A DNA stretch of 64,000 nucleotides from an uncultured Acidobacteriota bacterium (lineage in GTDB: Bacteria; Acidobacteriota; Thermoanaerobaculia; UBA5066; DATFVB01), in NCBI GenBank assembly GCA_963813155.1, contig CAWEYG010000002.1, positions 192,001 to 256,000 on the forward strand. Reading direction: 5' to 3'. The notes below the pieces were generated by a model. The model ran no database searches. It worked only from the letters and a program-made list of their open reading frames with translations, and was not told the DNA's origin. Of the stretch, positions 1 through 64,000 are shown one piece after another. The position numbers and the translations under genes are program-made. Within the stretch, counting starts at the first letter, position 1. Each line of letters opens with the position of its first letter.

Positions 1-134
1 AGGTGACGGGCTCCTGCCCCGAGAAGAGCGAGCCCGCAGACGGCCATCCAGGCGAGAGCCACCGCCTGGCGGCGCGGCGGCGACAGGCTTCTCATCGCTG
101 TATTCTATCGGCTCGAAACGCGGGGAGGCTCCCG

Positions 135-953
135 ATGGACTGGAAAGACAATGTCGCGCTGGTGACGGGAGGATCCTCCGGAATCGGAGAGGCCCTCGTT
201 CGCGAAATCGCCCGGCGCGGAGGCCGCGTCGTCGCCGCGGCCCGGCGCCTCGACCGCCTCGAAAGCCTCGCCGCGGATCTCTCTCGCTCGGGCGCGACGG
301 TGATTCCCGTCGCGTGCGACGTGACCCGCCGCGAAGACCTCGACGCCGCGGTCGACCGCGCGCACGAGGAATTCGGAAGGCTCGACACGGTGATCGCGAA
401 CGCCGGATTCGGCGTCGTCGGCAAATTCGAGGCCCTCTCCGTCGACGACTACCGGAGGCAGTTCGAAACGAACGTCTTTGGCGTCCTGAACACGGCGTAC
501 GCCGCCCTCGAGTCGCTCAAGACGTCGCGGGGACGCCTCGCGCTCGTCGGCAGCGTCGCGGGATACGTGGCGACTCCCGGCAGCTCGCCGTACTCCATGA
601 GTAAGTTCGCCGTTCGCGCGCTCGCCGGGTCGCTGCGAAACGAGCTCGCACCGCACGGGATATCCGTCACGCACGTCGCTCCCGGCTTCATCGATTCGGA
701 GATCTACCAGGTGGACAACGCCGGGAGCCTGCACCCGGACTGGAAGAGCCCGGTGCCGGAGTGGATTCGCATGGACACGGGGCGCGCGGCGGGGCAGATC
801 GCCGCCGCGGTCCTTCGCCGGCGACGCGAGCTCGTCGTCACTGCCCACGGGAAGGCGATCGTTTTCCTCGAGCGGCACTTTCCGGCCGTGCTGCGCGCCG
901 CCTTTTCGATCGCTCCCGAGGAGCGGCGGAAGCCCCGCGCGCCTTCTCGATGA
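135..953 (+). CDS. Short-chain dehydrogenase/reductase (SDR family)
   Basis: TGGSSGIG Rossmann motif, NAG, YSMSK catalytic motif; GGGAGG upstream of ATG 135. Confidence 0.9.
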   Translation: MDWKDNVALVTGGSSGIGEALVREIARRGGRVVAAARRLDRLESLAADLSRSGATVIPVACDVTRREDLDAAVDRAHEEFGRLDTVIANAGFGVVGKFEALSVDDYRRQFETNVFGVLNTAYAALESLKTSRGRLALVGSVAGYVATPGSSPYSMSKFAVRALAGSLRNELAPHGISVTHVAPGFIDSEIYQVDNAGSLHPDWKSPVPEWIRMDTGRAAGQIAAAVLRRRRELVVTAHGKAIVFLERHFPAVLRAAFSIAPEERRKPRAPSR

Positions 954-1230
954 GGAGCTCGAGCCCGCGCACGTAGCGGGCGAGCGCGCGGCGGCCATCC
1001 GGCGTCAGGCGATATTCCGTCCTTGGGACCCGGCCGGCGAAGGATTTCCTCGACTCGACGAATCCCGCCTGCTCGAGACGCCGCGCGTGAACGCTGAGAT
1101 TGCCGTCCGTCGCGCCGAGCTCGTCCCGGAGCTCTCGGAACGTCCGGGGCCCGCCGGCCGCGAGCGCGCTCGCGATCGCGAAGCGGAGTCTCTGGTGGAG
1201 GACCAGCTCGGGATCCCGTCCGGCTTTCAA
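838..1230 (-). CDS. Winged-helix transcriptional regulator (ArsR/MarR-like, HTH_34 type)
   Basis: 'TFRELRDELGATDGNLSVHARRLEQAGFVESRK...PRTEYRLTPDGR'; TTG start overlaps the aminotransferase stop. Confidence 0.85.
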   Translation of the reverse strand: MKAGRDPELVLHQRLRFAIASALAAGGPRTFRELRDELGATDGNLSVHARRLEQAGFVESRKSFAGRVPRTEYRLTPDGRRALARYVRGLELLIEKARGASAAPRERSKRRRAARPESAARGKRSPSRGQ

Positions 1231-2411
1231 GGGGACGTCCTTCGAAGGTAGCCATCGATCCGGAACATTGCGTCGCGAAATTGCGCGGGCGGGACGATCA
1301 GGCTGACGACGAGGTGCGGCCGCTCGCCGAACTCAAAGAACCACCCGGGGGATGTCAGAACGTCTTCCGTCTCCAGGAGCCCGAGGACGACGGCTTCTTC
1401 GTCCATGCCGGGGGGAAGCTCCAGCGGGAGGCTCCAGCCGCCCTCGGGAAACAGCGGGCGAATCCCGCGATCCGCCTCGCCCGTCGGAAAGACCTCCGCA
1501 GCCGCGCCGACGTTCTGGCGAAGCCGCTCCCGGATGCGCTCCGCCGCGGGCCGGCCGACCCGCAACAGTTCGGGAAGCGCAAGCTGCACGGGAGTCCCCG
1601 CCGAAAGGTACGTGTCCGCGATCAACTCGAGACGCTCCGTACAACAGGCGACCGCTTCGTCCGGCCCCCCCACGACGATCCACGCCAGCTTCATCTGCGG
1701 CAGCGCGCACGACTTCGAGAGGCCGCCGAGCGAGAACGTCAGGACGCGCGCGTCCGCTGCCGCAACGCCGAGCCGGGCCTCCGCGGTTTCGGACAGGCCG
1801 AATTCGAAGAACACTTCGTCCGAAATCACGGCGTGCGCAGCGGGGTCGAGCGCCGGAAGAAGCGGCTCGAGATCACCCGTCTTGACGTATGTGCCGGTCG
1901 GGTTGTTCGGGTTCACGAGGAGCAGCGCGCGGGCGCCGCCCTCGAGCCCTTCCGCGACGCTCGCGGAGTCGATCGCCCATCTCCCGCTCGCTCGGCCGAT
2001 CCGGTACGGCCGCCTTCGAACCCCTTCAAGATCGGTCAGATGATCGAACAGCGGATAGCTGGGCTCGGGAACGAGGACTTCGTCCCCCGGATCGCAGAGG
2101 AGCTTGAAGAGAAATCCGTACGCCTCGCTCGTCGACGCCGTCAGGAAGACCCGTTCCGGATCGAGAGTTACGCCACCGCGCGCGTACTCCTCGCACACGG
2201 CCTCGCGCGCGGACAAAAGACCTCGCGCGGCCGGCCGGTATTCGGCGACGCCAGACGATCGCAGCGCGCCGAGGATTTCCTCTTCGGAAGGAGAGAGGCC
2301 GACCGCCGTCGGATTCGTCTCCGTGAGGTCGATGTACGGTCGCGTGCGGGCGCGCAGCGCTCGCGCGATCGCGTTTTCCGCGAAATCCGCGGGCGTGCGC
2401 CGGGAGAACAT
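1227..2411 (-). CDS. PLP-dependent aminotransferase class I/II
   Basis: NPNNPTG, SDEVF and LSKS(K) PLP motifs. Confidence 0.9.
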   Translation of the reverse strand: MFSRRTPADFAENAIARALRARTRPYIDLTETNPTAVGLSPSEEEILGALRSSGVAEYRPAARGLLSAREAVCEEYARGGVTLDPERVFLTASTSEAYGFLFKLLCDPGDEVLVPEPSYPLFDHLTDLEGVRRRPYRIGRASGRWAIDSASVAEGLEGGARALLLVNPNNPTGTYVKTGDLEPLLPALDPAAHAVISDEVFFEFGLSETAEARLGVAAADARVLTFSLGGLSKSCALPQMKLAWIVVGGPDEAVACCTERLELIADTYLSAGTPVQLALPELLRVGRPAAERIRERLRQNVGAAAEVFPTGEADRGIRPLFPEGGWSLPLELPPGMDEEAVVLGLLETEDVLTSPGWFFEFGERPHLVVSLIVPPAQFRDAMFRIDGYLRRTSP

Positions 2412-2446
2412 GCCGCGACTCTATAACCTCTTCCGCGGGCGAGGGT

Positions 2447-2566
2447 CGGGAGCAGCCGGGGCCAGAGCGTCCGCGAAGGCTGGTCTTCGAGAACCCGAGG
2501 GAAAGCGAACTGCGGCCGAGGGTCGAGAAGACTTGCCGAGCGGGCGCTGGGGCTTGGCTGCTCCCG
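2447..2566 (+). repeat. Dispersed palindromic element, family B, copy 1
   Basis: Long imperfect hairpin with outer stem CGGGAGCAGCC/GGCTGCTCCCG; shares 35 identical nt (CCCGAGGGAAAGCGAACTGCGGCCGAGGGTCGAGA) with 61478-61604. Confidence 0.85.
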
Positions 2567-2580
2567 GGCCGAGCGAGCCT

Positions 2581-3075
2581 TTACTTCGCCGGCACGAACT
2601 TCATTGCGCCCGAATTCATGCAGTAGCGCAAGTGCGTCGGCGCGGGCCCGTCGTCGAACACGTGGCCGAGATGGCCGCCGCAGCGCGAGCAGACGACTTC
2701 GTCCCTCACCATGAAGAGGCTGCGGTCCTGCCGGACTTCCACGGCCTCCTTCGCGATCGGCGCCCAGAAGCTGGGCCACCCGGTTCCCGAATCGAACTTC
2801 GTGTCGGAGGAAAAGAGCGGGTTGCCGTCGGCGGCGCAGACGTACGTCCCCTTCTCGTGGTTGTTCCACGTGGCGCCGGTGAACGCCCGCTCGGTGCCGG
2901 CCTGCCGGAGGATCCGGTACTGATCGGGCGTGAGCTCCTTCTGCCACTCGGCGTCGGTCTTGACGATCTTTTCGGGCATTCGTTTGCCTTTCTGGGTCGC
3001 GGCCGGAGCCGCGAAGAGAAGCGAAACCGAGGCCGCCGCGAGGATCGACAGGGCCGCGGTCCTGATCGTGTTCAT
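2581..3075 (-). CDS. msrB: Peptide-methionine (R)-S-oxide reductase with N-terminal signal peptide
   Basis: [21 protein letters not shown] and RYCMNS motifs; Ala-rich signal-like N-terminus. Confidence 0.95.
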
Positions 3076-3142
3076 GAGTCCCCCTCCCCCCGGAAAACGG
3101 AGACCCGCTCCCGGAAATTCCGAGCGCCCGACTCGCGGCCCC

Positions 3143-4102
3143 TCACAGGGACCCCGTCCCGAGGCGCAGGATGACCGCGAGCGAGCCCGCCGCGACGAGG
3201 ATCCACAGGAGGAATCCCTGCGCGAGCGGCGTCCAGCCGACTTTCGCCAGGTTCTTCCTCGAGAGCGACGCCCCGATGAGGAAGAGCGTGAGCGTGAAGC
3301 CGACCCGCGCGACGCGGGCGATCCCGGGGCCGGCGTCGGCGATGCCCGGAATCCAGCTTCGCAGCAGACACGCGACGAGAAACAGACCGATGAACCACGG
3401 CACCGTGGCCCGCGGGGCGCTCGCGCCCGGCGCTGTAGTCCCGCGCCGCCGCCAGAGGAGAGCGGCCGCGAGCGAGAGCGGCGCGATCCAGAGGGCCCGG
3501 GCGAGCTTCACCGCCGTCGCCCGCCCGAGGGCCTCGAGGCCGTAGACGGAGCTCGCGCCGACGACGGACGAAATATCGTGGATGGAGATGCCCGCCCAGG
3601 TCCCGAACTGTTCCTGCGAGAGACCGAGCATCCTTCCGAGAGTCGGAAAGAGGTAGAGCGCGGCGCCGTTGAGAATGAACACCGTGCCGATCGCGACGCT
3701 GATCTCCTCTTCCTCCGCTCCGATCACCGTCGAAACCGCCGCGATCGCCGAGCCGCCGCATATCGCCGTGCCGGCCGAAATGAGAATCGACGTCTTTTCC
3801 CCGACGCCGAGCCACTTTCCCGAGACGCGCCCGAGAAGGAGGGTCAGGACGATCGTCGCGGCCGCGAACGCCATCCCCGCGGCTCCGGCCCGAAGCACCG
3901 TGCGCAGGTCCATTCCGAAACCCAGCAGCACGACGGAGGCCTGGAGAAGCAACCGCGAAACCCCCTTCATCCTCACCGGCAGGGCGTCCGGGACGAGGAG
4001 CGCGAGCAGAATTCCGAGCGCGAGCGCGAGCGGCGGAGAGCCCCAGGGAGTCAGGCAGAAAGCCGCTCCGGCGAGCCAGAGGTGACGACGGATCGATTCC
4101 AC
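3143..4102 (-). CDS. Putative sulfate exporter family (YeiH/UPF0324) membrane protein
   Basis: [24 protein letters not shown] and VKLARAL motifs; multi-TM profile. Confidence 0.85.
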
Positions 4103-4135
4103 TCGCGGACGGTATACCAGATGCGGGACGCGCCC

Positions 4136-5515
4136 TTACTTGGGGGGCGCGGGTTGAGGGGCGCCGGTCTCCGCGGTCCGGGGAAAGAAACTGCGGTTGC
4201 GTCCCAGAGTCTTCGCCCGGTACATGGCCGTATCGGCGCTCTTGAGAAGCTGCTCCGCGGTCGTTCCATGCACGCGGTAGAGCGCGATCCCGATGCTCGC
4301 GGTGACGATCAGCGAAAGGCCGCGGACGGAAAACGGGCGCGAGAACTGGCGCAGGAGTTTTCGGCCCACGAGGTCGGCATCGTCGAAATCGTCGAGCTCC
4401 GGAAAGAGCAGGAGAAACTCGTCTCCGCCGATCCGCGCGACGCTGTCGTGCTCGCGGATGCACCCGCGAAGCCGGTTCGCGACGGTCTTCAACACGGCGT
4501 CGCCGGCGGAGTGTCCGTGGCTGTCGTTGATCGTCTTGAAATTGTCGAGATCGAGAAACATGACGCCGAGGCCCTCGGCGTTGCGGTCCGCGTGCGCGAT
4601 CGCGAGCGAGAGCCGGTCCTCGAACAGGCTCCGGTTCGGCAGACCCGTGAGACCGTCGTGAAAGGCCTGGAAGTGGATCTGCTCTTCCAGAGCGCGGCGC
4701 TGCTCGTCGAAGCGCTTGCGGTCGCTGATGTCGCGGAAATTCGCGATCAGCCCCTCGATCCCGACGTGGTGGTACCGATTCGTTCCGATGCCTTCCATCC
4801 AGCGCCAGGATCCGTCCAGGTGACGAAGGCGAAACTCCGTTCGCACGACCGCGTCCGGGGTGCGGCTGCATTCTTCGAACAGCCTGCCCGTTTCCTCGAG
4901 GTCTTCGGGATGAACGAAGCCGAACGCCGACTTTCCGACGAATTCCTCCAGAGCGTAGCCGAGTAGCCTCGTCACCGCCGGGCTCGCGTACGTGATCATT
5001 CCCTCCCGGTCGAGAAGCGCGATCGCGTCGTAGCTGTTCTCGATCAGGGCGCGGTGCCGCTCCTCGCTTCGGCGGACCTTTTCCTCCGCTTCCCGGCGCA
5101 GCCGTTCTTTCTCGGCGAGATCGAGAGCGCGCCGAACGGAGTGATGGATCGAATCGATCGTGAGGTGCGATTTCACGAGATAGTCGGCGGCGCCGGCCTT
5201 CATCGCCTCCACGGCGAAATCCTCGCGGCCCTGGCCCGTGATCACGATCGCCGGCGCCTCGATTCCCTGCTGGCGCGCTTCGGCGAGAAGGTCGAGGCCG
5301 GTTCGCCCGCTCGCGAGGAGATGATCGAGCAGCAGCACGTCGAAGTGTTTGCGGCCGAGAAGATCGACCGCCTCTTCGAACGACGACGCCTCGCCGACTT
5401 CGACCGGCGGCCCGAAATCCGCGTCGACAAGAGCGTCGCGCAGCGACGAGCGCATGCCCGCGTCGTCCTCCACGAGGAGAAGATGAATCTTCGCGGCCGC
5501 CGTTCGGAGTGTCAT
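4136..5515 (-). CDS. Response regulator diguanylate cyclase (REC-PAS-GGDEF)
   Basis: N-terminal LLVEDD receiver, FVHPED PAS, HDGLTGLPNR...RIGGDEF. Confidence 0.92.
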   Translation of the reverse strand: MTLRTAAAKIHLLLVEDDAGMRSSLRDALVDADFGPPVEVGEASSFEEAVDLLGRKHFDVLLLDHLLASGRTGLDLLAEARQQGIEAPAIVITGQGREDFAVEAMKAGAADYLVKSHLTIDSIHHSVRRALDLAEKERLRREAEEKVRRSEERHRALIENSYDAIALLDREGMITYASPAVTRLLGYALEEFVGKSAFGFVHPEDLEETGRLFEECSRTPDAVVRTEFRLRHLDGSWRWMEGIGTNRYHHVGIEGLIANFRDISDRKRFDEQRRALEEQIHFQAFHDGLTGLPNRSLFEDRLSLAIAHADRNAEGLGVMFLDLDNFKTINDSHGHSAGDAVLKTVANRLRGCIREHDSVARIGGDEFLLLFPELDDFDDADLVGRKLLRQFSRPFSVRGLSLIVTASIGIALYRVHGTTAEQLLKSADTAMYRAKTLGRNRSFFPRTAETGAPQPAPPK

Positions 5516-5548
5516 CTCGTCAACAGATGGTAGCGCTACCCTCCGGAA

Positions 5549-6862
5549 TTATACTCCCGATTCGCCCACGCCCCCGAGCCAGCCTCCCCGGAATCCCGCC
5601 GCGAGAAGGCCGTCGCGAATCGCGCCGCAATTTCTCATGAGCTTCCAGAGAAGGCCGCTGCGGTAGTTTTCGATCATGAGCACGATCGGCCCGTCGTTCA
5701 ACCCGAGATTGACCGGAGAGAGCCAGCCCGAGCGATGCCCGGAGTCGGGAAACGTCGGGTTGAACGTGGATTCGACCCCGTACCGGCTCTGCGAGCCGAC
5801 GCCGATCGTTCCGAAGTACCGGATCGTCGGCAACACGACCTCGGGGCAGAACGGCAGTGAAGCGACGGCCGCCCACGGGGCGATCGTGCCGTCGTCGGGC
5901 CCGTCCGGCACTCCGCGGGCGAGGTACCCGAAGAAGCGGCGGGCCACTCCCTGGATTTCGAGCTCCGCGGGCCCGGGCCCCTCGCTCGCCGTGATGCCCC
6001 AGCAAAGCTCGCCGTAGCCCGCGTATCGGTTCGGGTTCTCGATCGCGTACCGCTGTTGCACGAGTGTCGCGCGGCGGCTGTTCTCGAAATAGTCGATGCC
6101 CTTTTCCCGCATGTATTCGTCCTGGATTCCGCGAAAATCGATCCAGATGTGCGAGAGCTGATGGATGAAGAGTGGGCCCGCGAAGAGGTGCTCAATCCCG
6201 AAGACGCTTCGCCAGTCGTACGTCGCCGTCCAAGCGCGATAGCTCTCCGGCGGCAGCGCGTGAGCGGGCGAACCGAGCCCCAGGACGTACAGAATCAGAG
6301 CTTCGTTGTAGCCGGTCCACCGGCCCGGAAAGAAGCCGTACTCGGGCATCCACCCGAGGGACACCGCGCCGCCTCCATTGCGCGCCCAGTTCCAGTCCGC
6401 GCGGGCGTAAATGCTCCGGGCGAGATCCCGCACGCGGCGCTCGGAGGCGTCGGCGCCGCCGAAGTACTCGGCCACCGCGAGCGCGCCGGCAAACAGGTAT
6501 GCACTGTCGATCGTCGAGATCTCGCAGTCCCAGACCCGTTTCCCGCTCTTCATCTCGAGAAAGTGGTAGAAGAACCCGCCGTTGCCCGTCGCGTCCAGCG
6601 CTTCGCTCTGCTCCGCCTCCCAGAGAAAACCGAGGGCCTCCCCGACTCGTTTGACGGCGTCGCCGCGCCCGAGGAATCCCCGCTCGACCGCCACGGGATA
6701 TGCCGAAAGCGCGAGACCGACCGCCGCGATGCTCGAGGGCGATCCCTCGCGTGTCGAGTCTGCAACGAGGCCGTTTTCGCGGTTTGTCGAATCGAGAAAG
6801 TATTGAAAGGATTCGAGCTGCAGTTTTTCGAGCTCGTCTTCGGAGATCGGGGCCGCGGTCAT
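5549..6862 (-). CDS. Glucoamylase-family (GH144-like) glycoside hydrolase
   Basis: SIAAVG, GFFYHF, EISTID, YNEA, GPLFIHQLSH and WGITAS motifs. Confidence 0.8.
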   Translation of the reverse strand: MTAAPISEDELEKLQLESFQYFLDSTNRENGLVADSTREGSPSSIAAVGLALSAYPVAVERGFLGRGDAVKRVGEALGFLWEAEQSEALDATGNGGFFYHFLEMKSGKRVWDCEISTIDSAYLFAGALAVAEYFGGADASERRVRDLARSIYARADWNWARNGGGAVSLGWMPEYGFFPGRWTGYNEALILYVLGLGSPAHALPPESYRAWTATYDWRSVFGIEHLFAGPLFIHQLSHIWIDFRGIQDEYMREKGIDYFENSRRATLVQQRYAIENPNRYAGYGELCWGITASEGPGPAELEIQGVARRFFGYLARGVPDGPDDGTIAPWAAVASLPFCPEVVLPTIRYFGTIGVGSQSRYGVESTFNPTFPDSGHRSGWLSPVNLGLNDGPIVLMIENYRSGLLWKLMRNCGAIRDGLLAAGFRGGWLGGVGESGV

Positions 6863-6942
6863 CCTCGGAAAATATCGCGAATTGCGTCCGCGCTCCCCCG
6901 TCCTCGCCCTTCACGGTAGAATGCCGGAAAAAGGAGGTCCCC

Positions 6943-7236
6943 ATGAAAAGGTTTCTGCTCGCGGCCGCCCTCGGCGTTTCGACCCTTCTGCCCGGCTCGG
7001 TCTTCGCCGCGACGGCCAAGACCTACCAGGTGACGGGCCCCGTTCTCGAAGTCAGCGCCGACATGATCGTCGTTCAAAAAGGCAAGGATCGATGGGAAGT
7101 CGCGCGCGACTCGTCCACGAAGATGAGCGGGGACGTCAAGGTCGGCGACAAGGTGACCATCGAGTATCGGATGACGGCGACGAGCGTCGAAGCGAAGGCC
7201 GCGGCGAAGAGCTCGAAGAAGGCCGCGAAGAAGTAA
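6943..7236 (+). CDS. Small secreted protein with OB-fold-like domain and Lys/Ala tail
   Basis: AAGGAGG RBS, signal peptide, 'YQVTGPVLEVS...VKVGDKVTIEY'. Confidence 0.75.
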   Translation: MKRFLLAAALGVSTLLPGSVFAATAKTYQVTGPVLEVSADMIVVQKGKDRWEVARDSSTKMSGDVKVGDKVTIEYRMTATSVEAKAAAKSSKKAAKK

Positions 7237-7295
7237 AGCGGTTTCGTCGGATGCGAGGGGCCGCGCGCCGCGCGGCCTCGTCTCCGAACCCGGAC

Positions 7296-9069
7296 TCACC
7301 GCTGCGCCGGCGACGCCGCCTCTCCTGGAGATGACGAAGGCGCCGCGTCGGGCGCCCAGCGAAACAGCCCGTCTCCCATCGTGGATACGTAGAGACTCCC
7401 GTTCCCGGCGACCATTGCGCCGGAGACCTGAATCGCGTCTCTCGGCAGCAGGAGCGACGTCGACTGCGCGCCCCGCCGCAGCCAGAGCGTCGACTGGCGC
7501 ACCGAGAATTCGAGAAACGGCGGACCCAGGGCCGGCGAGGCTCGAAAGATTCCTCCCGTGAGAAGAGGCCGGCGGCCTCCCTCGAACACCCTCGAGCCCC
7601 GAAAGACTCCGGAGGACGTCGTGACCTCGAGCTGGGGCGACGCGTCGGAATCCGTCACGAGCCGGGCCTCGAAGGGCGATCCGGCTCACCTCGGTCCTGC
7701 GGAACGTCGAGCCGTCTTCGGAAGTGTAGACGCCCGTGTCGGTGACGACGACCGCGACGGGAAGCGGCGAGCCGAACACCTTGAGGATCCGGCCCGACGG
7801 CGGGCGGGCGGGCGCCGCGAAATCGTGGCCCCCGTCTTCCGAGACGAGCAGCGTCGAGGCGGACGCACAGAGCCAGATCGTTCTCTCCGAGACTCGCGCG
7901 GCGGCGAGAGCGAAAGCGCCGGGCGGGGCCTGCGCGGAAGTCTGCCGCGTTCCGGACGCGTCGGACTCCCAGACCCCCGAGCTCACGCCCGCGTACGCGC
8001 GAAGAAACAGGATCCTCGAGGCCTCGACGGGATCGGCCGCGACGGCCGGCACGCGCGCCTCCTCCAGCCCGTTCGCGGCGGCGAGGGTCGCGCCCTCGTC
8101 GTCCGAAGTGAAGATCCCTTCGCCGAAGGTTCCGAGCAACAGGCGGCCGTTGACCGGATCGATCTCGAGGGCGGACACGTCGAGCGTCTCCCGCGAAATC
8201 CGCTTCCAGCTCTTGCCGCCGTCGTCCGAGCGGTGGAGGCCTCCGACCGTGCCCGCGTACAAAACGTTCGGGTGGCGCGGGTCCAGATGCACGACCGGGG
8301 TCCTCCGGTTCGTGAATCCCGTCGTATAGCGGGTCCACCGGTCGCCGCCGTCTTCGGAGAGGTAGACCCAGCCGCACGTCGAGACCCAGAGCCGGCGCGC
8401 GTCGTGCGGGTCGAAATCGAACGAATACACCGTCGCGTCGAGGACCATTCCCGACGCGATCCTCGACCACGATTTCCCCAGATCCCGCGTTCGAAAAGGC
8501 TGGCGGTAGGTGCCGGCATAAAGCGTCGCCGGGTCGGAAGGATCGAACGCGAGCGCCTGCACGAGGGCGAGGCCGGGGACTCCGGTCCCGGAGGGCGCCC
8601 AGCTCTTCCCGCCGTCGCGCGAGAGGAAGACGCCGTCGTCGCCGCCACAGGCGAGAAGTTTCGGGTCCGCGCGCGACTGCGCGAAGGCTCGCGCGTCGAC
8701 CGACCTCTCCCAGCGCGCGAGCACGCTCCAGGTCGCGCCGCGGTCGGACGAAACGGCCAGGAGCGCGCCCGTCCCGGTTCCGGAGAGCGCGGCCCAGAGT
8801 CTTCCGGGCGTCTCCACGTCGGCCGCGAGGGTCGAGACCACGTATCCGGGGAATTGATTGCCGGCGCGCGTCGGCTCCCAGCTGCGGCCCCCGTCTTCGG
8901 AACGATAAACGTTTCCGCGCGAGGTCCCGCAGAAGACTCGGCCCTTTTCGAAGGGATCGACGACGATCGAAGTCACGTCGGCGCCGCCGACGGGTACCCG
9001 GAACCAGGCGGCCCGGAGGAGGGCGGAGACCGAGAGAAATCCAACCGTTAAACAGACACGGAATGACAC
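7296..9069 (-). CDS. Secreted BNR/Asp-box (Ycf48/sortilin-like) beta-propeller protein; apparent +1 frameshift near 7686
   Basis: Repeated SxDGGxSW Asp-boxes in ORF 6859..9450; propeller-like C-terminus (LYVSTMGDGLFRW) continues in ORF 7296..7658; start uncertain. Confidence 0.7.
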
Positions 9070-9111
9070 CAAACAGGATTGTAGCATCCGCATCTTTGTT
9101 ATTCTCATCCC

Positions 9112-9981
9112 GTGGGCGCGAAAATTCGAAAAGCCGTCTTCCCCGCCGCGGGACTGGGAACGCGCTTTCTCCCGGCGACGAAGGCGCAGCCGAAAGAGAT
9201 GCTCCCGGTCGTCGACCGGCCCCTGATCCAGTACGCCGTCGAAGAAGCGCGCGATTCCGGCCTCGACCAGATCATTCTCGTGACCGGGCGCGGCAAAAAC
9301 GCGATCGAGGACCATTTCGACGTCTCCTTCGAGCTCGAGGCGATGCTCGCGGAGCGGGGCAAGGAAGAGCTGCTCGCGCAGGTCCAGGAGATCTCGCAGA
9401 TGATCGAGGTCGCCTACATCCGCCAGAAACAGGCGCTCGGGCTCGGGCACGCGATCCTCCAGGCGAGGGACCTCGTGGGCGACGAGCCGTTCGCGGTCCT
9501 CCTCGCCGACGATCTCATCGACTCGAAGGTGCCGGCGCTCGCGCAGATGATCCGCGTCTTCGAGAAGCGCGGGAATCCGATGCTGGCCGTCTGCGAGGTC
9601 CCGCGCGAGGACACCGGGATGTACGGGATCGTCGCGGGGAAGACAATCGAGGAACGGGTTCTCTCCGTCTCCGGCATGGTCGAGAAGCCGAAACCGGCGG
9701 ACGCCCCCTCGAACAACGCGATCATCGGCCGATACATCCTGACGCCCGACATCTTCGAGATCCTCGCGAACACTCCTCCCGACAAGCGCGGCGAGATCCA
9801 GATCACCGACGGGCTGAAGACGCTGCTGACGCGAAGGCCGATCGACGGCTACCTCTTCGAGGGCACGCGCTACGACGCGGGTGACAAGCTCGGCTTCCTG
9901 AAGGCGACCGTGGAGTACGCGCTCAAGCGCGAGGACCTCGGCGCCGATTTTCGCGCGTACCTCCGGACCCTCAAACTCTGA
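9112..9981 (+). CDS. galU: UTP-glucose-1-phosphate uridylyltransferase
   Basis: KAVFPAAGLGTRFLPATKAQPKEML, VEKP, GEIQITD. Confidence 0.97.
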   Translation: MGAKIRKAVFPAAGLGTRFLPATKAQPKEMLPVVDRPLIQYAVEEARDSGLDQIILVTGRGKNAIEDHFDVSFELEAMLAERGKEELLAQVQEISQMIEVAYIRQKQALGLGHAILQARDLVGDEPFAVLLADDLIDSKVPALAQMIRVFEKRGNPMLAVCEVPREDTGMYGIVAGKTIEERVLSVSGMVEKPKPADAPSNNAIIGRYILTPDIFEILANTPPDKRGEIQITDGLKTLLTRRPIDGYLFEGTRYDAGDKLGFLKATVEYALKREDLGADFRAYLRTLKL

Positions 9982-10014
9982 GCGCGGAGCGCTCCACCCC
10001 GCAAATCCGACACG

Positions 10015-10046
10015 AAAAAAAAGCCCCGCCGGTTTCCCGGCGGGGC
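10015..10046 (-). terminator. Intrinsic terminator of the TonB-dependent receptor gene
   Basis: GCCCCGCCGG-TTTC-CCGGCGGGGC hairpin followed by a T8 tract on the minus strand. Confidence 0.88.
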
Positions 10047-10067
10047 GAAGAGAGCTCCGAGAACGAG

Positions 10068-13064
10068 TTAGAAGCTGATGCGCGCTCCAAACCGGAGGAC
10101 GCGCGGGCTCTCGCGCTCTTCGACGCGATTGCCTTTGCCCGGACAGCTCACAGCCGCATTAGCCGCGCCGCAGGGCTTCGTCTGCTGCAGCTGCGCCGCC
10201 TGCTGGAGGACCGTGTCGGCGTTCAAGGCGTTGAACATGTCGATTGACAGGGTCAGGTCAGCCTTCTGGAAGAGAGGAAGAACCTTCTCCGCCCGCAGAT
10301 CGAGCTGGTAGAGGTTCTTCAGGCGGTGGTCGTCGCTGTTGCCGACGATGACGTTGCGCGAGCCCAGGGAGGCTCCCACGTCGCCGCCGGAAACCGACGC
10401 GTAGTAGGGGATCAGGTAGCCCTGGCGGCCGAACAGGTTCGCCGCGACGTTGAAGTTCAGCGGCAACTGGTAGAGGCCGCTGATGTTGAACTGATACTTC
10501 GAGCTCAGGAACACGTCGCCCTTCGAGCCCGATCCGGTGGATTCCTGGAAGTTCTGAACGCCGTCGCCGCAGCTCGCGCCGCCGGTCGTCAGCACGTTCG
10601 TGGGACCCTTCCAGGTGTTCGTCGTTCCGAGGCAGCCGTTGGCACCGCTGACGTTCTGCTTCCAGTCGGTGTAGGCGACGGAACCGTGCATCATCCACCG
10701 GTTGGAGAGCCGCTTCGTCAACTGCAGCTCGACTCCGTTGTAATCCGTCGTGAAACCCGGGTCGTTCTGCAGGATCAGGCCGCCGTTGAACCCGGCCGGG
10801 GCGATGAAGTCGTAGTAGTTGCCCGTCTTGCCGACGATGTTGCCCTGCTGGTCATAGGCGTTCAAGCCGCTGCGGCTCGGGTCGAGCACGAAGTCGGCCG
10901 CCGTGACACCGATGTAGTTCGTGCTGATGTAGTCGAATCGATGGCGGTGCGTGTAGGTCACGCCGGCGACCAGTTCCGGAAGGATCTGATGGTCGACGCC
11001 GAACATGAACTCGTCGGTTTTCGTGTTCTTGATGTTCGACGCAATCTTTTTCGGCGACGTGAGAGCGTTCGGGTTGTTGGGGTCGATGCCGGTGTAGAAA
11101 TACACCGGTCCGAGCTCACCCGGGTCCGCCACGCCATTGTGATTCGCGTCGGTGAAGGGGTACGTCATGTACGTGTAGCCGACCGGGTTATCGTACGCGA
11201 CGCTGCCCGATCCGAGCTGGTCCGCGAACCTCGCGTAAGAAGCGCGAAGAAGCGTGGACTTCTGGGCGCCCAGGGCGTAGGTCAGGCCGATCCGGGGCTC
11301 CCAGTCCTTGTAGTGCAGCTCCGTCGGGCCACCCGGGAAGGCCAGCGCGGGGATGCAGGGGTTCGTCAGAGAGAACGCCTGGCTCGGGTCGCAGGCGGAG
11401 TTGTTGCCCGGCGCGCCCGAAGCGGCGTTGAAGCCCTTCTGGTCGTCGTAGCGAACGCCGACGTTGACCGTCAGGTTGTTGGCCGTCAGCGTGTCGCCGA
11501 TGAACGCATCGTAGTAGGTCATCGTCTCGTTGACCGCCAGGTTGCGCTCGAGCTTCACATACGACTGGCCGCTGCCGTTGTAGTTCAAGTAGTTGATGTC
11601 CTGGTTGCCCGGCCAGGTCGTCTGCGAACCGCCGATGATGTGGCGGTAGCCGAACCCGAACTTGAGCTCGTGTCCGATCGACCCGGTGTTGAAGAAGTAC
11701 GACGCGCTGCCCGTCGCCTGGTGCTGCGGGCGATACGTCGCATAGTTATAGAAGGTTCCCTGCCACACTTCGTTGGCGTCCTGGGTCATGTTCGGCCCGA
11801 GGCCCGCCTGCGGAGCGAGAGCAAACCCGCCGCGCACGTAGCTGTAGGAAGCGTTCAAAACGAAGTTCGGTCCGAAGACCTGCGAGTCGTCCGCCTTCCA
11901 GATCACGGTCGGGCCGCTCTGGTTCCACGCCGTGCCCTGGCCGCGGTTGGAGACCGCCGTGCGCCCGAGCTTGATCTTGTCGCCGCGGAAGTAGAACGCG
12001 GTCGCCGAGTTGGACTCGACCGGCTGGATGTTCAGCTTGCCGGCCCAGTTCTCGAGGGTCGTCAGATCCGGGGCCGCCGAAGAGAGCTTGATCAGGTCGA
12101 TCTGATCGCGCCCGTAGCTTCCCCACAACCACGCCTTGTCGGCCCAGATCGGGCCGCCGGCTTCCACGCCGTAGTCCTGGATGTGGTCGATCGAGTTACC
12201 GCTGCCCACCGAGAGCGTGCTCGGCCCGCCGAGGGCCGCGCTGTACGGGCCCACGGCCGAACGGTTCGCGCGTGCTTCGGTTTCGCTCGGGGTGTCGAAG
12301 ACTCGCGCCGAACCGTGCACTTCGTTGGTGCCGCGCTTCGTCACCATGTTGAGCGTGACGCCCGGGACCGCGATCGAAGGATCCGATCCGCCCGTCGTCG
12401 CCTGCATCTCCTGGAACGCGTCAAAATCATAATAAGTCGAGGACGATCCCAGAGCCGACATGTCCGTCACGGCCACGCCGTCGACGAGCCAGGAATTCTG
12501 GCTGGGATCCACGCCCTTGCCGATGTAGACCGACTGCTGGCCGCTCTCGCTGCCCGCCACGTTGGCCCGGTCGACCTGGACGGAAGGCACCTGCTGCAAC
12601 ACGACCCAGGGGTCGCGCGCCGTCGGAATGCTCTTCAGCTGTTCCTGCGTGAAGTCCGATCCCGAGCTCACCCGGCGCGTGTCGAGCAGCGGCGTCTCGG
12701 AAGACACCGTGATCGTCGTCGCCACCGAGGCGATCTTCATCGGAATCGCGACCTCCGTGTTGGAACCCAGGCTCACCGTCACGTTCGTGCGCTCCACGGT
12801 CGAAAATCCGTTGAGCTCCGTTTTGACGGTGTAGGTTCCCGGCGAAAGGTTGAGGAACCGGAATTCCCCCTGACCTCCCGTCGTGCTCGTCCGCGCGGCT
12901 CCGCCGCCGGACAGCGTCACCGAGACCCCGGGCAGCGCGCCGCCCGACTCGTCGGTGACCTTCCCGTAAATGTTGCCGTACGTCGCCGAAGCTCCCTGCC
13001 CGAACAGGGGCGCGGCGCAGACGGCTGCCATCAGACAGATGGCAAATAGTCTGAACACCTTCAT
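10068..13064 (-). CDS. TonB-dependent receptor, Oar-like, with carboxypeptidase-regulatory N-terminal domain
   Basis: Signal peptide, 'GKVTDESGGALPGVSVT', plug region, beta-barrel ending in 'RFGARISF'. Confidence 0.9.
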   Translation of the reverse strand: MKVFRLFAICLMAAVCAAPLFGQGASATYGNIYGKVTDESGGALPGVSVTLSGGGAARTSTTGGQGEFRFLNLSPGTYTVKTELNGFSTVERTNVTVSLGSNTEVAIPMKIASVATTITVSSETPLLDTRRVSSGSDFTQEQLKSIPTARDPWVVLQQVPSVQVDRANVAGSESGQQSVYIGKGVDPSQNSWLVDGVAVTDMSALGSSSTYYDFDAFQEMQATTGGSDPSIAVPGVTLNMVTKRGTNEVHGSARVFDTPSETEARANRSAVGPYSAALGGPSTLSVGSGNSIDHIQDYGVEAGGPIWADKAWLWGSYGRDQIDLIKLSSAAPDLTTLENWAGKLNIQPVESNSATAFYFRGDKIKLGRTAVSNRGQGTAWNQSGPTVIWKADDSQVFGPNFVLNASYSYVRGGFALAPQAGLGPNMTQDANEVWQGTFYNYATYRPQHQATGSASYFFNTGSIGHELKFGFGYRHIIGGSQTTWPGNQDINYLNYNGSGQSYVKLERNLAVNETMTYYDAFIGDTLTANNLTVNVGVRYDDQKGFNAASGAPGNNSACDPSQAFSLTNPCIPALAFPGGPTELHYKDWEPRIGLTYALGAQKSTLLRASYARFADQLGSGSVAYDNPVGYTYMTYPFTDANHNGVADPGELGPVYFYTGIDPNNPNALTSPKKIASNIKNTKTDEFMFGVDHQILPELVAGVTYTHRHRFDYISTNYIGVTAADFVLDPSRSGLNAYDQQGNIVGKTGNYYDFIAPAGFNGGLILQNDPGFTTDYNGVELQLTKRLSNRWMMHGSVAYTDWKQNVSGANGCLGTTNTWKGPTNVLTTGGASCGDGVQNFQESTGSGSKGDVFLSSKYQFNISGLYQLPLNFNVAANLFGRQGYLIPYYASVSGGDVGASLGSRNVIVGNSDDHRLKNLYQLDLRAEKVLPLFQKADLTLSIDMFNALNADTVLQQAAQLQQTKPCGAANAAVSCPGKGNRVEERESPRVLRFGARISF

Positions 13065-13165
13065 TGAGACTCCTTCCCGACCCTTTCGGGCCTCTCACAC
13101 GCCAGCCACGCGTCACATTCCTGACGAATGCCCCCGTGGACTCTGGCTTGCCGCTCGTTCTGGAG

Positions 13166-13181
13166 AGCAACAAATTTGCCA
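13166..13181 (-). promoter_or_regulatory. Sigma-54 (-24/-12) promoter of the TonB receptor, with an IHF-like site near 13200-13212
   Basis: TGGCAAATTTGTTGCT fits GG-N10-GC; TTTCAAACTCTTA resembles the IHF consensus WATCAANNNNTTR. Confidence 0.7.
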
Positions 13182-13326
13182 GAGAGCTCGCGCGAACGAT
13201 TTCAAACTCTTAGCTGTCAGAAGATGCGACGGGCTTCGCGAATCCTTGAATTCGGGTTCACTATTCTGAAGTTCGTTCTTTGTTGAAACACAGTACACAC
13301 CGTGCGCGAAAAGCGCGCGGCGCGCT

Positions 13327-13776
13327 CTATCGAGGCGAAAGCTGGGCGGAGGAGAGTGGAATCCGGCGGCGCCATTCTTCGCAGAACGCGTCGACCTGAT
13401 CGTCGGTCAGGCCATCGACGAGGGAAACGATTTTCTTGATGACCTCCGGCCGCGATTGAATTGCCCGGAGAATGCTCTCGGGAAGAAGGCCGGCCGCCAT
13501 CAGCAGCGTGTCGGAATCGGTCCTCAGCTCTCGGGCGATTCGAATGAGGACTTCGGCGCTCGGCGCGGAAACGCAATCGCGCTCGATCCGCGAAAGGTAG
13601 GAAGGACTCAATGAGGTCGCCCGCGCGAGGCTTCGCAGACCGATCCCGCGCGATTCCCGCAGAAGCCGGATCATGTTCCCCAGAGAGACCGCAGCGACGA
13701 TCGTGAAGCCGCTCGGGGAGCGAAACGACTCTCTCCCCCGCAAGGAACCGCCGCCGGCCGGATCAATGGGCCGCAT
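13327..13776 (-). CDS. XRE-family HTH transcriptional regulator (true start may be further downstream)
   Basis: 'IRLLRESRGIGLRSLARATSLSPSYLSRIERD...PSAEVLIRIA'. Confidence 0.85.
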   Translation of the reverse strand: MRPIDPAGGGSLRGRESFRSPSGFTIVAAVSLGNMIRLLRESRGIGLRSLARATSLSPSYLSRIERDCVSAPSAEVLIRIARELRTDSDTLLMAAGLLPESILRAIQSRPEVIKKIVSLVDGLTDDQVDAFCEEWRRRIPLSSAQLSPR

Positions 13777-14200
13777 GCGCCTCCTGGGGCAAGAGGCTCC
13801 GCAGGAGCGAGACCCGCAAATCGTCCAGCTCGAGGATCTGGCTCGTGTCGAGATCGCGTTCCGCCATCCACCCGACCAGAGCGCGGACGATCGCCGAGTA
13901 GCTGATCGACCGGCCGGACCGATAACGCAGCTCCGCGGCGAGCAACTGGAGCTTGAAGACGGATTCGTTGCTGATTCGAAGGGTCACCGAGCTGGCGCCC
14001 TCGGCCGAGCCGGCGTTGCCCTCGACCGGCAGGTCGCCGAGATCCGGCGAGATCTCCGCGATCGCATCGACGAGAACCTGGACCAGTTTCGCGCGGGGAA
14101 TCCGGCACCCGGTGTCGCGCCGCACCCGGGCACGAAAACCGTCCAGAAAGTAGATCTGACCCGGAGTGAGGCGAAGGGAGGTGGCGGTCACGGTTGGCAT
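13763..14200 (-). CDS. Hypothetical protein with two tandem ribbon-helix-helix-like repeats
   Basis: Internal repeat TSLRLT...RRDTGCRIPRAKLVQVLV / VTLRIS...RYRSGRSISYSAIVRALV; stop overlaps the XRE gene. Confidence 0.55.
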   Translation of the reverse strand: MPTVTATSLRLTPGQIYFLDGFRARVRRDTGCRIPRAKLVQVLVDAIAEISPDLGDLPVEGNAGSAEGASSVTLRISNESVFKLQLLAAELRYRSGRSISYSAIVRALVGWMAERDLDTSQILELDDLRVSLLRSLLPQEAHAAH

Positions 14201-14351
14201 CGTTTTGCTCTGTTCCCTCTGATGAAACACCCTCGTTCGTCCGCGCCCTTCCATAAAAGCGCGACGACACAAATATAGAACGCCGCGTCCCGCGGAAACG
14301 TTTCACGAATTTTCTTTCCAGCCGATCACCTTCGCGCGGTGGCGCGCCCGA

Positions 14352-14702
14352 TCAGTCCTTCTTCGAAGAACCGTCTTTCCTGGGAGGCTTGTCGGTTTTC
14401 TTCGTCTCGGCCTTCGAGTCCTTCGAGTTCTTCGAATCTTTCGATTCTTTCGAGGACTTCGTCTCGGCGCTCGGCTCGGCGGATTTCTCGGAGCTCTTTT
14501 CCGAAGCGTCGGCGGAGCCGCTCTTTCCCCCGTAGTCCGTGACGTACCAGCCCGAGCCCTTGAACTGAATCGCGGGAGACGACATCAGTTTCTTGAGTTT
14601 TCCGCCGCAGTGCGGGCAGTTCTTGATCGGCTTTTCGTTGAATCCTTGCAGCACTTCGATTTTCTTCTTGCACGAGGCGCAGGCGTATTCGTAAAGGGGC
14701 AT
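14352..14702 (-). CDS. FmdB-family zinc-ribbon protein with charged low-complexity tail
   Basis: MPLYEYAC..C...CPHCGG...FKGSGWYVTDY. Confidence 0.9.
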   Translation of the reverse strand: MPLYEYACASCKKKIEVLQGFNEKPIKNCPHCGGKLKKLMSSPAIQFKGSGWYVTDYGGKSGSADASEKSSEKSAEPSAETKSSKESKDSKNSKDSKAETKKTDKPPRKDGSSKKD

Positions 14703-14715
14703 GCGATCGTCTCCG

Positions 14716-15480
14716 TCAGGTTCCCGACGCCTCGCGGTGCGTCCGGTAGTGGATTTTCTTCGCTGAATTGTCGGACTTGCGCTGGATGAGGTCGAGGCAG
14801 AAAAAAAGGAAGAGGAGCCGGGCGTTCGTGGCCGCGTCGGCGGGGCCCTTCCGGCAGAGGTCGACGAACGGCGTCTTCCCGTCTACGAGCGCGAGGTACT
14901 TCTCTTCATCCGAGCTCAGCGGGATCCCCGACACGGAGCCCTCGATGCGTTCGAGTACGGTCCACGACGGCCCGATCCGCTTGACGAGCAGCTTCGGGTC
15001 CGCAACCTTCATCAGTCCTTCGCGGATCACCTGCTCGAGGGGAAGGTCGATCTGGATCTTCTCCTCCGCTCGGAACCTTCCCACTTCGAACGTGACGATC
15101 CCCTCCTCCCAGTCGAAGACCGTCCACAGAATCGCGGAAATCTGCGCGAGCACGGCCCCCGCCATCTGGGTTGAGGTCAACAGGCCCATGTCGATCAGGA
15201 CCTCGCCCTGGCGCTTTCCCGTGAGCGCGATCCGCCGCCCCGACTCGGCCAGCTGCTCCGGCAAAAGGACGCCCCGCCGCACCAGAAACGCGCCGAGCGC
15301 GTCGTCGAGATCGCTCGAGGTCGCGAAGACGACGCGGCCCCCGTCGAGGAAGATCCTCTTGATCGCGCTGGCCCGCTTCGCCGTCACGACCCCGGGAACA
15401 CGGTAGCGATTGATCGTCGCGAGCACCTTCGGGAGAGGCGTCTCGGCGAGGTTTCCGTCGAACTGGAATTTCGTCGTCAT
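14716..15480 (-). CDS. DUF4388 (PatA_N-like) domain protein
   Basis: 'GNLAETPLPKVL...GRVVFATS...LGAFLV...FDWEEG'. Confidence 0.75.
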   Translation of the reverse strand: MTTKFQFDGNLAETPLPKVLATINRYRVPGVVTAKRASAIKRIFLDGGRVVFATSSDLDDALGAFLVRRGVLLPEQLAESGRRIALTGKRQGEVLIDMGLLTSTQMAGAVLAQISAILWTVFDWEEGIVTFEVGRFRAEEKIQIDLPLEQVIREGLMKVADPKLLVKRIGPSWTVLERIEGSVSGIPLSSDEEKYLALVDGKTPFVDLCRKGPADAATNARLLFLFFCLDLIQRKSDNSAKKIHYRTHREASGT

Positions 15481-15541
15481 CGGAACCGTAGGATTTTATT
15501 CCGAATCCTCCTCGGAAGGGGGTTCCCGGTAGAATCGTCCC

Positions 15542-16756
15542 GTGATTGCAGTCGCCGAGGCGCTCGCGCGGATCGTCCGGGAAGCCGTGCCGCTCGGCGA
15601 AGAGCTCGTGGCTCTCTCCTCCGCGGCGGGCCGGACGCTCGCGCGGGAGATCCTCGCCGACGAGGATTACCCGTCGTTCGACACGACCGCCATGGACGGT
15701 TACGCCGTGCCGGCCGGCGCGGAATCGACGTCCCGGGCCTCGGAGGACACGCGTTACCGCGAGCGGCCGGGCGTCGTCGCCGCGGGAGACTCGCCGGGGG
15801 CGCCGCTGGCGCCCGGCGAAGCCGTCCGCGTGATGACGGGCGCTCCGATCCCGGAGGGCACGACCGCGATTGTCCCCGTCGAAGAGGCGACCCCGGGGGA
15901 AGGGTGCGTCCTCCTGAAAGCGGCGAAACCGGGCGCTCACATCCGCCGCCGCGGAGAGGTGTTTCGCGGCGGGGACCGGCTCCTGTCGCCGGGGACCCGG
16001 CTTTCGCCCGAAGCGCTGCTGCTCTGCGCGACGGTCGGCGCCGCGACGGTGCCGGTCTGGCGCCAACCCCGGTGCGGCATCGCCGTCACGGGCGCCGAGA
16101 TCGTCGGTGTCGGCGAACGCCCGGCGCGAGGCCAGATCCGCAACGGGAATGGTCCCGCCCTGGCCGGCGCGTTCGCGCTGCGCGGGATCTCGGCCCGCGA
16201 ATTTCCACCGCTTCCGGACCGGCGGCCGGAGCTCGAAGCGTTCTTTTCGACCTCGATCAGGGGTCTCGACCTCGTCCTCACGACCGGAGGCGTGTCGGCC
16301 GGCGACTTCGACGAGACCGTCGCGGCCGCCGAGGCCGCGGGATTCGACATCCTCTTTCATCTCGTCGCGATGAAGCCCGGAAAACCGGTCGCCTTCGGGC
16401 GGCGGGGAGGCGCTCTCTGGTTCGGCCTCCCCGGCAACCCGGTCTCCGCCATGACCACGTTCGAAGTGTTCGTCGAAGCCGCGCTCGACCATATCGACGG
16501 CCGCCCGATCCGAACGCCGGTGCGAGCCCGGCTGACGGCCCCGATTCGCCACCGGCCGGGGAGGGAAACGTACGCCGACGCGCGGCTTTTCTCCGACGGA
16601 AACGGGCTTCTCGCGGAACCGCTCGCGACACGCGGCAGCCACGACATCCGCTGCCAGGCCGGCCGGAACGCGCTCCTGATCGTGCCCGCGGACGCCGACA
16701 GCCCCCGCGAGGGAGACGCGTTGGACTGCCTCCCGTTGCGAGACTTCCCGGCTTGA
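15542..16756 (+). CDS. moeA: Molybdopterin molybdotransferase
   Basis: AMDGYA, MTGAPIP, TTGGVSAGDFD, MKPGKP, GLPGNPVS. Confidence 0.95.
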   Translation: MIAVAEALARIVREAVPLGEELVALSSAAGRTLAREILADEDYPSFDTTAMDGYAVPAGAESTSRASEDTRYRERPGVVAAGDSPGAPLAPGEAVRVMTGAPIPEGTTAIVPVEEATPGEGCVLLKAAKPGAHIRRRGEVFRGGDRLLSPGTRLSPEALLLCATVGAATVPVWRQPRCGIAVTGAEIVGVGERPARGQIRNGNGPALAGAFALRGISAREFPPLPDRRPELEAFFSTSIRGLDLVLTTGGVSAGDFDETVAAAEAAGFDILFHLVAMKPGKPVAFGRRGGALWFGLPGNPVSAMTTFEVFVEAALDHIDGRPIRTPVRARLTAPIRHRPGRETYADARLFSDGNGLLAEPLATRGSHDIRCQAGRNALLIVPADADSPREGDALDCLPLRDFPA

Positions 16757-17547
16757 AGAAGCACGCGGTCGTGGAGAGGGTGAAATCCCTCCGAAGCGAC
16801 GACGGAACGCGGATCGCCGTGACCCACTACGAATCCGGCTCGGAAAATCTGCTTTTGCTCGCGCCCGGTTTCTGGCGGCGGCGGACGGACCGCGAAATCG
16901 TGCTCGTCGCGGCGCATTTCTCGCGCGCCGGCTACGACGTCGCGACGCTCGATTTTCGGGGCCACGGCGATTCCGAAGGGCGGTACACGTTCGGCCGGGA
17001 GGAGTGGCGCGACTTCCTCGCGCTCGCGAGATCGTTTCCCGGAACGCACCGCTCGATCGCGGCGGTTGGATTTTCGATGGGCGGAGCGATCGCCGCCGAG
17101 GCGATCCTTCGCGGACCCGGTCTGCCGTTCCGCGCGCTGGTCATGGTTTCCGCCCCCGCGGACTTCGCCCGGCTGCGGCCCCGCCCGTGGAAGCCGGCCG
17201 CCTGGAAGATGATGGGCTTCCGCCGGGCCCTGGGGCCGCCGAGGGTGGATTGGACGACGTTTCCGAAGGGAAAGCCGCGCGCCGAGGATGCGGTCGAGCA
17301 GCTGACCCTCCCCAAGCTGATCGTGACGTTTGAAAACGACTGGCTCGTCAACCCGTCGCACGGCGACCGGCTCTTCCGGTCGGCGGCGGCCCCCGTCGAG
17401 CGCGTGCACCTGAGCGTCGGCAAGTCGCTTCACGCCGACGCGGTCGTCCGGTTCGCCCCCGTCTCGTTTCTCCGGGTCCTTACGGATTTCCTGAATCGCC
17501 GGTTTCCCGCCCCTCGCATGAAAGAATCGGCGGGAAACGAGCGATGA
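16753..17547 (+). CDS. Alpha/beta hydrolase
   Basis: DFRGHGDSEG, GFSMGG nucleophile elbow; TTG start overlaps the moeA stop. Confidence 0.85.
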   Translation: MKKHAVVERVKSLRSDDGTRIAVTHYESGSENLLLLAPGFWRRRTDREIVLVAAHFSRAGYDVATLDFRGHGDSEGRYTFGREEWRDFLALARSFPGTHRSIAAVGFSMGGAIAAEAILRGPGLPFRALVMVSAPADFARLRPRPWKPAAWKMMGFRRALGPPRVDWTTFPKGKPRAEDAVEQLTLPKLIVTFENDWLVNPSHGDRLFRSAAAPVERVHLSVGKSLHADAVVRFAPVSFLRVLTDFLNRRFPAPRMKESAGNER

Positions 17548-17551
17548 AGCG

Positions 17552-18802
17552 ATGAGACGAACCGCGGTCGTGACGGGGATCGGCTGTCTCGCCCCGAACG
17601 GAACGGGGCGCGAGAATTTCGCGGCGGCCCTGCGCGCCGGCCGGTCCGGAATCGGAAAGGTGACGCTGATCGATACGGGCGGTTTGCCGGTCTCGATCGC
17701 CGGCGAGCTCAAGGGATTCGATCCGGCCGACCACCTCCCCGCCAAAGAAGTCGCGCGGCTCTCGCGCGCCGTGCCGATGGCGATCGCGGCGGCGACGGAA
17801 GCGTTCGAAGACGCCGGAATCGACTGGTCGACCCAGGGACTCGACGCCGCCCGGGAATGGAACGTTCTCCTCGGCACGGGCGGCGGCGCGATCGAATTCG
17901 CGGAGAGGATGTACCAGCTGTACTTCACCGGTCAGCAGCGAAAGGCGTCGGCCCACACGATCTCGACGGGAACGATCGGCACGATGTCTTCCGAGCTGTC
18001 GATGCGCTTTGGTTTGCGCGGCGCGTCGCACGTCATCACGACCGGCTGCGCCTCTTCCACGGACGCGCTCGGCTACGCCTTCCGGGCGATCAAGCACGGC
18101 GAAGCGTCCGCCTTTCTCGTCGGCGGAGTCGACGCGACGATCGTCCGCGGAATCCTGGAGGGTTTCATCCTGATGCGGGTCGTCTCCACGAGCCGCGACG
18201 GCGAGCCGGAAGCGGCGTCCAGGCCGTTTTCCGCCGACCGCGACGGATTCGTTCTCGGGGAAGGCTCGTGGATGTTCGTCGTGGAGGATTCCGAGCGCGC
18301 GGCCCGGCGGGGCGCGCACGTCTATGGGGAGATCCGCGGGTACGGCGCGACATGCGACGCGCACCACCGCATCCGGCTCGACGAATCGGGCGACGAACCG
18401 GCGCGCGCAATGACTCTCGCTCTGGCCGAAGCCGGGCTCGCTCCCTCCGAAATCGATTACCTCGCGTACCACGGGACCGGAACGGAACTGAACGACCGGG
18501 TCGAGACCCTCGCCGTGAAGAAGGCCTTCGGGGAAGCGGCGGGGACGCTCGCCGGTTCGTCCATCAAGTCGATGATCGGGCATCCGCAGGGGGCGTGCGG
18601 GGCGGCCGGCGTGGCCGCGACGCTCCTCGCCATGCGGGACGGATTTCTCCCTCCAACGATCAATCTCGGCAGCCCCGATCCCGTGTGTGATCTCGATTAC
18701 GTCCCGAATTCGGCACGGACGCGAAGGTTTCGAACCGCGCTGTGCAACTGCATCGCGTTCGGATCGAAGAACTCCGCGCTCGTGCTCCGGGCCGCCCCGT
18801 GA
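17552..18802 (+). CDS. Beta-ketoacyl-ACP synthase, FabF/type II KS-like
   Basis: TGCASS (catalytic Cys), HGTGT, KSMIGH, RDGFVLGEG. Confidence 0.9.
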   Translation: MRRTAVVTGIGCLAPNGTGRENFAAALRAGRSGIGKVTLIDTGGLPVSIAGELKGFDPADHLPAKEVARLSRAVPMAIAAATEAFEDAGIDWSTQGLDAAREWNVLLGTGGGAIEFAERMYQLYFTGQQRKASAHTISTGTIGTMSSELSMRFGLRGASHVITTGCASSTDALGYAFRAIKHGEASAFLVGGVDATIVRGILEGFILMRVVSTSRDGEPEAASRPFSADRDGFVLGEGSWMFVVEDSERAARRGAHVYGEIRGYGATCDAHHRIRLDESGDEPARAMTLALAEAGLAPSEIDYLAYHGTGTELNDRVETLAVKKAFGEAAGTLAGSSIKSMIGHPQGACGAAGVAATLLAMRDGFLPPTINLGSPDPVCDLDYVPNSARTRRFRTALCNCIAFGSKNSALVLRAAP

Positions 18803-19503
18803 GCTTCCTCGTCCCGGGGCGGCGGCCCCAGGTCGAGCTCCTCGACCGCGGAGATTTACCGCCGGAGGAGGTTGAGAAGTCGCTCGCCGACATCCGGTTC
18901 GTCAACCGCTGCTGGGGCGGCCTCCGGACGGCCGAGTCCGCTGCACTCCGCATGCTCGAAGCGGACGGCTCGCGCGAGGTTTCGCTGCTGGATCTCGGCT
19001 CCGGGACGGCCGACGTGGCGCTCGCCGTCGCGCGGCGCGCGAAACGCCGCGGGATCTCGGTGCGCGTCGTCGCGCTCGACGTGCAGCTCGCGCACCTGTG
19101 CGCGGCGAGGCGTGTCTCGGGCCGGGGTGCGCCCGACCTCCTCGCCGCCGACGCGAACCGGCTTCCGGTCGCGGACCGCGCCTTCGACTGGGTCTTCTCG
19201 TCCCTCTTCCTTCACCACCTCTCGCCGGAGGAGAACGTCCACGTCCTGCGCGAAATGGCTCGCGTCGCGCGGCGGGGGCTGTTCGTCGTCGATCTTCGGA
19301 GGCATCGCGTCGCCCGCTGGATCGTCGGTATCCTCGGGCCGATCTTCTTCCGGAGCCCCGTCTCGGTCGCCGACGGGTGCGCCTCCGTGGAGCAGGCTTA
19401 CACGATCGACGAGGTCGCGGAGATGGCGCGCGACGCGGGGCTCGTCGGCTTCGAGCTGCGGAGGGTCTCCCCGTTCCGGCTCGAGCTCTCCGCCCGAACG
19501 TGA
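18799..19503 (+). CDS. SAM-dependent methyltransferase
   Basis: LLDLGSGTAD, SSLFLHH, DLRR; GTGA overlap with the KS stop. Confidence 0.88.
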   Translation: MSFLVPGRRPQVELLDRGDLPPEEVEKSLADIRFVNRCWGGLRTAESAALRMLEADGSREVSLLDLGSGTADVALAVARRAKRRGISVRVVALDVQLAHLCAARRVSGRGAPDLLAADANRLPVADRAFDWVFSSLFLHHLSPEENVHVLREMARVARRGLFVVDLRRHRVARWIVGILGPIFFRSPVSVADGCASVEQAYTIDEVAEMARDAGLVGFELRRVSPFRLELSART

Positions 19504-20633
19504 CCGAAGAGCTCGACGTCGCGATCGTCGGAGCGGGCCCGGCCGGCTCCTCGGCGGCCGCGGAGCTGGCCGGCGCCGGGTTCTCGGTCGCGGTCTTCGA
19601 GAAGGACGTGTTTCCCCGGCACAAGGTCTGCGGAGAGTTCCTCTCCGCCGCCGGCCGGCGCCAGCTGGAACGGTGGCATCTCGGGGAGGATCTCGAGCGA
19701 ATCGGCGCGGAGTCGATCGTCGACGGCGGCTTCTACCTTTCCGATGGGAGCTCGCGCGGCTTCGCCCTCCCCGAGCCGGCGACCGGGATCTCCCGGTGGA
19801 GCCTCGACACGATGCTCGCGGCGCACGCCTCGCGAAGCGGCGCCGAAGTGCGGTTTTCGCACGACGTCGCCGGCCTCGAGGGAAACCTCTCCGAGGGGTT
19901 CGCGGTCACCGTCCGCGCGCCGGACGGCGAGCGGCGTTACCGGGCGCGCGCGCTGCTCGCGGCCTGGGGAAGGTGGTCGCCCCTCGACATTTCGTTCGAA
20001 CGGGATTTCGCCTCGAAGAAAACCGGCCGTTTCTTCGGCTGGGGAAGCCACTACGAGGGCGACTCCCGACACCTGTCGGGCCGCGTCCACCTCTACTTTT
20101 TTCCGGGCGGCTATTGCGGCCTGTCGCGGGTCGAAAACGGCGGCGTGAACTTCGCCGGCATCGTGTCGGAGGAGAAACTTCACGGGTCCGGCGGAGGGTG
20201 GGAAGGGTTTACGGCGCGCCTCCGGGAGAGTCATCGCCCCCTTTCGGAGCACCTGGCCCCGCTTCGCCCGCGCGGGGAGATCCTCGGAAGCCAGACCGTC
20301 CTCTTCGAAAAGCATTCCACCGAATTCCGGGACGTCCTCGCGGCGGGCGACGCGGCCGGCGTTCGCGATCCGTTCACAGGGGACGGGCAGGCCGCCGCAA
20401 TCGCGGGCGGGGTCCTTGCGGCGGAGCGACTCGCGGAGTTTCTCCGGGGGAACGTCTCCGGTTCCGAGCTCGTCGAGAAATACCGCGCGGCCTGGTCTCG
20501 CCGCCTCGGCTCCCGATTCGGATGGGACGCGCTCTTCCGGCGGCTGGTCCTGTCGCCGCGGCTCCAGCGTCTCGCGCTTCCGTTCGCGAGGCCGCTCGCC
20601 TCCGTCGCTTTTCGGGCGACTCGTTCGGGTTAG
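19500..20633 (+). CDS. FAD-dependent oxidoreductase (geranylgeranyl reductase/monooxygenase-like)
   Basis: GAGPAG, FPRHKVCGEFLS, GDAAG..DPFTGDG; GTGA overlap. Confidence 0.88.
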   Translation: MTEELDVAIVGAGPAGSSAAAELAGAGFSVAVFEKDVFPRHKVCGEFLSAAGRRQLERWHLGEDLERIGAESIVDGGFYLSDGSSRGFALPEPATGISRWSLDTMLAAHASRSGAEVRFSHDVAGLEGNLSEGFAVTVRAPDGERRYRARALLAAWGRWSPLDISFERDFASKKTGRFFGWGSHYEGDSRHLSGRVHLYFFPGGYCGLSRVENGGVNFAGIVSEEKLHGSGGGWEGFTARLRESHRPLSEHLAPLRPRGEILGSQTVLFEKHSTEFRDVLAAGDAAGVRDPFTGDGQAAAIAGGVLAAERLAEFLRGNVSGSELVEKYRAAWSRRLGSRFGWDALFRRLVLSPRLQRLALPFARPLASVAFRATRSG

Positions 20634-20651
20634 AGGCTCACCACTCGACGG

Positions 20652-21146
20652 TCACCACTCTTCATCGGGCTCGTCGGACCGGTCGGCGCCCCGGCCGGCG
20701 GAATCGGCGACGTCCCGGTCGTCGGACTCGCGCAGGTCCGGCGTCAGCTCGGCTTCCGCTTCGCGCGCGAGGGCGGGCGCGTCGTGGGCGGCGCCCCACT
20801 CCTGCAGGCTGTCGGTGTATTTGCGGTCGGACTTCCAGTCGCCCTCTCCGAGCGGGACGGGAGCGGCCGGCTTCGACATTTTCACGGCGGGCGACGATTT
20901 CTTCGCGGTCCTGCGCGGCGCGGCTTTCACGGGCTTGCGGGCGGCCGCTTTCCGGGCGGGAGCCTTTTTCTTCTTCGCGGCCCTGCGAACGACTTTCTTC
21001 TTCGAGGCTCTTTTCGCCGGCTTTCTCTTCGTGGCCTTTTTCGCGGGCTTTCGCTTCGCGGATTTTTTCGCGGCGGACCGGGTGGCTTTCCGGACCGGTT
21101 TCTTGCTCGCTTTCTTCTTCGCCTTTCGGGCCTTTTTCTTCGCCAT
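20652..21146 (-). CDS. Histone H1-like Lys/Ala/Arg-rich protein with acidic C-terminus
   Basis: GAGGAG RBS; about 90 aa of KKA/RKP repeats followed by a D/E-rich tail. Confidence 0.75.
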   Translation of the reverse strand: MAKKKARKAKKKASKKPVRKATRSAAKKSAKRKPAKKATKRKPAKRASKKKVVRRAAKKKKAPARKAAARKPVKAAPRRTAKKSSPAVKMSKPAAPVPLGEGDWKSDRKYTDSLQEWGAAHDAPALAREAEAELTPDLRESDDRDVADSAGRGADRSDEPDEEW

Positions 21147-21181
21147 TTTCGTCTCCTCTCGCGTCCCTATAATCCTACATC

Positions 21182-21724
21182 GTGAATTCGGATTCCAACG
21201 GCCGCATCCGCATGAGAGCCGACAGCCGGGGAGTTCGAATCGAGATCGCTCCGCCCGTGTCGGACCGTTCGCTGCGGCGAAGGGCGCTCCTGTTCGGCTC
21301 GGGCCTCGGGGCGGGCGGATTTCTCGCCCTCCTGCGGCTCTCTTCCGAATGGCAGGTGCTCGCGAGGGGCGGACGCGGGGCCTTTCCGCTCGGCCTTCTG
21401 ATCCTCGCGACGGCGGCCGTCCTCTTCGGGCCGTTTGCCGTCTTCGGCCTCCTGACGCTTCTCTTCGCCGAAGAGACGATCGAGATCGGGCCCGAGAGCC
21501 TCGTCCAGGAAATCGAGGTCTTCGGAAAGGTCCGCACGACCCCGTTTCCGGACAAGCGGCAGGTCCGGCTGGTCTGGACGAGGTGGCCCGTCGCCCCGTG
21601 GTGGACCTGGACGTTTCAGCGGCTCGCGCTTCGCTCGGCCGGAAAGCGGCAGGGCGTCGGAGCGACCCTCGGAACGTCGGACAAGGAGCGCCTGGAGAAG
21701 ATCCTCCGGCAGGCGCTCCAATAG
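21182..21724 (+). CDS. Hypothetical membrane protein (2 TM segments plus soluble C-terminal domain)
   Basis: Two hydrophobic segments; TATAAT 8 nt before the GTG. Confidence 0.6.
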   Translation: MNSDSNGRIRMRADSRGVRIEIAPPVSDRSLRRRALLFGSGLGAGGFLALLRLSSEWQVLARGGRGAFPLGLLILATAAVLFGPFAVFGLLTLLFAEETIEIGPESLVQEIEVFGKVRTTPFPDKRQVRLVWTRWPVAPWWTWTFQRLALRSAGKRQGVGATLGTSDKERLEKILRQALQ

Positions 21725-21744
21725 AATCGAATAGAATCAAAAGG

Positions 21745-23022
21745 ATGAGTCATCTCTCTTCGACGGACCTCTTTTCCTACCCCTTTCCCGAATCCCTCCG
21801 CGAAGGCGTTCGATCGCTTGGATTTCACTTCGCCACCCCGATCCAGGAGAAGGTCCTGCCGCTCGCCCTCGCCGGGCGGGACGTCGCCGGACAGGCCCAG
21901 ACGGGGACCGGCAAGACGGCCGCGTTCCTGCTCGCGGGCATGACCCACCTGCTCAATCGCCCGGTCGCGAAGCGCCTCGGGCCCCGGCTCCTCGCGGTCG
22001 CCCCCACCCGGGAGCTGGCCGTCCAGATCCGGGACGACGCGGAGAGGCTCGGAGCGGTCACCGGCCTCTCGATCCTCGCCGTCTTCGGAGGCGTCGACTA
22101 CCGGAAGCAGCGCGAGGCCCTGAAGGCCGCGCCCGACATCCTCATCGGAACGCCGGGGCGCCTGCTCGACTACGAGCACCAGGGCGCGACGACGTACCGG
22201 CACGTCGAGGTCCTCGTGATCGACGAGGCGGACCGGATGTTCGACATGGGGTTCATCCGCGATCTTCGGAAGATCTTCCGCCGCTGCCCGCCGTACAACA
22301 AACGGCAGACGATGCTGTTCTCCGCGACGCTCTCCCCGCGCGTCATGGAGCTCGCGTACGAGCACATGAACGACGCCGTGCGCGTCGAGATCGAGCCGGA
22401 GCGCGTGACGGCGCAGGGAATCCGCGAGGCGCTGTACCACGTCGCGTCGTGGGAGAAGCTGCCGCTCCTGCTCGGCCTGCTCGAGCGCGACCGCTGGGAG
22501 CGGACGCTGATCTTCGTGAACCGCAAGACGACGGCCGCGGACCTCGTCACCGCTCTCAACGCGAACGGGCACCCGGTCGCGGTGCTCGCCGGCAACGTGC
22601 GCCAGGAAAAGCGGCTGCGGATCCTGACCGAGTTCAAGGAAGGGAAATGGCCCGTGCTGATCGCGACGGACGTCGCCTCGCGCGGCCTCCACATCGACGC
22701 CGTGACGCACGTCATCAACTACGACCTGCCGCAGGACCCGGAAGACTACGTCCACCGCGTGGGCCGCACGGCGCGCGCGGGCGCGGAGGGCGACGCGATC
22801 TCCTTCGCGGACGAGGAGTACGTCTTCTCGCTCGACTCGATCGAGAAACTGATCGGAAGGAAGATCCCCGCGGAGATCGCGGACCCGGCGCTCTACCGCA
22901 CGACCGTCGCGGGACGGCGCGCCCCGAACCCCATCTACCGCACGCGCCCCGCTCCGGCCCCGGCCTCGCGCAAACCCACCGAGGTTTCCTACGGGCGATC
23001 CGGAAGGAAAGCGCGGAGGTAG
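21745..23022 (+). CDS. DEAD-box ATP-dependent RNA helicase (RhlB-like)
   Basis: AQTGTGKT, PTRELA, DEAD, SAT, HRVGRTAR. Confidence 0.93.
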   Translation: MSHLSSTDLFSYPFPESLREGVRSLGFHFATPIQEKVLPLALAGRDVAGQAQTGTGKTAAFLLAGMTHLLNRPVAKRLGPRLLAVAPTRELAVQIRDDAERLGAVTGLSILAVFGGVDYRKQREALKAAPDILIGTPGRLLDYEHQGATTYRHVEVLVIDEADRMFDMGFIRDLRKIFRRCPPYNKRQTMLFSATLSPRVMELAYEHMNDAVRVEIEPERVTAQGIREALYHVASWEKLPLLLGLLERDRWERTLIFVNRKTTAADLVTALNANGHPVAVLAGNVRQEKRLRILTEFKEGKWPVLIATDVASRGLHIDAVTHVINYDLPQDPEDYVHRVGRTARAGAEGDAISFADEEYVFSLDSIEKLIGRKIPAEIADPALYRTTVAGRRAPNPIYRTRPAPAPASRKPTEVSYGRSGRKARR

Positions 23023-23034
23023 GAGTCCCCTGCC

Positions 23035-23979
23035 CTACTCCGGCGCGCGGGTGCGGCGGGTGGAGGACGAGGCGACGGAGACGCGGTTGCGGCCCTCCCC
23101 TTTCGACTGGTACAGCGCTTCGTCCGCGGCCTTGAACAGGTCGCGCGCTTCGTAGCCGATCGCGCCTCCCGCGCACGCTAAGCCGAGCGACGCGGTGATC
23201 TCGAGATCTCCCGCCGAAGTGGCGAACGGCGTCTCGGAGATGAGCAGTCGAGTCCGCTCCGCCGCGGCCCTCGCGCCGTATTCGTCGGTCCGGGTAAGGG
23301 TGAGCGCGAACTCTTCGCCCCCGATCCGGGCGACCTGGTCGCCGGCGCGGCAGGCGTCGCGAAGCCGGACGCCGATTTCCTTCAGCACCTCGTCGCCGAC
23401 CCCGTGCCCGAAGCGGTCGTTGACGGACTTGAACTCGTCGAGGTCGAGCAACACGAGCGAAACGGCGTCGCTGTAGCGCTTCGCGCCCCGCAGCTCGCGC
23501 TCCAGGGTGTGGTCGAACGAGCGGCGGTTCGGCAGCTCCGTCAGGGGGTCGGTCGAGGCGAGGCGCGCAAGCTCGCGGTTCTTCTCCTCGAGCTCCGCCC
23601 GGAGGCGCCGCGTCGTCAGGCCGTTCCGGAGCTTCGCGAGCAGCTCCTTCGGCTCGATCGGCTTGACGAGATAGTCGTCGGCCCCGATCTCGATTCCCTC
23701 GGCGCGGTTGACTCCCGCCCCGCGCGCCGACGTGATGATCACGAAGACGCGGGACAGGGCCGGGTCCCCCTTGATCGCGCGGGTGAGCGCGCCGCCGTCC
23801 AGGATCGGAAGCACCCAGTCGAGCACGACCGCGTCGGGAACGGTCCGGCGGATCAGGACGAGCCCGGCCGCCCCGTCCGCCGCCGACTCCACCTCGTAGC
23901 CGTCCGAGACAAGCGCTTCGGTAACGAGTTCCCGGTACTTCGCCTCGTCTTCGACGATGACGATGCGGCCGGCGCTCAC
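23035..23979 (-). CDS. Response regulator diguanylate cyclase (REC-GGEEF)
   Basis: IVIVEDE receiver; TDPLTELPNRR...RIGGEEF. Confidence 0.92.
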   Translation of the reverse strand: MSAGRIVIVEDEAKYRELVTEALVSDGYEVESAADGAAGLVLIRRTVPDAVVLDWVLPILDGGALTRAIKGDPALSRVFVIITSARGAGVNRAEGIEIGADDYLVKPIEPKELLAKLRNGLTTRRLRAELEEKNRELARLASTDPLTELPNRRSFDHTLERELRGAKRYSDAVSLVLLDLDEFKSVNDRFGHGVGDEVLKEIGVRLRDACRAGDQVARIGGEEFALTLTRTDEYGARAAAERTRLLISETPFATSAGDLEITASLGLACAGGAIGYEARDLFKAADEALYQSKGEGRNRVSVASSSTRRTRAPE

Positions 23980-23995
23980 GGCGGGTCCCTCCGGC

Positions 23996-25096
23996 CTATT
24001 TCTTCCGGGCCAGGAGCGATTTCAGGTAATCCTCCATGACCTCGTCGGGCAGCCAGTAGACCTCCACGCCGTTGATGTAGTACGTCGGCGTCGAGTTGAC
24101 GCCGAGGAGACCCCCTTCGTCCATGTCCTTTCGGATCTGCTCGAACGACGGGTCCTGCAGGTAGCAGGAGAGAAACGCCTTCCGGTCGAGACCGGCGGAA
24201 TCGACGAAATCGAAGACGAGCTGGTCGAGCCGCGTGAGCGTCAGGGACTCCTGATTGTCGTAGCACAGCTGCTTGAACCGGAACATGAGGTCGGAGGAGG
24301 ACCGCGAAAGACAAACTCCCGCCGACGCGGCCTTCGTCGACCAGACGTGGCCGGCCCACAGCGGATAGAACTTGTAGTAGCGCCGGATGCCGAGCTTCGC
24401 GCCGTACTTCTCCAGCAGCTTGTCCATCTGCTGCCCGCGCTTCTTGCAGAACGGGCATTCCATGTCGGCGTACTCGACCATCGTGATCTTCGGGTTTTCG
24501 GCGCCGACGGAAGGGGCGTGGCTCAGGTCGATCTTCGCGCGCCGCTGTTCCGCGACCGGTTCGCCGAGCTTCCAGAATTCCCCCATCAGGAACGCCGAGC
24601 CGTCCGGCTCGATCCAGTAGTGGAGCGGCTGGCTGAAATAGCCCGTGTCGAGGTCGACCTTCACGCCGCGCATTCCGCCGCGGTCCATCGACGGATCCAG
24701 GTGCGCGACCGCTTTCGACCGGAAGAGGCCTCCCATGTAGTCCGCGATTCCCGAGACGTCCCGGTCGGTCTCGATCGCGCTCGTCTCGCCCGGCTTCAGG
24801 TTGTTCTTCACCGCGCTGCCCGTAAAGATCCACTTGTCGTCCGCGCTCACGTAGAAGCCGGTCTTCAGGTTCAGCTTCTCGTACTTCCCCTTCCGCTCGA
24901 CCGCGAAGGCGTGAAGGCCCTTGAGGTCGTTTGTCGGATCGGGTTTCGCCGTGACGTGGCTGTCCGGCTCCCACGGAAGGAACTCCGCGCCGAACTTCTC
25001 GACTTCGGCGGAAAGCGACGCCGCAGCAGCCCAGGCCCGCCCCGAGCCCGCGGCGACGACCAGGATGCCCGCCCACGCAATCTTTCCGAGTCTCAT
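23996..25096 (-). CDS. Exported DsbA/thioredoxin-domain protein
   Basis: Signal peptide; EYADMECPFC active site; GVNSTPTYYING. Confidence 0.82.
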   Translation of the reverse strand: MRLGKIAWAGILVVAAGSGRAWAAAASLSAEVEKFGAEFLPWEPDSHVTAKPDPTNDLKGLHAFAVERKGKYEKLNLKTGFYVSADDKWIFTGSAVKNNLKPGETSAIETDRDVSGIADYMGGLFRSKAVAHLDPSMDRGGMRGVKVDLDTGYFSQPLHYWIEPDGSAFLMGEFWKLGEPVAEQRRAKIDLSHAPSVGAENPKITMVEYADMECPFCKKRGQQMDKLLEKYGAKLGIRRYYKFYPLWAGHVWSTKAASAGVCLSRSSSDLMFRFKQLCYDNQESLTLTRLDQLVFDFVDSAGLDRKAFLSCYLQDPSFEQIRKDMDEGGLLGVNSTPTYYINGVEVYWLPDEVMEDYLKSLLARKK

Positions 25097-25107
25097 TTTC
25101 ACCTCTT

Positions 25108-25626
25108 TCATTGCCGGTCCGGCTCGAATCGAAGGAGCAGAGCTCCCGACTCGACCGTCTGGCCCGCTTCGCACTCCAGGGACGCCACCGTACCGTCCGT
25201 TTCCGAGCGAATCTCGTTCTGCATCTTCATCGCCTCCAGGATCAACAGGACATCCCCGCTCTTGACGCGGTCGCCCTTCCGCACCTTGACCTCGATGACC
25301 CGGCCCGGCATCGCAGAGAGTACCTCGCTCGAGCCCCCGGAGCTGCCCAGAGCCGCGATTTCTTCGCGCGGGTCGAAGAGCCCGAGGACGAAATCGCCGC
25401 CCCGGGTCCGGACGCGCGTGCCCCCCTTCGCGGGAGAGATCCGAGACCGCAACACGCGGCCGCTCTCGAAGATTCCGACGAACGTGCCGTCGGCACGGGG
25501 AATGAGCTCCAGCCGGTGGCGCCGGCCGCCGATCTGCGCCTCGGCCCGGTCCCCCTCGAGGCGAACCGCCATCTCGGCCGACTCCTCCGGCCCCGGCACC
25601 CCCTCGACGCGAAAGAGCCGCGTCAA
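25108..25626 (-). CDS. Biotin carboxyl carrier protein of an acyl-CoA carboxylase
   Basis: MPGRV...LEAMKMQNEI biotinylation motif; start uncertain. Confidence 0.85.
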   Translation of the reverse strand: MTRLFRVEGVPGPEESAEMAVRLEGDRAEAQIGGRRHRLELIPRADGTFVGIFESGRVLRSRISPAKGGTRVRTRGGDFVLGLFDPREEIAALGSSGGSSEVLSAMPGRVIEVKVRKGDRVKSGDVLLILEAMKMQNEIRSETDGTVASLECEAGQTVESGALLLRFEPDRQ

Positions 25627-25654
25627 AGCAGGCTCGCTTTCAAACGGAGCCGCG

Positions 25655-27168
25655 TCAAGGCCGCAAGCTCCGTCGCCGCGCGTCACTCCGCCACCGCGAG
25701 ATTTCCCCCCCTGCCGGCGACGCAAAGCGTTTCTCTTCCCCGCGGGCCAGCACGGCCGCCGTGAACACCGCCTGCTCCTCGTCCCATGGCTCCGGGTCCC
25801 GAAACCGGAATCCCGCCGCGAGCCGGCGATCGAGCCACCCCGTGTCGAACCGGGCCTCCCGGAAATCCGGATCCGAGGCGAGAGCGCGAAAGAACGGAAG
25901 GGAGGTCTGGATGCCGACGATCTCGTACTCCGAGAGGGCCCGCGAGAGCCGCTCGACCGCGAGGCGGCGCGTCTCCCCGGAGACGATCAGCTTGCCGAGC
26001 ATCGGGTCGTAATCGATCGGAACGACCGAGCCCGCCTCGACGCCGAGGTCGTGCCGCACGCCCGGGCCCATCGGAAGCGCGAGCGACTCGATGCGGCCGG
26101 GAGACGGCGCGAAGTTCTTCTCCGGGTCCTCCGCGTAGAGACGGCATTCGATCGCGTGCCCGCGCGGAGCGATGCTCTCCGGCGAAAACGACAGTTTCTC
26201 TCCGAGAGCGACGGCGATCATCTCGCGGACCAGATCGACTCCCCAGACTTCCTCGGTCACCGGGTGCTCGACCTGCAGGCGCGTGTTCATCTCGAGAAAG
26301 TAGAAGCTGGAATCGGCAGAGAGCAGGAATTCCACGGTGCCGCACGAGACGTATCCGACCGCGCGGGCCGCGGCGAGGGCCGCGTCGGACATCTTCCTCC
26401 GAAGCTCGGCCCCGACGACGGGAGACGGGCATTCCTCGACGACTTTCTGGTGCCGGCGCTGGATGGAGCATTCCCGCTCCCCCACGGCGGCGGCGCCGCC
26501 CGACCCGTCGAACACGACCTGGATCTCGACATGACGGGCGCCTTCGATGAGCTTCTCCGCGTAGACGTCGGAGTCTTGAAAGAAGGACTCGGCCTCCGCG
26601 GAAGCCCGTTCGAACGACGAGGCGACTTCCTTCTCCGACCGGACGATCCGCATCCCCTTTCCGCCGCCGCCCGCCGACGCCTTGATCAGGATCGGATAGC
26701 CGTGCTTTTTCGCGAATGCGCGAATCGCGGGGAGGTCCGCGGCGCTCGACATTCCCGGCACGACGGGCACGCCCGCTTCGATCATCCGGGAGCGGGCTCG
26801 CGTCTTCGAGCCCATCGCGGAGATCGCTTCCGCGGGAGGCCCGACGAAGGTGAGACCCGCGTCTCGACAGGCGCCCGCGAAGACGGGGCTTTCGGCGAGA
26901 AAACCGTATCCGGGGTGGAGCAGGTTGGCGCGCGAGCGCGCGGCGGCCTCGAGGAGCCGATCGACCGAAAGGTACGACTCCCGCGCGGGAGCGGGGCCGA
27001 GACGGTACGCCTCGTCCGCGTAGGAAACGTGCATCGCGTCGCGATCCGCGTCGGAGTACACGGCGACCGACCGGATTCCCATCTCCCGGCAGGCTCGAAA
27101 GATCCGGACGGCGATCTCGCCCCGATTCGCGACGAGGAGCTTGCTTCACAGGGGCCGCTTCGAGCCAT
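25655..27168 (-). CDS. Biotin carboxylase subunit of an acyl-CoA carboxylase; 5' end frameshifted near 27142-27150
   Basis: KLLVANRGEIAVRIF lies upstream of ATG 27082 without an in-frame start; HPGYGFLAE, GGGGKGMR, EMNTRLQVEH. Confidence 0.88.
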
Positions 27169-27169
27169 T

Positions 27170-28717
27170 TCACAGAGGAATGTTGCCGTGCTTCTTCGGG
27201 GGAAGAGAATCGCGCTTCGTGGATGCGAAGGCGAACGCCTGGATCAGCTTCCGCCGGGTCTCCGACGGCTCGATGATCTCGTCGACGTAGCCGCGGCGCG
27301 CCGCGACGTAGGGGTTCGCGAACATGTCGATGTATTCCGCGACCTTCTTTTTCTTTTTCTCGCCGCCCGCGTCGTCGGCGAGCTCCCTCCGATACAGGAT
27401 CGCGACCGCGCCCTCGGGCCCCATCACGGCGATCTCGGCCGTCGGATAGGCAAAGTTGAAGTCCGTGCGCAGGTGCTTGGATGCCATCACGCAGTACGCT
27501 CCGCCGTACGCCTTGCGCGTGATGACCGTGACCTTCGGCACCGTCGCTTCCGCGAAGGCGAACAGGAGCTTCGCCCCGTGGCGGATGATTCCGCCGAATT
27601 CCTGTTTCGTGCCCGGCAGAAAGCCGGGGACGTCCTCGAAGACGACGAGCGGAATGTTGAACGCGTCGCAGAATCGGACGAAGCGGGCGCCCTTCACCGA
27701 GGCGTCGATGTCGAGAACGCCCGCAAGGAACGCCGGCTGGTTCGCGACGACGCCGGTCGGCCGGCCGTTGAGCCGGATGAACCCGACGAGGATGTTCCGG
27801 GCGAAATTCGCGTGGACTTCGAAAAACCGGTGCTCGTCCGCGATCGCCTCGACGAGCTTTTTCATGTCGTACGGTTTGTTGGGCTCCTCCGGGATGAACG
27901 CGTTCAACTCGGGGTCTTCGCGGTCCGGAGGGTCGGAAGTCTCCCGGCGCGGCGGGTCATCCAGGTTGTTCCCGGGAAGGAACGAAAGCAGCTCCCGGAT
28001 CGCGACGAGGACCGAGGCGTCGTCGGGACGGGAAAAATGCGCGACGCCCGAGACGGAGGAATGCGTCCGCGCTCCGCCGAGCTCCTCCTTCGTGACGGTC
28101 TCGTGCGTCACCGTCGCGATCACGTCGGGCCCGGTGACGAACATGTAGGAGGCGTTCTCCGACATGAAGATGAAATCGGTGATCGCCGGAGAATAGACCG
28201 CGCCTCCCGCGCACGGGCCGAGGATCGCGGAAATCTGCGGAACGACGCCGGACGCGAGCGTGTTGCGAAGGAAAATGTCGGCGTATCCCGCAAGCGAGAC
28301 GACGCCTTCCTGGATCCGGGCGCCTCCCGAATCGTTCAGGCCCACCAGCGGAGCGCCGTTCTTCACGGCAAGGTCCATGACTTTGCAGATCTTCTGGGCA
28401 TTCGTCTCCGAGAGCGAGCCTCCGAACACCGTGAAGTCCTGCGCGAAGACGTACACGGGGCGGCCCTCGATCAGGCCGCCGCCACAGACGACTCCGTCAC
28501 CCGGAATGTCGACCTTTTCCGCGCCGAAGTCCCGGCAGCGGTGCGACACGAGCCGATCGACCTCGAAGAACGAGCCCGGATCCAGCAGCAGGTCGAGGCG
28601 CTCCCGGGCGGTCAGCTTCCCCTCGGCGTGCTGTTTCGCAACGCGCTCGGGCCCTCCCCCTTCGGCGGAGCGCGCGCGCATCTCCTCGACGTGCGCCATC
28701 CGGCTCTCGAGCGTCAA
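27170..28717 (-). CDS. pccB: Acyl-CoA (propionyl-CoA-type) carboxylase carboxyltransferase subunit
   Basis: [37 protein letters not shown]. Confidence 0.9.
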
Positions 28718-28992
28718 AGGACGATGCCCTTCTGCTCGGCGAGCTTCCGGCGGACCTTTCGAAAGAGCTCGTTGGAATCGACTCCCTGCGAGGAGATCTC
28801 GGCGCGGGATGCGTCCACGATGCGGCGAGCCTCCTCGTCGACGGCCCTTTCCTTGCGCGACTCGTCGGCGAAGACGGCGCGAACGGCCTCGGCGAGGGCT
28901 CCGGGCGACTTTTCCTGGAAGAGGCCTCTTCGGGCGATTCCCCGGGCGATTCGGACGGCGAGAAATTCGGTCCTGCGCTCGGCGAGGCTCAT
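28714..28992 (-). CDS. DUF507-family protein
   Basis: C-terminal '[18 protein letters not shown]' is typical of the family. Confidence 0.65.
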
Positions 28993-29046
28993 GTCGAGCG
29001 ATGCTAGCACGGTTTATTCGGCGTCTCTCCAGTACAATGCGCGCCG

Positions 29047-30393
29047 GTGACCGAACGAAAAGACCCGCCCGCGCTCGACCTGTCTCTGCTCGCCCGATGG
29101 ATCGAGCCGCTCTCGCGAGACGGGTTTGCCGATCTGTTTTTCGAATGGAAACGGGAGCTTCGCCTCTCGTGGAAAGACGGGGCCCTGCGCGGCCCGACGC
29201 TCCTTTCCGAAAACGGCGTATCCGCCCGCGGCCGCCGCGGCGACCGGCTCGTGCTCGCCGCGTCTCCCCGCGCCGACGAGGCCGGAGCGCGCGAAGTGGT
29301 CCGCCGCCTCGCGGGGCAACTTTCGTCGTCCTCGTTCCCGAAGAGCTCGGAAAAGGAACCCGACGAACCGACCGACGAATTCCCCGACTCGACGGCGTGG
29401 GTGAAAAAGCTCGGGTCGATGTTCTCCCGCGCCCTCTCTTCCGAAGGACACCGGATCGACGTTCGCCGGCTGCGATCGTCCCGGCTGATCGTCGGAGGCG
29501 CGGGCGGCCCCCACCAGTTCGAGAGGGCCCGGATCTCCGTCGGCGGAAAGGTCCTCACCGACACCCGCGGCGGGCCGAAATGGCGAAACTTCGACTTCCA
29601 TCTGCCGGAATCCGACGACGGCGCGTTCGAGGAGCTCCGCCAGCGCCTGAGGAGCCTGACTTCTCCGGGAGGCGCCGCCGTTGCGCCCGTCGAGGGCGCC
29701 ACGGACGTGCTTTTCGACAACGGCTCCGCCGCGTTCTTCTTCCACGAGGTCCTCGCCCATCCCCTGGAGGCCGACGCTCCGGCGTCGCGTCTCGCGAATC
29801 TGCAGAAGGCGCGGGTGTGCCCGCGCGAGATCGAAGTCACCGACGAGCCTTCCCGCCTCGACCTCTTCGGCGGATATCCCGTGGACGACGAGGGGGTGCC
29901 GGCGCGGCGCACGCACCTCGTCAACGCCGGCCATCTCGCTTCGCTGTTGCGCGACCGCGTGCGGTCCGACGGTCTCCACCCGTCGACCGGGAACGGCCGC
30001 CGCGCGAGCCCGTTCGACCACGCGGCTCCGCGCGGTTCCAACATCGTCGTCGGTTCGGGCGGAGCGAGCGACGGAGAAATGCTCCACCGGCTCGCCAACG
30101 GGATCCGCATCGAAGAGCTCGTCGGGGGAAGCGTCGATCCGGCGTCCGGCGAGTTTCGGCTGCGGTTCGCCGCGGCGCAGTCGATCCAGCGAGGCCGGCC
30201 GGGCCAGAGCCTGGGCCCGGGGGTCGTCCATGGCGACATCCTGGACGCCCTCGGCCAGGTCGATCCTCTCCTCGGCGTGCGGGTCAAACCCTGCCGCCAG
30301 CTCGCCTGGTGCGCGCGCGAGGGGAAGGTGCTCCCGATCGGCGGCGAGGCCCCCGCGATGATCGTCCGCCGGCTCCAGGTGAGCCCCCAGTGA
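29047..30393 (+). CDS. TldD-like metalloprotease
   Basis: [23 protein letters not shown]. Confidence 0.82.
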
Positions 30394-31685
30394 GCCCCTC
30401 CGCCGAATTCGCGCTGGAACCGTTGCGCCGCCGCCTTTCAGAGCGCGCCGGGGCGCGATGGGAAATCTTCGCGAAACGCGCGGTCGCGCGCGAAGTCCGG
30501 GTCTCGCCGAAGCTCCGGGAGGAATCGGATCGCGTCGAGGAGGGATACGCGGCGCGATGGGAAGAAGGGACATCGTCCCTCTTCGCGTCGGCGACTTCCG
30601 TTTCGCTTCTTCTCGCGGGAATCGCCGAAGCCGGCCGGCTCCACGCGGGATCGCACGACCCGCTGCCTCGCCTGCCCGGCGGGCGATTCGAGAACGACGC
30701 GGCAACGACCGAGATTCCCGGGCTCGACCAGTTCGACGCGCTCTCCCAGCTGCTCGCCACCGAATCGAAGGGGCATGCCCGGCTGACCTCGCTGACGGCG
30801 GCGGGAGGCTTCGTCTTCGAGCGGCTCGAGAACGGCTCGGGCTTTCAGGGCGACCGCACCCGCGCCTTCGGGTACGGCAACGCTCGCGCCGTCGGCGTTC
30901 GGGAGAGCAAGCGCATGAGCGCGGACATCGTCTTCCCCGTGGAGTCCTCGGCGCCTCCCGATCTCGAAAAAATCGCCCAGTCGCTCGCGGACCGGTGCCT
31001 GATTCCTCTCCGCGGATCGGGTTCGCCGTTTCCCCGAGGCGAGCTCCTGCTCGACCCGTCGGTCTCGGCGCTCCTGCTATCGGCGACGCTGCCGCTCTTT
31101 TGCGGCGACGAGCACCGGCTCCTGTTGTCGCGAAAATATCTCGACCGCGCGGGACGGTTCGCCGCGTCGGCCGTCTCGATCCTCGACGACGCGAGCCGCG
31201 AATATCCGTTCGATGGCGAGGGAATCCCCGTGCGACGAAATTCCGTCGTGGAGGGCGGAATTTTCCGCGGGCGCCTTCACGACCTCGGTTCGGCTGCCCG
31301 AACGGGGGAAGAACCCACGGGCAACGCGATCCGCGGCTCGTTTCGCTTTCCGCCCCGCCCGGGCAGCGCACGTTTCCTGCTCCTGAGCCGGGCGGCGGAG
31401 TCCCCCGCCGCTCTGCTCGGCCGCGTCACGCGGGGAATCTACGCGACGGCCGCCTGCGCTCCGGTTCGGGTCGATCTCGAGAGCGACCAGTACCGGCTGG
31501 AGGTCGAAGGCTGGGCGCTACAGGCCGGCCGCGCGAAGGCGCCCGTCGCGTCCGCGACGGTGCGGGGACGCCTTTCGGAATTCTGGCGAACGCTCTCCGG
31601 GGTCGGAGACGACCTGCGGTGGTTTCCGCTTTCCACGACGACGGGGGCGCCGACTCTTCTTCTCCCGCGAGTCGTTTTCGGCTGA
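30390..31685 (+). CDS. PmbA/TldE-like partner subunit
   Basis: FDGEG, PTGNAIR and C-terminal APTLL; no HExxxH motif; GTGA overlap with the tldD-like gene. Confidence 0.78.
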   Translation: MSPSAEFALEPLRRRLSERAGARWEIFAKRAVAREVRVSPKLREESDRVEEGYAARWEEGTSSLFASATSVSLLLAGIAEAGRLHAGSHDPLPRLPGGRFENDAATTEIPGLDQFDALSQLLATESKGHARLTSLTAAGGFVFERLENGSGFQGDRTRAFGYGNARAVGVRESKRMSADIVFPVESSAPPDLEKIAQSLADRCLIPLRGSGSPFPRGELLLDPSVSALLLSATLPLFCGDEHRLLLSRKYLDRAGRFAASAVSILDDASREYPFDGEGIPVRRNSVVEGGIFRGRLHDLGSAARTGEEPTGNAIRGSFRFPPRPGSARFLLLSRAAESPAALLGRVTRGIYATAACAPVRVDLESDQYRLEVEGWALQAGRAKAPVASATVRGRLSEFWRTLSGVGDDLRWFPLSTTTGAPTLLLPRVVFG

Positions 31686-31704
31686 CCTCTCGTTCGCGAC
31701 GAGG

Positions 31705-32700
31705 TCAACGGGGCGGAGGCGGCGGTTCCTCTTCCGGCGGAGGAGGCTCCGGAGTGGCTTCCGGCGGCGGCTGGTCTGCCGCCGGCGGAGGAGGGGCGGG
31801 CGCCGGTTGCGCCGGCGCGGGAGCCGCCTGGGGAGGAAATTGAGTCCGGGGACGCGGCGTGAACGCCCGCGAGCGGTTGAAGACGCTGGGCCGGCGCTGC
31901 GCGCGGCCCCCCGCGGGCTGCTGTTCCGCCCCGGCGGGCGACGAGGGCCCCGCGCTCTGAGGAACCGTCACGACGACCGCGGAAGCGGGAGGGGGTGTGG
32001 CCTCTTCTTCCTGCGACAGTACTTCTCCCGAGTCGATAAAACGCTCCGGCGAGATCCTCGCCAGAACCGAGGGATCGGCGAATTCCCCGTCGGCGACGAG
32101 GACGGCGGCCGCGAGATCCCTCTGGTAGTTCGCGACGGAGGCGCGGTGCATCAGCTTCGTCTGGACGACCAGAGGATTTCGCGACGCGAGCCGCAGCGAA
32201 TTGTCGATTCGCAGCGCCTTCGCGAGCTCCTGGATGGCCGCCTCCTCGCGGCCTTCCCGCTCCTCCAGCACTCCGAGATGAAAATGAGAGAAAGGGAAAC
32301 CCGGTTTCCGGTGGATCGAGCGGCGGAACGCCGCGATCGCGCTCGAAGGCTTGCCCTCCTTCTCCCACAGGAGCCCTTCGTTGTACGACGGCAGGTAAGA
32401 GCTGCGGTCGAGCCGCTCCGCCAACCGATACTGCGCGGCCGCCTCCTTCGCGAACCCGCGGCGGGCGAGGAGATTTCCCAGGTCGTTGTGAATCGCCGGG
32501 TCCTCCGGCTTTTCCGCCGCCTCGCGGGTCAGCTCTCGAATCTCGCGGTCGCCCGGATCTTCGTCCGTCAGGTACTTGTCGTAGAAAGGCGCGGACGGCT
32601 TTCCCGCCGGCCTGGAATCCGGCTTCGCGTCGCCCGGAGAATCCGCATAGGCCAGGACCGCAAACAGCGGCACGATGGCCGAGAGCCAGAGTTTTTTCAT
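31705..32700 (-). CDS. Exported TPR-repeat protein with Pro-rich tail
   Basis: Signal peptide; TPR-like helices (HNDLGNLL, HFHLGVL); poly-Pro C-terminus. Confidence 0.78.
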   Translation of the reverse strand: MKKLWLSAIVPLFAVLAYADSPGDAKPDSRPAGKPSAPFYDKYLTDEDPGDREIRELTREAAEKPEDPAIHNDLGNLLARRGFAKEAAAQYRLAERLDRSSYLPSYNEGLLWEKEGKPSSAIAAFRRSIHRKPGFPFSHFHLGVLEEREGREEAAIQELAKALRIDNSLRLASRNPLVVQTKLMHRASVANYQRDLAAAVLVADGEFADPSVLARISPERFIDSGEVLSQEEEATPPPASAVVVTVPQSAGPSSPAGAEQQPAGGRAQRRPSVFNRSRAFTPRPRTQFPPQAAPAPAQPAPAPPPPAADQPPPEATPEPPPPEEEPPPPPR

Positions 32701-33245
32701 GCTTTCTTCCCTTTTCGGGTACGAACCGCGAGCTTGACCTTCTCGGCGTCCGCCGCGACGTCGAACTCCCATTCGCCGTGCCCCATTCGTTCTTTCAGCC
32801 TCTCACGTTCGCGGTTCAGTTGATCCCGGAATTTCTCGAAGCTCAACCGGGCGACCTCCTCGCCGCGTTCCTTCTTGGCCCGGACGAATCGCTCGAAAAG
32901 CGCGCGATCGGCCGATTCCTCAGCCTTCGTTAGTACGGAAGCCGGCGGCGTCGCGTTTGGCGCCTGGACCCCGCGCGCGAAGCGCCCGCGCCCCTCTTCC
33001 TTTTCCCGGACGGCGCGGTCCCAACGCTCCAGCTGGGCATTGTATCGTCCGATCAGGGAATTGAACCGATATCTCTCGCTCGCCGAATCGATGGTCTGCT
33101 GCGACAGGGCCTTCGCTCTCGATTCCAACTGGCGCCGGGACTCCGCCGGCAGCCGGCCCCCCGACCCGTAGAGAAAGACATCGTATTCGCGCGAAAGCCG
33201 GGCGATCGCAGCCTCGAACTCGGAAAAATCCTTCTCGAGCGACAT
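32697..33245 (-). CDS. MXAN_5187 C-terminal-domain-like protein
   Basis: 'EYDVFLYG..RLP...RYRFNSL...ALFERFVRAK...EFDVAADAEKVKL'. Confidence 0.6.
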   Translation of the reverse strand: MSLEKDFSEFEAAIARLSREYDVFLYGSGGRLPAESRRQLESRAKALSQQTIDSASERYRFNSLIGRYNAQLERWDRAVREKEEGRGRFARGVQAPNATPPASVLTKAEESADRALFERFVRAKKERGEEVARLSFEKFRDQLNRERERLKERMGHGEWEFDVAADAEKVKLAVRTRKGKKA

Positions 33246-33265
33246 CTGCTAACCTCGCCATTGTA

Positions 33266-34606
33266 ATGGCAACACGCCATCCTCCTTCCATGGAACGCCT
33301 CCTCTCCGACCCGCGGGCGGCCGGACTGACCGAACGGTACGGGCGGCCGGCCCTCAAAGAGGCCGCGACGGCAGTCATCCAGGCAAGAGCGGCCGTCGAC
33401 GCGGGAGAGATCCTCGAGGCGAGCGAGCGTGTCCTGGCGAGACGTTTCGAGCCGGACCCGGTGCGCGTCGTCAACGCCACCGGCGTCCTGATCCATACGA
33501 ATCTGGGGCGGGCTCCCCTTTCCGGGAGCGCCCGGCGGGCGATCGGAGAAGCCGCCGCTGGCTACCAGTCCGTCGAGATCGATCTCGTATCGGGCCGGCG
33601 GGGCTCCCGCGGAAAGAAGCTTCGGGAGCTGCTCGCGTCTTTTCTCGGAACGGAGGACGCGCTCGCCGTCAACAATAACGCGGCCGCGGTTCTGCTCGCC
33701 CTCTCGGCGACCGCCGCCGGGCGCGAGGTCCTCGTCTCGCGCGGAGAGCTCGTCGCCATCGGAGGCTCCTTCAAGATCCCCGAGATCCTCGAGCTGTCGG
33801 GCGCGAGGCTACGGGAGGTGGGGACCACGAACCGGACGAAGATCGAAGACTACGAGCGCGCGTTCTCGAAGCACACGGCGGCCCTCCTGACCGTTCACCC
33901 GTCGAATTACGAAATCCGCGGTTACTCGAAACGCCCCGCTCCGGCCGACGTCGGCGCGCTCGCGCGGAAGAAGAGAATTCCCTGGATCCACGATCACGGG
34001 TCCGGAAACCCGATCGGCCTCGAGGTCTACGGAATCGCCGGAGAGGAAAAGATCTCCGACGCCGTCTCCGCGGGGGCCGCGATCGTCGCGTTCTCCGGCG
34101 ACAAGCTCCTCGGCGGCCCGCAGGCCGGCATCCTCGCGGGGAAACGCCGATGGATCGAGGCCTGCCGCTCCCATCCGCTCGCGCGCGCGGTTCGGGCCGA
34201 CAAGCTCACGCTCGCAGGCCTCTTCGCGACCGTCGCGGACTGGATCGCGCGCGGGCCCGGCGCGATCCCGATCCATGCGCTCGCGTGCCGGCCGGTCGAG
34301 GAGCTTCGAGCCCGGGCAGACGCCGTTCGAAAATCCCTTCCGGCCGGCATCGCCGCCGAGCCCGTGGACACGCTCTCGCTCTTCGGAGGAGGCACGACGC
34401 CGGAACGGACTTTTCCTTCTGCAGGGCTCGCACTCACGAGCTCCTCGTTCTCAGCCGATGAGCTGGCCAGACGGCTCCGCGTCGGCAAGCCGCCACTCGT
34501 CGCCCGCGTCGAGCGAGGAAAGGTCATTCTCGATTTCCGAACGATCTTTCCGGAAGAGGACGAAGTCGTGGTCGAAGCGGTCAGGACAATCGTGGAAGGT
34601 GTTTGA
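33266..34606 (+). CDS. selA: L-seryl-tRNA(Sec) selenium transferase
   Basis: NATGVLIHTNLGRAPL, VNNNAAA, EVGTTNRT, SGDKLLGGPQAG. Confidence 0.92.
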   Translation: MATRHPPSMERLLSDPRAAGLTERYGRPALKEAATAVIQARAAVDAGEILEASERVLARRFEPDPVRVVNATGVLIHTNLGRAPLSGSARRAIGEAAAGYQSVEIDLVSGRRGSRGKKLRELLASFLGTEDALAVNNNAAAVLLALSATAAGREVLVSRGELVAIGGSFKIPEILELSGARLREVGTTNRTKIEDYERAFSKHTAALLTVHPSNYEIRGYSKRPAPADVGALARKKRIPWIHDHGSGNPIGLEVYGIAGEEKISDAVSAGAAIVAFSGDKLLGGPQAGILAGKRRWIEACRSHPLARAVRADKLTLAGLFATVADWIARGPGAIPIHALACRPVEELRARADAVRKSLPAGIAAEPVDTLSLFGGGTTPERTFPSAGLALTSSSFSADELARRLRVGKPPLVARVERGKVILDFRTIFPEEDEVVVEAVRTIVEGV

Positions 34607-34641
34607 CCCGCCGCGTCAATTAGACTAGTCTTAGACCAGTC
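34603..34641 (+). promoter_or_regulatory. Toxin-antitoxin promoter with tandem operator repeats
   Basis: TTGACC-17nt-TAGTCT; TTAGACTAGTC/TTAGACCAGTC direct repeat containing the GACTAGTC palindrome. Confidence 0.65.
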
Positions 34642-34878
34642 ATGAAGAAGCGAGTCAGCGCCTATGAGGCAAAGACCCACCTCCCGAGCCTCGTCGCCGA
34701 GGCAGAACAGGGAAGGCTCATCACGATCACGCGTCATGGGGTCGATGTCGCCGAGCTGGGACCGGTCGGGCGGCCTCCGAACGTCGCCGCCTCCATCGAA
34801 GGTCTGAGGCGGCTTCGAAAGGGCTTAAAACTCGGAAAAATCTCGATTCGACAACTGATCGACGAAGGCCGGCGCTGA
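34642..34878 (+). CDS. Phd/YefM-family antitoxin
   Basis: 'VSAYEAKTHLPSLVAEAEQG..ITITRHG..VAEL'. Confidence 0.92.
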   Translation: MKKRVSAYEAKTHLPSLVAEAEQGRLITITRHGVDVAELGPVGRPPNVAASIEGLRRLRKGLKLGKISIRQLIDEGRR

Positions 34879-35288
34879 AAGCTTTCGCTCTCGACTGCTC
34901 GGTCGCGTTGAGCTGGCTGTTCGAAGACGAATCGAGTCCCGGGGCGGACGAAGCGCTCGAATCGCTGAAGGATTCCGAAGCCCTGGTGCCGGCGATCTGG
35001 CCGTTCGAGATCGCCAACAGCCTCGCGGTCGCCGAACGGCGCCGGCGCTGCACGGCGGCCGACTCCGCAAGTTATCTGAATCTGCTGTCGTCGCTGCCCA
35101 TCCGGGTCGAAGCGCCGCCGACCGGCCGGGCGCTCGACACGATCCTTTCGGTCGCGCGCGAATCCAGCCTCTCCGCCTACGACGCCGCTTACCTCGAGGT
35201 CGCGATGCGTGAAGGCCTCGCGCTCGCGACCCAGGACCGGCGCCTCCGCGAAGCGGCGCGCCGCATGGGGGTTGCCGCGTACCGGTAA
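34875..35288 (+). CDS. VapC-family PIN-domain toxin (probable CTG start)
   Basis: ALDCSVALSWLFEDE, WPFEIAN, LSAYDAAYLEVA, LATQD. Confidence 0.88.
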   Translation: MKAFALDCSVALSWLFEDESSPGADEALESLKDSEALVPAIWPFEIANSLAVAERRRRCTAADSASYLNLLSSLPIRVEAPPTGRALDTILSVARESSLSAYDAAYLEVAMREGLALATQDRRLREAARRMGVAAYR

Positions 35289-35294
35289 TTCCCG

Positions 35295-36482
35295 CTACGC
35301 CGTCGCGATGCCGTCGTCGATGTCGCCGGAGGCCGGTTTGAGAACGGGAAGGGAAGCCGACTGCTTCTTCTTCGGGATCGGAAGCGGGCCCGTGCAGCAG
35401 GGATCCTTGCACGCGTCGTAGAGCGTACGGCGCTGGACCGGCGTGTAGCCCGCGTCGGAGATGATCCGCTCCATTCCCTCCTGGTCCATGTGGTTTCGCG
35501 CTCCCGCCGCCGCGACGACGTTCTCCTCGATCATGATCGAGCCGAGGTCGTCGGCGCCGAACGCGAGGCTCGTCTGGCCGATCTTCGGTCCCTGCGTCAC
35601 CCACGATCCCTGCACGTGGCGAATGTTGTCGAAGTAGAGGCGCGAAACGGCGAGCGTCTTCAGGTATTCGTGCCCGCCGGCGAGGCGGACCTTGCCGTCG
35701 AGAGCCGTGTTCTCCTCCTGGAACGTCCACGGGATCCACGCCGTGAATCCGCCCGTCCGGTCCTGGAGGTCGCGCACGACCTGCAGGTGCTCGACGCGCT
35801 GCTCCAGGGTCTCGCCGACGCCGAACATCATCGTCGCTGTCGTGCGCATTCCGAGGCCGTGCGCGGATTCGTGCACGTCGACCCACTGGGCGACCGGCGC
35901 CTTCGTGAGCGACCAGATCTCCCTCCGCACGGAGTCCTCCAGGATTTCGGCGCCGCCGCCCGGGATCGACTGCATCCCGGCGTCCCGCAGCCGGGCGATC
36001 ACGTCGCGCATCGGCTGTTTCGTGAGCTTCTGAAGGAAGTAGACCTCCGGGGCCGAAAGCGCGTGAAGGTGAATCGTCGGAAAGTTCGTCCGGATGAACC
36101 GGAACATCTCTTCGTAGAAGGAGAACGGCAGCTTCGCGTGGACGCCGCCCTGAAGCAGCACTCCCGTTCCGCCGAGGTCGACCGTTTCCCGCAGCTTCTC
36201 GCCGATCTGGTCCCACGAGAGGACGTACGCGTCCTCCGCACCGTCGGGCCGGTAGAACGCGCAGAACTTGCAGCGGTAGATGCAGACGTTCGTGTAGTTG
36301 ATGTTCCGGTCGATGATGTAGGAAGCCTGGTCCGGCGGGTTCTTGCGGTTGCGGATCTCGTTGGCCGCGGCGCCGATCTCGAGCAGGTTGCCGTCGCGGA
36401 GCAGGGAGACGGCGTCCTCGGAACCGAGACGTTCGCCGCCGAGAACGGCGCAGAGGATTTCGGCGGACGGCCGCGGCTGCAT
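35295..36482 (-). CDS. mqnC: Cyclic dehypoxanthinyl futalosine synthase (radical SAM)
   Basis: DRNINYTNVCIYRCKFCAF, SIPGGGAEIL, SWVTQG, MIEENVV. Confidence 0.88.
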   Translation of the reverse strand: MQPRPSAEILCAVLGGERLGSEDAVSLLRDGNLLEIGAAANEIRNRKNPPDQASYIIDRNINYTNVCIYRCKFCAFYRPDGAEDAYVLSWDQIGEKLRETVDLGGTGVLLQGGVHAKLPFSFYEEMFRFIRTNFPTIHLHALSAPEVYFLQKLTKQPMRDVIARLRDAGMQSIPGGGAEILEDSVRREIWSLTKAPVAQWVDVHESAHGLGMRTTATMMFGVGETLEQRVEHLQVVRDLQDRTGGFTAWIPWTFQEENTALDGKVRLAGGHEYLKTLAVSRLYFDNIRHVQGSWVTQGPKIGQTSLAFGADDLGSIMIEENVVAAAGARNHMDQEGMERIISDAGYTPVQRRTLYDACKDPCCTGPLPIPKKKQSASLPVLKPASGDIDDGIATA

Positions 36483-36514
36483 GGAGGCCATTTTACTTGT
36501 AGATTCGCCAGGTC

Positions 36515-37262
36515 ATGAAACGCCTCGTCGTGCTCGGCGCGAGCAACGCCCGCCGATGCCTTCCGACCATCTTTTCCGCGGCCCGGGCGGCCTCGCGGGC
36601 CGGTGAAGGTCTACGGGGCGATCGGCCACGGCCGGTCGTACGGGTCTGCGAGCAGCGTCCTCGGCCGCTCCCTTCCGGGCATCCTCGAATGCGGCCTGTG
36701 GGCCGCGCTGGACACCTCGGCTAGCGATCCCCTCGACGCGGTCCTGAGTGACGCGGGAAACGACATCCTTTACGGATTTTCGGTCGCCGAAATCCTCGAA
36801 TGGGCCGGAGAATGCATTTCCCGGTTGGAGAAGATCGGAGCGCGGATCACGGTCATGGGCCTTCCCGTCGAGGCGATCGACCGGCTCGGCCCGGCCCGAT
36901 TCCTGATGTTCCGATCGATCTTCTTCCCGTCGAGCCGGCTTCGGCTGGGAGCCGTCCGAAGCTCCGTCCGGGAGCTCGATCGCGCCCTGCGGCTCGCCGC
37001 GGAAGCGCGAAAAATCCGTTTCGTCGAGCCCCGTGGCGAGTGGTACGGTTTCGACCCGATTCACATCCGCTTTCGCGACGCGAGAGCGGCCTGGGCGGAA
37101 ATCCTCGGCGCGCCGCCCGCGGCCATGGGACGCCTCCCGACATTCGACGCCCTGCGGGTCCGGCTCGCCCGCCCCGAAGGGGAAACGATGTTCGGTATCG
37201 AACACGCCCACGCCCAGCCCGCGTTCCGCGCGGGCGACGGGAGCGAGATCAGGCTGTACTAG
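36515..37262 (+). CDS. SGNH-hydrolase-like protein; apparent +1 frameshift near 36596
   Basis: N-terminus 'MKRLVVLGASN' (36515) joins 'GHGRSYG...DAGND...GFDPIH' (36603 frame). Confidence 0.65.
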
Positions 37263-37276
37263 CTGGCGGCTGGCCC

Positions 37277-38459
37277 CTACGACCTGTAGTCCGCGTTCAG
37301 AGACACGTAGTCGTGGCCGAGGTCGCACGTCATGAGCGATGCCTTCCCCGGCCCGGAGCCGAGGTCGATCGTGATGGGGACGGTCTCGCGGGAGAAGATC
37401 CTCGCCGCGTCCCGCTCGCGATACTCCGCCGGAGAGCCGTCCGCGACGAGCACGAGGCTTCCCGCGCGGAGGCTGACGCGCTTCGGGGAGAACCTCGCTC
37501 CGCTTCTTCCGACCGCCGCGAGGATCCGGCCCCAGTTCGGGTCGCCTCCCGCGAGGGCCGTCTTGACGAGCGGCGAGGTCGCGACGGCGTGCGCAGCGAG
37601 CTTCGCTTCCCGGTCCGACCGGGCGCCACGGATTTCGATCGCCATCACGCGGCTCGCGCCCTCTCCGTCCCGGACGATCATCTCGGCGAGCTCCCGGCAG
37701 ACCGCCGCGAGCGCGCGACGGAAGTCGGCGCCTTCCGCCGGACGGTCGAGCTCCGGGCCGCCGAGCTTGCCCGACGCGAGGAGGAGAACGGTGTCGTTGG
37801 TCGAGGTGTCGCCGTCGACCGAAATCGCGTGGAAGCTCGAATCCGCCGCTTCGTGCAGAGCGGCGCGAAGGAATCTCGGCGACGCCGCGGCGTCGGTCAT
37901 GACAAACGCGAGCATCGTCGCCATGTCGGGATGGATCATTCCCGCGCCCTTCGCGAACCCGACGATGCGGCCCCTCTTTCCGGCGTGCCGGAACGTGGCG
38001 GCGGCGACCTTCGGGCCCGCATCGGTCGTGAGGATCGCGAGGGACGCTCGCCTCGAGCCCGGAAGGCGAGAGGCGCGCGATCGCCGCCGGAAGGGCCTCC
38101 CGAACGCGCGCATCCGGGAGAGGGACGCCGATGACGCCCGTGGACGCGAGAAAGACCTCCTCCGCCGGACAGCCGAGGAGCCGGGCGGCCCGGTCCCGCA
38201 CCCGGCGCGCCGCCCGGGCGCCCTTCTCTCCCGTCAGCGCGTTCGCGCAACCCGAGTTCACGATGGCCGCTCGCACCCTTCCTCCGGAGCGCGCGAGCGC
38301 GGCACGCGACAGAGAAACGGGCGCCGCAGAAAACCGGTTCTTCGTGAAAAGGGCGGCCGCCGTCGCCCCCGAGGGCGCGAGCAGAATTGCGAGATCCGGG
38401 CGGCGCTTTCGAATGCCGGAGCGAATCCCCGACGCGAGAAACCCGTTCGGCAGCTTCAT
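37277..38459 (-). CDS. argJ: Ornithine acetyltransferase/N-acetylglutamate synthase; apparent +1 frameshift near 38048
   Basis: NSGCANA and STGVIG in one frame; AILTTD, KGAGMIHPDMATML, DGDTSTND and DGEGA in the next. Confidence 0.9.
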
Positions 38460-39835
38460 CGCCGGCTCCGCGCCTCCCGAACCCGCTTCCCGGCCGCCTT
38501 CGCCGCTTCCGCGACGCGTTTCGGCGAGGTACCGCCGATCGTCGCGCGGCGGGAGAGCGCGCGCGCCACGTCGAGCGACGAGCGATCTCCACGCGTGAAC
38601 TCGGGCGTCACCGGAAGGTCCCGAAGGGAGCGCCCGGAACGGCCGGCGTCCGCGACGAGCCGCCCGACAAACTCGTGCGCGCGGCGAAACGGGACACCGC
38701 GCCGGGCCATGGCGTCCGCGAGCTCGGTCGCGAGGAGCGCGTCGTCGGAAGCCGCTTTCCTCATCCGGGCGCGATCGAGCCGCAGCCGCGACACGAGCGC
38801 GGTCATCGCGGGAAGGGCCGCCGCGAGAACGGCCCGCAGGCGGAACACGGGTTCCTTGTCGAGCTGCAGGTCCTTGTTGTACGCGAGCGGCAGCCCCTTG
38901 AGCAGCGCGAGAAGGCCCGCGAGCTCGCCGATCGAGCGGCCGGCATGCCCGCGCAAGAGCTCGAGAATGTCCGGATTCTTCTTGTGCGGCATCCGGGACG
39001 AACCGGTCGAGAGGTCGTCCGGCAGCTCCAGGAACGCGAATTCGTCCGAAGAGAACAGGATCACGTCCCCGGCCAGCCGCGACAGGTGGGAGAGCAGCAT
39101 CGCGCCGCAGTAGAGGTAGTCCGCGGCGGCGTCGCGATCCGAGACCGCGTCGAGCGAGTTCGCGCTCGGCCGGCGAAAGCCGAGCTCGCGGGCGAGCGCT
39201 CGCCGGTCCACGCCGACCGGGGAGCCGGAGAGGGCTCCGCTTCCGAGGGGGCACTCGTCGGCGCGATCCTTCGCCTGCGCGAACCTCTCCTCGTCGCGCA
39301 GGAGCATTTCGACGTAGGCGAGGCACCAGTGGCCGAACGTGACCGGCTCCGCGCGCTTTCCGTGCGTGTAAGCCGGCATCGGCGTCGCGGCGTCGCGCTC
39401 GGCGCGCCGGACGAGCGCTTCGGCGAGCGCGAGCAGGTTCTCTTGCGCCTCCCCGAACACCCGCCGCAGATAGATGCGGAAATCGGTCGCGACCTGGTCG
39501 TTGCGCGAGCGGCCCGTGTGGAGCTTGCCGCCGACCGGGCCCGCGAGCCTCGCGACTTCCGATTCGACGAACGAATGCACGTCCTCGAACGCGCGGACGC
39601 CGCACGGGATCCCGGCGGCCCGAACCTTCCGGAGGGCCCGCGCGAGGCGGCCCGCCTCCGATTGCGAGAGGACCCGGGCCTTCCGCAGCGCGCCGACCCA
39701 GGCCAGCGAACCCTCCACGTCCTCGGCGAACAGCTCCCGGTCGAACTCGAAGGAATCGTTGAAGCGCCGGAGCAATTCCGAGGCCGGAGCCGAAAAACGG
39801 CCTCCCCACATCGTCTTGCGGGAAGAGGCTTTCAC
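38456..39835 (-). CDS. argH: Argininosuccinate lyase
   Basis: MWGGRF, HTGRSRNDQ, GSSRMPHKKNPD. Confidence 0.95.
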   Translation of the reverse strand: MKASSRKTMWGGRFSAPASELLRRFNDSFEFDRELFAEDVEGSLAWVGALRKARVLSQSEAGRLARALRKVRAAGIPCGVRAFEDVHSFVESEVARLAGPVGGKLHTGRSRNDQVATDFRIYLRRVFGEAQENLLALAEALVRRAERDAATPMPAYTHGKRAEPVTFGHWCLAYVEMLLRDEERFAQAKDRADECPLGSGALSGSPVGVDRRALARELGFRRPSANSLDAVSDRDAAADYLYCGAMLLSHLSRLAGDVILFSSDEFAFLELPDDLSTGSSRMPHKKNPDILELLRGHAGRSIGELAGLLALLKGLPLAYNKDLQLDKEPVFRLRAVLAAALPAMTALVSRLRLDRARMRKAASDDALLATELADAMARRGVPFRRAHEFVGRLVADAGRSGRSLRDLPVTPEFTRGDRSSLDVARALSRRATIGGTSPKRVAEAAKAAGKRVREARSRR

Positions 39836-41064
39836 GGCTTCTCCGCCGCGGCCGCAGACGGAACCGCCATCGGCGAAAGGCGCCGCCGGCCCCGCGTCTG
39901 CAGCCCGTACAGGCGGATGAATCCGGCCGCGTCCTGCGGCGTGTAGCCGGTCATGTCGAACGACGCGAGGGCAGGGTTGTAGAGCGACGTCGGAGACTTC
40001 CTTCCCGTCACCGACGCCGAACCCTTGAACAGTTTCACGCGAACCTCGCCATTGACGTTTTCCGCGATCGACTGAAAGAAGGCGTCGAGCGATTCGCGAA
40101 GCGGCGAAAACCACTGCCCGAAGTACACGAGCTCGGCGTAGCGCAGCGCGAGCCGCTCCTTTTCGTGCGCGCTGTCGCGGTCGAGGGTGATCGACTCGAG
40201 CGCCTTCAGCGCCGCGACGAGAATCGTCCCACCCGGAGTCTCGTAAATTCCCCGCGACTTGATGCCGACGAGACGGTTCTCGACGATGTCGGCTCGCCCC
40301 ACGCCGTGCCGGCCGCCGATCTCGTTCAGGGTCGCGATGAGCTCCATCGGATCGAACAAGTGGCCGTCGACCGCCACCGGGATCCCCGACTCGAAGGTCA
40401 CCGTCACGTTCTCCGCCTCGTCCGGCGCGTCTTCGGGCGCGACCGTCAGCCGGTAGATCGACGGATCCGGCTCCCAGCCGGGGTCCTCGAGATTCCCGCC
40501 TTCGTGCGAGATATGCCACAGGTTGCGGTCGCGGGAGTACGGGTCGCTTCGGGTGACCGGAACTGGAATGCCCCTCTCGGCCGCGTAGTCGATCGCGTCT
40601 TCGCGGGAAACGATGTCCCACTCGCGCCACGGCGCAACGACCGCGAGCTCGGGCGCGAGGGCCTGGTAGGCGAGCTCGAACCGCACCTGGTCGTTCCCTT
40701 TTCCGGTGCAGCCGTGCGCGAGCGCGTCGCAGCCGGTCGCGAGCGCGGTTTCGACCTGCTTGCGCGCGATCAGCGGGCGCGCGGCCGCCGTCCCAAGCAG
40801 GTAGTCGCGCTCGTAAACGGCCCCGGAACGGAGGAGGGGAAAAAGGAAGTCGCGCGCGAACTCCGCCCGGGCGTCGAGCAGATGAAAATCCGCCGCCCCG
40901 GTTCGGCGGGCTTTCGCCGCGAGGCCGCGCGTTTCCTCGCTCTGCCCCACGTCGACGGCCACCGCGACCACCTCGCACCCGTAGTTCTCCTTGAGCCACG
41001 GAATGATGATCGACGTGTCGAGCCCCCCCGAGTAGGCGAGCGCGACTCTCCGGAACTTCTTCAT
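39832..41064 (-). CDS. argG: Argininosuccinate synthase
   Basis: LAYSGGLDTS, HGCTGKGNDQVRFE, SRGIYETPG. Confidence 0.97.
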   Translation of the reverse strand: MKKFRRVALAYSGGLDTSIIIPWLKENYGCEVVAVAVDVGQSEETRGLAAKARRTGAADFHLLDARAEFARDFLFPLLRSGAVYERDYLLGTAAARPLIARKQVETALATGCDALAHGCTGKGNDQVRFELAYQALAPELAVVAPWREWDIVSREDAIDYAAERGIPVPVTRSDPYSRDRNLWHISHEGGNLEDPGWEPDPSIYRLTVAPEDAPDEAENVTVTFESGIPVAVDGHLFDPMELIATLNEIGGRHGVGRADIVENRLVGIKSRGIYETPGGTILVAALKALESITLDRDSAHEKERLALRYAELVYFGQWFSPLRESLDAFFQSIAENVNGEVRVKLFKGSASVTGRKSPTSLYNPALASFDMTGYTPQDAAGFIRLYGLQTRGRRRLSPMAVPSAAAAEKP

Positions 41065-42404
41065 GGGCGTGTCTCCTCCTTCAAAATGCCGTCGAGCGCG
41101 ACAAGGAATCGCGCGAGAGCGGACCGGGGAACGATGTAAGGCGGAAGCAGGCGCAGAACGTTCTTGCGCGCCGTTCCCACCACGAATCCCTTTTCCCGCA
41201 GGGCACCGGCGACGGGACCCGCGTCTCCGTCGAGCTCGACGCCCCACATCAGGCCGGCGCCGCGGACGTCCACGATTCGGGACCGGCGCGACATCAGCCG
41301 CTTCAATTCTTTTTCGAGCCAGGTTCCGAGCTCCCGCACGCGCGAAAGCAGCTTCGCGTCTTCGATCTCGGCGAGGACCTCGAGCCCGAGGCGGCAGGCG
41401 AGCGGATTGCCCCCGAACGTCGTCCCGTGGTGGCCGGGCCGGACGGCGTTCGCCATTCTCGAGCCGGCGACGACGGCGCCGAGCGGCAGGCCGCCGCCGA
41501 GCGCCTTCGCGAGCGTGACCGCGTCGGGAACGACGCCCGCCCGCTCGAAAGCGAAAAGCGCGCCCGTGCGCCCGATGCCGCACTGGATCTCGTCGAAAAT
41601 CAGGAGAGCGCCGCTTCGATCGGCCAGCCGCCGGGCAGCGCGAAGGAACGAAGGCGAGAGGGGAACGATTCCCGCCTCCCCCATCACGGGCTCGAGCAGG
41701 ATCGCCGACGTCCTTTCGGAAACCGCGGCTTCGAGCGCCGCCTCGTCGTCCGGGCGCACGAAGCGGACTCCCGGCAGCAACGGAAGAAACGGCGTTCGGT
41801 ACTCCTCGTGCCCCGTCACCGAGAGCGACCCCATCGTCCGCCCGTGAAAGCTCTCCTCGACCGCGACGATCTCCGCCCGGCCCGGATTCGCGAGCCGGGC
41901 GAACTTCAGGGCCGCTTCGACGGCTTCCGTGCCGCTGTTGCAGAAAAAGACCTTCGAGAGGCCGGAGGCGCGGACGAGCCGTTCGGCGAGAAGCCCCTGG
42001 GCCGGGTGGTAGAACAGATTCGAGACGTGCCACAGGTTCTTCGACTCCTCCCGGAGCGCCCGAACGAGGCGCGGGTGCCGGATCCCGAGCGCGTTGACGG
42101 CGATGCCGCCGAGCAGGTCCCAGTACGGCCGCCCGTCCGCGTCGATCAGCCGAGCGCCCCGCCCGGACCGCGGATGAAAGGGCGTTCGCGCGTAGGTCGA
42201 AAGGACGAAGTTCTTCTCCCTCTGCTCGACGAGAGCAGTCTCGTCCCGGCCGAGCGGGTGGCGGGGGGCGAGACCCCCTTTTGCCGCTCGCGACGCCTTC
42301 GTAGCAAAGTCCTCAGATCGCGGCGAGCGGAAAAGCGGGGCGAGCCCCCCGACAGGACCCGTCCGGCCTCGCTTGGAGTTTCTTCTCAGGCTGCGACAAG
42401 ACAC
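41061..42404 (-). CDS. argD: Acetylornithine aminotransferase carrying an in-frame palindromic element in its N-terminus
   Basis: FFCNSGTEA, SFHGRT, DEIQCGIGRTG, AKALGGG; start is GTG 42404 or TTG 42399. Confidence 0.9.
   Translation of the reverse strand: MSCRSLRRNSKRGRTGPVGGLAPLFRSPRSEDFATKASRAAKGGLAPRHPLGRDETALVEQREKNFVLSTYARTPFHPRSGRGARLIDADGRPYWDLLGGIAVNALGIRHPRLVRALREESKNLWHVSNLFYHPAQGLLAERLVRASGLSKVFFCNSGTEAVEAALKFARLANPGRAEIVAVEESFHGRTMGSLSVTGHEEYRTPFLPLLPGVRFVRPDDEAALEAAVSERTSAILLEPVMGEAGIVPLSPSFLRAARRLADRSGALLIFDEIQCGIGRTGALFAFERAGVVPDAVTLAKALGGGLPLGAVVAGSRMANAVRPGHHGTTFGGNPLACRLGLEVLAEIEDAKLLSRVRELGTWLEKELKRLMSRRSRIVDVRGAGLMWGVELDGDAGPVAGALREKGFVVGTARKNVLRLLPPYIVPRSALARFLVALDGILKEETRP
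42248..42368 (+). repeat. Dispersed palindromic element, family A, copy 1 (inside argD)
   Basis: Long hairpin with TTTTGCCGCTCGC/GCGAGCGGAAAAG arms and a GTAGCAAAGTCCTCA apical sequence shared by 3 copies. Confidence 0.92.
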
Positions 42405-43174
42405 GTCCCTCCTTCTCCGCCCCGGAGCACGTCCGCGTGGCGCCGGGGACCGGCGATCACGACCTCCCGGACGCCCTTCCGAAGCGCCTCCAGGCAGGCC
42501 AGCAGCTTCGGCCGCATTCCTCCCTCGATCGCGGGACCGGAGAGCAGAGACTCCGCGTCCCGAACCGCGAGCCTCGAGAGGGTGCGCCCCGACTCGTCCC
42601 GCACGCCTTCGACGTCGGTGAAGAAGACGAGCCGGCGGGCGGATAGAGCCGCCGCAGCAGCGGCCGCCGCTTCGTCGGCATTCAAATTCAGCAGGCCTCC
42701 GTCGCGGCCGGCCGCGATGGGAGCGAGGACCGGCAGCATGCCGGCCGAGAGGATCGCGTTCAGGAGCCCGGCGCTCGCCCGGGCGCACCCACCGACGAAC
42801 CCGAGGTCCACGCCTCCGGACGGAAGGCGTTTTTCCGCCACGAGCGTCGCTCCGTCCACGCCGCAGATTCCCGCGGCCGGGACCCCGACCTCGCGGAGCT
42901 CCGCGACGATCGCCTTGTTGACGACTCCCGCGAGCACGCCCACGGCCGCTTCGAGCGTCGGCGCATCGGTGATCCGGAGGCCCTCGTGGATTCTTCGCGG
43001 AATCCCGAGCGACGCGAGGTGAGCGTCGAGCCTCTTCCCGCCGCCATGCACGACGACGAGGGATTCGCCGGCATTCCACGCCTCCGCGACGGCCGCGACG
43101 ACGGCGGCCCGCCGCCGCGCGTCCTCCAGGAGGCTTCCCCCGAGCTTGACGACCGTCGGGCGCGGACGTCTCAT
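42386..43174 (-). CDS. argB: Acetylglutamate kinase
   Basis: VVKLGGS, VHGGG, GLRITD, NLNAD, GGMRPKL. Confidence 0.95.
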   Translation of the reverse strand: MRRPRPTVVKLGGSLLEDARRRAAVVAAVAEAWNAGESLVVVHGGGKRLDAHLASLGIPRRIHEGLRITDAPTLEAAVGVLAGVVNKAIVAELREVGVPAAGICGVDGATLVAEKRLPSGGVDLGFVGGCARASAGLLNAILSAGMLPVLAPIAAGRDGGLLNLNADEAAAAAAAALSARRLVFFTDVEGVRDESGRTLSRLAVRDAESLLSGPAIEGGMRPKLLACLEALRKGVREVVIAGPRRHADVLRGGEGGTCLVAA

Positions 43175-44160
43175 TGCAGTCCCTCCCCTTCGGGAAATCC
43201 CGTCATCCGGTTGAAATTCTGAACCGCCTGCGAAGCCGCCCCCTTCAGGAGGTTGTCGAGCACCGAGACGATTACCGCCCTTTTCCCTCCGGAAAGCAGC
43301 GCGTAGCCGATCTCGGCTCTCGGCGTTCCGACGGCGGCTTTGAGATCCGGCAGGTCGCCCTCGGCCCTCACGCGCACGAACGGGCGTCCGCCGTACGCGG
43401 CCTCGAACGCCTGCGCGAGATCGGCCCCGGACGCCGCCCGAGCAAAGCTCACGTGGATCGTCGAGAGGATTCCTCTTTCGACGGGCAGGAGGTGCGGAAC
43501 GAAGACGAGCTCCGCTTCCGGCGCGAGGCCGAGATGGCGCCGCATCTCGGGCACATGGCGATGCGTTCCGACGCCGTAGGCCCGGGAATTTCCGAACAAT
43601 TCGGTGAAAGACCAGGCCGCGTCGCTCTTTCTTCCGGCTCCGGAGATGCCGCTCAGGCTGTCGCAGATGATCGGCGAATCCGGGTCGAGCAGGCCAAGCA
43701 ACGGCTTGAGCGCAAGCAGAATCGAGGTCGGGTAACAACCCGGGTTCGCGACGAGAGTCGCTTCGTCGAGCTCCTCCCCGCACCATTCCGTCAGGCCGTA
43801 GACAGCCTCGCTTCGCTCCCCGAGGCGAAACGCGCCCGAGAGGTCGATGATCCTCGTCTGCGGACGGCCCGCGAGGATCTCTCCGACGAGCCGCGCGGAG
43901 ACCTCTTCCGGCGTCGCGAGAAACACGATATCGGGCTCCCCGTCGAGCAAGCCATCGAGCGAATACGCGACGACGTCGGGCCCTGAAGCGCCGCCGAGCC
44001 CGGGGTGAAGCGACGAAAACGGTCCGGCCGTCGCGCCCGAGCTCGAGTAGATTCCGGCCCACTCGGCTCCGGGATGGCCCGAAAGCCGCCGGCACAATTC
44101 GCCGCCGGCATAGCCGCCGCCCCCCACGACCGATACACGTTTCACGCTCTCTGCAAACAT
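43171..44160 (-). CDS. argC: N-acetyl-gamma-glutamyl-phosphate reductase
   Basis: GGGGYAGGEL, ANPGCYPT, DNLLKGAASQAVQN. Confidence 0.95.
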   Translation of the reverse strand: MFAESVKRVSVVGGGGYAGGELCRRLSGHPGAEWAGIYSSSGATAGPFSSLHPGLGGASGPDVVAYSLDGLLDGEPDIVFLATPEEVSARLVGEILAGRPQTRIIDLSGAFRLGERSEAVYGLTEWCGEELDEATLVANPGCYPTSILLALKPLLGLLDPDSPIICDSLSGISGAGRKSDAAWSFTELFGNSRAYGVGTHRHVPEMRRHLGLAPEAELVFVPHLLPVERGILSTIHVSFARAASGADLAQAFEAAYGGRPFVRVRAEGDLPDLKAAVGTPRAEIGYALLSGGKRAVIVSVLDNLLKGAASQAVQNFNRMTGFPEGEGLQ

Positions 44161-44191
44161 CTGTGCGCTCTTTCCACGAAGAAGGCGCTGT

Positions 44192-44740
44192 TTAAGCGCG
44201 CTTGCGCCGGAGACGGCGCGGGCTGCGGAGGGCCGGAGCGAGGGCGGACTGGAATCTCCGGGCGAGCTTCGCCGCGGAGGAGGGCGACCGCATCGCGAGG
44301 AAGATCGTGTCGTCGCCGGAGATCGTGCCGACGATGTCGGGCAGGCCCGCCTCGTCGATTGCCCGCGCGACCGGGTGGGCATCGGCCGGAGGCGTGCGCA
44401 GGACGAGCAGGGGCCCGGCCGTCTCGGCGGAAAGGACGAATTCCCGGACCGTCCGGTCGAGCCGCTCCATTCGCCTCTGCGGGAGGGACACCGTGTCGGG
44501 CGGAAGGAGAGACGCCGGGGAGCTCGCGGGAACCGCGGGAAGAACGTAACCCTTCGGGCCCTTCGCGACGCCGAGCTCCTTGAGGTCCCGCGAGAGAGTC
44601 GGCTGGGCCGCGGGGAACCCCCGGCTCTGGAGCACGCGGCGCAGGTCGCCCTGCGATCGAACGACGCCCTCGCTCACGATCCGAAGCAGCTCCTCGCGTC
44701 GCCGCATCGCGTCGCCTGCCGAATTCTTATTCATCGCCAT
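44192..44740 (-). CDS. argR: Arginine repressor
   Basis: QPTLSRDLKEL, GTISGDDTIF. Confidence 0.93.
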   Translation of the reverse strand: MAMNKNSAGDAMRRREELLRIVSEGVVRSQGDLRRVLQSRGFPAAQPTLSRDLKELGVAKGPKGYVLPAVPASSPASLLPPDTVSLPQRRMERLDRTVREFVLSAETAGPLLVLRTPPADAHPVARAIDEAGLPDIVGTISGDDTIFLAMRSPSSAAKLARRFQSALAPALRSPRRLRRKRA

Positions 44741-44771
44741 GAATATTTATCCGATATCCCGGGCTTGTCAA
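44718..44771 (-). promoter_or_regulatory. arg operon promoter with two tandem ARG boxes overlapping the argR start
   Basis: TTGACA at 44771-44766; CGGATAAATATTCA and TGAATAAGAATTCG resemble the TGAATAWWWATTCA consensus. Confidence 0.75.
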
Positions 44772-44844
44772 GAAAAAAATGCGCTCTTGCCGGAAAAATT
44801 CGGGGGCTTGACAGGTTCGATATGGTGGGCGCGGAGGTGGCCCC

Positions 44845-45723
44845 ATGGCCCGAAGTTCCCCGGATTCTGCTCGCCCCGTCGCGAAGATCGTCGTGCCGCA
44901 GCCCGTCGTCGAGGGAGCCGGCGTTCACCTGGTGAGGTCGATCGCGACCCGCGAGCTCGACCATCTGGACCCGTTTCTGCTGCTCGACCATTTCGAGTCG
45001 CTGAACCCCGCGGACTACGAGCCGGGATTCCCCTTCCATCCCCACCGCGGGATCGAAACCGTCACGTTCATCCGGAAGGGCGAAGTCCAGCACCACGATT
45101 CGCTCGGACACCGCGGGTCGATCGGCGCCGGCGACATCCAGTGGATGAGCTCCGGGAGCGGGATCCTCCACGAGGAGATGCCGCAGGTGAAGCCGGAGGG
45201 GATCGCTGGCCTCCAGCTCTGGCTCAATCTCCCGGCGCGCGAGAAGATGTCCCGGCCGAAGTACCGGGACCTGCGCTCCGACCTCCTCCCCGAAGTGGAA
45301 ACGGACGAAGGCGCGAAAATCCGCGTGATCGCAGGCGAGGCTCAGGGCGGCCGTTTCACCGGCCCGGTCGAGGGCCTCGCGGTCGACCCGAAGTTCGTGG
45401 AGGTCGTCCTTCCGCCCGGGTCGTCGTTTCGGGAAGCCGTGCCGGCCGGGCACACGGCGTTCGCCTACGTCGACCACGGGGACGTCGTCTTCGGCGGACG
45501 GGACGTTCGCGGGCCGGCGCTCGTGATCTTCGGCGACGGCGATTTCGTTTCCGCCTCCGCGGGACCGGCCGGGGGCCGATTCCTGCTCGCGGCCGCGCAG
45601 CCGCTCCACGAGCCGATCGCGCGCTACGGTCCTTTCGTCATGAACACCCGGGCCGAGATCGAGCAGACCCTGCGCGACCTGCAGACCGGAAACTTCATCC
45701 GGCAGGAGCCGAAAGACGACTGA
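44845..45723 (+). CDS. Pirin family protein
   Basis: DPFLLLDHF, HPHRGIETVT, GILHEE, QLWLNLP, YGPFVMN. Confidence 0.95.
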   Translation: MARSSPDSARPVAKIVVPQPVVEGAGVHLVRSIATRELDHLDPFLLLDHFESLNPADYEPGFPFHPHRGIETVTFIRKGEVQHHDSLGHRGSIGAGDIQWMSSGSGILHEEMPQVKPEGIAGLQLWLNLPAREKMSRPKYRDLRSDLLPEVETDEGAKIRVIAGEAQGGRFTGPVEGLAVDPKFVEVVLPPGSSFREAVPAGHTAFAYVDHGDVVFGGRDVRGPALVIFGDGDFVSASAGPAGGRFLLAAAQPLHEPIARYGPFVMNTRAEIEQTLRDLQTGNFIRQEPKDD

Positions 45724-45732
45724 AGACTTCGC

Positions 45733-46593
45733 TCAGCGGAACAGGGGCTCGCCGGATCCCGGCATCCGGCACGACTCCGGATCGCCGGAAGAAAGCCCCC
45801 TCTGCAGCGACGCGACGCGGTCGGCCGAGGAGCCGTGCGTCCAGGATTCCGGCTGCACGTGCCCCGTCGCCATCTTTTGAAGGGCGTCGTCTCCGACAGC
45901 CGCCGCTGCCTTCATGCCCGCCTCGGCGTCCCCGGGGTCGAGCATTCCCTTGCGGTCGCTCCGGTTGCCCCAGACGCCCGCGAGACAATCGGCCTGCAGC
46001 TCGATTGCGATCGAAGCCTGCCGGCCTTCTCCGGCGCTGCTCATGATCCCGAGCTCGTTCTGGACGTGGTGGCCGACTTCGTGGGCGATCACGTAGGCCC
46101 GGGCGAAATCGCCGGGAGCGCCGAAGCGCTGGGACAACTCCCGAAAGAACGAAAGATCCAGGTAGACCTTGAAGTCCTGCGGGCAGTAGAACGGGCCGAC
46201 GGCACTCGAAGTGATCCCGCAACCCGAGTTGATGCCGCCGTCGAAGAGCACGAGCTTCGGCAGCTCGTAGCGGCGACCATGCTCCTTGAAGATCTCGGTC
46301 CACGTCTGCTCGGTATCGGCGAGCACGATTCGAACGAACTTGAGACCGGCGTCTTCCGCGCCGGAAGTTCCAGTTGGGGCGGGCGTGGTCGACGGCGCCG
46401 TCGCCGCGGGTTGCTCGGAGGAAGACGTGAGGAGCTGAAGGATTTGCAGCGGGCTATGTCCGGTGACGAGCCCGATGATGATCGCGATGACGACCACTCC
46501 GATGCCGCCTCCGGCGATATGCCTCCCGCCGATTCCGCCTCCGCCCCGTTCGTCCTCGACCTGGTCGCTTTCCGGTCGGTCATCCAGACGCAT
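45733..46593 (-). CDS. Neutral zinc metallopeptidase (YpfJ-like)
   Basis: GPFYCP, AHEVGHHVQ, ELQADCLAG, WTHGSS. Confidence 0.92.
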   Translation of the reverse strand: MRLDDRPESDQVEDERGGGGIGGRHIAGGGIGVVVIAIIIGLVTGHSPLQILQLLTSSSEQPAATAPSTTPAPTGTSGAEDAGLKFVRIVLADTEQTWTEIFKEHGRRYELPKLVLFDGGINSGCGITSSAVGPFYCPQDFKVYLDLSFFRELSQRFGAPGDFARAYVIAHEVGHHVQNELGIMSSAGEGRQASIAIELQADCLAGVWGNRSDRKGMLDPGDAEAGMKAAAAVGDDALQKMATGHVQPESWTHGSSADRVASLQRGLSSGDPESCRMPGSGEPLFR

Positions 46594-46655
46594 CTCGGAG
46601 CCTCCTTAGCGGTGCTTCACGCAGCACCATGCCGCGAGAAGCGTATCACCCGGCG

Positions 46656-47399
46656 TCAAACGAGCCTGTCTTCCGTCGCCCAGCGAGCGAACAGGGCCAG
46701 GCCCTTTTCGTCGGCCTCCGTCAATTCGTAGTGGAGGCAGTTGCGAAGGTAGTCCTCCACCATCGCCCGCGAAAGGCGCGTGCCCGAACGATCCCGGGCC
46801 GTTTCGATCTCCGAATCGACCATCGCCTCGAACTCGGCCAGGGATGCGCGGTAGGAATCGAACAGGGCGTTCCGCAGCGCTTCGCTCCAGACTTCCCTTC
46901 GGACGGCCCAGACCGCGAAGACGAACGGGAAACCCGTCAGGCTTCTCCATTCGGACGCGAGGTCCAGCACGACTTGCCCCTGCAGCTCCGCCTTCATCGC
47001 GGGATCTCCGATGATCAACTCGGCGTCGGCGTTCCGCTCACGGCTCTCCGGCTCGATTCCGAACCTCCGCTTGAGCAGGATCCGAACGAGCGCGGCCGAC
47101 GTGCGAGACGCCGGGTCGAACCGGACCGAGCGGATCTTCTCCCGGGAGACGCGCGAGACGAGCAGAACCGACCGAACCTCCGAATCCGCGGCGATACCCA
47201 GCCCCTCCACGCGAACGAGATTCGGAATGCGCGAGAGCTCGATCGAAGGGATCAGGCCGACGTCCGCCCGCCCGTCGCGCAGTTTCTCGGCACACTCCGA
47301 CGGCAGGTCGCGAGCGACCTCGAACCCGGCGGGAGGATTGCGGAGAAGCCCCCAGACGAGCGGCCGGGCATTCAGGAAATCGACGAGGGAGACCCGCAC
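46656..47399 (-). CDS. mqnA: Chorismate dehydratase (futalosine pathway)
   Basis: FLNARPL, VRSVLL, SRTSAAL, IIGDPAM, PFVFAVW. Confidence 0.88.
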   Translation of the reverse strand: MRVSLVDFLNARPLVWGLLRNPPAGFEVARDLPSECAEKLRDGRADVGLIPSIELSRIPNLVRVEGLGIAADSEVRSVLLVSRVSREKIRSVRFDPASRTSAALVRILLKRRFGIEPESRERNADAELIIGDPAMKAELQGQVVLDLASEWRSLTGFPFVFAVWAVRREVWSEALRNALFDSYRASLAEFEAMVDSEIETARDRSGTRLSRAMVEDYLRNCLHYELTEADEKGLALFARWATEDRLV

Positions 47400-47456
47400 G
47401 CCGGCAGTCTATCCGTTCGATGAAGATCGCCGCGAGCATCCCTGTATACTTTTCGA

Positions 47457-49590
47457 ATGTCTCACGCGCGACCCGAAGGCTCCGCGGAGCCCGGCGCTTC
47501 CCCGCTCCGAGGCGACTTCCGAGTCGCTGGACCGGATCGTCCAGCCGACCCTGAACCGGGTCGTGCGCGGCGCCGACATCGTCTCTCTCGAACCGAAGAT
47601 CATGCAGGTGCTCGTTCGGCTGGCCGAAACCCCCGGGGCTGTCGTCACGAAGGAGGAACTCTTCGAGCGAGCCTGGGCGGGCACGTTCGTTTCGGAAGAC
47701 GTCCTGACGCGCGCGATCGGCGAGCTCCGGAAGATCTTCGCCGACGACCCGGCCCGCCCCCGCGTGATCGAGACGATCCGCAAGATCGGCTATCGACTCC
47801 TCGTTTCGCCGGCTCCGCCCGCGACCGACGACGCGGCAGCGGCTGCCGGGCCCGTGGTCCGGCCGGGACTCCGCCGCCGGAGCCGCGTCGCCGCGGTTCT
47901 CGCCGCTGCCGCCGCCTCGATCCTCGCCGCCCTCCTCCTGACGCGTTCCTCCGCGGTTTCGCGCCGTTCCGGCCCCGTGCGAATCGTTCCGGTCACGACG
48001 TTTCCGGGCAACGAGCGGCACCCGGCTCTCTCTCCCGACGGAACCCGAGTCGCCTTCGCCTGGGAAAAGCCCGGAGAAAAGACGAGTCTGTACGTGAAGC
48101 TGCTCGATTCGCCGTCGCCCGTCCGGCTGACCACCTCGCCCGGATCGGACAGTGAGCCCGCCTGGTCTCCGGACGGGCAGAAGATCGCGTTCGTCCGCCG
48201 GACGCGGGAGACGTGCGAGATCCTGAGCGTTCCCTCGATCGGGGGCTCCGCGCAGCGCATGGCCGAATGCGGCAGCCTCGACGCCGGAAAGATCTCCTGG
48301 TCGCCCTCGGGAGCCGAGCTCGCGTTTTCGGTCCCGTCGGCCGGCGGTCCGCTTCGCCTGGAGGCGCTCGATCTCTCGCGCGGCTCGAGGAGAGCGCTCA
48401 CGTCCCCGCCGCCCGGATCCGTCGGAGACGAGGAGGCCTCGTTCTCGCCCGACGGAAAGACGATCTCCTTCCTTCGGTCGCTTTCCGACGGCGTTTCCGA
48501 CATTTACACGGTGCCCGCGGCCGGGGGCTCCGAATCGCGCGTAACGGAGGAGAACCGGAGCATCACCGGCGCCGACTGGTCGCCCGACGGACGAAGCCTG
48601 ATCTTCTCGTCGAGCCGGGCGGGCCTGTTCAGCCTCTGGAAGATCCCGGCGGCCGGAGGCGAGCCGCTCCTCGTCGCCGGGGGCGGGTCGAAGATGAAGC
48701 ACCCTTCCACGGCGCGCCGCGTCAACTCCGTCGCGTACGAGAACTGGCACTACGAGGTCAACCTCTGGCGCGTGCCGCTGTCCGGCGAGACTTCGCGGCC
48801 GGGAACGCGTCTCACGTTCGCCGGGGACGAATGGGAGTTCGACCCCGAATATTCACCCGACGGTTCGCGCATCGCCTACGTCTCGACGAAATCGGGCGCC
48901 GACGAGGTCTGGACGACGGACCGCAACGGCGGTTCTCCGTCGCAGCTCACTTCCTTCGGAGGCCCGCGGCTCGGAATGCCGCGATGGTCGCCGGACGGGA
49001 GAAAGCTCGTCTTCACCGCCCGTCCCCAGGGACAGGCGGACCTCTATTCGATCGACTCCTCCGGCGGCTCCCCGATTCGGCTGACTACCACTCCGGGAGA
49101 CGAAGCGTCGCCGAGCTGGTCGCGAGACGGGCGGTCGATCTATTTCGCGTCGCGGCGGTCCGGCGGCTGGGAAGTGTGGCGGATGCCGTCGGCCGGTGGC
49201 GAGGCGGTCCGCGTGACCCTCCACGGCGGACATACGGCGTACGAATCGGGCGACGGAGCGTGGCTCTACTTCAGCCGCGCCGATTCTCCCGGGATCTGGA
49301 GAATGCCGACCGGAGGAGGGGCCGAAGAGCGGGTTCTCGCCCTGCTCGCCCCGAACTGCGGGGAGGACTGGCGAGTCACGGCCCGGGGCATCTACTTTCG
49401 CGTCGACCGCGGCGAGGCGCCGCCGCTCGTACAGATGTGGGCCTTCGGCGCGAGCGGGCCTGTCACGGTCGCGTCCCTCGAGGAGCAGGCCTGGGACGGG
49501 TTCACGGTTTCCCCGGACGGCTCCTCGATCGTCTACGGCCGCGCCGATCGGCGCGACTGCGACATTCGCATGGTCGAAAACGCGTTCTAG
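47457..49590 (+). CDS. Membrane-anchored regulator: OmpR/CadC-type winged helix, TM segment and TolB-like PD40 beta-propellers; apparent +1 frameshift near 47529
   Basis: LEPKIMQVL...IETIRKIGYRL, one TM segment, many WSPDG repeats; N-terminus 'MSHA...GDFRV' is in a different frame. Confidence 0.85.
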
Positions 49591-50585
49591 CCGGGTCCCC
49601 GGTCCCCTGGACCCCGATCACCTCTCGGTCCGGTCTTGTTCCGTCCGAATGTCCCCGTTTCCAGCGCCGGCGCGGCACCGACCGTGAACGAAGTGCACGA
49701 CCGCTCGTGGATCGCCGCCGTGCGATCCCGAAGGAAGCCGGCGCAACGCCCGCGGCGGACCGCCTGGATCTCCGCCGCGACCGAGAGCGCGATCTCCTCG
49801 GGCGTCTCGGACTCGATATCGAGGCCGGCGGGCGCGTAGATCCGGGCAGATCCCAGCGGATCCGGAGTGTCCCGGGTGTCCTCGAGAATCCGGGCGGCGC
49901 GCTGCCGGGAGCCGAGGACGCCGATGTAAAAAGCGCCAGTCGTTCGGAGTGCCCGAAGCATTTCGACGTCGTCCAGGTAATGATGGGTCGCGACGAGGGC
50001 GGCGGTCGACGGCGTGACGGCCGAGTCGATTTCGTCCGGCAGAAGGATCGGTCCCTCGAGGACGGCCGACCATCGCCGCCTCGCCTCCGGCGTGACGCGC
50101 GGGGCAACGACCTCGACGCGCCACTCGAGAATCTTCGCGATCCGAACCAGCGGCAACAGGTCTTCGCCGGTCCCCGCCAGCAGGAGAACGGCGGGCGGGC
50201 CGCCCTCGGCAGCCCGTTCCAGCCCGTCGAGCTCGGCCGCGTCGAGCTCCGTCAGCAGCACCCCGATCCGGCCGCCGCAGCCGAGCCCGGAGCCGAAAAC
50301 GATGTCGTCGGGACCCGAGAGGTCGTATTCGACCCTGAGAGGGCCCTTGCGGGCCAGGATCTCCGGAACACGCCGACGCAGCTCCAGTTCGAAACAGCCT
50401 CCGCTGATCGATCCCGCCGTCGAACCGTCCTCGCACAGGATCATGCGCGCCCCGGGCCTTCGGTAATGAGACCCCTCGACCGAGACGAGGTGCGCGAGCA
50501 CTCCCCTTCCTCCGCGAGCGAGGAGATCGCGGCCGAACGCGGCGAGGGAAGCGAGCGAGCTCCCGCTCGGCTCCGGGAGCTTCAT
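49587..50585 (-). CDS. XdhC/CoxI-family molybdoenzyme maturation protein
   Basis: [46 protein letters not shown]. Confidence 0.88.
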
Positions 50586-52768
50586 GCTCGTTCCCGCAGG
50601 TCCTCCGCGCGAATCGGAAGCTCCCGAACTCTCACCCCGGTCGCGTCGAACACGGCGTTCGCGACGGCGGCATAGACGGGCGGCACCGGCTGCTCGCCCA
50701 CTCCGAGGGGCCGGACGTCGGACGGCACGATGTGCGTCTCGATGGCCGGGCAATCGTGCATCCGAACGACCGGAAAATCGCGATAGGTGCTTTGCTGAAC
50801 TCGCCCTTTCTCGAACGTGATCCTTCCGTGCAGTGTGGCGGAGAGGCCCCAGAGCACGGCGCTCTCGACCTGGCCCTCGACGCCGAGGGGGTTGACGGCG
50901 CGCCCGCAATCGATCGCGCAGACGACGCGATGCACGCGCACGTCGCCCTCCTTCCCCACGGAGACTTCGGCGACCTGCGCGACCATGGTCTGGCGGTGAT
51001 ACGCGTTGCAGGCGAACCCCCGCCCCCACCGGCGGCCGTTGCGCTCGCGCGGCAGCGGCTGTTTCCATCCCGACTTCTCCGCCGCGACCCGGACGACGTT
51101 CCGCAGGCGATCGCCGTTGTCGAGCGTGATCGTGCGAAGCTTCACCGTCCCGGGCGACGGGATGAGGTCCATCCGGAGGTCGATCGGATCGCGGCCCGCC
51201 GCGCGCGCGATTTCGTCCAGAAAGGACTCGCGGCCGAAAACCGTCGACGGGTAGCCGACCGACCTCCAGGCTCCCGTGTTCACCGGAGCCTCGGCGGGAG
51301 CGAAGTCCACGCGCAGCGCGGGAATCGAATAGGGCAGGTCGAACCCGCCCCACGGGTTCTCTTCGTACATCCCGGGGTTCTCCCGATCGAACTTCTCGAA
51401 CATCGTCAGGTGAAAATCGGAGGACCGGTGAATCCAGGCCGAGGGCCTTCCCGCGGCGTCGAACCCCGCGGAAAAGACGTGAAGCGCGGCCGGCTGAAAA
51501 AAGTCGTGGTGCATGTCGTCGGGACGCGTCCACGCGACCTGAACGGGGTACGAGACCTTCCTCGCGAGCTCGACCGCTTCGATCACATAGTCGTACGTCA
51601 GCCGCCTTCCGAACCCGCCGCCGAGAAGCAGGACGTTCAGCCGGACCTTCTCGAGCGGTATCCCGAGCAGCGCCGCGACGTCCTTCTGCGCCTCGTTGGG
51701 GGCCTGCGTGCCGACCCAGATCTCGCATTCGCCGCCGCGCACGACCGCCGCGCAATTCATCGGCTCGAGCGTCGCGTGCGCCTGAAAGGGGTAACGATAG
51801 GTCGCCTCGATCCGGCGCGGAGCCGCGGCGAGCGCGGCGTCCGCATCCCCTTCCCGGCGCGTCGTTCGAGCCCATCCCTTCAAAGCCTCCTCGAGGCGCG
51901 CCCAGTTCCCGGCCGTCGAGTCGGCGGCATGAGGCCCTTCGTCCCACTCGACCGCGAGCGCGTCGCGGCCCCGGAAGGCGGTCCAGGTGTCGGCTGCCGT
52001 GACGGCGATCCCGCTCGGGATCTCCACGACGTCGCGCACCCCGGCGATGGCCTTCGCGGCGGCCGCGTTCCACCGGATCGGTCGGGCCCCGTAAACGGGA
52101 GGGCGCGAGACAGCCGCCCGGAGCATTCCCGGGACCCGGACGTCGAGCCCGTAGACGGCGCTTCCGCCCACGATCGCCGGCCCGTCGAAACGGCGAACTC
52201 GCGTTCCGACCAGGGTGTAGTCGCGCGGATTCTTCAGCACGGGCTCCGCGGGCACCGGGAGAGCGGCCGCCGCGGCGACGAGCTCTCCAAACGGAAGGGA
52301 CCGCCCCGCCGGGCCGATCACGCGGCCGCTTTCGGTCCGGCACGAGTCGCGCGGCACGTTCCACCGCGCCGCCGCCGCGGCGATCAGCATTTCCCGCGCG
52401 GCGGCCCCCGCTTTGCGAAGGGGAATCCAACCGTCGACGACGCTGCTGCTCCCGCTCGTGCGCATGTCGGGAAACTCGGCGCCCGGCCTGGCATGCCGGA
52501 CCTCGATAGAGCTCCAATCCGCCCCCAGCTCCTCGGCGAGCAGCATGGGAAGGGCCGTGCGGACGCCCTGGCCCATCTCCGACTGAGCGGCCGTCAGCAC
52601 CACACGGCCGGACGCGTCGATCGACACCCAGGGGTTCGGCGAAAAGGCGGCCCGAGACGCCGTCGTCTTGACCGGCTCGCCCCCCGCGTTCCAGGGAAAC
52701 TGGAGAACGAGCGCGGCGGCTCCGCCGATGGCGCCCGCCCGCAGAAATTCGCGGCGGGTGGCGCTCAT
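50582..52768 (-). CDS. Xanthine dehydrogenase-family molybdopterin subunit (IorB-like) with Tat signal
   Basis: [38 protein letters not shown]. Confidence 0.9.
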
Positions 52769-53237
52769 CGCTTCTCCCCCGCCAGCCGCGCCGCCCGATG
52801 GATGGCCTTTCTCATTCTCGTGTAGGTGCCGCAGCGGCAAACGAGATCGGACATCGCGGCGTCGATCTCGGCGTCGCTCGGGATCCGGCTTTTCGTTCAG
52901 CAGCGCGCTCGCGGCCATGATCATGCCCGGCTGGCAGTAGCCGCACTGAGCGACGTCCTCCTCGATCCACGCCCGCTGGCAGGGGTGGCCTCTTCCGGCG
53001 GAAAGGCCTTCGATCGTCGTGAACGACCGGCCGCTGGCTTCGCGAACGGGGATCTGGCATGAGCGGACGGCGCGCGCCCTTTTCGTGGACGGTGCAGGCG
53101 CCGCAGACCCCGACGCCGCAGCCGAACTTCGTGCCGGTCAGCCCGAGGTGATCGCGCAGAACCCAGAGGACGGGAGTCTCGGGGTCGCCTTCGAAGGCAC
53201 GGTGAGCTCCGTTGACGGTGAGCTGAAATCTTGCCAT
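52765..53237 (-). CDS. (2Fe-2S)-binding small subunit (IorA/CoxS-like); two apparent +1 frameshifts near 53075 and 52879
   Basis: [24 protein letters not shown] and CRCGTY occur in three successive frames; restored stop overlaps the large-subunit ATG. Confidence 0.85.
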
Positions 53238-53296
53238 GCCCCTGAATACGGCAGGAGCGGCAGAAAAGTCCCGAGGGAACGCCGAGGTTTACCCGA

Positions 53297-53359
53297 GGGT
53301 TGACCCCTCCCCGGCTTCGCCACCCCTCCCCGCAAGCGGGGAGGGGAAGGGGGTGGGGT

Positions 53360-53365
<6 letters not shown>
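53297..53365. repeat. GC-rich branched palindrome (REP-like; possible terminator) at the rho 3' end
   Basis: CCCCTCCCCGC-AA-GCGGGGAGGGG hairpin plus GGC-TTC-GCC, enclosed by GGGTTGACCCC/GGGGTCTACCC. Confidence 0.65.
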
Positions 53366-54714
<1,349 letters not shown>

Positions 54715-54743
<29 letters not shown>

Positions 54744-55299
54744 TGGGAAGCTCCTTTTGAATCCTTTTTCTCAAAGACTCGATTCCTTCGCCCGTTCTAG
54801 AGGAAACAAACAGAACGTCGCCGAATTCCTTCTCGAGTCTGGCTTTGGCCTGGGATCGTTCCGACTGGTTTAACCGATCCGCTTTGGTCGCAATACATGC
54901 CGACCGAAGGGCCAGATCTCTGAGATAGTCGCGGAAATCGAGGTCGAAGTCGGAAGTCGGTATTCTAGGGTCGATCAGCTGGATCGTCAAGAGGGGTCTT
55001 TTCCCTTCGAAAAGCGAGGCCACGAGCTCTTTCCAGGACGCCCGGTCGTCGCGCGAACCGGCCGCAAAACCGAAGCCCGGCAGGTCCGCCGCGATCCACC
55101 CCGCCCTCGAGTCGAAGAGATAGATTGCCCGCGTTCTGCCGGGGGTTTTCGAGATCCGGGCGACGGGGAGCTTCAGCAACGCATTCAAAAGACTCGATTT
55201 GCCGACGTTGCTTCGTCCTCCGAACGCCACCAGATTGGCGATTTTCGGCGGAAAATCGCGCGGACCGTGGACCGCGGCCAGAAGCCGCTCCTTGTTCAT
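54715..55299 (-). CDS. engB: Ribosome biogenesis GTP-binding protein YihA/YsxC
   Basis: [26 protein letters not shown]. Confidence 0.9.
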
Positions 55300-55329
55300 T
55301 CATCTCCCCCGAAATGTGAGTCGGGACGA

Positions 55330-57714
55330 TCAGTGCATCAGGCCGGGGTTCGAAAGGTCGCCTTCGACCTCGACGGGCTTGGGCGCCGCCACGGAGGCGT
55401 GGTCCATCGCGACTTTGATCACCTCGTCCATGTTGTCGACGAGCTGAAACTCCATCGCTTCGCGGACTTCCTTCGGGATTTCGTCCAGGTCCTTTTCGTT
55501 CTCGACCGGCAGCGCGATCACGCGAATCCCCGCGCGGTACGCGGCGAGGACCTTGTCCTTGATGCCTCCGACCGGAAGCACCTTGCCCCGCAGCGTGATC
55601 TCGCCCGTCATCGCGACGTCGCGGAGGATCGGAATGCGCGTGACGGCGGAAAAGAGCGAAGTTGCGAGGGCGATCCCCGCGGACGGCCCGTCCTTCGGGA
55701 TCGCGCCTTCGGGAACGTGGATGTGAATGTCTTTCTTCTCGTGAAAATCGGGATCGGCGTCGTAGATCTCCGCCCGGCTTCGAACGTACGAGACGGCCGC
55801 CCGGGCTGACTCCTGCATCACGTCGCCGAGCGATCCGGTCAGGGTCAGCGTGCCCTTCCCCTTGAGGAGGCTCGTTTCGATCGTCAGGATCTCTCCGCCG
55901 ACTTCGGTCCAGGCGAGACCGGTGGCCATGCCCACTTCGGACGTCTCGCCCTTCTTCCGATTGCGGAACTTCGCCTTCCCGAGGTAGTCCTTCAGCTCGT
56001 CGGGCCGGATTTCCAGCGGAGGCGTCGCCTGGCCGGCCACGACCCTTCGCGCGACCTTCCGGCAGATGCTCGCGATTTCGCGCTCCAGGTTTCGGACGCC
56101 CGCCTCGCGCGTGTGGTCCGAAATGACCGCGAGGATCGTCTCGTCGGAGAAGACGATCGCCCCCGCCTCGAGACCGTGCTCCTCGATCTGTTTCGGAACG
56201 AGGAACCGCTGGGCGATCTGGGTCTTCTCCTGGTGCGTGTAGCCGGAGAGGCTCAGGAGCTCCATCCGGTCCTTGAGGGCCGGTGGGATCGGGTGCGCGA
56301 CGTTGGCCGTCGCGATGAACATCACTTTCGACAGGTCGTACTCCACGTCGAGGTAGTGGTCGACGAACGCGTGGTTCTGCTCCGGATCGAGAACTTCCAG
56401 CAGCGCCGAGGAGGGGTCGCCTCGAAAATCCATCGACATCTTGTCGACTTCGTCGAGGAGAAAGACCGGGTTGACGACGCCGGCCTTCTTCATCATCTGG
56501 ATGATCTGGCCGGGAAACGCGCCGATGTAGGTCCGCCGGTGTCCTCGGATCTCCGCCTCGTCGCGAACGCCTCCCAGCGACAGCCGCACGAACGGGCGGT
56601 TCAGCGACTTCGCGATCGATCGGGCAAGCGAGGTCTTGCCCACTCCGGGCGGGCCGACGAAGCAGATGATCGAGCCGCGCGCCTTCTTGGAGAGCTGCCG
56701 CACGGCGAGAAATTCGAGGATCCTCTCCTTGATTTTCTCGAGCCCGTAGTGGTCCTCGTTCAGGACCTTCTCGGCGAGACCGATGTCCTTGCACTCCTTC
56801 GCGTATTTCTTCCAGGGAACCGCGAGCAGCCAGTCGATGTAGTTGCGGGACACGGTCGCTTCGGCCGAAACGCCGGGCATCGCCTCGAGGCGCTTGAGCT
56901 CCGCCGTCGCCTTTTCAGCGACATCCTTCGGCATTTCGGCTTCCTCGATCTTCTTCTTGAGGTCCGCCGTTTCGTCCGAGCGGTCGTCGTTGCGCCCGAG
57001 CTCCTGATGGATCGCCTTGATCTTCTCGTTCAGGTAGTACTCGCGCTGCGCCTTCTCCATCTGCTTCTTGACCTTGTTGTTGATGCGGCGATCGAGGTTG
57101 ATCTTCTCGATCTCCCCTTCGAGCAGGTCGGCGATCTTCGCGAGGCGTTCCGACGGCTTCGAGGCCTCCAGCAGCGCCTGCTTCTCGGGGGTCGCGACGT
57201 TGAGGTGCGAAGCGAGGGTATCGGCGAATCGGTCCGGGTCGTCGGTCTTGAGCGTCGCCGCGAGACCGTCGAACGCAAGATGGTGCGAGAGACGGGCGTA
57301 CTGCTCGAACGTCGTCAGGACCTTCGCCATGAACTCGCGCAGGTCGTCCACCGACGCGCCGCGGACTTCGACGGGGACCACTTCGACGAGAAACGAGTCC
57401 CGCTCGAACAGGAACGACCGGATGGTGCCCCGGCGAACGCCCTCCACCATCACCTTGATGTGGCCGTTCGGGAGCTTTTGCGACTGCAGGATCTGGGCGA
57501 CGACGCCGGTCTCGAAAATATCCGACGCCGCCGGCTCGTCGATCTTCGGGTTCTTTTGCGCGGAGAGGAAGATGCGCTTCTCCGGGGTCGCGAGCGCTTT
57601 CTCCAGCGCGCGGATCGACGATTCCCGGCCGACGACGAACGGCGACATCTGGTGCGGAAAGACGACCATGTCCCGCAGCGGAACGAGCGGAAGCGTCTCG
57701 AGGGCTTCGGCCAT
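55330..57714 (-). CDS. lon: ATP-dependent Lon protease
   Basis: [29 protein letters not shown]. Confidence 0.97.
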
Positions 57715-57717
57715 CGG

Positions 57718-58962
<1,245 letters not shown>

Positions 58963-59125
58963 TCAACCTCCGGAATGACTTCCTGACACCGAATTTATCC
59001 TACCATAACCGGGACATCCGATCACGTTAACGTCTGACTCGACAGGGAAAATTCCGCACCTCCCCGTCCTTTCATCGCCGCCAGCTGCCGCGCGGCGCAC
59101 GGCTCGAACTGGTTGGGCAGCGACA

Positions 59126-59245
59126 GCCGAGCGGGTGGCGCGGGAGGAGACTCCCTTTTGCCGCTCGCGACGCGGGTGTAGCAAAGTCCTCAGGCTCGCG
59201 GCGAGCGGAAAAGAGGAGCGAGTCCCGCGACAGGACCCGCTCGGC
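59126..59245 (+). repeat. Dispersed palindromic element, family A, copy 2 (clpP-clpX intergenic)
   Basis: Perfect 11-bp terminal inverted repeat GCCGAGCGGGT/ACCCGCTCGGC; same arms and apical sequence as copy 1. Confidence 0.92.
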
Positions 59246-59269
59246 CGCCGGGGCTAGCTATCGTCCGCG

Positions 59270-59953
59270 CTAGCCTGCTGCCTTCAGGGTCGTGTCGTCG
59301 CGGCTCGTGAACACGTGATCGATCAGCCCGTACTTCTTCGCCTCGTCCGCCTCGAGGATGAAGTCGCGGTCCGTGTCCCGCTCGATTTTCTCGAAGGACT
59401 GCCCCGCGTGCTTGACGTAAATGTCGGTGATCTTCTTTTTCAGGCGAACGAGATCCTTCGCGTGGATCTCGATGTCCGACGTCTGGCCCTGGAGCCCCGA
59501 CGTCCACGGCTGGTGGAGAAGAAACCGCGCGTTCGGAAGCGCGTGCCGCTTGCCCGGCGCGCCGGCCGCCATCAGCACGGACGCCATCGACGCGGCCTGC
59601 CCCATGCAGATCGTCTGGACGTCGGGCTTGACGTACTGCATGGTGTCGTAGATCGCGAGACCGGCGGTGACGACCCCGCCGGGAGAGTTGATGTACAGCA
59701 TGATGTCTTTTTCCGGGTTCTCCGCCTCGAGAAAAAGCATCTGGGCAATGATCAGGCTGGCGACGTTGTCGTCGATGGGCGTCCCCAGAATGATCACGTT
59801 GTCCTTGAGCAGCCGGGAGTAAATGTCGTAGGCCCTCTCGCCTCGACTCGTTTGTTCGATCACCATCGGGACCAGCACGGAGCCACCTCCTCCTTCTTCT
59901 TCTTCCTCGCTTCGAGCGCTTCGCGCGTCGTTCATGCCTTCTTCAATGCTCAC
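59270..59953 (-). CDS. clpP: Clp protease proteolytic subunit
   Basis: [25 protein letters not shown]; start uncertain. Confidence 0.96.
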
Positions 59954-59963
59954 GGGAGTGATT

Positions 59964-61310
59964 TTATTTCGTTTGGCCCGCTTCCACGGGCTGGACGGAT
60001 GCGTGGTCGATCAGCCACGACATCGCTTTCTGCAGGCGAATCTCCTGGCGAACCGACCCGAGACGGCCGCCCTTCTCGAGGCGTTCCTTCAGCTCGCCGA
60101 AATCGACGCCGCGCCGGACGGCGCTGTTTCGGACTTCCGCGTCGACCTCCGTATCGGTCACGGAGACGTCCTCGCGCCGCGCGATCTCGTCGAGCAGGAG
60201 ATACTCCTGGACTCTCTTCTCGGCCCCGGGACGGGCGTCGGCCGCCAGCTTGTCCCAGTCCGCCTCTTTCGGATCGACGCCCCGGGTCTGAAGGTAGCCG
60301 GCATAGTCTTCGAGAGCCGATTCCACCTCGGCGTCGACGAGCACTTCGGGCGGCGAGATCCGGACTCCCGACAGCAGGTTGTCGAGGATCTCGCGGTGAA
60401 ATTTCCGCCTCCGGCCCGCTTCCTTCTCCGCGCGAATCCCCGCCGCGATCTTCTCTTTCAATTCGGCGGCCGATTCCGCGTTCCCGACGTGGCGCGCGAA
60501 TTCCTCGTCGAGCTCGGGCACGCGCTTTTCCTTCAGGGCGACGAGCGTCACGTCGTAATCGAACGTCTTTCCCGCGAACTTCTCGTTCGGGAAATCCGGG
60601 GCAAACGTCTTGCGAAAGCGCCGTGTTTCTCCGGGCAGTGCGCCGAGGAGCGCTTCGTTCACCTCGGGCATGGAGTCCGGGTGCCCCACTTCGAGCGTGA
60701 CCTTCTCGTCCTTTTCCCACTCGCCGGCCTTTTCGTCCGCGATCGCCTCACCGGCGCCCGTGTAGAGCACCGGGCTCTGGAGCTCCACGAGCCGGCTCGC
60801 GACGTCGGAGATCGCAAAGTCCCCCTTCTCCGCCGCGCGTCCCTCGATCGGGAGAAACTCCGCGTGCGACTCGAGGATCCGGGCGAGCGTCTGCTCGATC
60901 TCGGGCTCGTCCGGCTCGACCGACACGTCGTGGATCGGAACGCCCGTGTAGTCGCCGGGCTCGATCGGAGGCCGCACGTCCACGTTCGCGCGGAACGCCA
61001 GCGGCTTCCCCTCTTCGAACCGGAGGTCCTCGATGCGCGGCCTCCCGAGCGGCTGCACGCCCTTCTCCGCGATCGCGCTGCCCAGGGCGTCCGGGATGAG
61101 GTGTTCGAGCAGCTCGTCGCGAATCTCGGCGGCGAATCGCTGCGCCGCGACGGATTCGGGGATCTTCCCCTTCCGAAACCCCGGGAGGTTCGCCCGGCGG
61201 GCGAAATCGCGCGTGATGCCCTTCTTCGCCCGCTCGACTTCCTCGGACGGAATCTCGATCTCGAACACCCGGCGCGAGTCGGAAACCTCGGAATAGTTGA
61301 GAATCGCCAT
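59964..61310 (-). CDS. tig: Trigger factor
   Basis: LPGFRKGK ribosome-binding loop, FKBP domain, position upstream of clpP. Confidence 0.93.
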
Positions 61311-61330
61311 CCAGGCCATCATAACAAATG

Positions 61331-61454
61331 GACCGTGCGGGTCCTGTCATGGGACTCGCCCCACTTTTCCGCTCGCTGCGAGTGTGAGGACTTTGCTACG
61401 ACTCCGCGCCGCGAGCGGCAAAAGGGGGTCTCCTCCCATGCCACCCGCCCGGCC
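61331..61454 (-). repeat. Dispersed palindromic element, family A, copy 3 (inverted, upstream of tig)
   Basis: Reverse complement matches copies 1 and 2, including GTAGCAAAGTCCTCA and ACAGGACCCG. Confidence 0.92.
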
Positions 61455-61477
61455 CCCGCATCGTGCGCTGCGCCCTG

Positions 61478-61604
61478 CGAGATCCGCAGCGGGCCAATGA
61501 CCGGCGCAGGCTGGTCTCTGAGACCCCGAGGGAAAGCGAACTGCGGCCGAGGGTCGAGAGACTTGCCGAGACCGGCGCTGGGGCTAGACCCGAGCGGATC
61601 GAGC
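61478..61604 (+). repeat. Dispersed palindromic element, family B, copy 2
   Basis: 35-nt core identical to 2447-2566; different but still pairing outer stem GATCCGC/GCGGATC. Confidence 0.85.
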
Positions 61605-61629
61605 GAAGCCCATGCGGTCCGGGGACGGT

Positions 61630-62254
61630 CTAGCTGAGAACCACGATGACGACGCGGCGGTTCTTCGAGCGCCCGTCTTTGGACTTGTTCGAATCGACCG
61701 GCTGGGTTTCGCCGTACGAGATCGTGCTCAACCGGTTGAGCGCGACGCCCTTTTGATTCAGGTAGAGGCGCACCGCGTCCGCCCGTTCCTGGCCGAGCCG
61801 CATGTTGTACTCGGAGGAACCGGTGGAATCCGTGTGTCCCTGAATCTCGATGAAGACGTTCTTGTTGTCCGTCTTCAGTCTTTCGACGAATTCGTCCAGC
61901 TGCTCCTCGGCCTCCTTCGAAAGATCGTGGCCGTTCACGGGAAAGTGGGCTTTGTCGTCGGAGAGCACGACGGAGTAGTTGAATTTTCCCTGCGCCAGCT
62001 TGCCGGCTTCCGTCGCCCGCGCAATCGCGTCCCGCGTCGACTTGTCGAGCGCCGTGATGCGCTGCTCGTGATCGTTGACGCGCGTCTGGGTCTGCTCGAC
62101 CTGGGATTCGACGTCGGTGATGCGCTTCTCGGATTTCACGCTGCTCTTCTCGACCTCGGCCGAAACGTATTGCTTGGTGGCGCACCCCGGGAGAATCGCC
62201 AGCATCGCCGCGAGCCCCAGGAAGAGTCCCCCGGATTGCCGTCTTCGATGTCAT
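61630..62254 (-). CDS. OmpA/Pal-like peptidoglycan-binding lipoprotein, copy 1; apparent +1 frameshift near 62227
   Basis: TAAGGAG RBS at ATG 62254, LPGC lipobox, coiled coil, GHTD..G..YNMRLGQERA, NRRV. Confidence 0.88.
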
Positions 62255-62339
62255 GCCCTGCTCCTTACTTTGTGGGGCGAGCATTCGGTTTCGAGCCCGC
62301 CCGGCTACTGCGAATCATAACATCCGCAGGCCTCCGAAC

Positions 62340-62368
62340 AAAGAGAAAGGGGCGCCGCGTAGCGCCCC
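62340..62368 (-). terminator. Probable intrinsic terminator between the two OmpA-like genes
   Basis: GGGGCGC-6nt-GCGCCCC hairpin followed by TTTCTCTTT on the minus strand. Confidence 0.6.
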
Positions 62369-62419
62369 CGCCGGTCCCGTCCCGATATCCCGGGCGGACC
62401 GTCCAAACATAGTGGTTCG

Positions 62420-63041
62420 TTAGCTCAGGACGACGATCACGACCCGGCGATTCTTCGATCGCCCGACCTTCGTCTTGTTCGAGTCGACGGGCTCCGTCTC
62501 GCCGTAGGAAATCGTTCCCATGCGATTGAGCGCCACGCCCTTCTGATTGAGGTAGAGGCGCACGGCCTCGGCGCGTTCTTCGCCCAGCCGCATGTTGTAA
62601 GTCGCGCGTTCCCGTGGCGTCGGTGTGTCCCTGAATCTCGAGATACACGTTCTTGTCGTCGGATTTGAGGTGGTCGACGAACTCGTCGAGCTCGGATTTC
62701 GCCTCTGTCGACAGCTCGTGCCGGTTCAGCGGAAAGTGCGCCTTGTCGTCGGAGAGCACGATCGAGTAGTTGAATTTTCCCTGCGCGAGCTTGCCGGCCT
62801 CGCTGGCGCGATCGAGCGCGTCCTTCGTGGATTTGTCGAGCTCCTGGATCCTCTGCTCGTGGTTGCTGACGGCCGTCTGTGTCTGCTCGATCTGGCTCTC
62901 CACTTCGGAGATGTGCTTCTCGGCGGCTGTGCTGCTCTTCTGCACCTCTCCCGAGACGTACTTCTTCGTCGCGCAGCCCGGCACGAGCGCGAGCGCCGCC
63001 GCAACCCCCAATCCGATTCCCCAGTTTTGAATCTTCGCCAT
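62420..63041 (-). CDS. OmpA/Pal-like peptidoglycan-binding lipoprotein, copy 2; apparent +1 frameshift near 62600
   Basis: VPGC lipobox; paralog of 61630-62254; YNMRLG...NRRVVIVVLS is restored in the shifted frame. Confidence 0.88.
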
Positions 63042-63057
63042 CTCTGTCTCCCTTCTG

Positions 63058-63981
63058 TTATTTCCGCCCGGAGGCGGCGTTTCCTGGTGCAATGGTCAGC
63101 GGTTTCGGAGCGGAGCCCCGGTATCCGCGGCGCGCTCGGATGACCCGTGTGCCGCCGCCCGTTGCCGTGACCAAGATCGCCCGGTACTTCACATCCCCCT
63201 CTCCCGACGGCTCGAAGCTGAGGACGTATTGCCGCCGCAGCTCGCCGTCGATCGTTTCCGCAAGAGGCCGGAGATCCTCGTCTCCGGAGACCAGAAACAT
63301 TCGTCCTCCCGATGCTTCCGCCAGGAGATCGAGGGTCGAAAGGGACAATTCCTTGCGATCCTCTTCATTCAATTGGGTGTAGGAAGCATTTTTCATGCCC
63401 AAAGCGTAGACGGGGACGCTCTGGTTCTGGACGACCCGATGCACGTCTTCGGTCGTCATCTCGCTCGCATTGTCCACGCCGTCCGAAAACAGCAGGATCG
63501 CCCGCTTCGCGTTGGCCCCGGAAAGCAGCTCGTTGCTCAACTGGATGACGGCGTCGTACAGGGCGGTCTTCCCCTCCGGCTCCAGGCGATCGAGCTCTTT
63601 CAGCAGCGGAGACGGGTTCAGGCTGAATTTCGAGACCACCCGGACCTCCGCGTCGGAAAACGTGAAAAGGGCGAAATCGTCGCCCTTGCGGCGCAGGGCG
63701 ACCAGGCGCCGGATCATCTGCTTCGCCCGCTCGAGCTTGTCGGCGATCCGCATCGACCCCGAGACGTCGAGCAGGATCGCAAACGAGACGGGGGCCTCGT
63801 CGTTTCGATCGAAGGCCTCGACCCCGACCGGGTTCCCGTCGACCCACACGTGGAAGTCCTTTTGACCGAGGTCGTCGACGAACTTTCCCTTCCGATCGCG
63901 GACGACGACCGGGATCTGGACGTACTCGGCCCCCGTCGTCGCGGTGAAGTGCCCGGCGGGAGGCTCCTGGGCTGCCGACAT
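63058..63981 (-). CDS. VWA-domain protein (Acidobacterial type); 5' end may lie beyond the window
   Basis: VVVRDRKGKFVDDL, LLDVSGSM MIDAS motif, TALYDA, SDGVD, LRRQYVLSF. Confidence 0.85.
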   Translation of the reverse strand: MSAAQEPPAGHFTATTGAEYVQIPVVVRDRKGKFVDDLGQKDFHVWVDGNPVGVEAFDRNDEAPVSFAILLDVSGSMRIADKLERAKQMIRRLVALRRKGDDFALFTFSDAEVRVVSKFSLNPSPLLKELDRLEPEGKTALYDAVIQLSNELLSGANAKRAILLFSDGVDNASEMTTEDVHRVVQNQSVPVYALGMKNASYTQLNEEDRKELSLSTLDLLAEASGGRMFLVSGDEDLRPLAETIDGELRRQYVLSFEPSGEGDVKYRAILVTATGGGTRVIRARRGYRGSAPKPLTIAPGNAASGRK

Positions 63982-64000
63982 GCCCGGGGGAACGGCTGAA

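Follow-up and report, generated by a model that had tools for sequence, protein, structure and literature searches.

Small palindromic repeats are common in Proteobacteria; none was found described for Thermoanaerobaculia in the literature searched. REPINs, in the excerpts available of Bertels and Rainey (2011, PMC3116915), are REP doublets that form hairpins and are accompanied by RAYT transposases. According to section 7 of Di Nocera et al. (2013, PMC3733652), REPs are found nested in outer palindromes, and element-free target palindromes were not found; the Background of the same review gives Correia/NEMIS, ERIC and RUP as examples of MITEs. Class 3 TnpA-Y1 'REPtron-like' systems are reported from Acidobacteria and Planctomycetes in the parts used here of Quentin et al. 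(2018, PMC6006769), which also mention about 600 high-copy atypical secondary structures in one acidobacterium.

A repeat family of this general kind, family A, was analysed in a 64,000-nucleotide stretch of DNA (the window) from a 3.8-Mb MAG of an uncultured soil acidobacterium (G000). Family A is best explained as a REP/REPIN/BIME-type repeat, palindromic, intergenic and non-autonomous, in the form of an imperfect hairpin of ~110 nt that would have spread through the spacers of one genus of Thermoanaerobaculia-like Acidobacteriota before speciation and would still be turning over, and we put this reading at roughly 55%. The family is high in copy number, restricted to one genus, strictly intergenic and free of target-site duplications. 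Like REPINs, as far as the excerpts of PMC3116915 describe them, it forms hairpins, is intergenic, reaches tens of copies per genome without target-site duplication, is confined to a lineage with apparently long vertical inheritance and shows compensatory stem changes. Unlike REPINs, it has a RAYT/Y1 gene in 0/3 carrier genomes, its arms are not clearly palindromes themselves, and its conservation centers on an asymmetric basal loop and a 15-nt apical sequence. BIME/REP units measure 20–40 nt in the sections used of PMC3733652, whereas the family A unit is ~110 nt long. REP units also have a GTAG/CGTC foot; family A carries neither tag there, its ends reading GCGGGT...ACCCGC and GTAG occurring in the apical loop only.

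The window contains three copies of family A only. Alignment and folding placed them at the coordinates and on the strands given in a preliminary description of the sequence, each as one rod-like hairpin; spans are given from outer stem to outer stem, and cores denote the conserved part. Copy 1 (42248..42368, + strand; core 42254-42362, extended at both ends by a 6-bp outer stem) lies in the spacer of two minus-strand genes, antisense to both, and its site holds an orthologous copy in the opposite orientation in both other genomes of the genus, G001 and G002, the latter unpublished. Copy 2 (59126..59245, + strand; core 59131-59240) lies, again antisense to both neighbors, between two genes that we take from ORF sizes and order to be clpP and clpX. 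Its conserved apical sequence GTAGCAAAGTCCTCA occupies 59178..59192 (+), and GACAGG, the 3' side of the conserved asymmetric basal internal loop opposite GG on the 5' side, occupies 59229..59234 (+). The same site holds a family A copy in G001 and none in unpublished G002, whose clpP–clpX spacer is without the element and not alignable. Copy 3 (61331..61454, − strand; core 61337-61448) stops 15 nt short of the first ATG of a downstream 452-aa ORF (59964..61322), by eye presumably trigger factor (tig), to which it is sense; at this site in G001 and at locus L001 family A is inverted and has a different outer frame. About 35 nt upstream of copy 3, as part of a mosaic, lies module B, a second repeat family (...GACCCTCGGCCGCAGTTCGCTTTCCCTCGGGGTCTCAGAGACCAGCC...), together with half of a shared outer palindrome (61490..61560, − strand).

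One stem reads CGGGGGG/CCCCCCG, CGCGGGA/TCCCGCG and CATGGGA/TCCCATG in copies 1–3, and the next stem CCCC/GGGG, CTCC/GGAG and CCCC/GGGG. These compensatory changes are exactly as had been quoted, and a dispersed, hairpin-defined family with covarying stems is real. The apical GTAGCAAAGTCCTCA, the TTTTGCCGCTCGC/GCGAGCGGAAAAG arms and ACAGGACCCG, previously called invariant, are indeed the same in all three window copies, but not across 99 copies aligned from three genomes, where the apical, arm and ACAGGACCCG segments are 90–100% conserved. Folding energies of the three copies, each a single long hairpin, are −73 to −79 kcal/mol (z = −4.2 to −5.5; 0/200 shuffles as stable), and the reverse strands fold about equally well. 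Across the alignment, 85.2% of 4665 cells are paired, compared with 41–48.5% when partners are slid, and two-sided changes occur at 26 of 48 pairs, compared with 17.6 ± 1.3 in shuffles (0/500 reach the observed value). The variable stem (P2) has 89 G·T and only 3 A·C; when the single dominant column is left out, the figures are 34 and 3. One strand is therefore the folding strand: foldability is maintained on the strand that carries GTAGCAAAGTCCTCA. Conservation is highest inside the element and variability highest at its ends. In diverged copies, GGCGGGUGGC...GACAGGACCCGC is the best-kept part; GTAGCAAAGTCCTCA is retained in a diverged sister-genus copy, and diverged copies from other genera preserve the basal motif and the apical loop, with compensatory P3/P4 changes. 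Compensatory changes in DNA palindromes can also arise without selection, via hairpin-templated repair or gene conversion.

The expectation of many further copies was borne out. The window's own genome holds 57 copies by nhmmer, of which ~5–7 are allelic duplicates on strain-variant contigs of the MAG, and a covariance-model scan of the genome and its relatives gave matches in all three genomes of the genus (63 in G000, 47 in G001 and 75 in G002). In the four sister-genus genomes the model matched 4, 0, 2 and 1 diverged copies; it made six weak matches in one other genome (G008) and none in five more. Elsewhere in Thermoanaerobaculia almost no copies were found, with a match in 2 of 60 other genomes. 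A scan of public species genomes returned 57 loci, comprising 53 true copies, confined to two MAGs, and 4 chance matches in coding sequence. Plasmids and phages (blastn) and viral contigs (pattern scan) gave no match. Over the whole window, Rfam gave no match at the gathering threshold. With E values up to 10 over positions 58900–61700, the only models reported on the copies were MIR1151 (20.2 bits, gathering score 90) and Methylosinus-1 (18.3 bits, gathering score 145.1). A literature search for the apical 12-mer returned only unrelated human-primer papers. The earlier judgement that the element could not be assigned to a known family is supported at the Rfam gathering score but overstated the novelty: the family is new, and its kind, the palindromic intergenic repeats of the REP/REPIN/BIME type, is well known. 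All 57 copies in G000 are intergenic, as judged with a crude gene finder, which assigned 68.7% of the genome to coding sequence. Copies from the same genome do not group together, and with a single identical pair among 4851 core pairs there is no sign of a recent burst.

Family A copies lie in the middle of sequences that pair with one another. In some cases these are flanks unique to the copy; in others they form a second repeated palindrome, which another module also uses. Over the first eight positions, flank pairing averaged 4.73, compared with 3.71 ± 0.16 for shuffled partners (0/500). Direct repeats of 3–6 nt at offsets of 0–15 around 51 copies were not above shuffled partner flanks, giving no sign of a target-site duplication. 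About 40 of the 57 copies have unique flanks; 13 sit at the tip of the second repeated palindrome, in the same relative orientation in 13/13. The same outer frame holds module B instead of family A in 19 cases, and empty outer frames were not seen. The module B motif has ~40 matches in the genome, and B modules also adjoin family A. Further palindromes, CCCTCTCC...GGAGAGGG, occur besides module B and the outer frame. In these respects family A resembles BIMEs, which section 7 of PMC3733652 describes as palindromic units mixed with other repeated motifs in variable intergenic arrangements, and also nested REPs, as it lies inside longer palindromes with no empty frame seen. Unlike in BIMEs, the outer frame has an alternative occupant, an unrelated second module whose orientation is fixed (A in 13 frames, B in 19). 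Flanks and frames repeatedly contain CnGA-type motifs (CCGA/CTGA in CCGAGCGA and CTGAGCGA). Such motifs, the high-copy structures and the phylum are shared with the class 3 TnpA-Y1 systems in the descriptions taken from PMC6006769, the comparison being one of descriptions only.

At the same intergenic sites, sister strains and species carry different repeats or a flipped family A. Between strain contigs, A and B alternate within one frame (C6:226898-227008 and C4:8042-8094; also C6 and C10), and sites with A in G001 hold B or another palindrome family in G000. Along 570 kb of synteny, G000 has 9 copies, of which 4 are shared with G001, and G001 has 10 full copies. Orientation at 9 shared sites is the same in 4 and inverted in 5, and one of the inversions is clean and in place, bounded by family A's own inverted arms. 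Most other sites without A are occupied by a different repeat. The sole clean empty site (G000 C2:596416-596420) faces a ~400-nt composite in G001; comparison of orthologous loci, as had been proposed for finding empty sites, revealed turnover but no clean filled-versus-empty site for A alone. Orthologous cores are 88–98% identical. The nesting of family A in the tip of a second repeated palindrome, its partner-specific complementary flanks and the turnover and flips at orthologous sites had not been noticed in the preliminary description.

A mobilizing enzyme was sought in the genus and its relatives. Y1_Tnp (PF01797) was found in 0/3 genomes of the genus (completeness 90.8, 78 and 99%), compared with 6/10 other relatives, and motif regexes for HUH/Y1 signatures, including those in Table 1 of PMC6006769, found nothing in six-frame ORFs of G000; here family A differs from the class 3 systems, no Y1 protein of any class being detected by PF01797 or by the signatures of that table. 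Six Y1 loci of relatives showed no A-like hairpin by covariance model and were also without GACAGGACCC. TnpB (PF07282) was found in 0/7 genomes, and the reverse transcriptase RVT_1 and Transposase_31 each in 0/1 genome. The absence of a cognate transposase noted earlier for the window accordingly extends to the genome for the families tested, and a nuclease or transposase gene (RAYT, IS200 or DUF559) flanked by copies, which had been suggested, was not found linked to family A. An IS110 element is present in G000, broken in G001 and not found in G002, adjoins no copy and was rejected as the mobilizer. The four DUF559 genes were rejected as well, being flanked by a different palindrome with family A within 900 nt in 0/4. 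Genes between closely spaced copies appeared by eye to be ordinary or toxin–antitoxin-like, with no transposase. Derivation from IS200/IS605, as a PATE or a TnpB-associated RNA, was dismissed on the lack of PF01797 (0/3) and PF07282 (0/7) and on the element being a single hairpin. A MITE of a resident insertion sequence was also dismissed, since the sole multi-copy insertion sequence found in G000 (1.07 kb, 6 copies, 99% identical), which from its translation we take to be 'IS30-like', has unrelated ends. Family A is like the MITEs outlined in the Background of PMC3733652 in being small, non-coding, foldable, gene-adjacent and present in many copies; unlike them, it lacks a target-site duplication, is most conserved internally with its ends the most variable, and has no parent insertion sequence with matching ends among those found.

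Conserved unpaired segments together with covarying stems, and the one-strand excess of G·T relative to A·C, are also what a structured RNA family would show, acting either in cis (as a stabilizer, processing site or terminator) or in trans as a small RNA, with the apical and basal loops as binding sites for protein or RNA. The retention of the basal motif and apical loop in other genera, with their compensatory P3/P4 changes, and the closeness of copy 3 to a start codon would fit such a role. So would the reverse strand, on which a 12-bp local hairpin is followed by the terminator-like CUCUUUUCC; at copy 2, downstream of the clpP-like gene, this takes the form of the hairpin plus CTCTTTTCC, a possible intrinsic terminator. 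However, copies show no gene-strand preference: the 57 lie between 38 tandem gene pairs (19 sense, 19 antisense), 13 convergent and 6 divergent pairs. Inversion between species at 5/9 shared sites, the ease with which other repeats take the same sites and the lack of an Rfam match also argue against an RNA family, as do the unrelated flanks and the finding of no promoter inside the element by consensus scan. Arms folded alone barely improve on shuffles (z = −0.8 to −2.05), and orthologous cores change about as quickly as their surroundings (88–95% identity for cores and 85–93% for flanks in three ortholog pairs with measured flanks). We consider an RNA family unlikely. An orientation independent of genes and of replication (measured against local GC skew, 28 copies point one way and 22 the opposite way, with no strand bias) would suit a double-stranded or cruciform DNA site kept for a host protein in chromosome organization or supercoiling. 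Intergenic spread, persistence from before speciation and conserved asymmetric motifs agree with such a site, and a precedent exists in REP/BIME binding of gyrase, IHF and DNA polymerase I, as indicated by the reference list of PMC6006769. Recognition of the duplex would not, however, leave G·T in excess of A·C on a single strand. The distribution is also uneven, with 2 copies on the 1.05-Mb contig C3 compared with 16–21 on 0.9-Mb contigs of G000; sister species lose or replace sites freely, and the sister genus gets by with 0–4 copies. We regard a protein-binding DNA site as quite improbable.

The negative transposase searches, the exact module swaps between shared frames, the one clean inversion in place, delimited by the element's inverted arms, and 8 double changes inside stems of orthologous pairs would all be accounted for if no dedicated machinery existed, covariation and complementary flanks being by-products of hairpin repair under host recombination, gene conversion via shared arms and template switching. 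Against this, ~40/57 copies have unique flanks and hence no homology to drive conversion, and recombination alone explains neither how copies reached dozens of unrelated intergenic sites nor the one-strand G·T bias; this account seems rather improbable. For a mobile palindromic repeat of the REP/REPIN/BIME type, new copies could arise via a single-stranded hairpin intermediate of the GTAGCAAAGTCCTCA-carrying strand, which may be placed in, or copied to, the tips of palindromes already present, for example hairpins at gene ends or other repeats. Module swaps and flips would then follow from recombination or template switching between inverted arms and shared frames. The enzyme would be something other than a detectable Y1/HUH transposase, and effects on the host, for example on transcript ends or stability, would be secondary. 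A more specific and doubtful proposal is a non-HUH/Y1 mechanism in which an undescribed host- or element-encoded protein recognizes a strand-specific hairpin through its asymmetric basal loop (GG / GACAGG) and the apical GTAGCAAAGUCCUCA and places it at the tips of existing palindromes, for family A and its sister modules alike. If true, it would explain why flanks are complementary in a partner-specific way, why the 'cargo' of a shared frame is interchangeable and why orientation is random at conserved sites.

Family A provides a well-populated example (47–75 copies per genome) with clear structural signatures, in which a RAYT-type enzyme was sought in 3/3 genomes and not found. It is thus a test case for how such repeats persist or move without known machinery, and for how they reshape intergenic DNA, for example near the putative tig, clpP and clpX genes. 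In practical terms, short-read assemblies of these MAGs are broken at the repeats, which also mark strain-level variation.

The three copies of family A in the window were recovered where the preliminary description had placed them (copy 1, 42248–42368, plus strand; copy 2, 59126–59245, plus; copy 3, 61331–61454, minus), and the stems and conserved segments quoted there were exact. As also proposed there, each copy folds into one long, imperfect hairpin (−73 to −79 kcal/mol; z = −4.2 to −5.5), and none of 200 shuffles per copy was as stable. The conserved core of ~110 nt is bounded by GCGGGTGG at its start and ACAGGACCCGC at its end. Upward from the base, the basal stem is followed by an internal loop that is asymmetric (GG versus GACAGG). 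Then come the variable stem P2, a second internal loop (GAGA/CGAG) and the inner stem, which is long (CYCCC-TTTT-GCCGCTCGC paired with GCGAGCGG-AAAAG-GGRG); the apical region contains GTAGCAAAGTCCTCA.

Covariation was computed on an alignment of 99 family A copies, in which 85.2% of 4665 cells were standard pairs, compared with 41–48.5% when partners were slid by 1–3 columns. The compensatory stem changes claimed from three copies were borne out: both sides vary in 26 of 48 pairs (17.6 ± 1.3 in shuffles) and the covariation score was 0.179 (0.111 in shuffles), although the covariation is partly inherited subfamily structure and the counts are not independent events. The observed value of each pairing or covariation measure was reached by none of 500 shuffles. 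CG, GC, AU, UA and GU all occur at several P2 positions, and at one position of P3, 52 copies have a CG pair and 44 a UA pair. In P2, G·T/T·G was counted in 89 cases and A·C/C·A in 3 (34 and 3 with the single dominant column removed); across all 41 core pairs the ratio was weaker, 214 to 116, and driven mainly by three columns. Because a transition that gives G·T on one strand gives A·C on the other, the P2 bias says which strand is kept able to fold, namely the one with GTAGCAAAGTCCTCA. Among eight ortholog pairs, changes at paired positions were double in 8 cases; of the single changes, 11 preserved pairing and 7 broke it. The double changes exceed chance placement of about 10 differences, an excess that could also come from gene conversion or hairpin-templated repair.

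Further copies had been predicted, and a profile built from the three window copies returned 57 in the window's own MAG (G000; 3.81 Mb, 23 contigs, 66% G+C; the window is C2:192001-256000); the suggested covariance model, built from 99 copies, returned 63. The small contigs C7–C23 match parts of the large ones, C1–C6, at 85–99% identity. They are strain variants binned together, which inflate repeat counts and offer natural strain comparisons, so about 5–7 of the 57 copies are allelic duplicates. Density was uneven (2 copies on C3, 1.05 Mb; 21 on C1, 0.92 Mb; 16 on C2, 0.88 Mb) despite the same tetranucleotide usage among these contigs.

For range, prokaryote genomes, one for each species, were scanned with a pattern, giving 57 loci, 53 of them true copies confined to two MAGs ('uncultured Acidobacteriota', 23; 'Thermoanaerobaculia', 30); the other four were chance matches to coding sequence, in Alphaproteobacteria and in one Acidobacteriaceae MAG. 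Covariance-model counts for the genus's two other genomes were 47 (G001) and 75 (G002, unpublished); four sister-genus genomes gave 4, 0, 2 and 1, an unpublished genome of another family (G008) gave six weak matches, and five further relatives gave none. When 60 more genomes from 44 genera of the class were searched, E ≤ 1e-4 was reached only in G008 and in G003, a sister-genus genome. In the fragmented G002 assembly, family A often lies at contig ends (e.g. C291:9-122, C204:107-240 and C447:1-79), the pattern to be expected of a repeat at which short-read assemblies break. The window copies had no match in Rfam, a comparison that had been called for, and family A had none in the plasmids, phages and viral contigs searched. 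Diverged copies in relatives retain GGCGGGUGGCGCGG...CCGCGACAGGACCCGC, with apical UGUAGCAAAGUCCUCA also kept in G003, and their inner stem differs compensatorily, GCCGCCCG/CGGGCGG replacing GCCGCUCG/CGAGCGG. They are likewise intergenic, lying between short-chain dehydrogenase and class II ribonucleotide reductase genes in G003 and G005 (another relative) and upstream of a UPF0102 gene in G008.

Genes were called with a crude GC3-based finder (2383 genes, 68.7% of G000), by which every G000 copy was intergenic. Tandem-gene spacers held 38 copies, 19 sense and 19 antisense; 13 lay in convergent and 6 in divergent spacers, types about equally frequent genome-wide. Orientation was unbiased relative to local GC skew (28 versus 22), and no promoter-like sites were found at the window copies. 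Copy 1 is antisense to the two minus-strand ORFs on either side of it; copy 2 lies antisense between clpP-like and clpX-like ORFs, and copy 3 sense, 15 nt ahead of the first ATG of a trigger-factor-like ORF, these labels being a reading of ORF order and size. Small gene pairs between closely spaced copies (G000:C2:867102-867758 and C8:10663-13880) look by eye like toxin–antitoxin modules. Separately, a ~3-kb segment at window 10015-13083 (G000:C2:202015-205083) has paralogues of 80–93% identity elsewhere in G000 (C1:802226, C1:910265, C2:342819, C2:722751, C5:272974 and also C20) and is probably a multi-copy gene family; rRNA was ruled out, Rfam having found nothing in the window.

No target-site duplication was detected at family A copies. 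The flanks are copy-specific, yet complementary across the element (e.g. GAGACTG...CAGTCTC and TTCTCGC...ACGAGAA): the first 8 positions formed a mean of 4.73 pairs, compared with 3.71 ± 0.16 when partners were shuffled among copies (0/500), and pairing in gap-free register extends ~5–6 bp past GCGGGT. In many copies the upstream flank carries TCGCTCGG and the downstream flank CCGAGCGA. Thirteen copies drawn from both apical subfamilies are enclosed, in one constant orientation, by another repeated palindrome, GGCCAACGCGCCGGCGCA ... TTGCCGAGCCGGCGCTGGGG (the frame). Nineteen frames hold instead a different ~50-nt module, B, also in fixed orientation, and two hold a third insert; no empty frame was seen. 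For REPs, nesting in outer palindromes without free target palindromes has been described (Di Nocera et al., PMC3733652, section 7). The outer palindrome GGCCAACGCGCCGGCGCA...GCCGGCGCTGGGG is common to A and B, and B replaces A at sister-strain loci. A B module (window 61490-61560, minus strand; core CGGCCGCAGTTCGCTTTCCCTCGG, ~40 matches genome-wide) and a half frame lie ~35 nt upstream of copy 3. A further 43 loose frame-motif matches, mostly in coding sequence, looked like chance. On C3, B and frame motifs were also fewer, with a smaller deficit than for family A. A third palindrome family, CCCTCTCC-N4-6-GGAGAGGG, is often accompanied by GGGTGAGGG; one such palindrome (G000:C2:277267-277406) occupies the site of a family A copy in G001.

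Strain-variant contigs within G000 differ in the repeats held at corresponding sites. Family A at C6:226898-227008 corresponds to B at C4:8042-8094 in the same frame, the flank alignment ending exactly at the core boundaries; A at C6:155897-156007 is opposite a B module on C10, and A at C17:13189-13298, also present in G001 (C14:213905-214027), is opposite an entire B element on C2. Between C23 and C6, a 330-nt repeat cluster stands in place of 210 nt of unrelated spacer. For species comparison, G001:C14 is collinear with G000:C2:95,935-665,544 (about 88–93% identity). On this stretch G001 has 10 complete copies plus a degenerate one, and G000 C2 has 9. Four A sites are common to both and one more is shared via the C17 strain only; where A is present in G001 but not in G000, G000 holds a B element (C2:258730-259023), the third palindrome noted above, or unrelated spacer. 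The search for empty sites that had been proposed yielded one truly empty in G000 (C2:596416-596420), but its G001 counterpart is not A alone: it is a ~400-nt composite in which A is combined with the frame and additional sequence.

At nine sites common to G000 and another genome, orientation was the same in four and inverted in five (scan loci L001 and L007 repeat the flips of two G001 sites and were not counted again). The inversion of copy 1, seen in G001 and in the unpublished G002, is clean: orthologous flanks continue as far as GGGT...ACCC, between which the entire asymmetric interior is reversed. The remaining four differ also in their nearest flanks or in being framed or unframed, and so look more like replacements than inversions in place. 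Copy 2 is missing from the clpP–clpX spacer of G002; in G001, a second, degenerate, inverted copy (C14:397532-397632, L132) lies beside its orthologue at that site. Copies did not cluster by genome: for 17 of 50 G000 copies, for instance, the nearest neighbour came from the 'uncultured Acidobacteriota' MAG, which holds 23. Only one pair among 99 had identical cores. Orthologous cores were 88–98% identical; in the three pairs with flanks measured, core identity (88–95%) matched that of the flanks or region (85–93%).

The search for a mobiliser covered several enzyme classes. PF01797 (Y1_Tnp) was found in none of the genus's three genomes, which are 90.8, 78 and 99% complete, and was found in three of four sister-genus genomes and in the further relatives G008, G010 and G012; the relatives' Y1 loci examined held no A-like hairpin and no GACAGGACCC. 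The G003 Y1 protein has HuH/Y motifs and an additional C-terminal part that, as far as its sequence indicates, resembles the HTH-bearing subclass 2.1 of PMC6006769. The HUH...Y signatures given in that paper were fitted by no G000 ORF. TnpB was found in none of 7 genomes, and RVT_1 and Transposase_31 were each absent from the one genome searched. One IS110-type gene, on C3, has no family A copy nearby. DUF559, named in the preliminary description as a possible partner flanked by copies, is represented by four genes in G000 (C2:263580-263900, C2:45255-45575, C6:50037-50348 and C6:33121-33363), but these are flanked by CCCTCTCC...GGAGAGGG palindromes, not by A. A 1.07-kb IS with at least 6 copies that are 99% identical (C1:492206-493297, C1:495747-496836, C2:660579-661709, C3:888700-889811, C4:79135-80222 and C5:214429-215504) was rejected as parent, its ends being unrelated; it looks IS30-like from its translation, and the reading frame of the translated copy (C1:492206-493297) is broken by an in-frame stop. 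A small hairpin, TCCCCGCGTTCGCGGGGATGAC, lies just beyond its right end, with similar ones at several left flanks. Class 3 Y1 proteins of Acidobacteria, reported with high-copy atypical hairpins in PMC6006769, remain the nearest lead.

A function as cis- or trans-acting RNA is less likely, since orientation is random relative to genes and flips between species, and since other repeats freely occupy family A sites. Family A behaves instead like a REP/REPIN/BIME-type repeat, being hairpin-defined, intergenic, lineage-bound, old and mosaic, with turnover continuing. It lacks the RAYT and foot tag of a REPIN, and the duplication and parent IS of a MITE; it thus works like such elements while being a member of neither. 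The one-strand G·T bias, the lack of duplications and the central place within pairing sequences would fit movement through a hairpin intermediate that is single-stranded and targets the tips of palindromes.

What the first reader, a model, noticed from the sequence alone, without database searches (positions are those of the whole stretch)
42248..42404. A family A element is read in frame inside argD, adding 39 residues
Seen: between the AAGGAGG RBS at the end of argB and the conserved ArgD body (..EKNFVLSTYAR), the element is stop-free in the ArgD frame. It encodes TGPVGGLAPLFRSPRSEDFATKASRAAKGGLAPRHPLGR (117 bp), bounded by GGCCGG on both sides. There is no ATG/GTG/TTG between the element and the conserved body, so translation must pass through it. 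The start is either GTG 42404 or the better-spaced TTG 42399; the latter needs removal of one base, possibly at 42369. Intergenic copy 2 has a stop in the equivalent frame (..LFRSPRA*). Established: Rickettsia palindromic elements insert in frame into housekeeping genes. Inference: this is an analogous source of new peptide sequence. Alternatively the hairpin modulates argD translation or is removed from the RNA.
Basis: partly seen in the sequence, partly recalled or inferred. Interest (0 to 1): 0.8.

Follow-up and report, generated by a model that had tools for sequence, protein, structure and literature searches.

The report
Hairpin repeat translated inside argD
A small hairpin-forming repeat that normally sits between genes has landed just behind the start codon of an arginine-synthesis gene in a soil bacterium and appears to be translated as a floppy 40-residue tail, a rarer cousin of a phenomenon first seen in Rickettsia.

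Summary
A 121-nt hairpin repeat (window 42248-42368) lies between the argD start and the conserved ArgD body. It is stop-free in the ArgD frame, and no in-frame ATG/GTG/TTG follows it for 140 codons.

Being stop-free is weak evidence: 203 of 324 copy-frame combinations are open. The comparative evidence is stronger. A TTG start 8-17 nt before the argB stop is conserved across the order. Both other genomes of the genus carry the repeat at the same junction, in the opposite orientation and in frame with that TTG. The argD copy has a 105-nt core (modal 106), which moves the family's usual TGA out of frame.

In the window the conserved TTG 42399 is one base out of phase. Contigs from three public runs lack one base at 42377-42382, and this assembly has frameshifts in secA and other genes. 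The extra base is therefore probably an assembly indel; otherwise GTG 42404 serves as the start.

Only 1 of 54 genomic copies lies inside a gene, so in-frame insertion is far rarer here than in Rickettsia. Orientation also differs at another orthologous site. AlphaFold predicts the inserted tail as disordered.

This scan had already noted the repeat family on other DNA of this genome. Verdict: new member of a known kind, moderate interest. Translation itself is not shown.

The parts
42248..42368 (-). Its 105-nt core is read in the ArgD frame as about 39 residues.
   Evidence: It is repeat families D4 and D6. It folds at -77 kcal/mol, paired from 42368 to 42248. G000 holds 54 copies. On 50 copies, 90.2% of cells are paired and 15 of 44 pairs show changes on both sides. 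The core is 105 nt against a modal 106.
42397..42399 (-). TTG, homologous to the conserved argD start of the relatives. It is out of phase by one base in this assembly.
   Evidence: TTG lies 11 nt before the argB stop and 8 nt after GGAGG, the same arrangement as in most relatives' loci. In the 26 of 29 loci with an overlapping start, the start lies 8-17 nt before the stop, and 24 of these starts are TTG. In the window this frame stops after 28 codons. The TTG-to-TAC distance is 205 nt here and a multiple of 3 in 6 of 6 relatives checked.
42402..42404 (-). GTG, the only in-frame canonical start for ArgD as the window is written.
   Evidence: It lies 3 nt after GGAGG. Among the 7 junctions read, a GTG at this place occurs only in G000. 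It is also present in the X1 contig and is replaced in the X3 contig.
42408..42414 (-). AAGGAGG ribosome-binding site inside the end of argB.
   Evidence: Read directly. GGAGG or GGGAGG is conserved at the same place in relatives.
42386..42388 (-). argB stop codon TGA, overlapped by the start of argD (translational coupling layout).
42377..42382 (-). Stretch holding one base more than contigs of three other data sets. It is a probable assembly indel, or a strain-specific +1.
   Evidence: One search gives three lines. X1 record 7 (151 nt, no other differences) lacks one base at 42382. X3 record 26 lacks one base at 42377. The loose end of the X20 RNA-library contig is one base shorter between TTG and the element.
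41061..42247 (-). Conserved body of argD (acetylornithine aminotransferase) with its stop codon.
   Evidence: TIGR00707 argD scores 433.6 bits against a cut-off of 410.05 and matches residues 67-441 of P0001. Identity to the same-genus orthologue is 92%.
42389..43174 (-). argB (acetylglutamate kinase) coding region upstream.
   Evidence: ORF and gene call. A long upstream ORF ending at the same overlap is found in relatives.
59126..59246 (-). Second copy of the element in the window. It is intergenic and has a TGA in the frame equivalent to the ArgD frame.
61338..61454 (+). Third copy of the element in the window, intergenic, of the long-loop subfamily.

Best explanation
A genus-specific, non-coding hairpin repeat inserted into the short, poorly conserved N-terminal tail of argD. 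The site lies about 10 codons behind the TTG start that overlaps the argB stop. That start is fixed by translational coupling and no other start exists downstream. Only insertions that are stop-free and a multiple of three in length could therefore survive.

The element is translated as a disordered insertion of about 40 residues ahead of the first helix of acetylornithine aminotransferase. It acts as a tolerated passenger peptide. The true start is the conserved TTG 42399. The single extra base that puts TTG out of phase in this window is most likely an indel error of the assembly.

Shown: the anatomy, the conservation of the start, the in-frame state in relatives, and the indel discrepancy. 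Inferred: that the element is actually translated, and that the tail is harmless.
For: 1. No alternative start. GTG 42404 is the only in-frame canonical start within 98 codons upstream of GGIAV. The next one is 140 codons behind the element, inside invariant residues.

2. The start is conserved. In 26 of 29 relatives' loci an in-frame start (24 TTG, 1 ATG, 1 GTG) lies 8-17 nt before the stop of the upstream long ORF and behind GGAGG. The other three are L007 and L028, where my rule found no upstream ORF, and L030, which has an ATGA overlap.

3. Presence or absence by genus. The element occurs in 3 of 41 genomes searched, all three of genus g1. ArgD is 398-416 aa without it and 447-460 aa with it.

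4. G001 and G002 (G002 is unpublished) hold the element at the same junction in the opposite orientation, stop-free and in phase with TTG. A 1058-nt contig of run X2 bridges argD, the inverted element and argB.

5. The TTG-to-TAC distance is a multiple of 3 in 6 of 6 relatives, despite lengths of 75 to 213 nt.

6. The argD copy is unusual within its family. Its core is 105 nt against a modal 106. Among the 50 other copies, only 38 of 300 copy-by-orientation-by-phase combinations are both open and divisible by 3. In the argD orientation and phase the figure is 4 of 50.

7. Among the 7 junctions read and the laid contigs, only the window is out of phase. Contigs of X1, X3 and X20 are one base shorter at 42377-42382, which restores TTG.

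8. The assembly has frameshifts elsewhere. secA is split over two frames and two DnaE-like genes are split, none at a homopolymer in the two places I read.

9. AlphaFold2 with 27 sequences gives pLDDT below 50 and no secondary structure for residues 1-52. The first helix begins at residue 53.
Against: - There is no protein, ribosome-profiling or transcript-end evidence, so translation through the element is inferred.
- An open frame across the element is common by chance: 203 of 324 combinations.
- The relatives are kin, so their in-frame states are not independent.
- The X1 contig has depth 2 and all laid runs are Logan contigs, so the missing base could itself be an error or a strain variant.
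- rpoB, rpoC and the main dnaE are intact in G000, so indel errors are not everywhere.
- GTG 42404 is in frame as the window stands, so the sequence may be correct.
- A hairpin of -77 kcal/mol about 30 nt behind the start might hinder rather than permit translation.
Confidence: 0.62

Rival explanations
1. The window sequence is correct. This strain carries a real +1 insertion between TTG and the element, and ArgD starts at GTG 42404, five bases upstream. The element is still translated in frame, exactly.
For: - GTG 42404 is in frame and the frame is open to the end of argD.
- Among the 7 junctions read, this GTG is seen only in G000. It is also in the X1 contig.
- It lies 16 nt before the argB stop, within the 8-17 nt range seen in relatives. 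A GTG start occurs in one relative, L029.
- The discrepant base is not in a simple homopolymer.
Against: - GGAGG-to-GTG spacing is 3 nt, against 8 nt for TTG.
- The X1 contig is identical over 151 nt except for the missing base, carries the GTG as well, and is in phase with TTG.
- GTG arises from a synonymous Thr codon of argB, so its presence needs no selection (reading).
- The assembly has frameshifts in secA and other genes.
Confidence: 0.22
2. argD is broken in this strain: the real +1 truncates the protein after 28 codons from TTG. Alternatively, argD needs a programmed +1 ribosomal frameshift.
For: - The TTG frame ends at a TGA inside the element.
- The conserved start is out of phase only here.
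Against: - The 393-residue body is 92% identical to the G001 orthologue, has no stops, and keeps the columns invariant across 27 sequences.
- The only other aminotransferase hit listed in G000 is 36% identical (3 matches tallied, 2 listed).
- The neighbouring arginine genes are open.
- I saw no slippery motif at the stop (reading).
- An in-frame GTG is available.
Confidence: 0.05
3. ArgD initiates behind the element at a non-canonical codon, or the hairpin is cut out of the mRNA. The element would then be untranslated leader or spacer, perhaps tuning argD expression.
For: - The hairpin is very stable.
- In G000 the predicted fold pairs the ribosome-binding site and start region with the sequence just behind the element.
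- Other copies of the family sit behind genes, as regulatory or stabilising hairpins do.
Against: - By my reading, no ATG/GTG/TTG or CTG/ATT/ATC/ATA lies in frame between the element and the invariant T70-Y71 residues. The first such codon, a CTG, lies behind invariant residues.
- Relatives without the element use the overlapping TTG.
- The frame and phase are kept in both orientations.
- The pairing of the start region is not conserved in G001 or G002.
- An RNA-library contig spans the argB end and the element (weak).
Confidence: 0.06
4. The element is misassembled at this site, for example a repeat-induced chimera.
For: - The element is a 54-copy repeat.
- Short-read contigs break at its edges.
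- The assembly has indel errors.
Against: - Two other genomes of the genus have an element at the same junction.
- The X2 record 9 contig bridges argD, the element and argB. X3 record 22 and X20 record 18 run from the argD flank into the element, and X1 record 7 runs from the element into argB.
Confidence: 0.02

Closest known systems
Rickettsia palindromic elements (RPEs). Source: Ogata et al. 2000 and 2002, as described in passages of the review PMC10969869. I did not read the originals.
   Same: Both are palindromic repeats of about 100-150 bp. Both are inserted in frame into a housekeeping enzyme gene, adding a peptide at a place compatible with the fold.
   Different: - The review says nearly half of 44 RPEs lie in ORFs. 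Here 1 of 54 copies does.
- RPEs are said to encode a conserved peptide. Here the peptide differs wholly between orientations and genomes.
- The host is a free-living soil Acidobacteriota lineage, going by the titles of the related MAG records.
- I made no sequence comparison with RPEs.
REPINs (REP doublets forming hairpins) mobilised by RAYT transposases. Sources: Bertels and Rainey, PMC3337134 (passages) and PMC3116915 (search listing only).
   Same: - One long imperfect hairpin of about 110-120 nt, present in dozens of copies.
- Mostly extragenic and enriched behind genes.
- Compensatory changes keep the stem.
- Restricted to one lineage.
   Different: - No Y1_Tnp/RAYT gene was found in G000: PF01797 gave 0 hits, in a genome 90.8% complete.
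- I did not identify a short REP palindrome within each arm.
- One copy lies inside a coding sequence.
Intragenic MITEs and ERIC elements that make in-frame fusions. Source: Delihas 2007 and others, as cited in PMC10969869. I did not read the originals.
   Same: A small non-autonomous repeat whose open frame fuses with a host gene.
   Different: - No target-site duplication is evident. One filled-versus-empty comparison (L048) showed none, and the flanks of other copies are complementary rather than direct repeats.
- I did not look for a parent insertion sequence with the same ends beyond the blastn.
Mycobacterial interspersed repetitive units (MIRUs). Recalled from memory (Supply et al. 1997); not checked in any call.
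   Same: Repeats placed inside operons at gene junctions, where stop and start codons overlap, so that translation of neighbouring genes stays coupled.
   Different: MIRUs are tandem 40-100 bp units carrying their own small ORFs between genes. Here a single hairpin unit is read as part of the downstream protein.
Inversion of the spacer between imperfect inverted repeats by polymerase template switching. Sources: abstracts of PMC8604942 and PMC8794818, seen in the listing.
   Same: This is a plausible route by which a quasi-palindrome flips in place, including inside coding sequence.
   Different: Here the whole element, with its distinguishable arms, is inverted, not only the loop. The mechanism was not tested.

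Membership tests
Acetylornithine aminotransferase ArgD (class III aminotransferase) | Score above the curated cut-off of the argD family model. | tested here: met
   TIGR00707 scores 433.6 bits against a cut-off of 410.05, over residues 67-441. The equivalog NF002874 scores 446.3, just under its cut-off of 457.
Acetylornithine aminotransferase ArgD (class III aminotransferase) | Place in an arginine-biosynthesis operon. | tested here: inconclusive
   The ORFs around argD have lengths and translations that I read by eye as argC, argB, argG, argH and argJ. I ran no family scan on them.
Rickettsia palindromic elements | Sequence relationship to the RPE families. | not tested
   No RPE sequences were at hand. 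Rfam gave no hit, but I do not know whether RPEs are in Rfam. The element was found in only three genomes of one genus.
Rickettsia palindromic elements | A large share of copies inserted in frame in protein genes. | tested here: not met
   By my own crude gene caller, 1 of 54 copies lies inside a gene, 6 overlap a gene end by 11-54 nt and 47 overlap none. None of the 54 plus 52 copies has coding signal in one frame on both sides. Only the argD copy and its orthologue L038 need read-through.
Rickettsia palindromic elements | Palindromic element of about 100-150 bp. | tested here: met
   A 121-nt hairpin folding at -77 kcal/mol.
REPIN/RAYT systems | A RAYT (Y1 transposase, PF01797) gene in the same genome. 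| tested here: not met
   0 hits in G000 (completeness 90.8%). The control search matched in 6 of 14 well-known genomes.
REPIN/RAYT systems | Two inverted repeat arms forming one hairpin, kept by compensatory change. | tested here: met
   90.2% of 2174 cells are paired, against 40.9-51.8% with slid partners. 15 of 44 pairs show changes on both sides, and 0 of 500 shuffles reach the observed values. The structure was derived from the consensus of the same alignment, which favours it.
MITEs | Target-site duplication and a parent insertion sequence with the same terminal inverted repeats. | tested here: inconclusive
   No direct repeat showed at the one clean filled-versus-empty pair, L048. The outer flanks of copies are complementary, not direct. 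blastn found only copies of element size and fragments. I made no dedicated search for a parent element.
MITEs | Presence or absence at orthologous sites (mobility). | tested here: met
   23 of 52 relatives' copies have an orthologous site in G000. Of these, 18 lack the element there, and in 7 the flanks abut within 16 nt. One was checked by alignment.

The most novel reading that the evidence does not exclude
The hairpin repeat flips in place, repeatedly and on short evolutionary time, even inside a coding sequence. Because it is a near-palindrome of frame-compatible length, both orientations stay open. One essential enzyme then carries either of two unrelated 40-residue N-terminal peptides in closely related strains.

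Support:
- The argD copies of G000 and of L038 (G001's junction) alone share a derived compensatory G-C pair among 50 aligned copies, yet point in opposite directions.
- A contig about 95% identical in the flanks has the inverted form, while one about 92% identical has the window's form.
- At a second orthologous site the element is inverted at 96.8% identity. Of the four clear shared sites, two are inverted.

This would make hairpin repeats a source of switchable peptide sequence. It would also make this junction a natural test bed for inversion by template switching.
Probability: 0.3. Interest if true: 0.6.

Novelty: new member of a known kind. Interest (0 to 1): 0.42.

Why it matters
It extends in-frame palindromic-repeat insertion, best known from Rickettsia, to a free-living soil Acidobacteriota lineage. 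It also offers a clean natural experiment. One site in a housekeeping enzyme shows three different states of the insert across a genus, and all three keep the reading frame.

The case shows how translational coupling pins a start codon, so that a mobile hairpin must be translated rather than skipped. It also shows that an N-terminal tail can absorb 40 arbitrary residues.

There is a practical lesson too. The apparent start-codon puzzle is most likely a single-base assembly error. Automatic annotation of such genes will pick wrong starts or call pseudogenes.

Tried and rejected
- Rfam scan of 42100-42520 at E up to 1: no family.
- One search failed because my coordinates were out of frame. I corrected them. 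One search was a script error, fixed.
- A regex on GGIAV missed the argD frame in many loci. I replaced it with tblastn anchoring. The argB query was cut in the wrong frame and is not used.
- Search for proteins sharing the first 66 residues of P0001 in the 5.8-billion-protein set, lengths 245-783: 44 candidates, none at E up to 0.01. I did not search shorter or longer proteins.
- Metagenome scan for closer ArgD relatives: 80 loci kept, the best nine at 69-72% identity and none of genus level. It added no junction of this genus.
- Test for copies with coding signal in one frame on both sides: none among 54 plus 52 copies. This test cannot see an insertion at the extreme N-terminus, and it missed the argD copy itself.
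- RNAalifold on 50 copies gave only a partial structure. I then mapped the fold of the consensus onto the alignment.
- Sequestration of the ribosome-binding site and start codon by pairing with the sequence behind the element is predicted in G000 but not kept in G001 or G002. I rejected it as a conserved feature.
- Filled-versus-empty alignments at 7 sites were mostly uninformative because my site coordinates were loose. Only L048 was clean.
- L076 versus G000 is a complex partial match and is not counted as clear.
- Parts of the stretch without contig cover in the laid runs, and the small word shares of runs X4-X19, carry no weight.
- Searches of REPIN papers for in-place flipping or coding insertions found no such passage. 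This is not a claim that it is not in print.
Full report
**What is there**

The arginine genes lie on the minus strand. argB ends at TGA 42388-42386. Inside its last codons stand AAGGAGG (42414-42408), GTG (42404-42402) and TTG (42399-42397).

From GTG 42404 the frame runs without a stop for 447 codons into a protein that passes the argD family model. TIGR00707 scores 433.6 bits against a cut-off of 410.05, and the match begins only at residue 67.

Between the start region and the conserved body lies a 121-nt element, 42248-42368. It folds into one long imperfect hairpin of -77 kcal/mol.

GTG 42404 is the only in-frame canonical start within 98 codons upstream of the GGIAV motif. The next in-frame ATG/GTG/TTG is 140 codons behind the element. 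Read from TTG 42399, the frame stops at a TGA inside the element after 28 codons.

**The element family**

- blastn finds 54 copies of at least 86 nt in G000: 18 on C1, 16 on C2, only 2 on the 1.05-Mb C3, and 18 on smaller contigs.
- Rfam has no match.
- I aligned 50 copies: 3 from the window and 47 from two related MAG records. On these, the long hairpin has 90.2% of 2174 cells paired, against 40.9-51.8% when partners are slid. 15 of 44 pairs show changes on both sides, and 0 of 500 shuffles reach the observed values. The structure came from the consensus of the same alignment, which favours it.
- I wrote a crude codon-based gene caller (3150 genes, 81% of the genome covered). By its calls, 47 copies overlap no gene, 6 overlap a gene end by 11-54 nt and 1, the argD copy, lies inside a gene.
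- The 53 copies outside genes sit between convergent genes 21 times, divergent genes 5 times and tandem genes 27 times. Intergenic length predicts 10.1, 12.9 and 30.0 (chi-square p = 0.0002). There is no orientation bias in tandem contexts: 13 copies point the same way as the genes and 14 the opposite way.
- No RAYT-type transposase was found: PF01797 gave 0 hits in a genome 90.8% complete.
- Among 41 related genomes the element occurs in 3, which are all three members of genus g1 (at most 21 matches were scored per genome).
- A scan of one genome per species found the central motif in 52 places, all in two MAG records. These are titled Thermoanaerobaculia bacterium and uncultured Acidobacteriota bacterium.
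- Of these 52 copies, 23 have an orthologous site in G000. 18 of those sites lack the element, and in 7 the flanks abut within 16 nt, so the element comes and goes.
- Two earlier notes of this scan had already described this family on other pieces of the same genome. My counts and the missing RAYT agree with them.

**Is an open frame meaningful?**

Not by itself. 203 of 324 copy-by-frame combinations are stop-free. In the very orientation and phase used by argD, 27 of 51 copies are open.

Length adds information. The argD copy has a 105-nt core, whereas the modal core is 106 nt (27 of 51 copies) and only 12 of 51 cores are divisible by three. Typical copies, such as window copy 2, have a TGA in that phase. 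The argD copy lacks one base just before it, which moves the TGA out of frame.

Among the 50 other copies, only 38 of 300 orientation-by-phase combinations are both open and divisible by three. In the argD orientation and phase the figure is 4 of 50.

**The start codon is fixed by the neighbour**

In 26 of 29 relatives' loci an in-frame start (24 TTG, 1 ATG, 1 GTG) lies 8-17 nt before the stop of the long upstream ORF and behind GGAGG. Of the other three loci, my rule found no upstream ORF in two (L007, L028) and one has an ATGA overlap (L030).

The window has the same motif, with TTG 8 nt behind GGAGG and 11 nt before TGA. Relatives have no other start between this TTG and the conserved body.

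The tail between the start and the conserved NFVL position varies in length:
- 14-20 codons in the two other families of the order;
- 29-33 codons in two genomes of the sister genus;
- 40 codons in one metagenome contig (L090);
- 58-65 codons in genus g1 and in G004, which has 4.2 tandem 30-nt units there, in frame.

The tail is thus a permissive place, but whatever lands in it must be read.

**The same junction in the genus**

G001 (ArgD 92% identical, flanks 86.6% identical in DNA) and G002 (unpublished; ArgD about 81-84% identical) both carry the element at the same junction. In both it has the opposite orientation, is stop-free and is in phase with TTG.

The TTG-to-TAC distance is 213, 192, 213, 105, 78 and 75 nt in six relatives, all multiples of three. 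It is 205 nt in the window.

The three peptides are unrelated in sequence, so only the frame is conserved.

G002's copy belongs to the long-loop subfamily and is shortened at one end (my reading). At least two events therefore shaped this site.

The copies of G000 and of L038 (the G001 junction) are the only two of 50 aligned copies with a G-C pair at alignment columns 26 and 119. The family has C-G there. Among the 54 G000 copies, only the argD copy has that change on the 5' side. A shared derived compensatory change in copies that point in opposite directions argues for inversion in place rather than two insertions.

Orientation also differs at another orthologous site, C1:622830-622950. There the element is 96.8% identical and inverted, while the flanks align at 77.9% overall. 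Two further sites keep their orientation, and a fifth is a partial match that I do not count.

**The one-base problem**

Among the 7 junctions read and the laid contigs, only the window has the conserved TTG out of phase. I laid Logan contigs of four public runs on 41900-42700.

- X1 (soil; holds 65% of the sampled words). Record 7 is 151 nt at depth 2, covers 42354-42505 and has no other difference. It lacks one base at 42382, which puts TTG in phase, and it keeps the GTG.
- X3. Record 26 is 154 nt with 12 differences. It lacks one base at 42377 and has another letter at 42404, so it has no GTG. Record 22 continues through the element without gaps.
- X20 (an RNA-seq library of a root metagenome). 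Record 18 covers 42230-42369 in the window's orientation and runs on into an argB end. By my count of its loose end, it is one base shorter than the window between TTG and the element. DNA can be present in such a library.
- X2. Record 9 is 1058 nt. Its flanks are about 95% identical to the window (18 differences in 332 nt and 8 in 156 nt). It bridges argD, the element on the opposite strand, and argB.

All of these are contigs, some of very low depth, so each could carry errors of its own.

I then asked whether G000 has indel errors elsewhere.
- rpoB, rpoC and the main dnaE are each in one frame.
- secA is split over two frames at C1:50725-50741.
- A second DnaE-like gene on C4 is split.
- A third DnaE-like gene on C6 lies in four pieces.
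- Neither of the two breaks I read is at a homopolymer.

An essential gene in two frames points to assembly error. I therefore judge the extra base at 42377-42382 to be an assembly indel, at about two to one. The alternative is a real +1 with GTG 42404 as the start. GTG arises from a synonymous Thr codon of argB and stands only 3 nt behind GGAGG. In either case the element is read in frame.

**Structure**

AlphaFold2 on an alignment of 27 ArgD sequences gives pLDDT below 50 and no secondary structure for residues 1-52. The first helix spans residues 53-66. The overall model is moderate: mean pLDDT 74.2 and pTM 0.76. This fits a disordered tail ahead of the fold. A low-confidence stretch is not proof of disorder.

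**How it most likely works**

1. Shown: the element is a non-coding, hairpin-forming, genus-restricted repeat that comes and goes at intergenic sites.
2. Inferred: one copy entered the argD tail in an ancestor of genus g1. It persisted because its length and phase kept ArgD intact.
3. Inferred from one shared derived pair and from a second inverted orthologous site: it was later inverted in place in one lineage. In G002 it was replaced or converted.
4. Inferred: ribosomes that finish argB reinitiate at the overlapping TTG and unwind the hairpin while translating it.

I cannot say whether the hairpin also tunes argD expression. The predicted pairing of the start region with the sequence behind the element in G000 is not kept in G001 or G002.

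**Comparison with what is known**

The closest analogue is the Rickettsia palindromic element. The review PMC10969869 (passages read) describes it as inserted in frame in many genes, with nearly half of 44 copies in ORFs. The same review cites intragenic ERIC elements and MITEs that make in-frame fusions.

The present family differs in three ways. It is almost wholly intergenic. It encodes no conserved peptide. It lives in a free-living soil lineage.

In shape and distribution it resembles REPINs (PMC3337134, passages; PMC3116915, listing only), but no RAYT was found. Template switching between imperfect inverted repeats is reported to invert spacers (abstracts of PMC8604942 and PMC8794818) and could explain flipping. 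I did not test this.

The passages I searched in two REPIN papers do not mention flipping at orthologous sites or coding insertions. That is not evidence that it is unpublished.

**Verdict**

The start-codon puzzle is probably an assembly indel. It is a new member of a known kind. An orientation difference within a coding sequence is the one feature that might be new. No experiment or protein data exist for this uncultured organism.

Noticed in passing
G000 C1:49164-51594 (outside the window): secA matches its family model in two pieces that lie in different frames and overlap at 50725-50741. This is a frameshift in an essential gene, most likely an assembly indel. A DnaE-like gene on C4 (4883-7517) is split in the same way, and another on C6 (223577-226371) lies in four pieces.
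   Followed up: partly
G000 contig C3 against C1 and C2: The repeat is very unevenly spread: 2 copies on the 1.05-Mb contig C3, against 18 on C1 (0.92 Mb) and 16 on C2 (0.88 Mb). Several sites occupied in the related MAG are empty on C3. The cause could be replicon or region bias, or a binning issue.
   Followed up: no
L003:1334-1459 (G004, sister genus): The same N-terminal tail of ArgD holds 4.2 tandem copies of a 30-nt unit, in frame. Each unit contains a motif one base different from the reverse complement of the hairpin element's terminus. The element itself was not found in that genome.
   Followed up: partly
L087 and L089 (metagenome contigs, ArgD about 71% identical): Here the argB stop lies about 90-100 nt before the argD TTG, and a copy of the start motif remains at the argB end. 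In these lineages the overlap has been pulled apart by an insertion between the genes rather than inside argD.
   Followed up: no
G000 copies such as C2:57478-57639, C1:469784-469945 and C13:7082-7243: About a third of the copies share further conserved flanks of about 20 nt on each side. The flanks are themselves inverted repeats rich in GCGCCGGC. This is either a longer subfamily or an element nested in a second palindromic repeat. At L048 the inserted unit includes these flanks.
   Followed up: partly
G000 sites C3:640364-640489, C4:110235-110355, C1:54768-54886 and C5:107007-107125: At four sites orthologous to element copies in the relatives, G000 has a gap of 118-125 nt that blastn does not recognise as this element. 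The gaps may hold a different repeat family of the same size.
   Followed up: no
L029 (G032), argD locus: The open frame from the argD start runs for 815 codons, about twice the usual length. It may be a fusion with the downstream gene or a lost stop codon.
   Followed up: no
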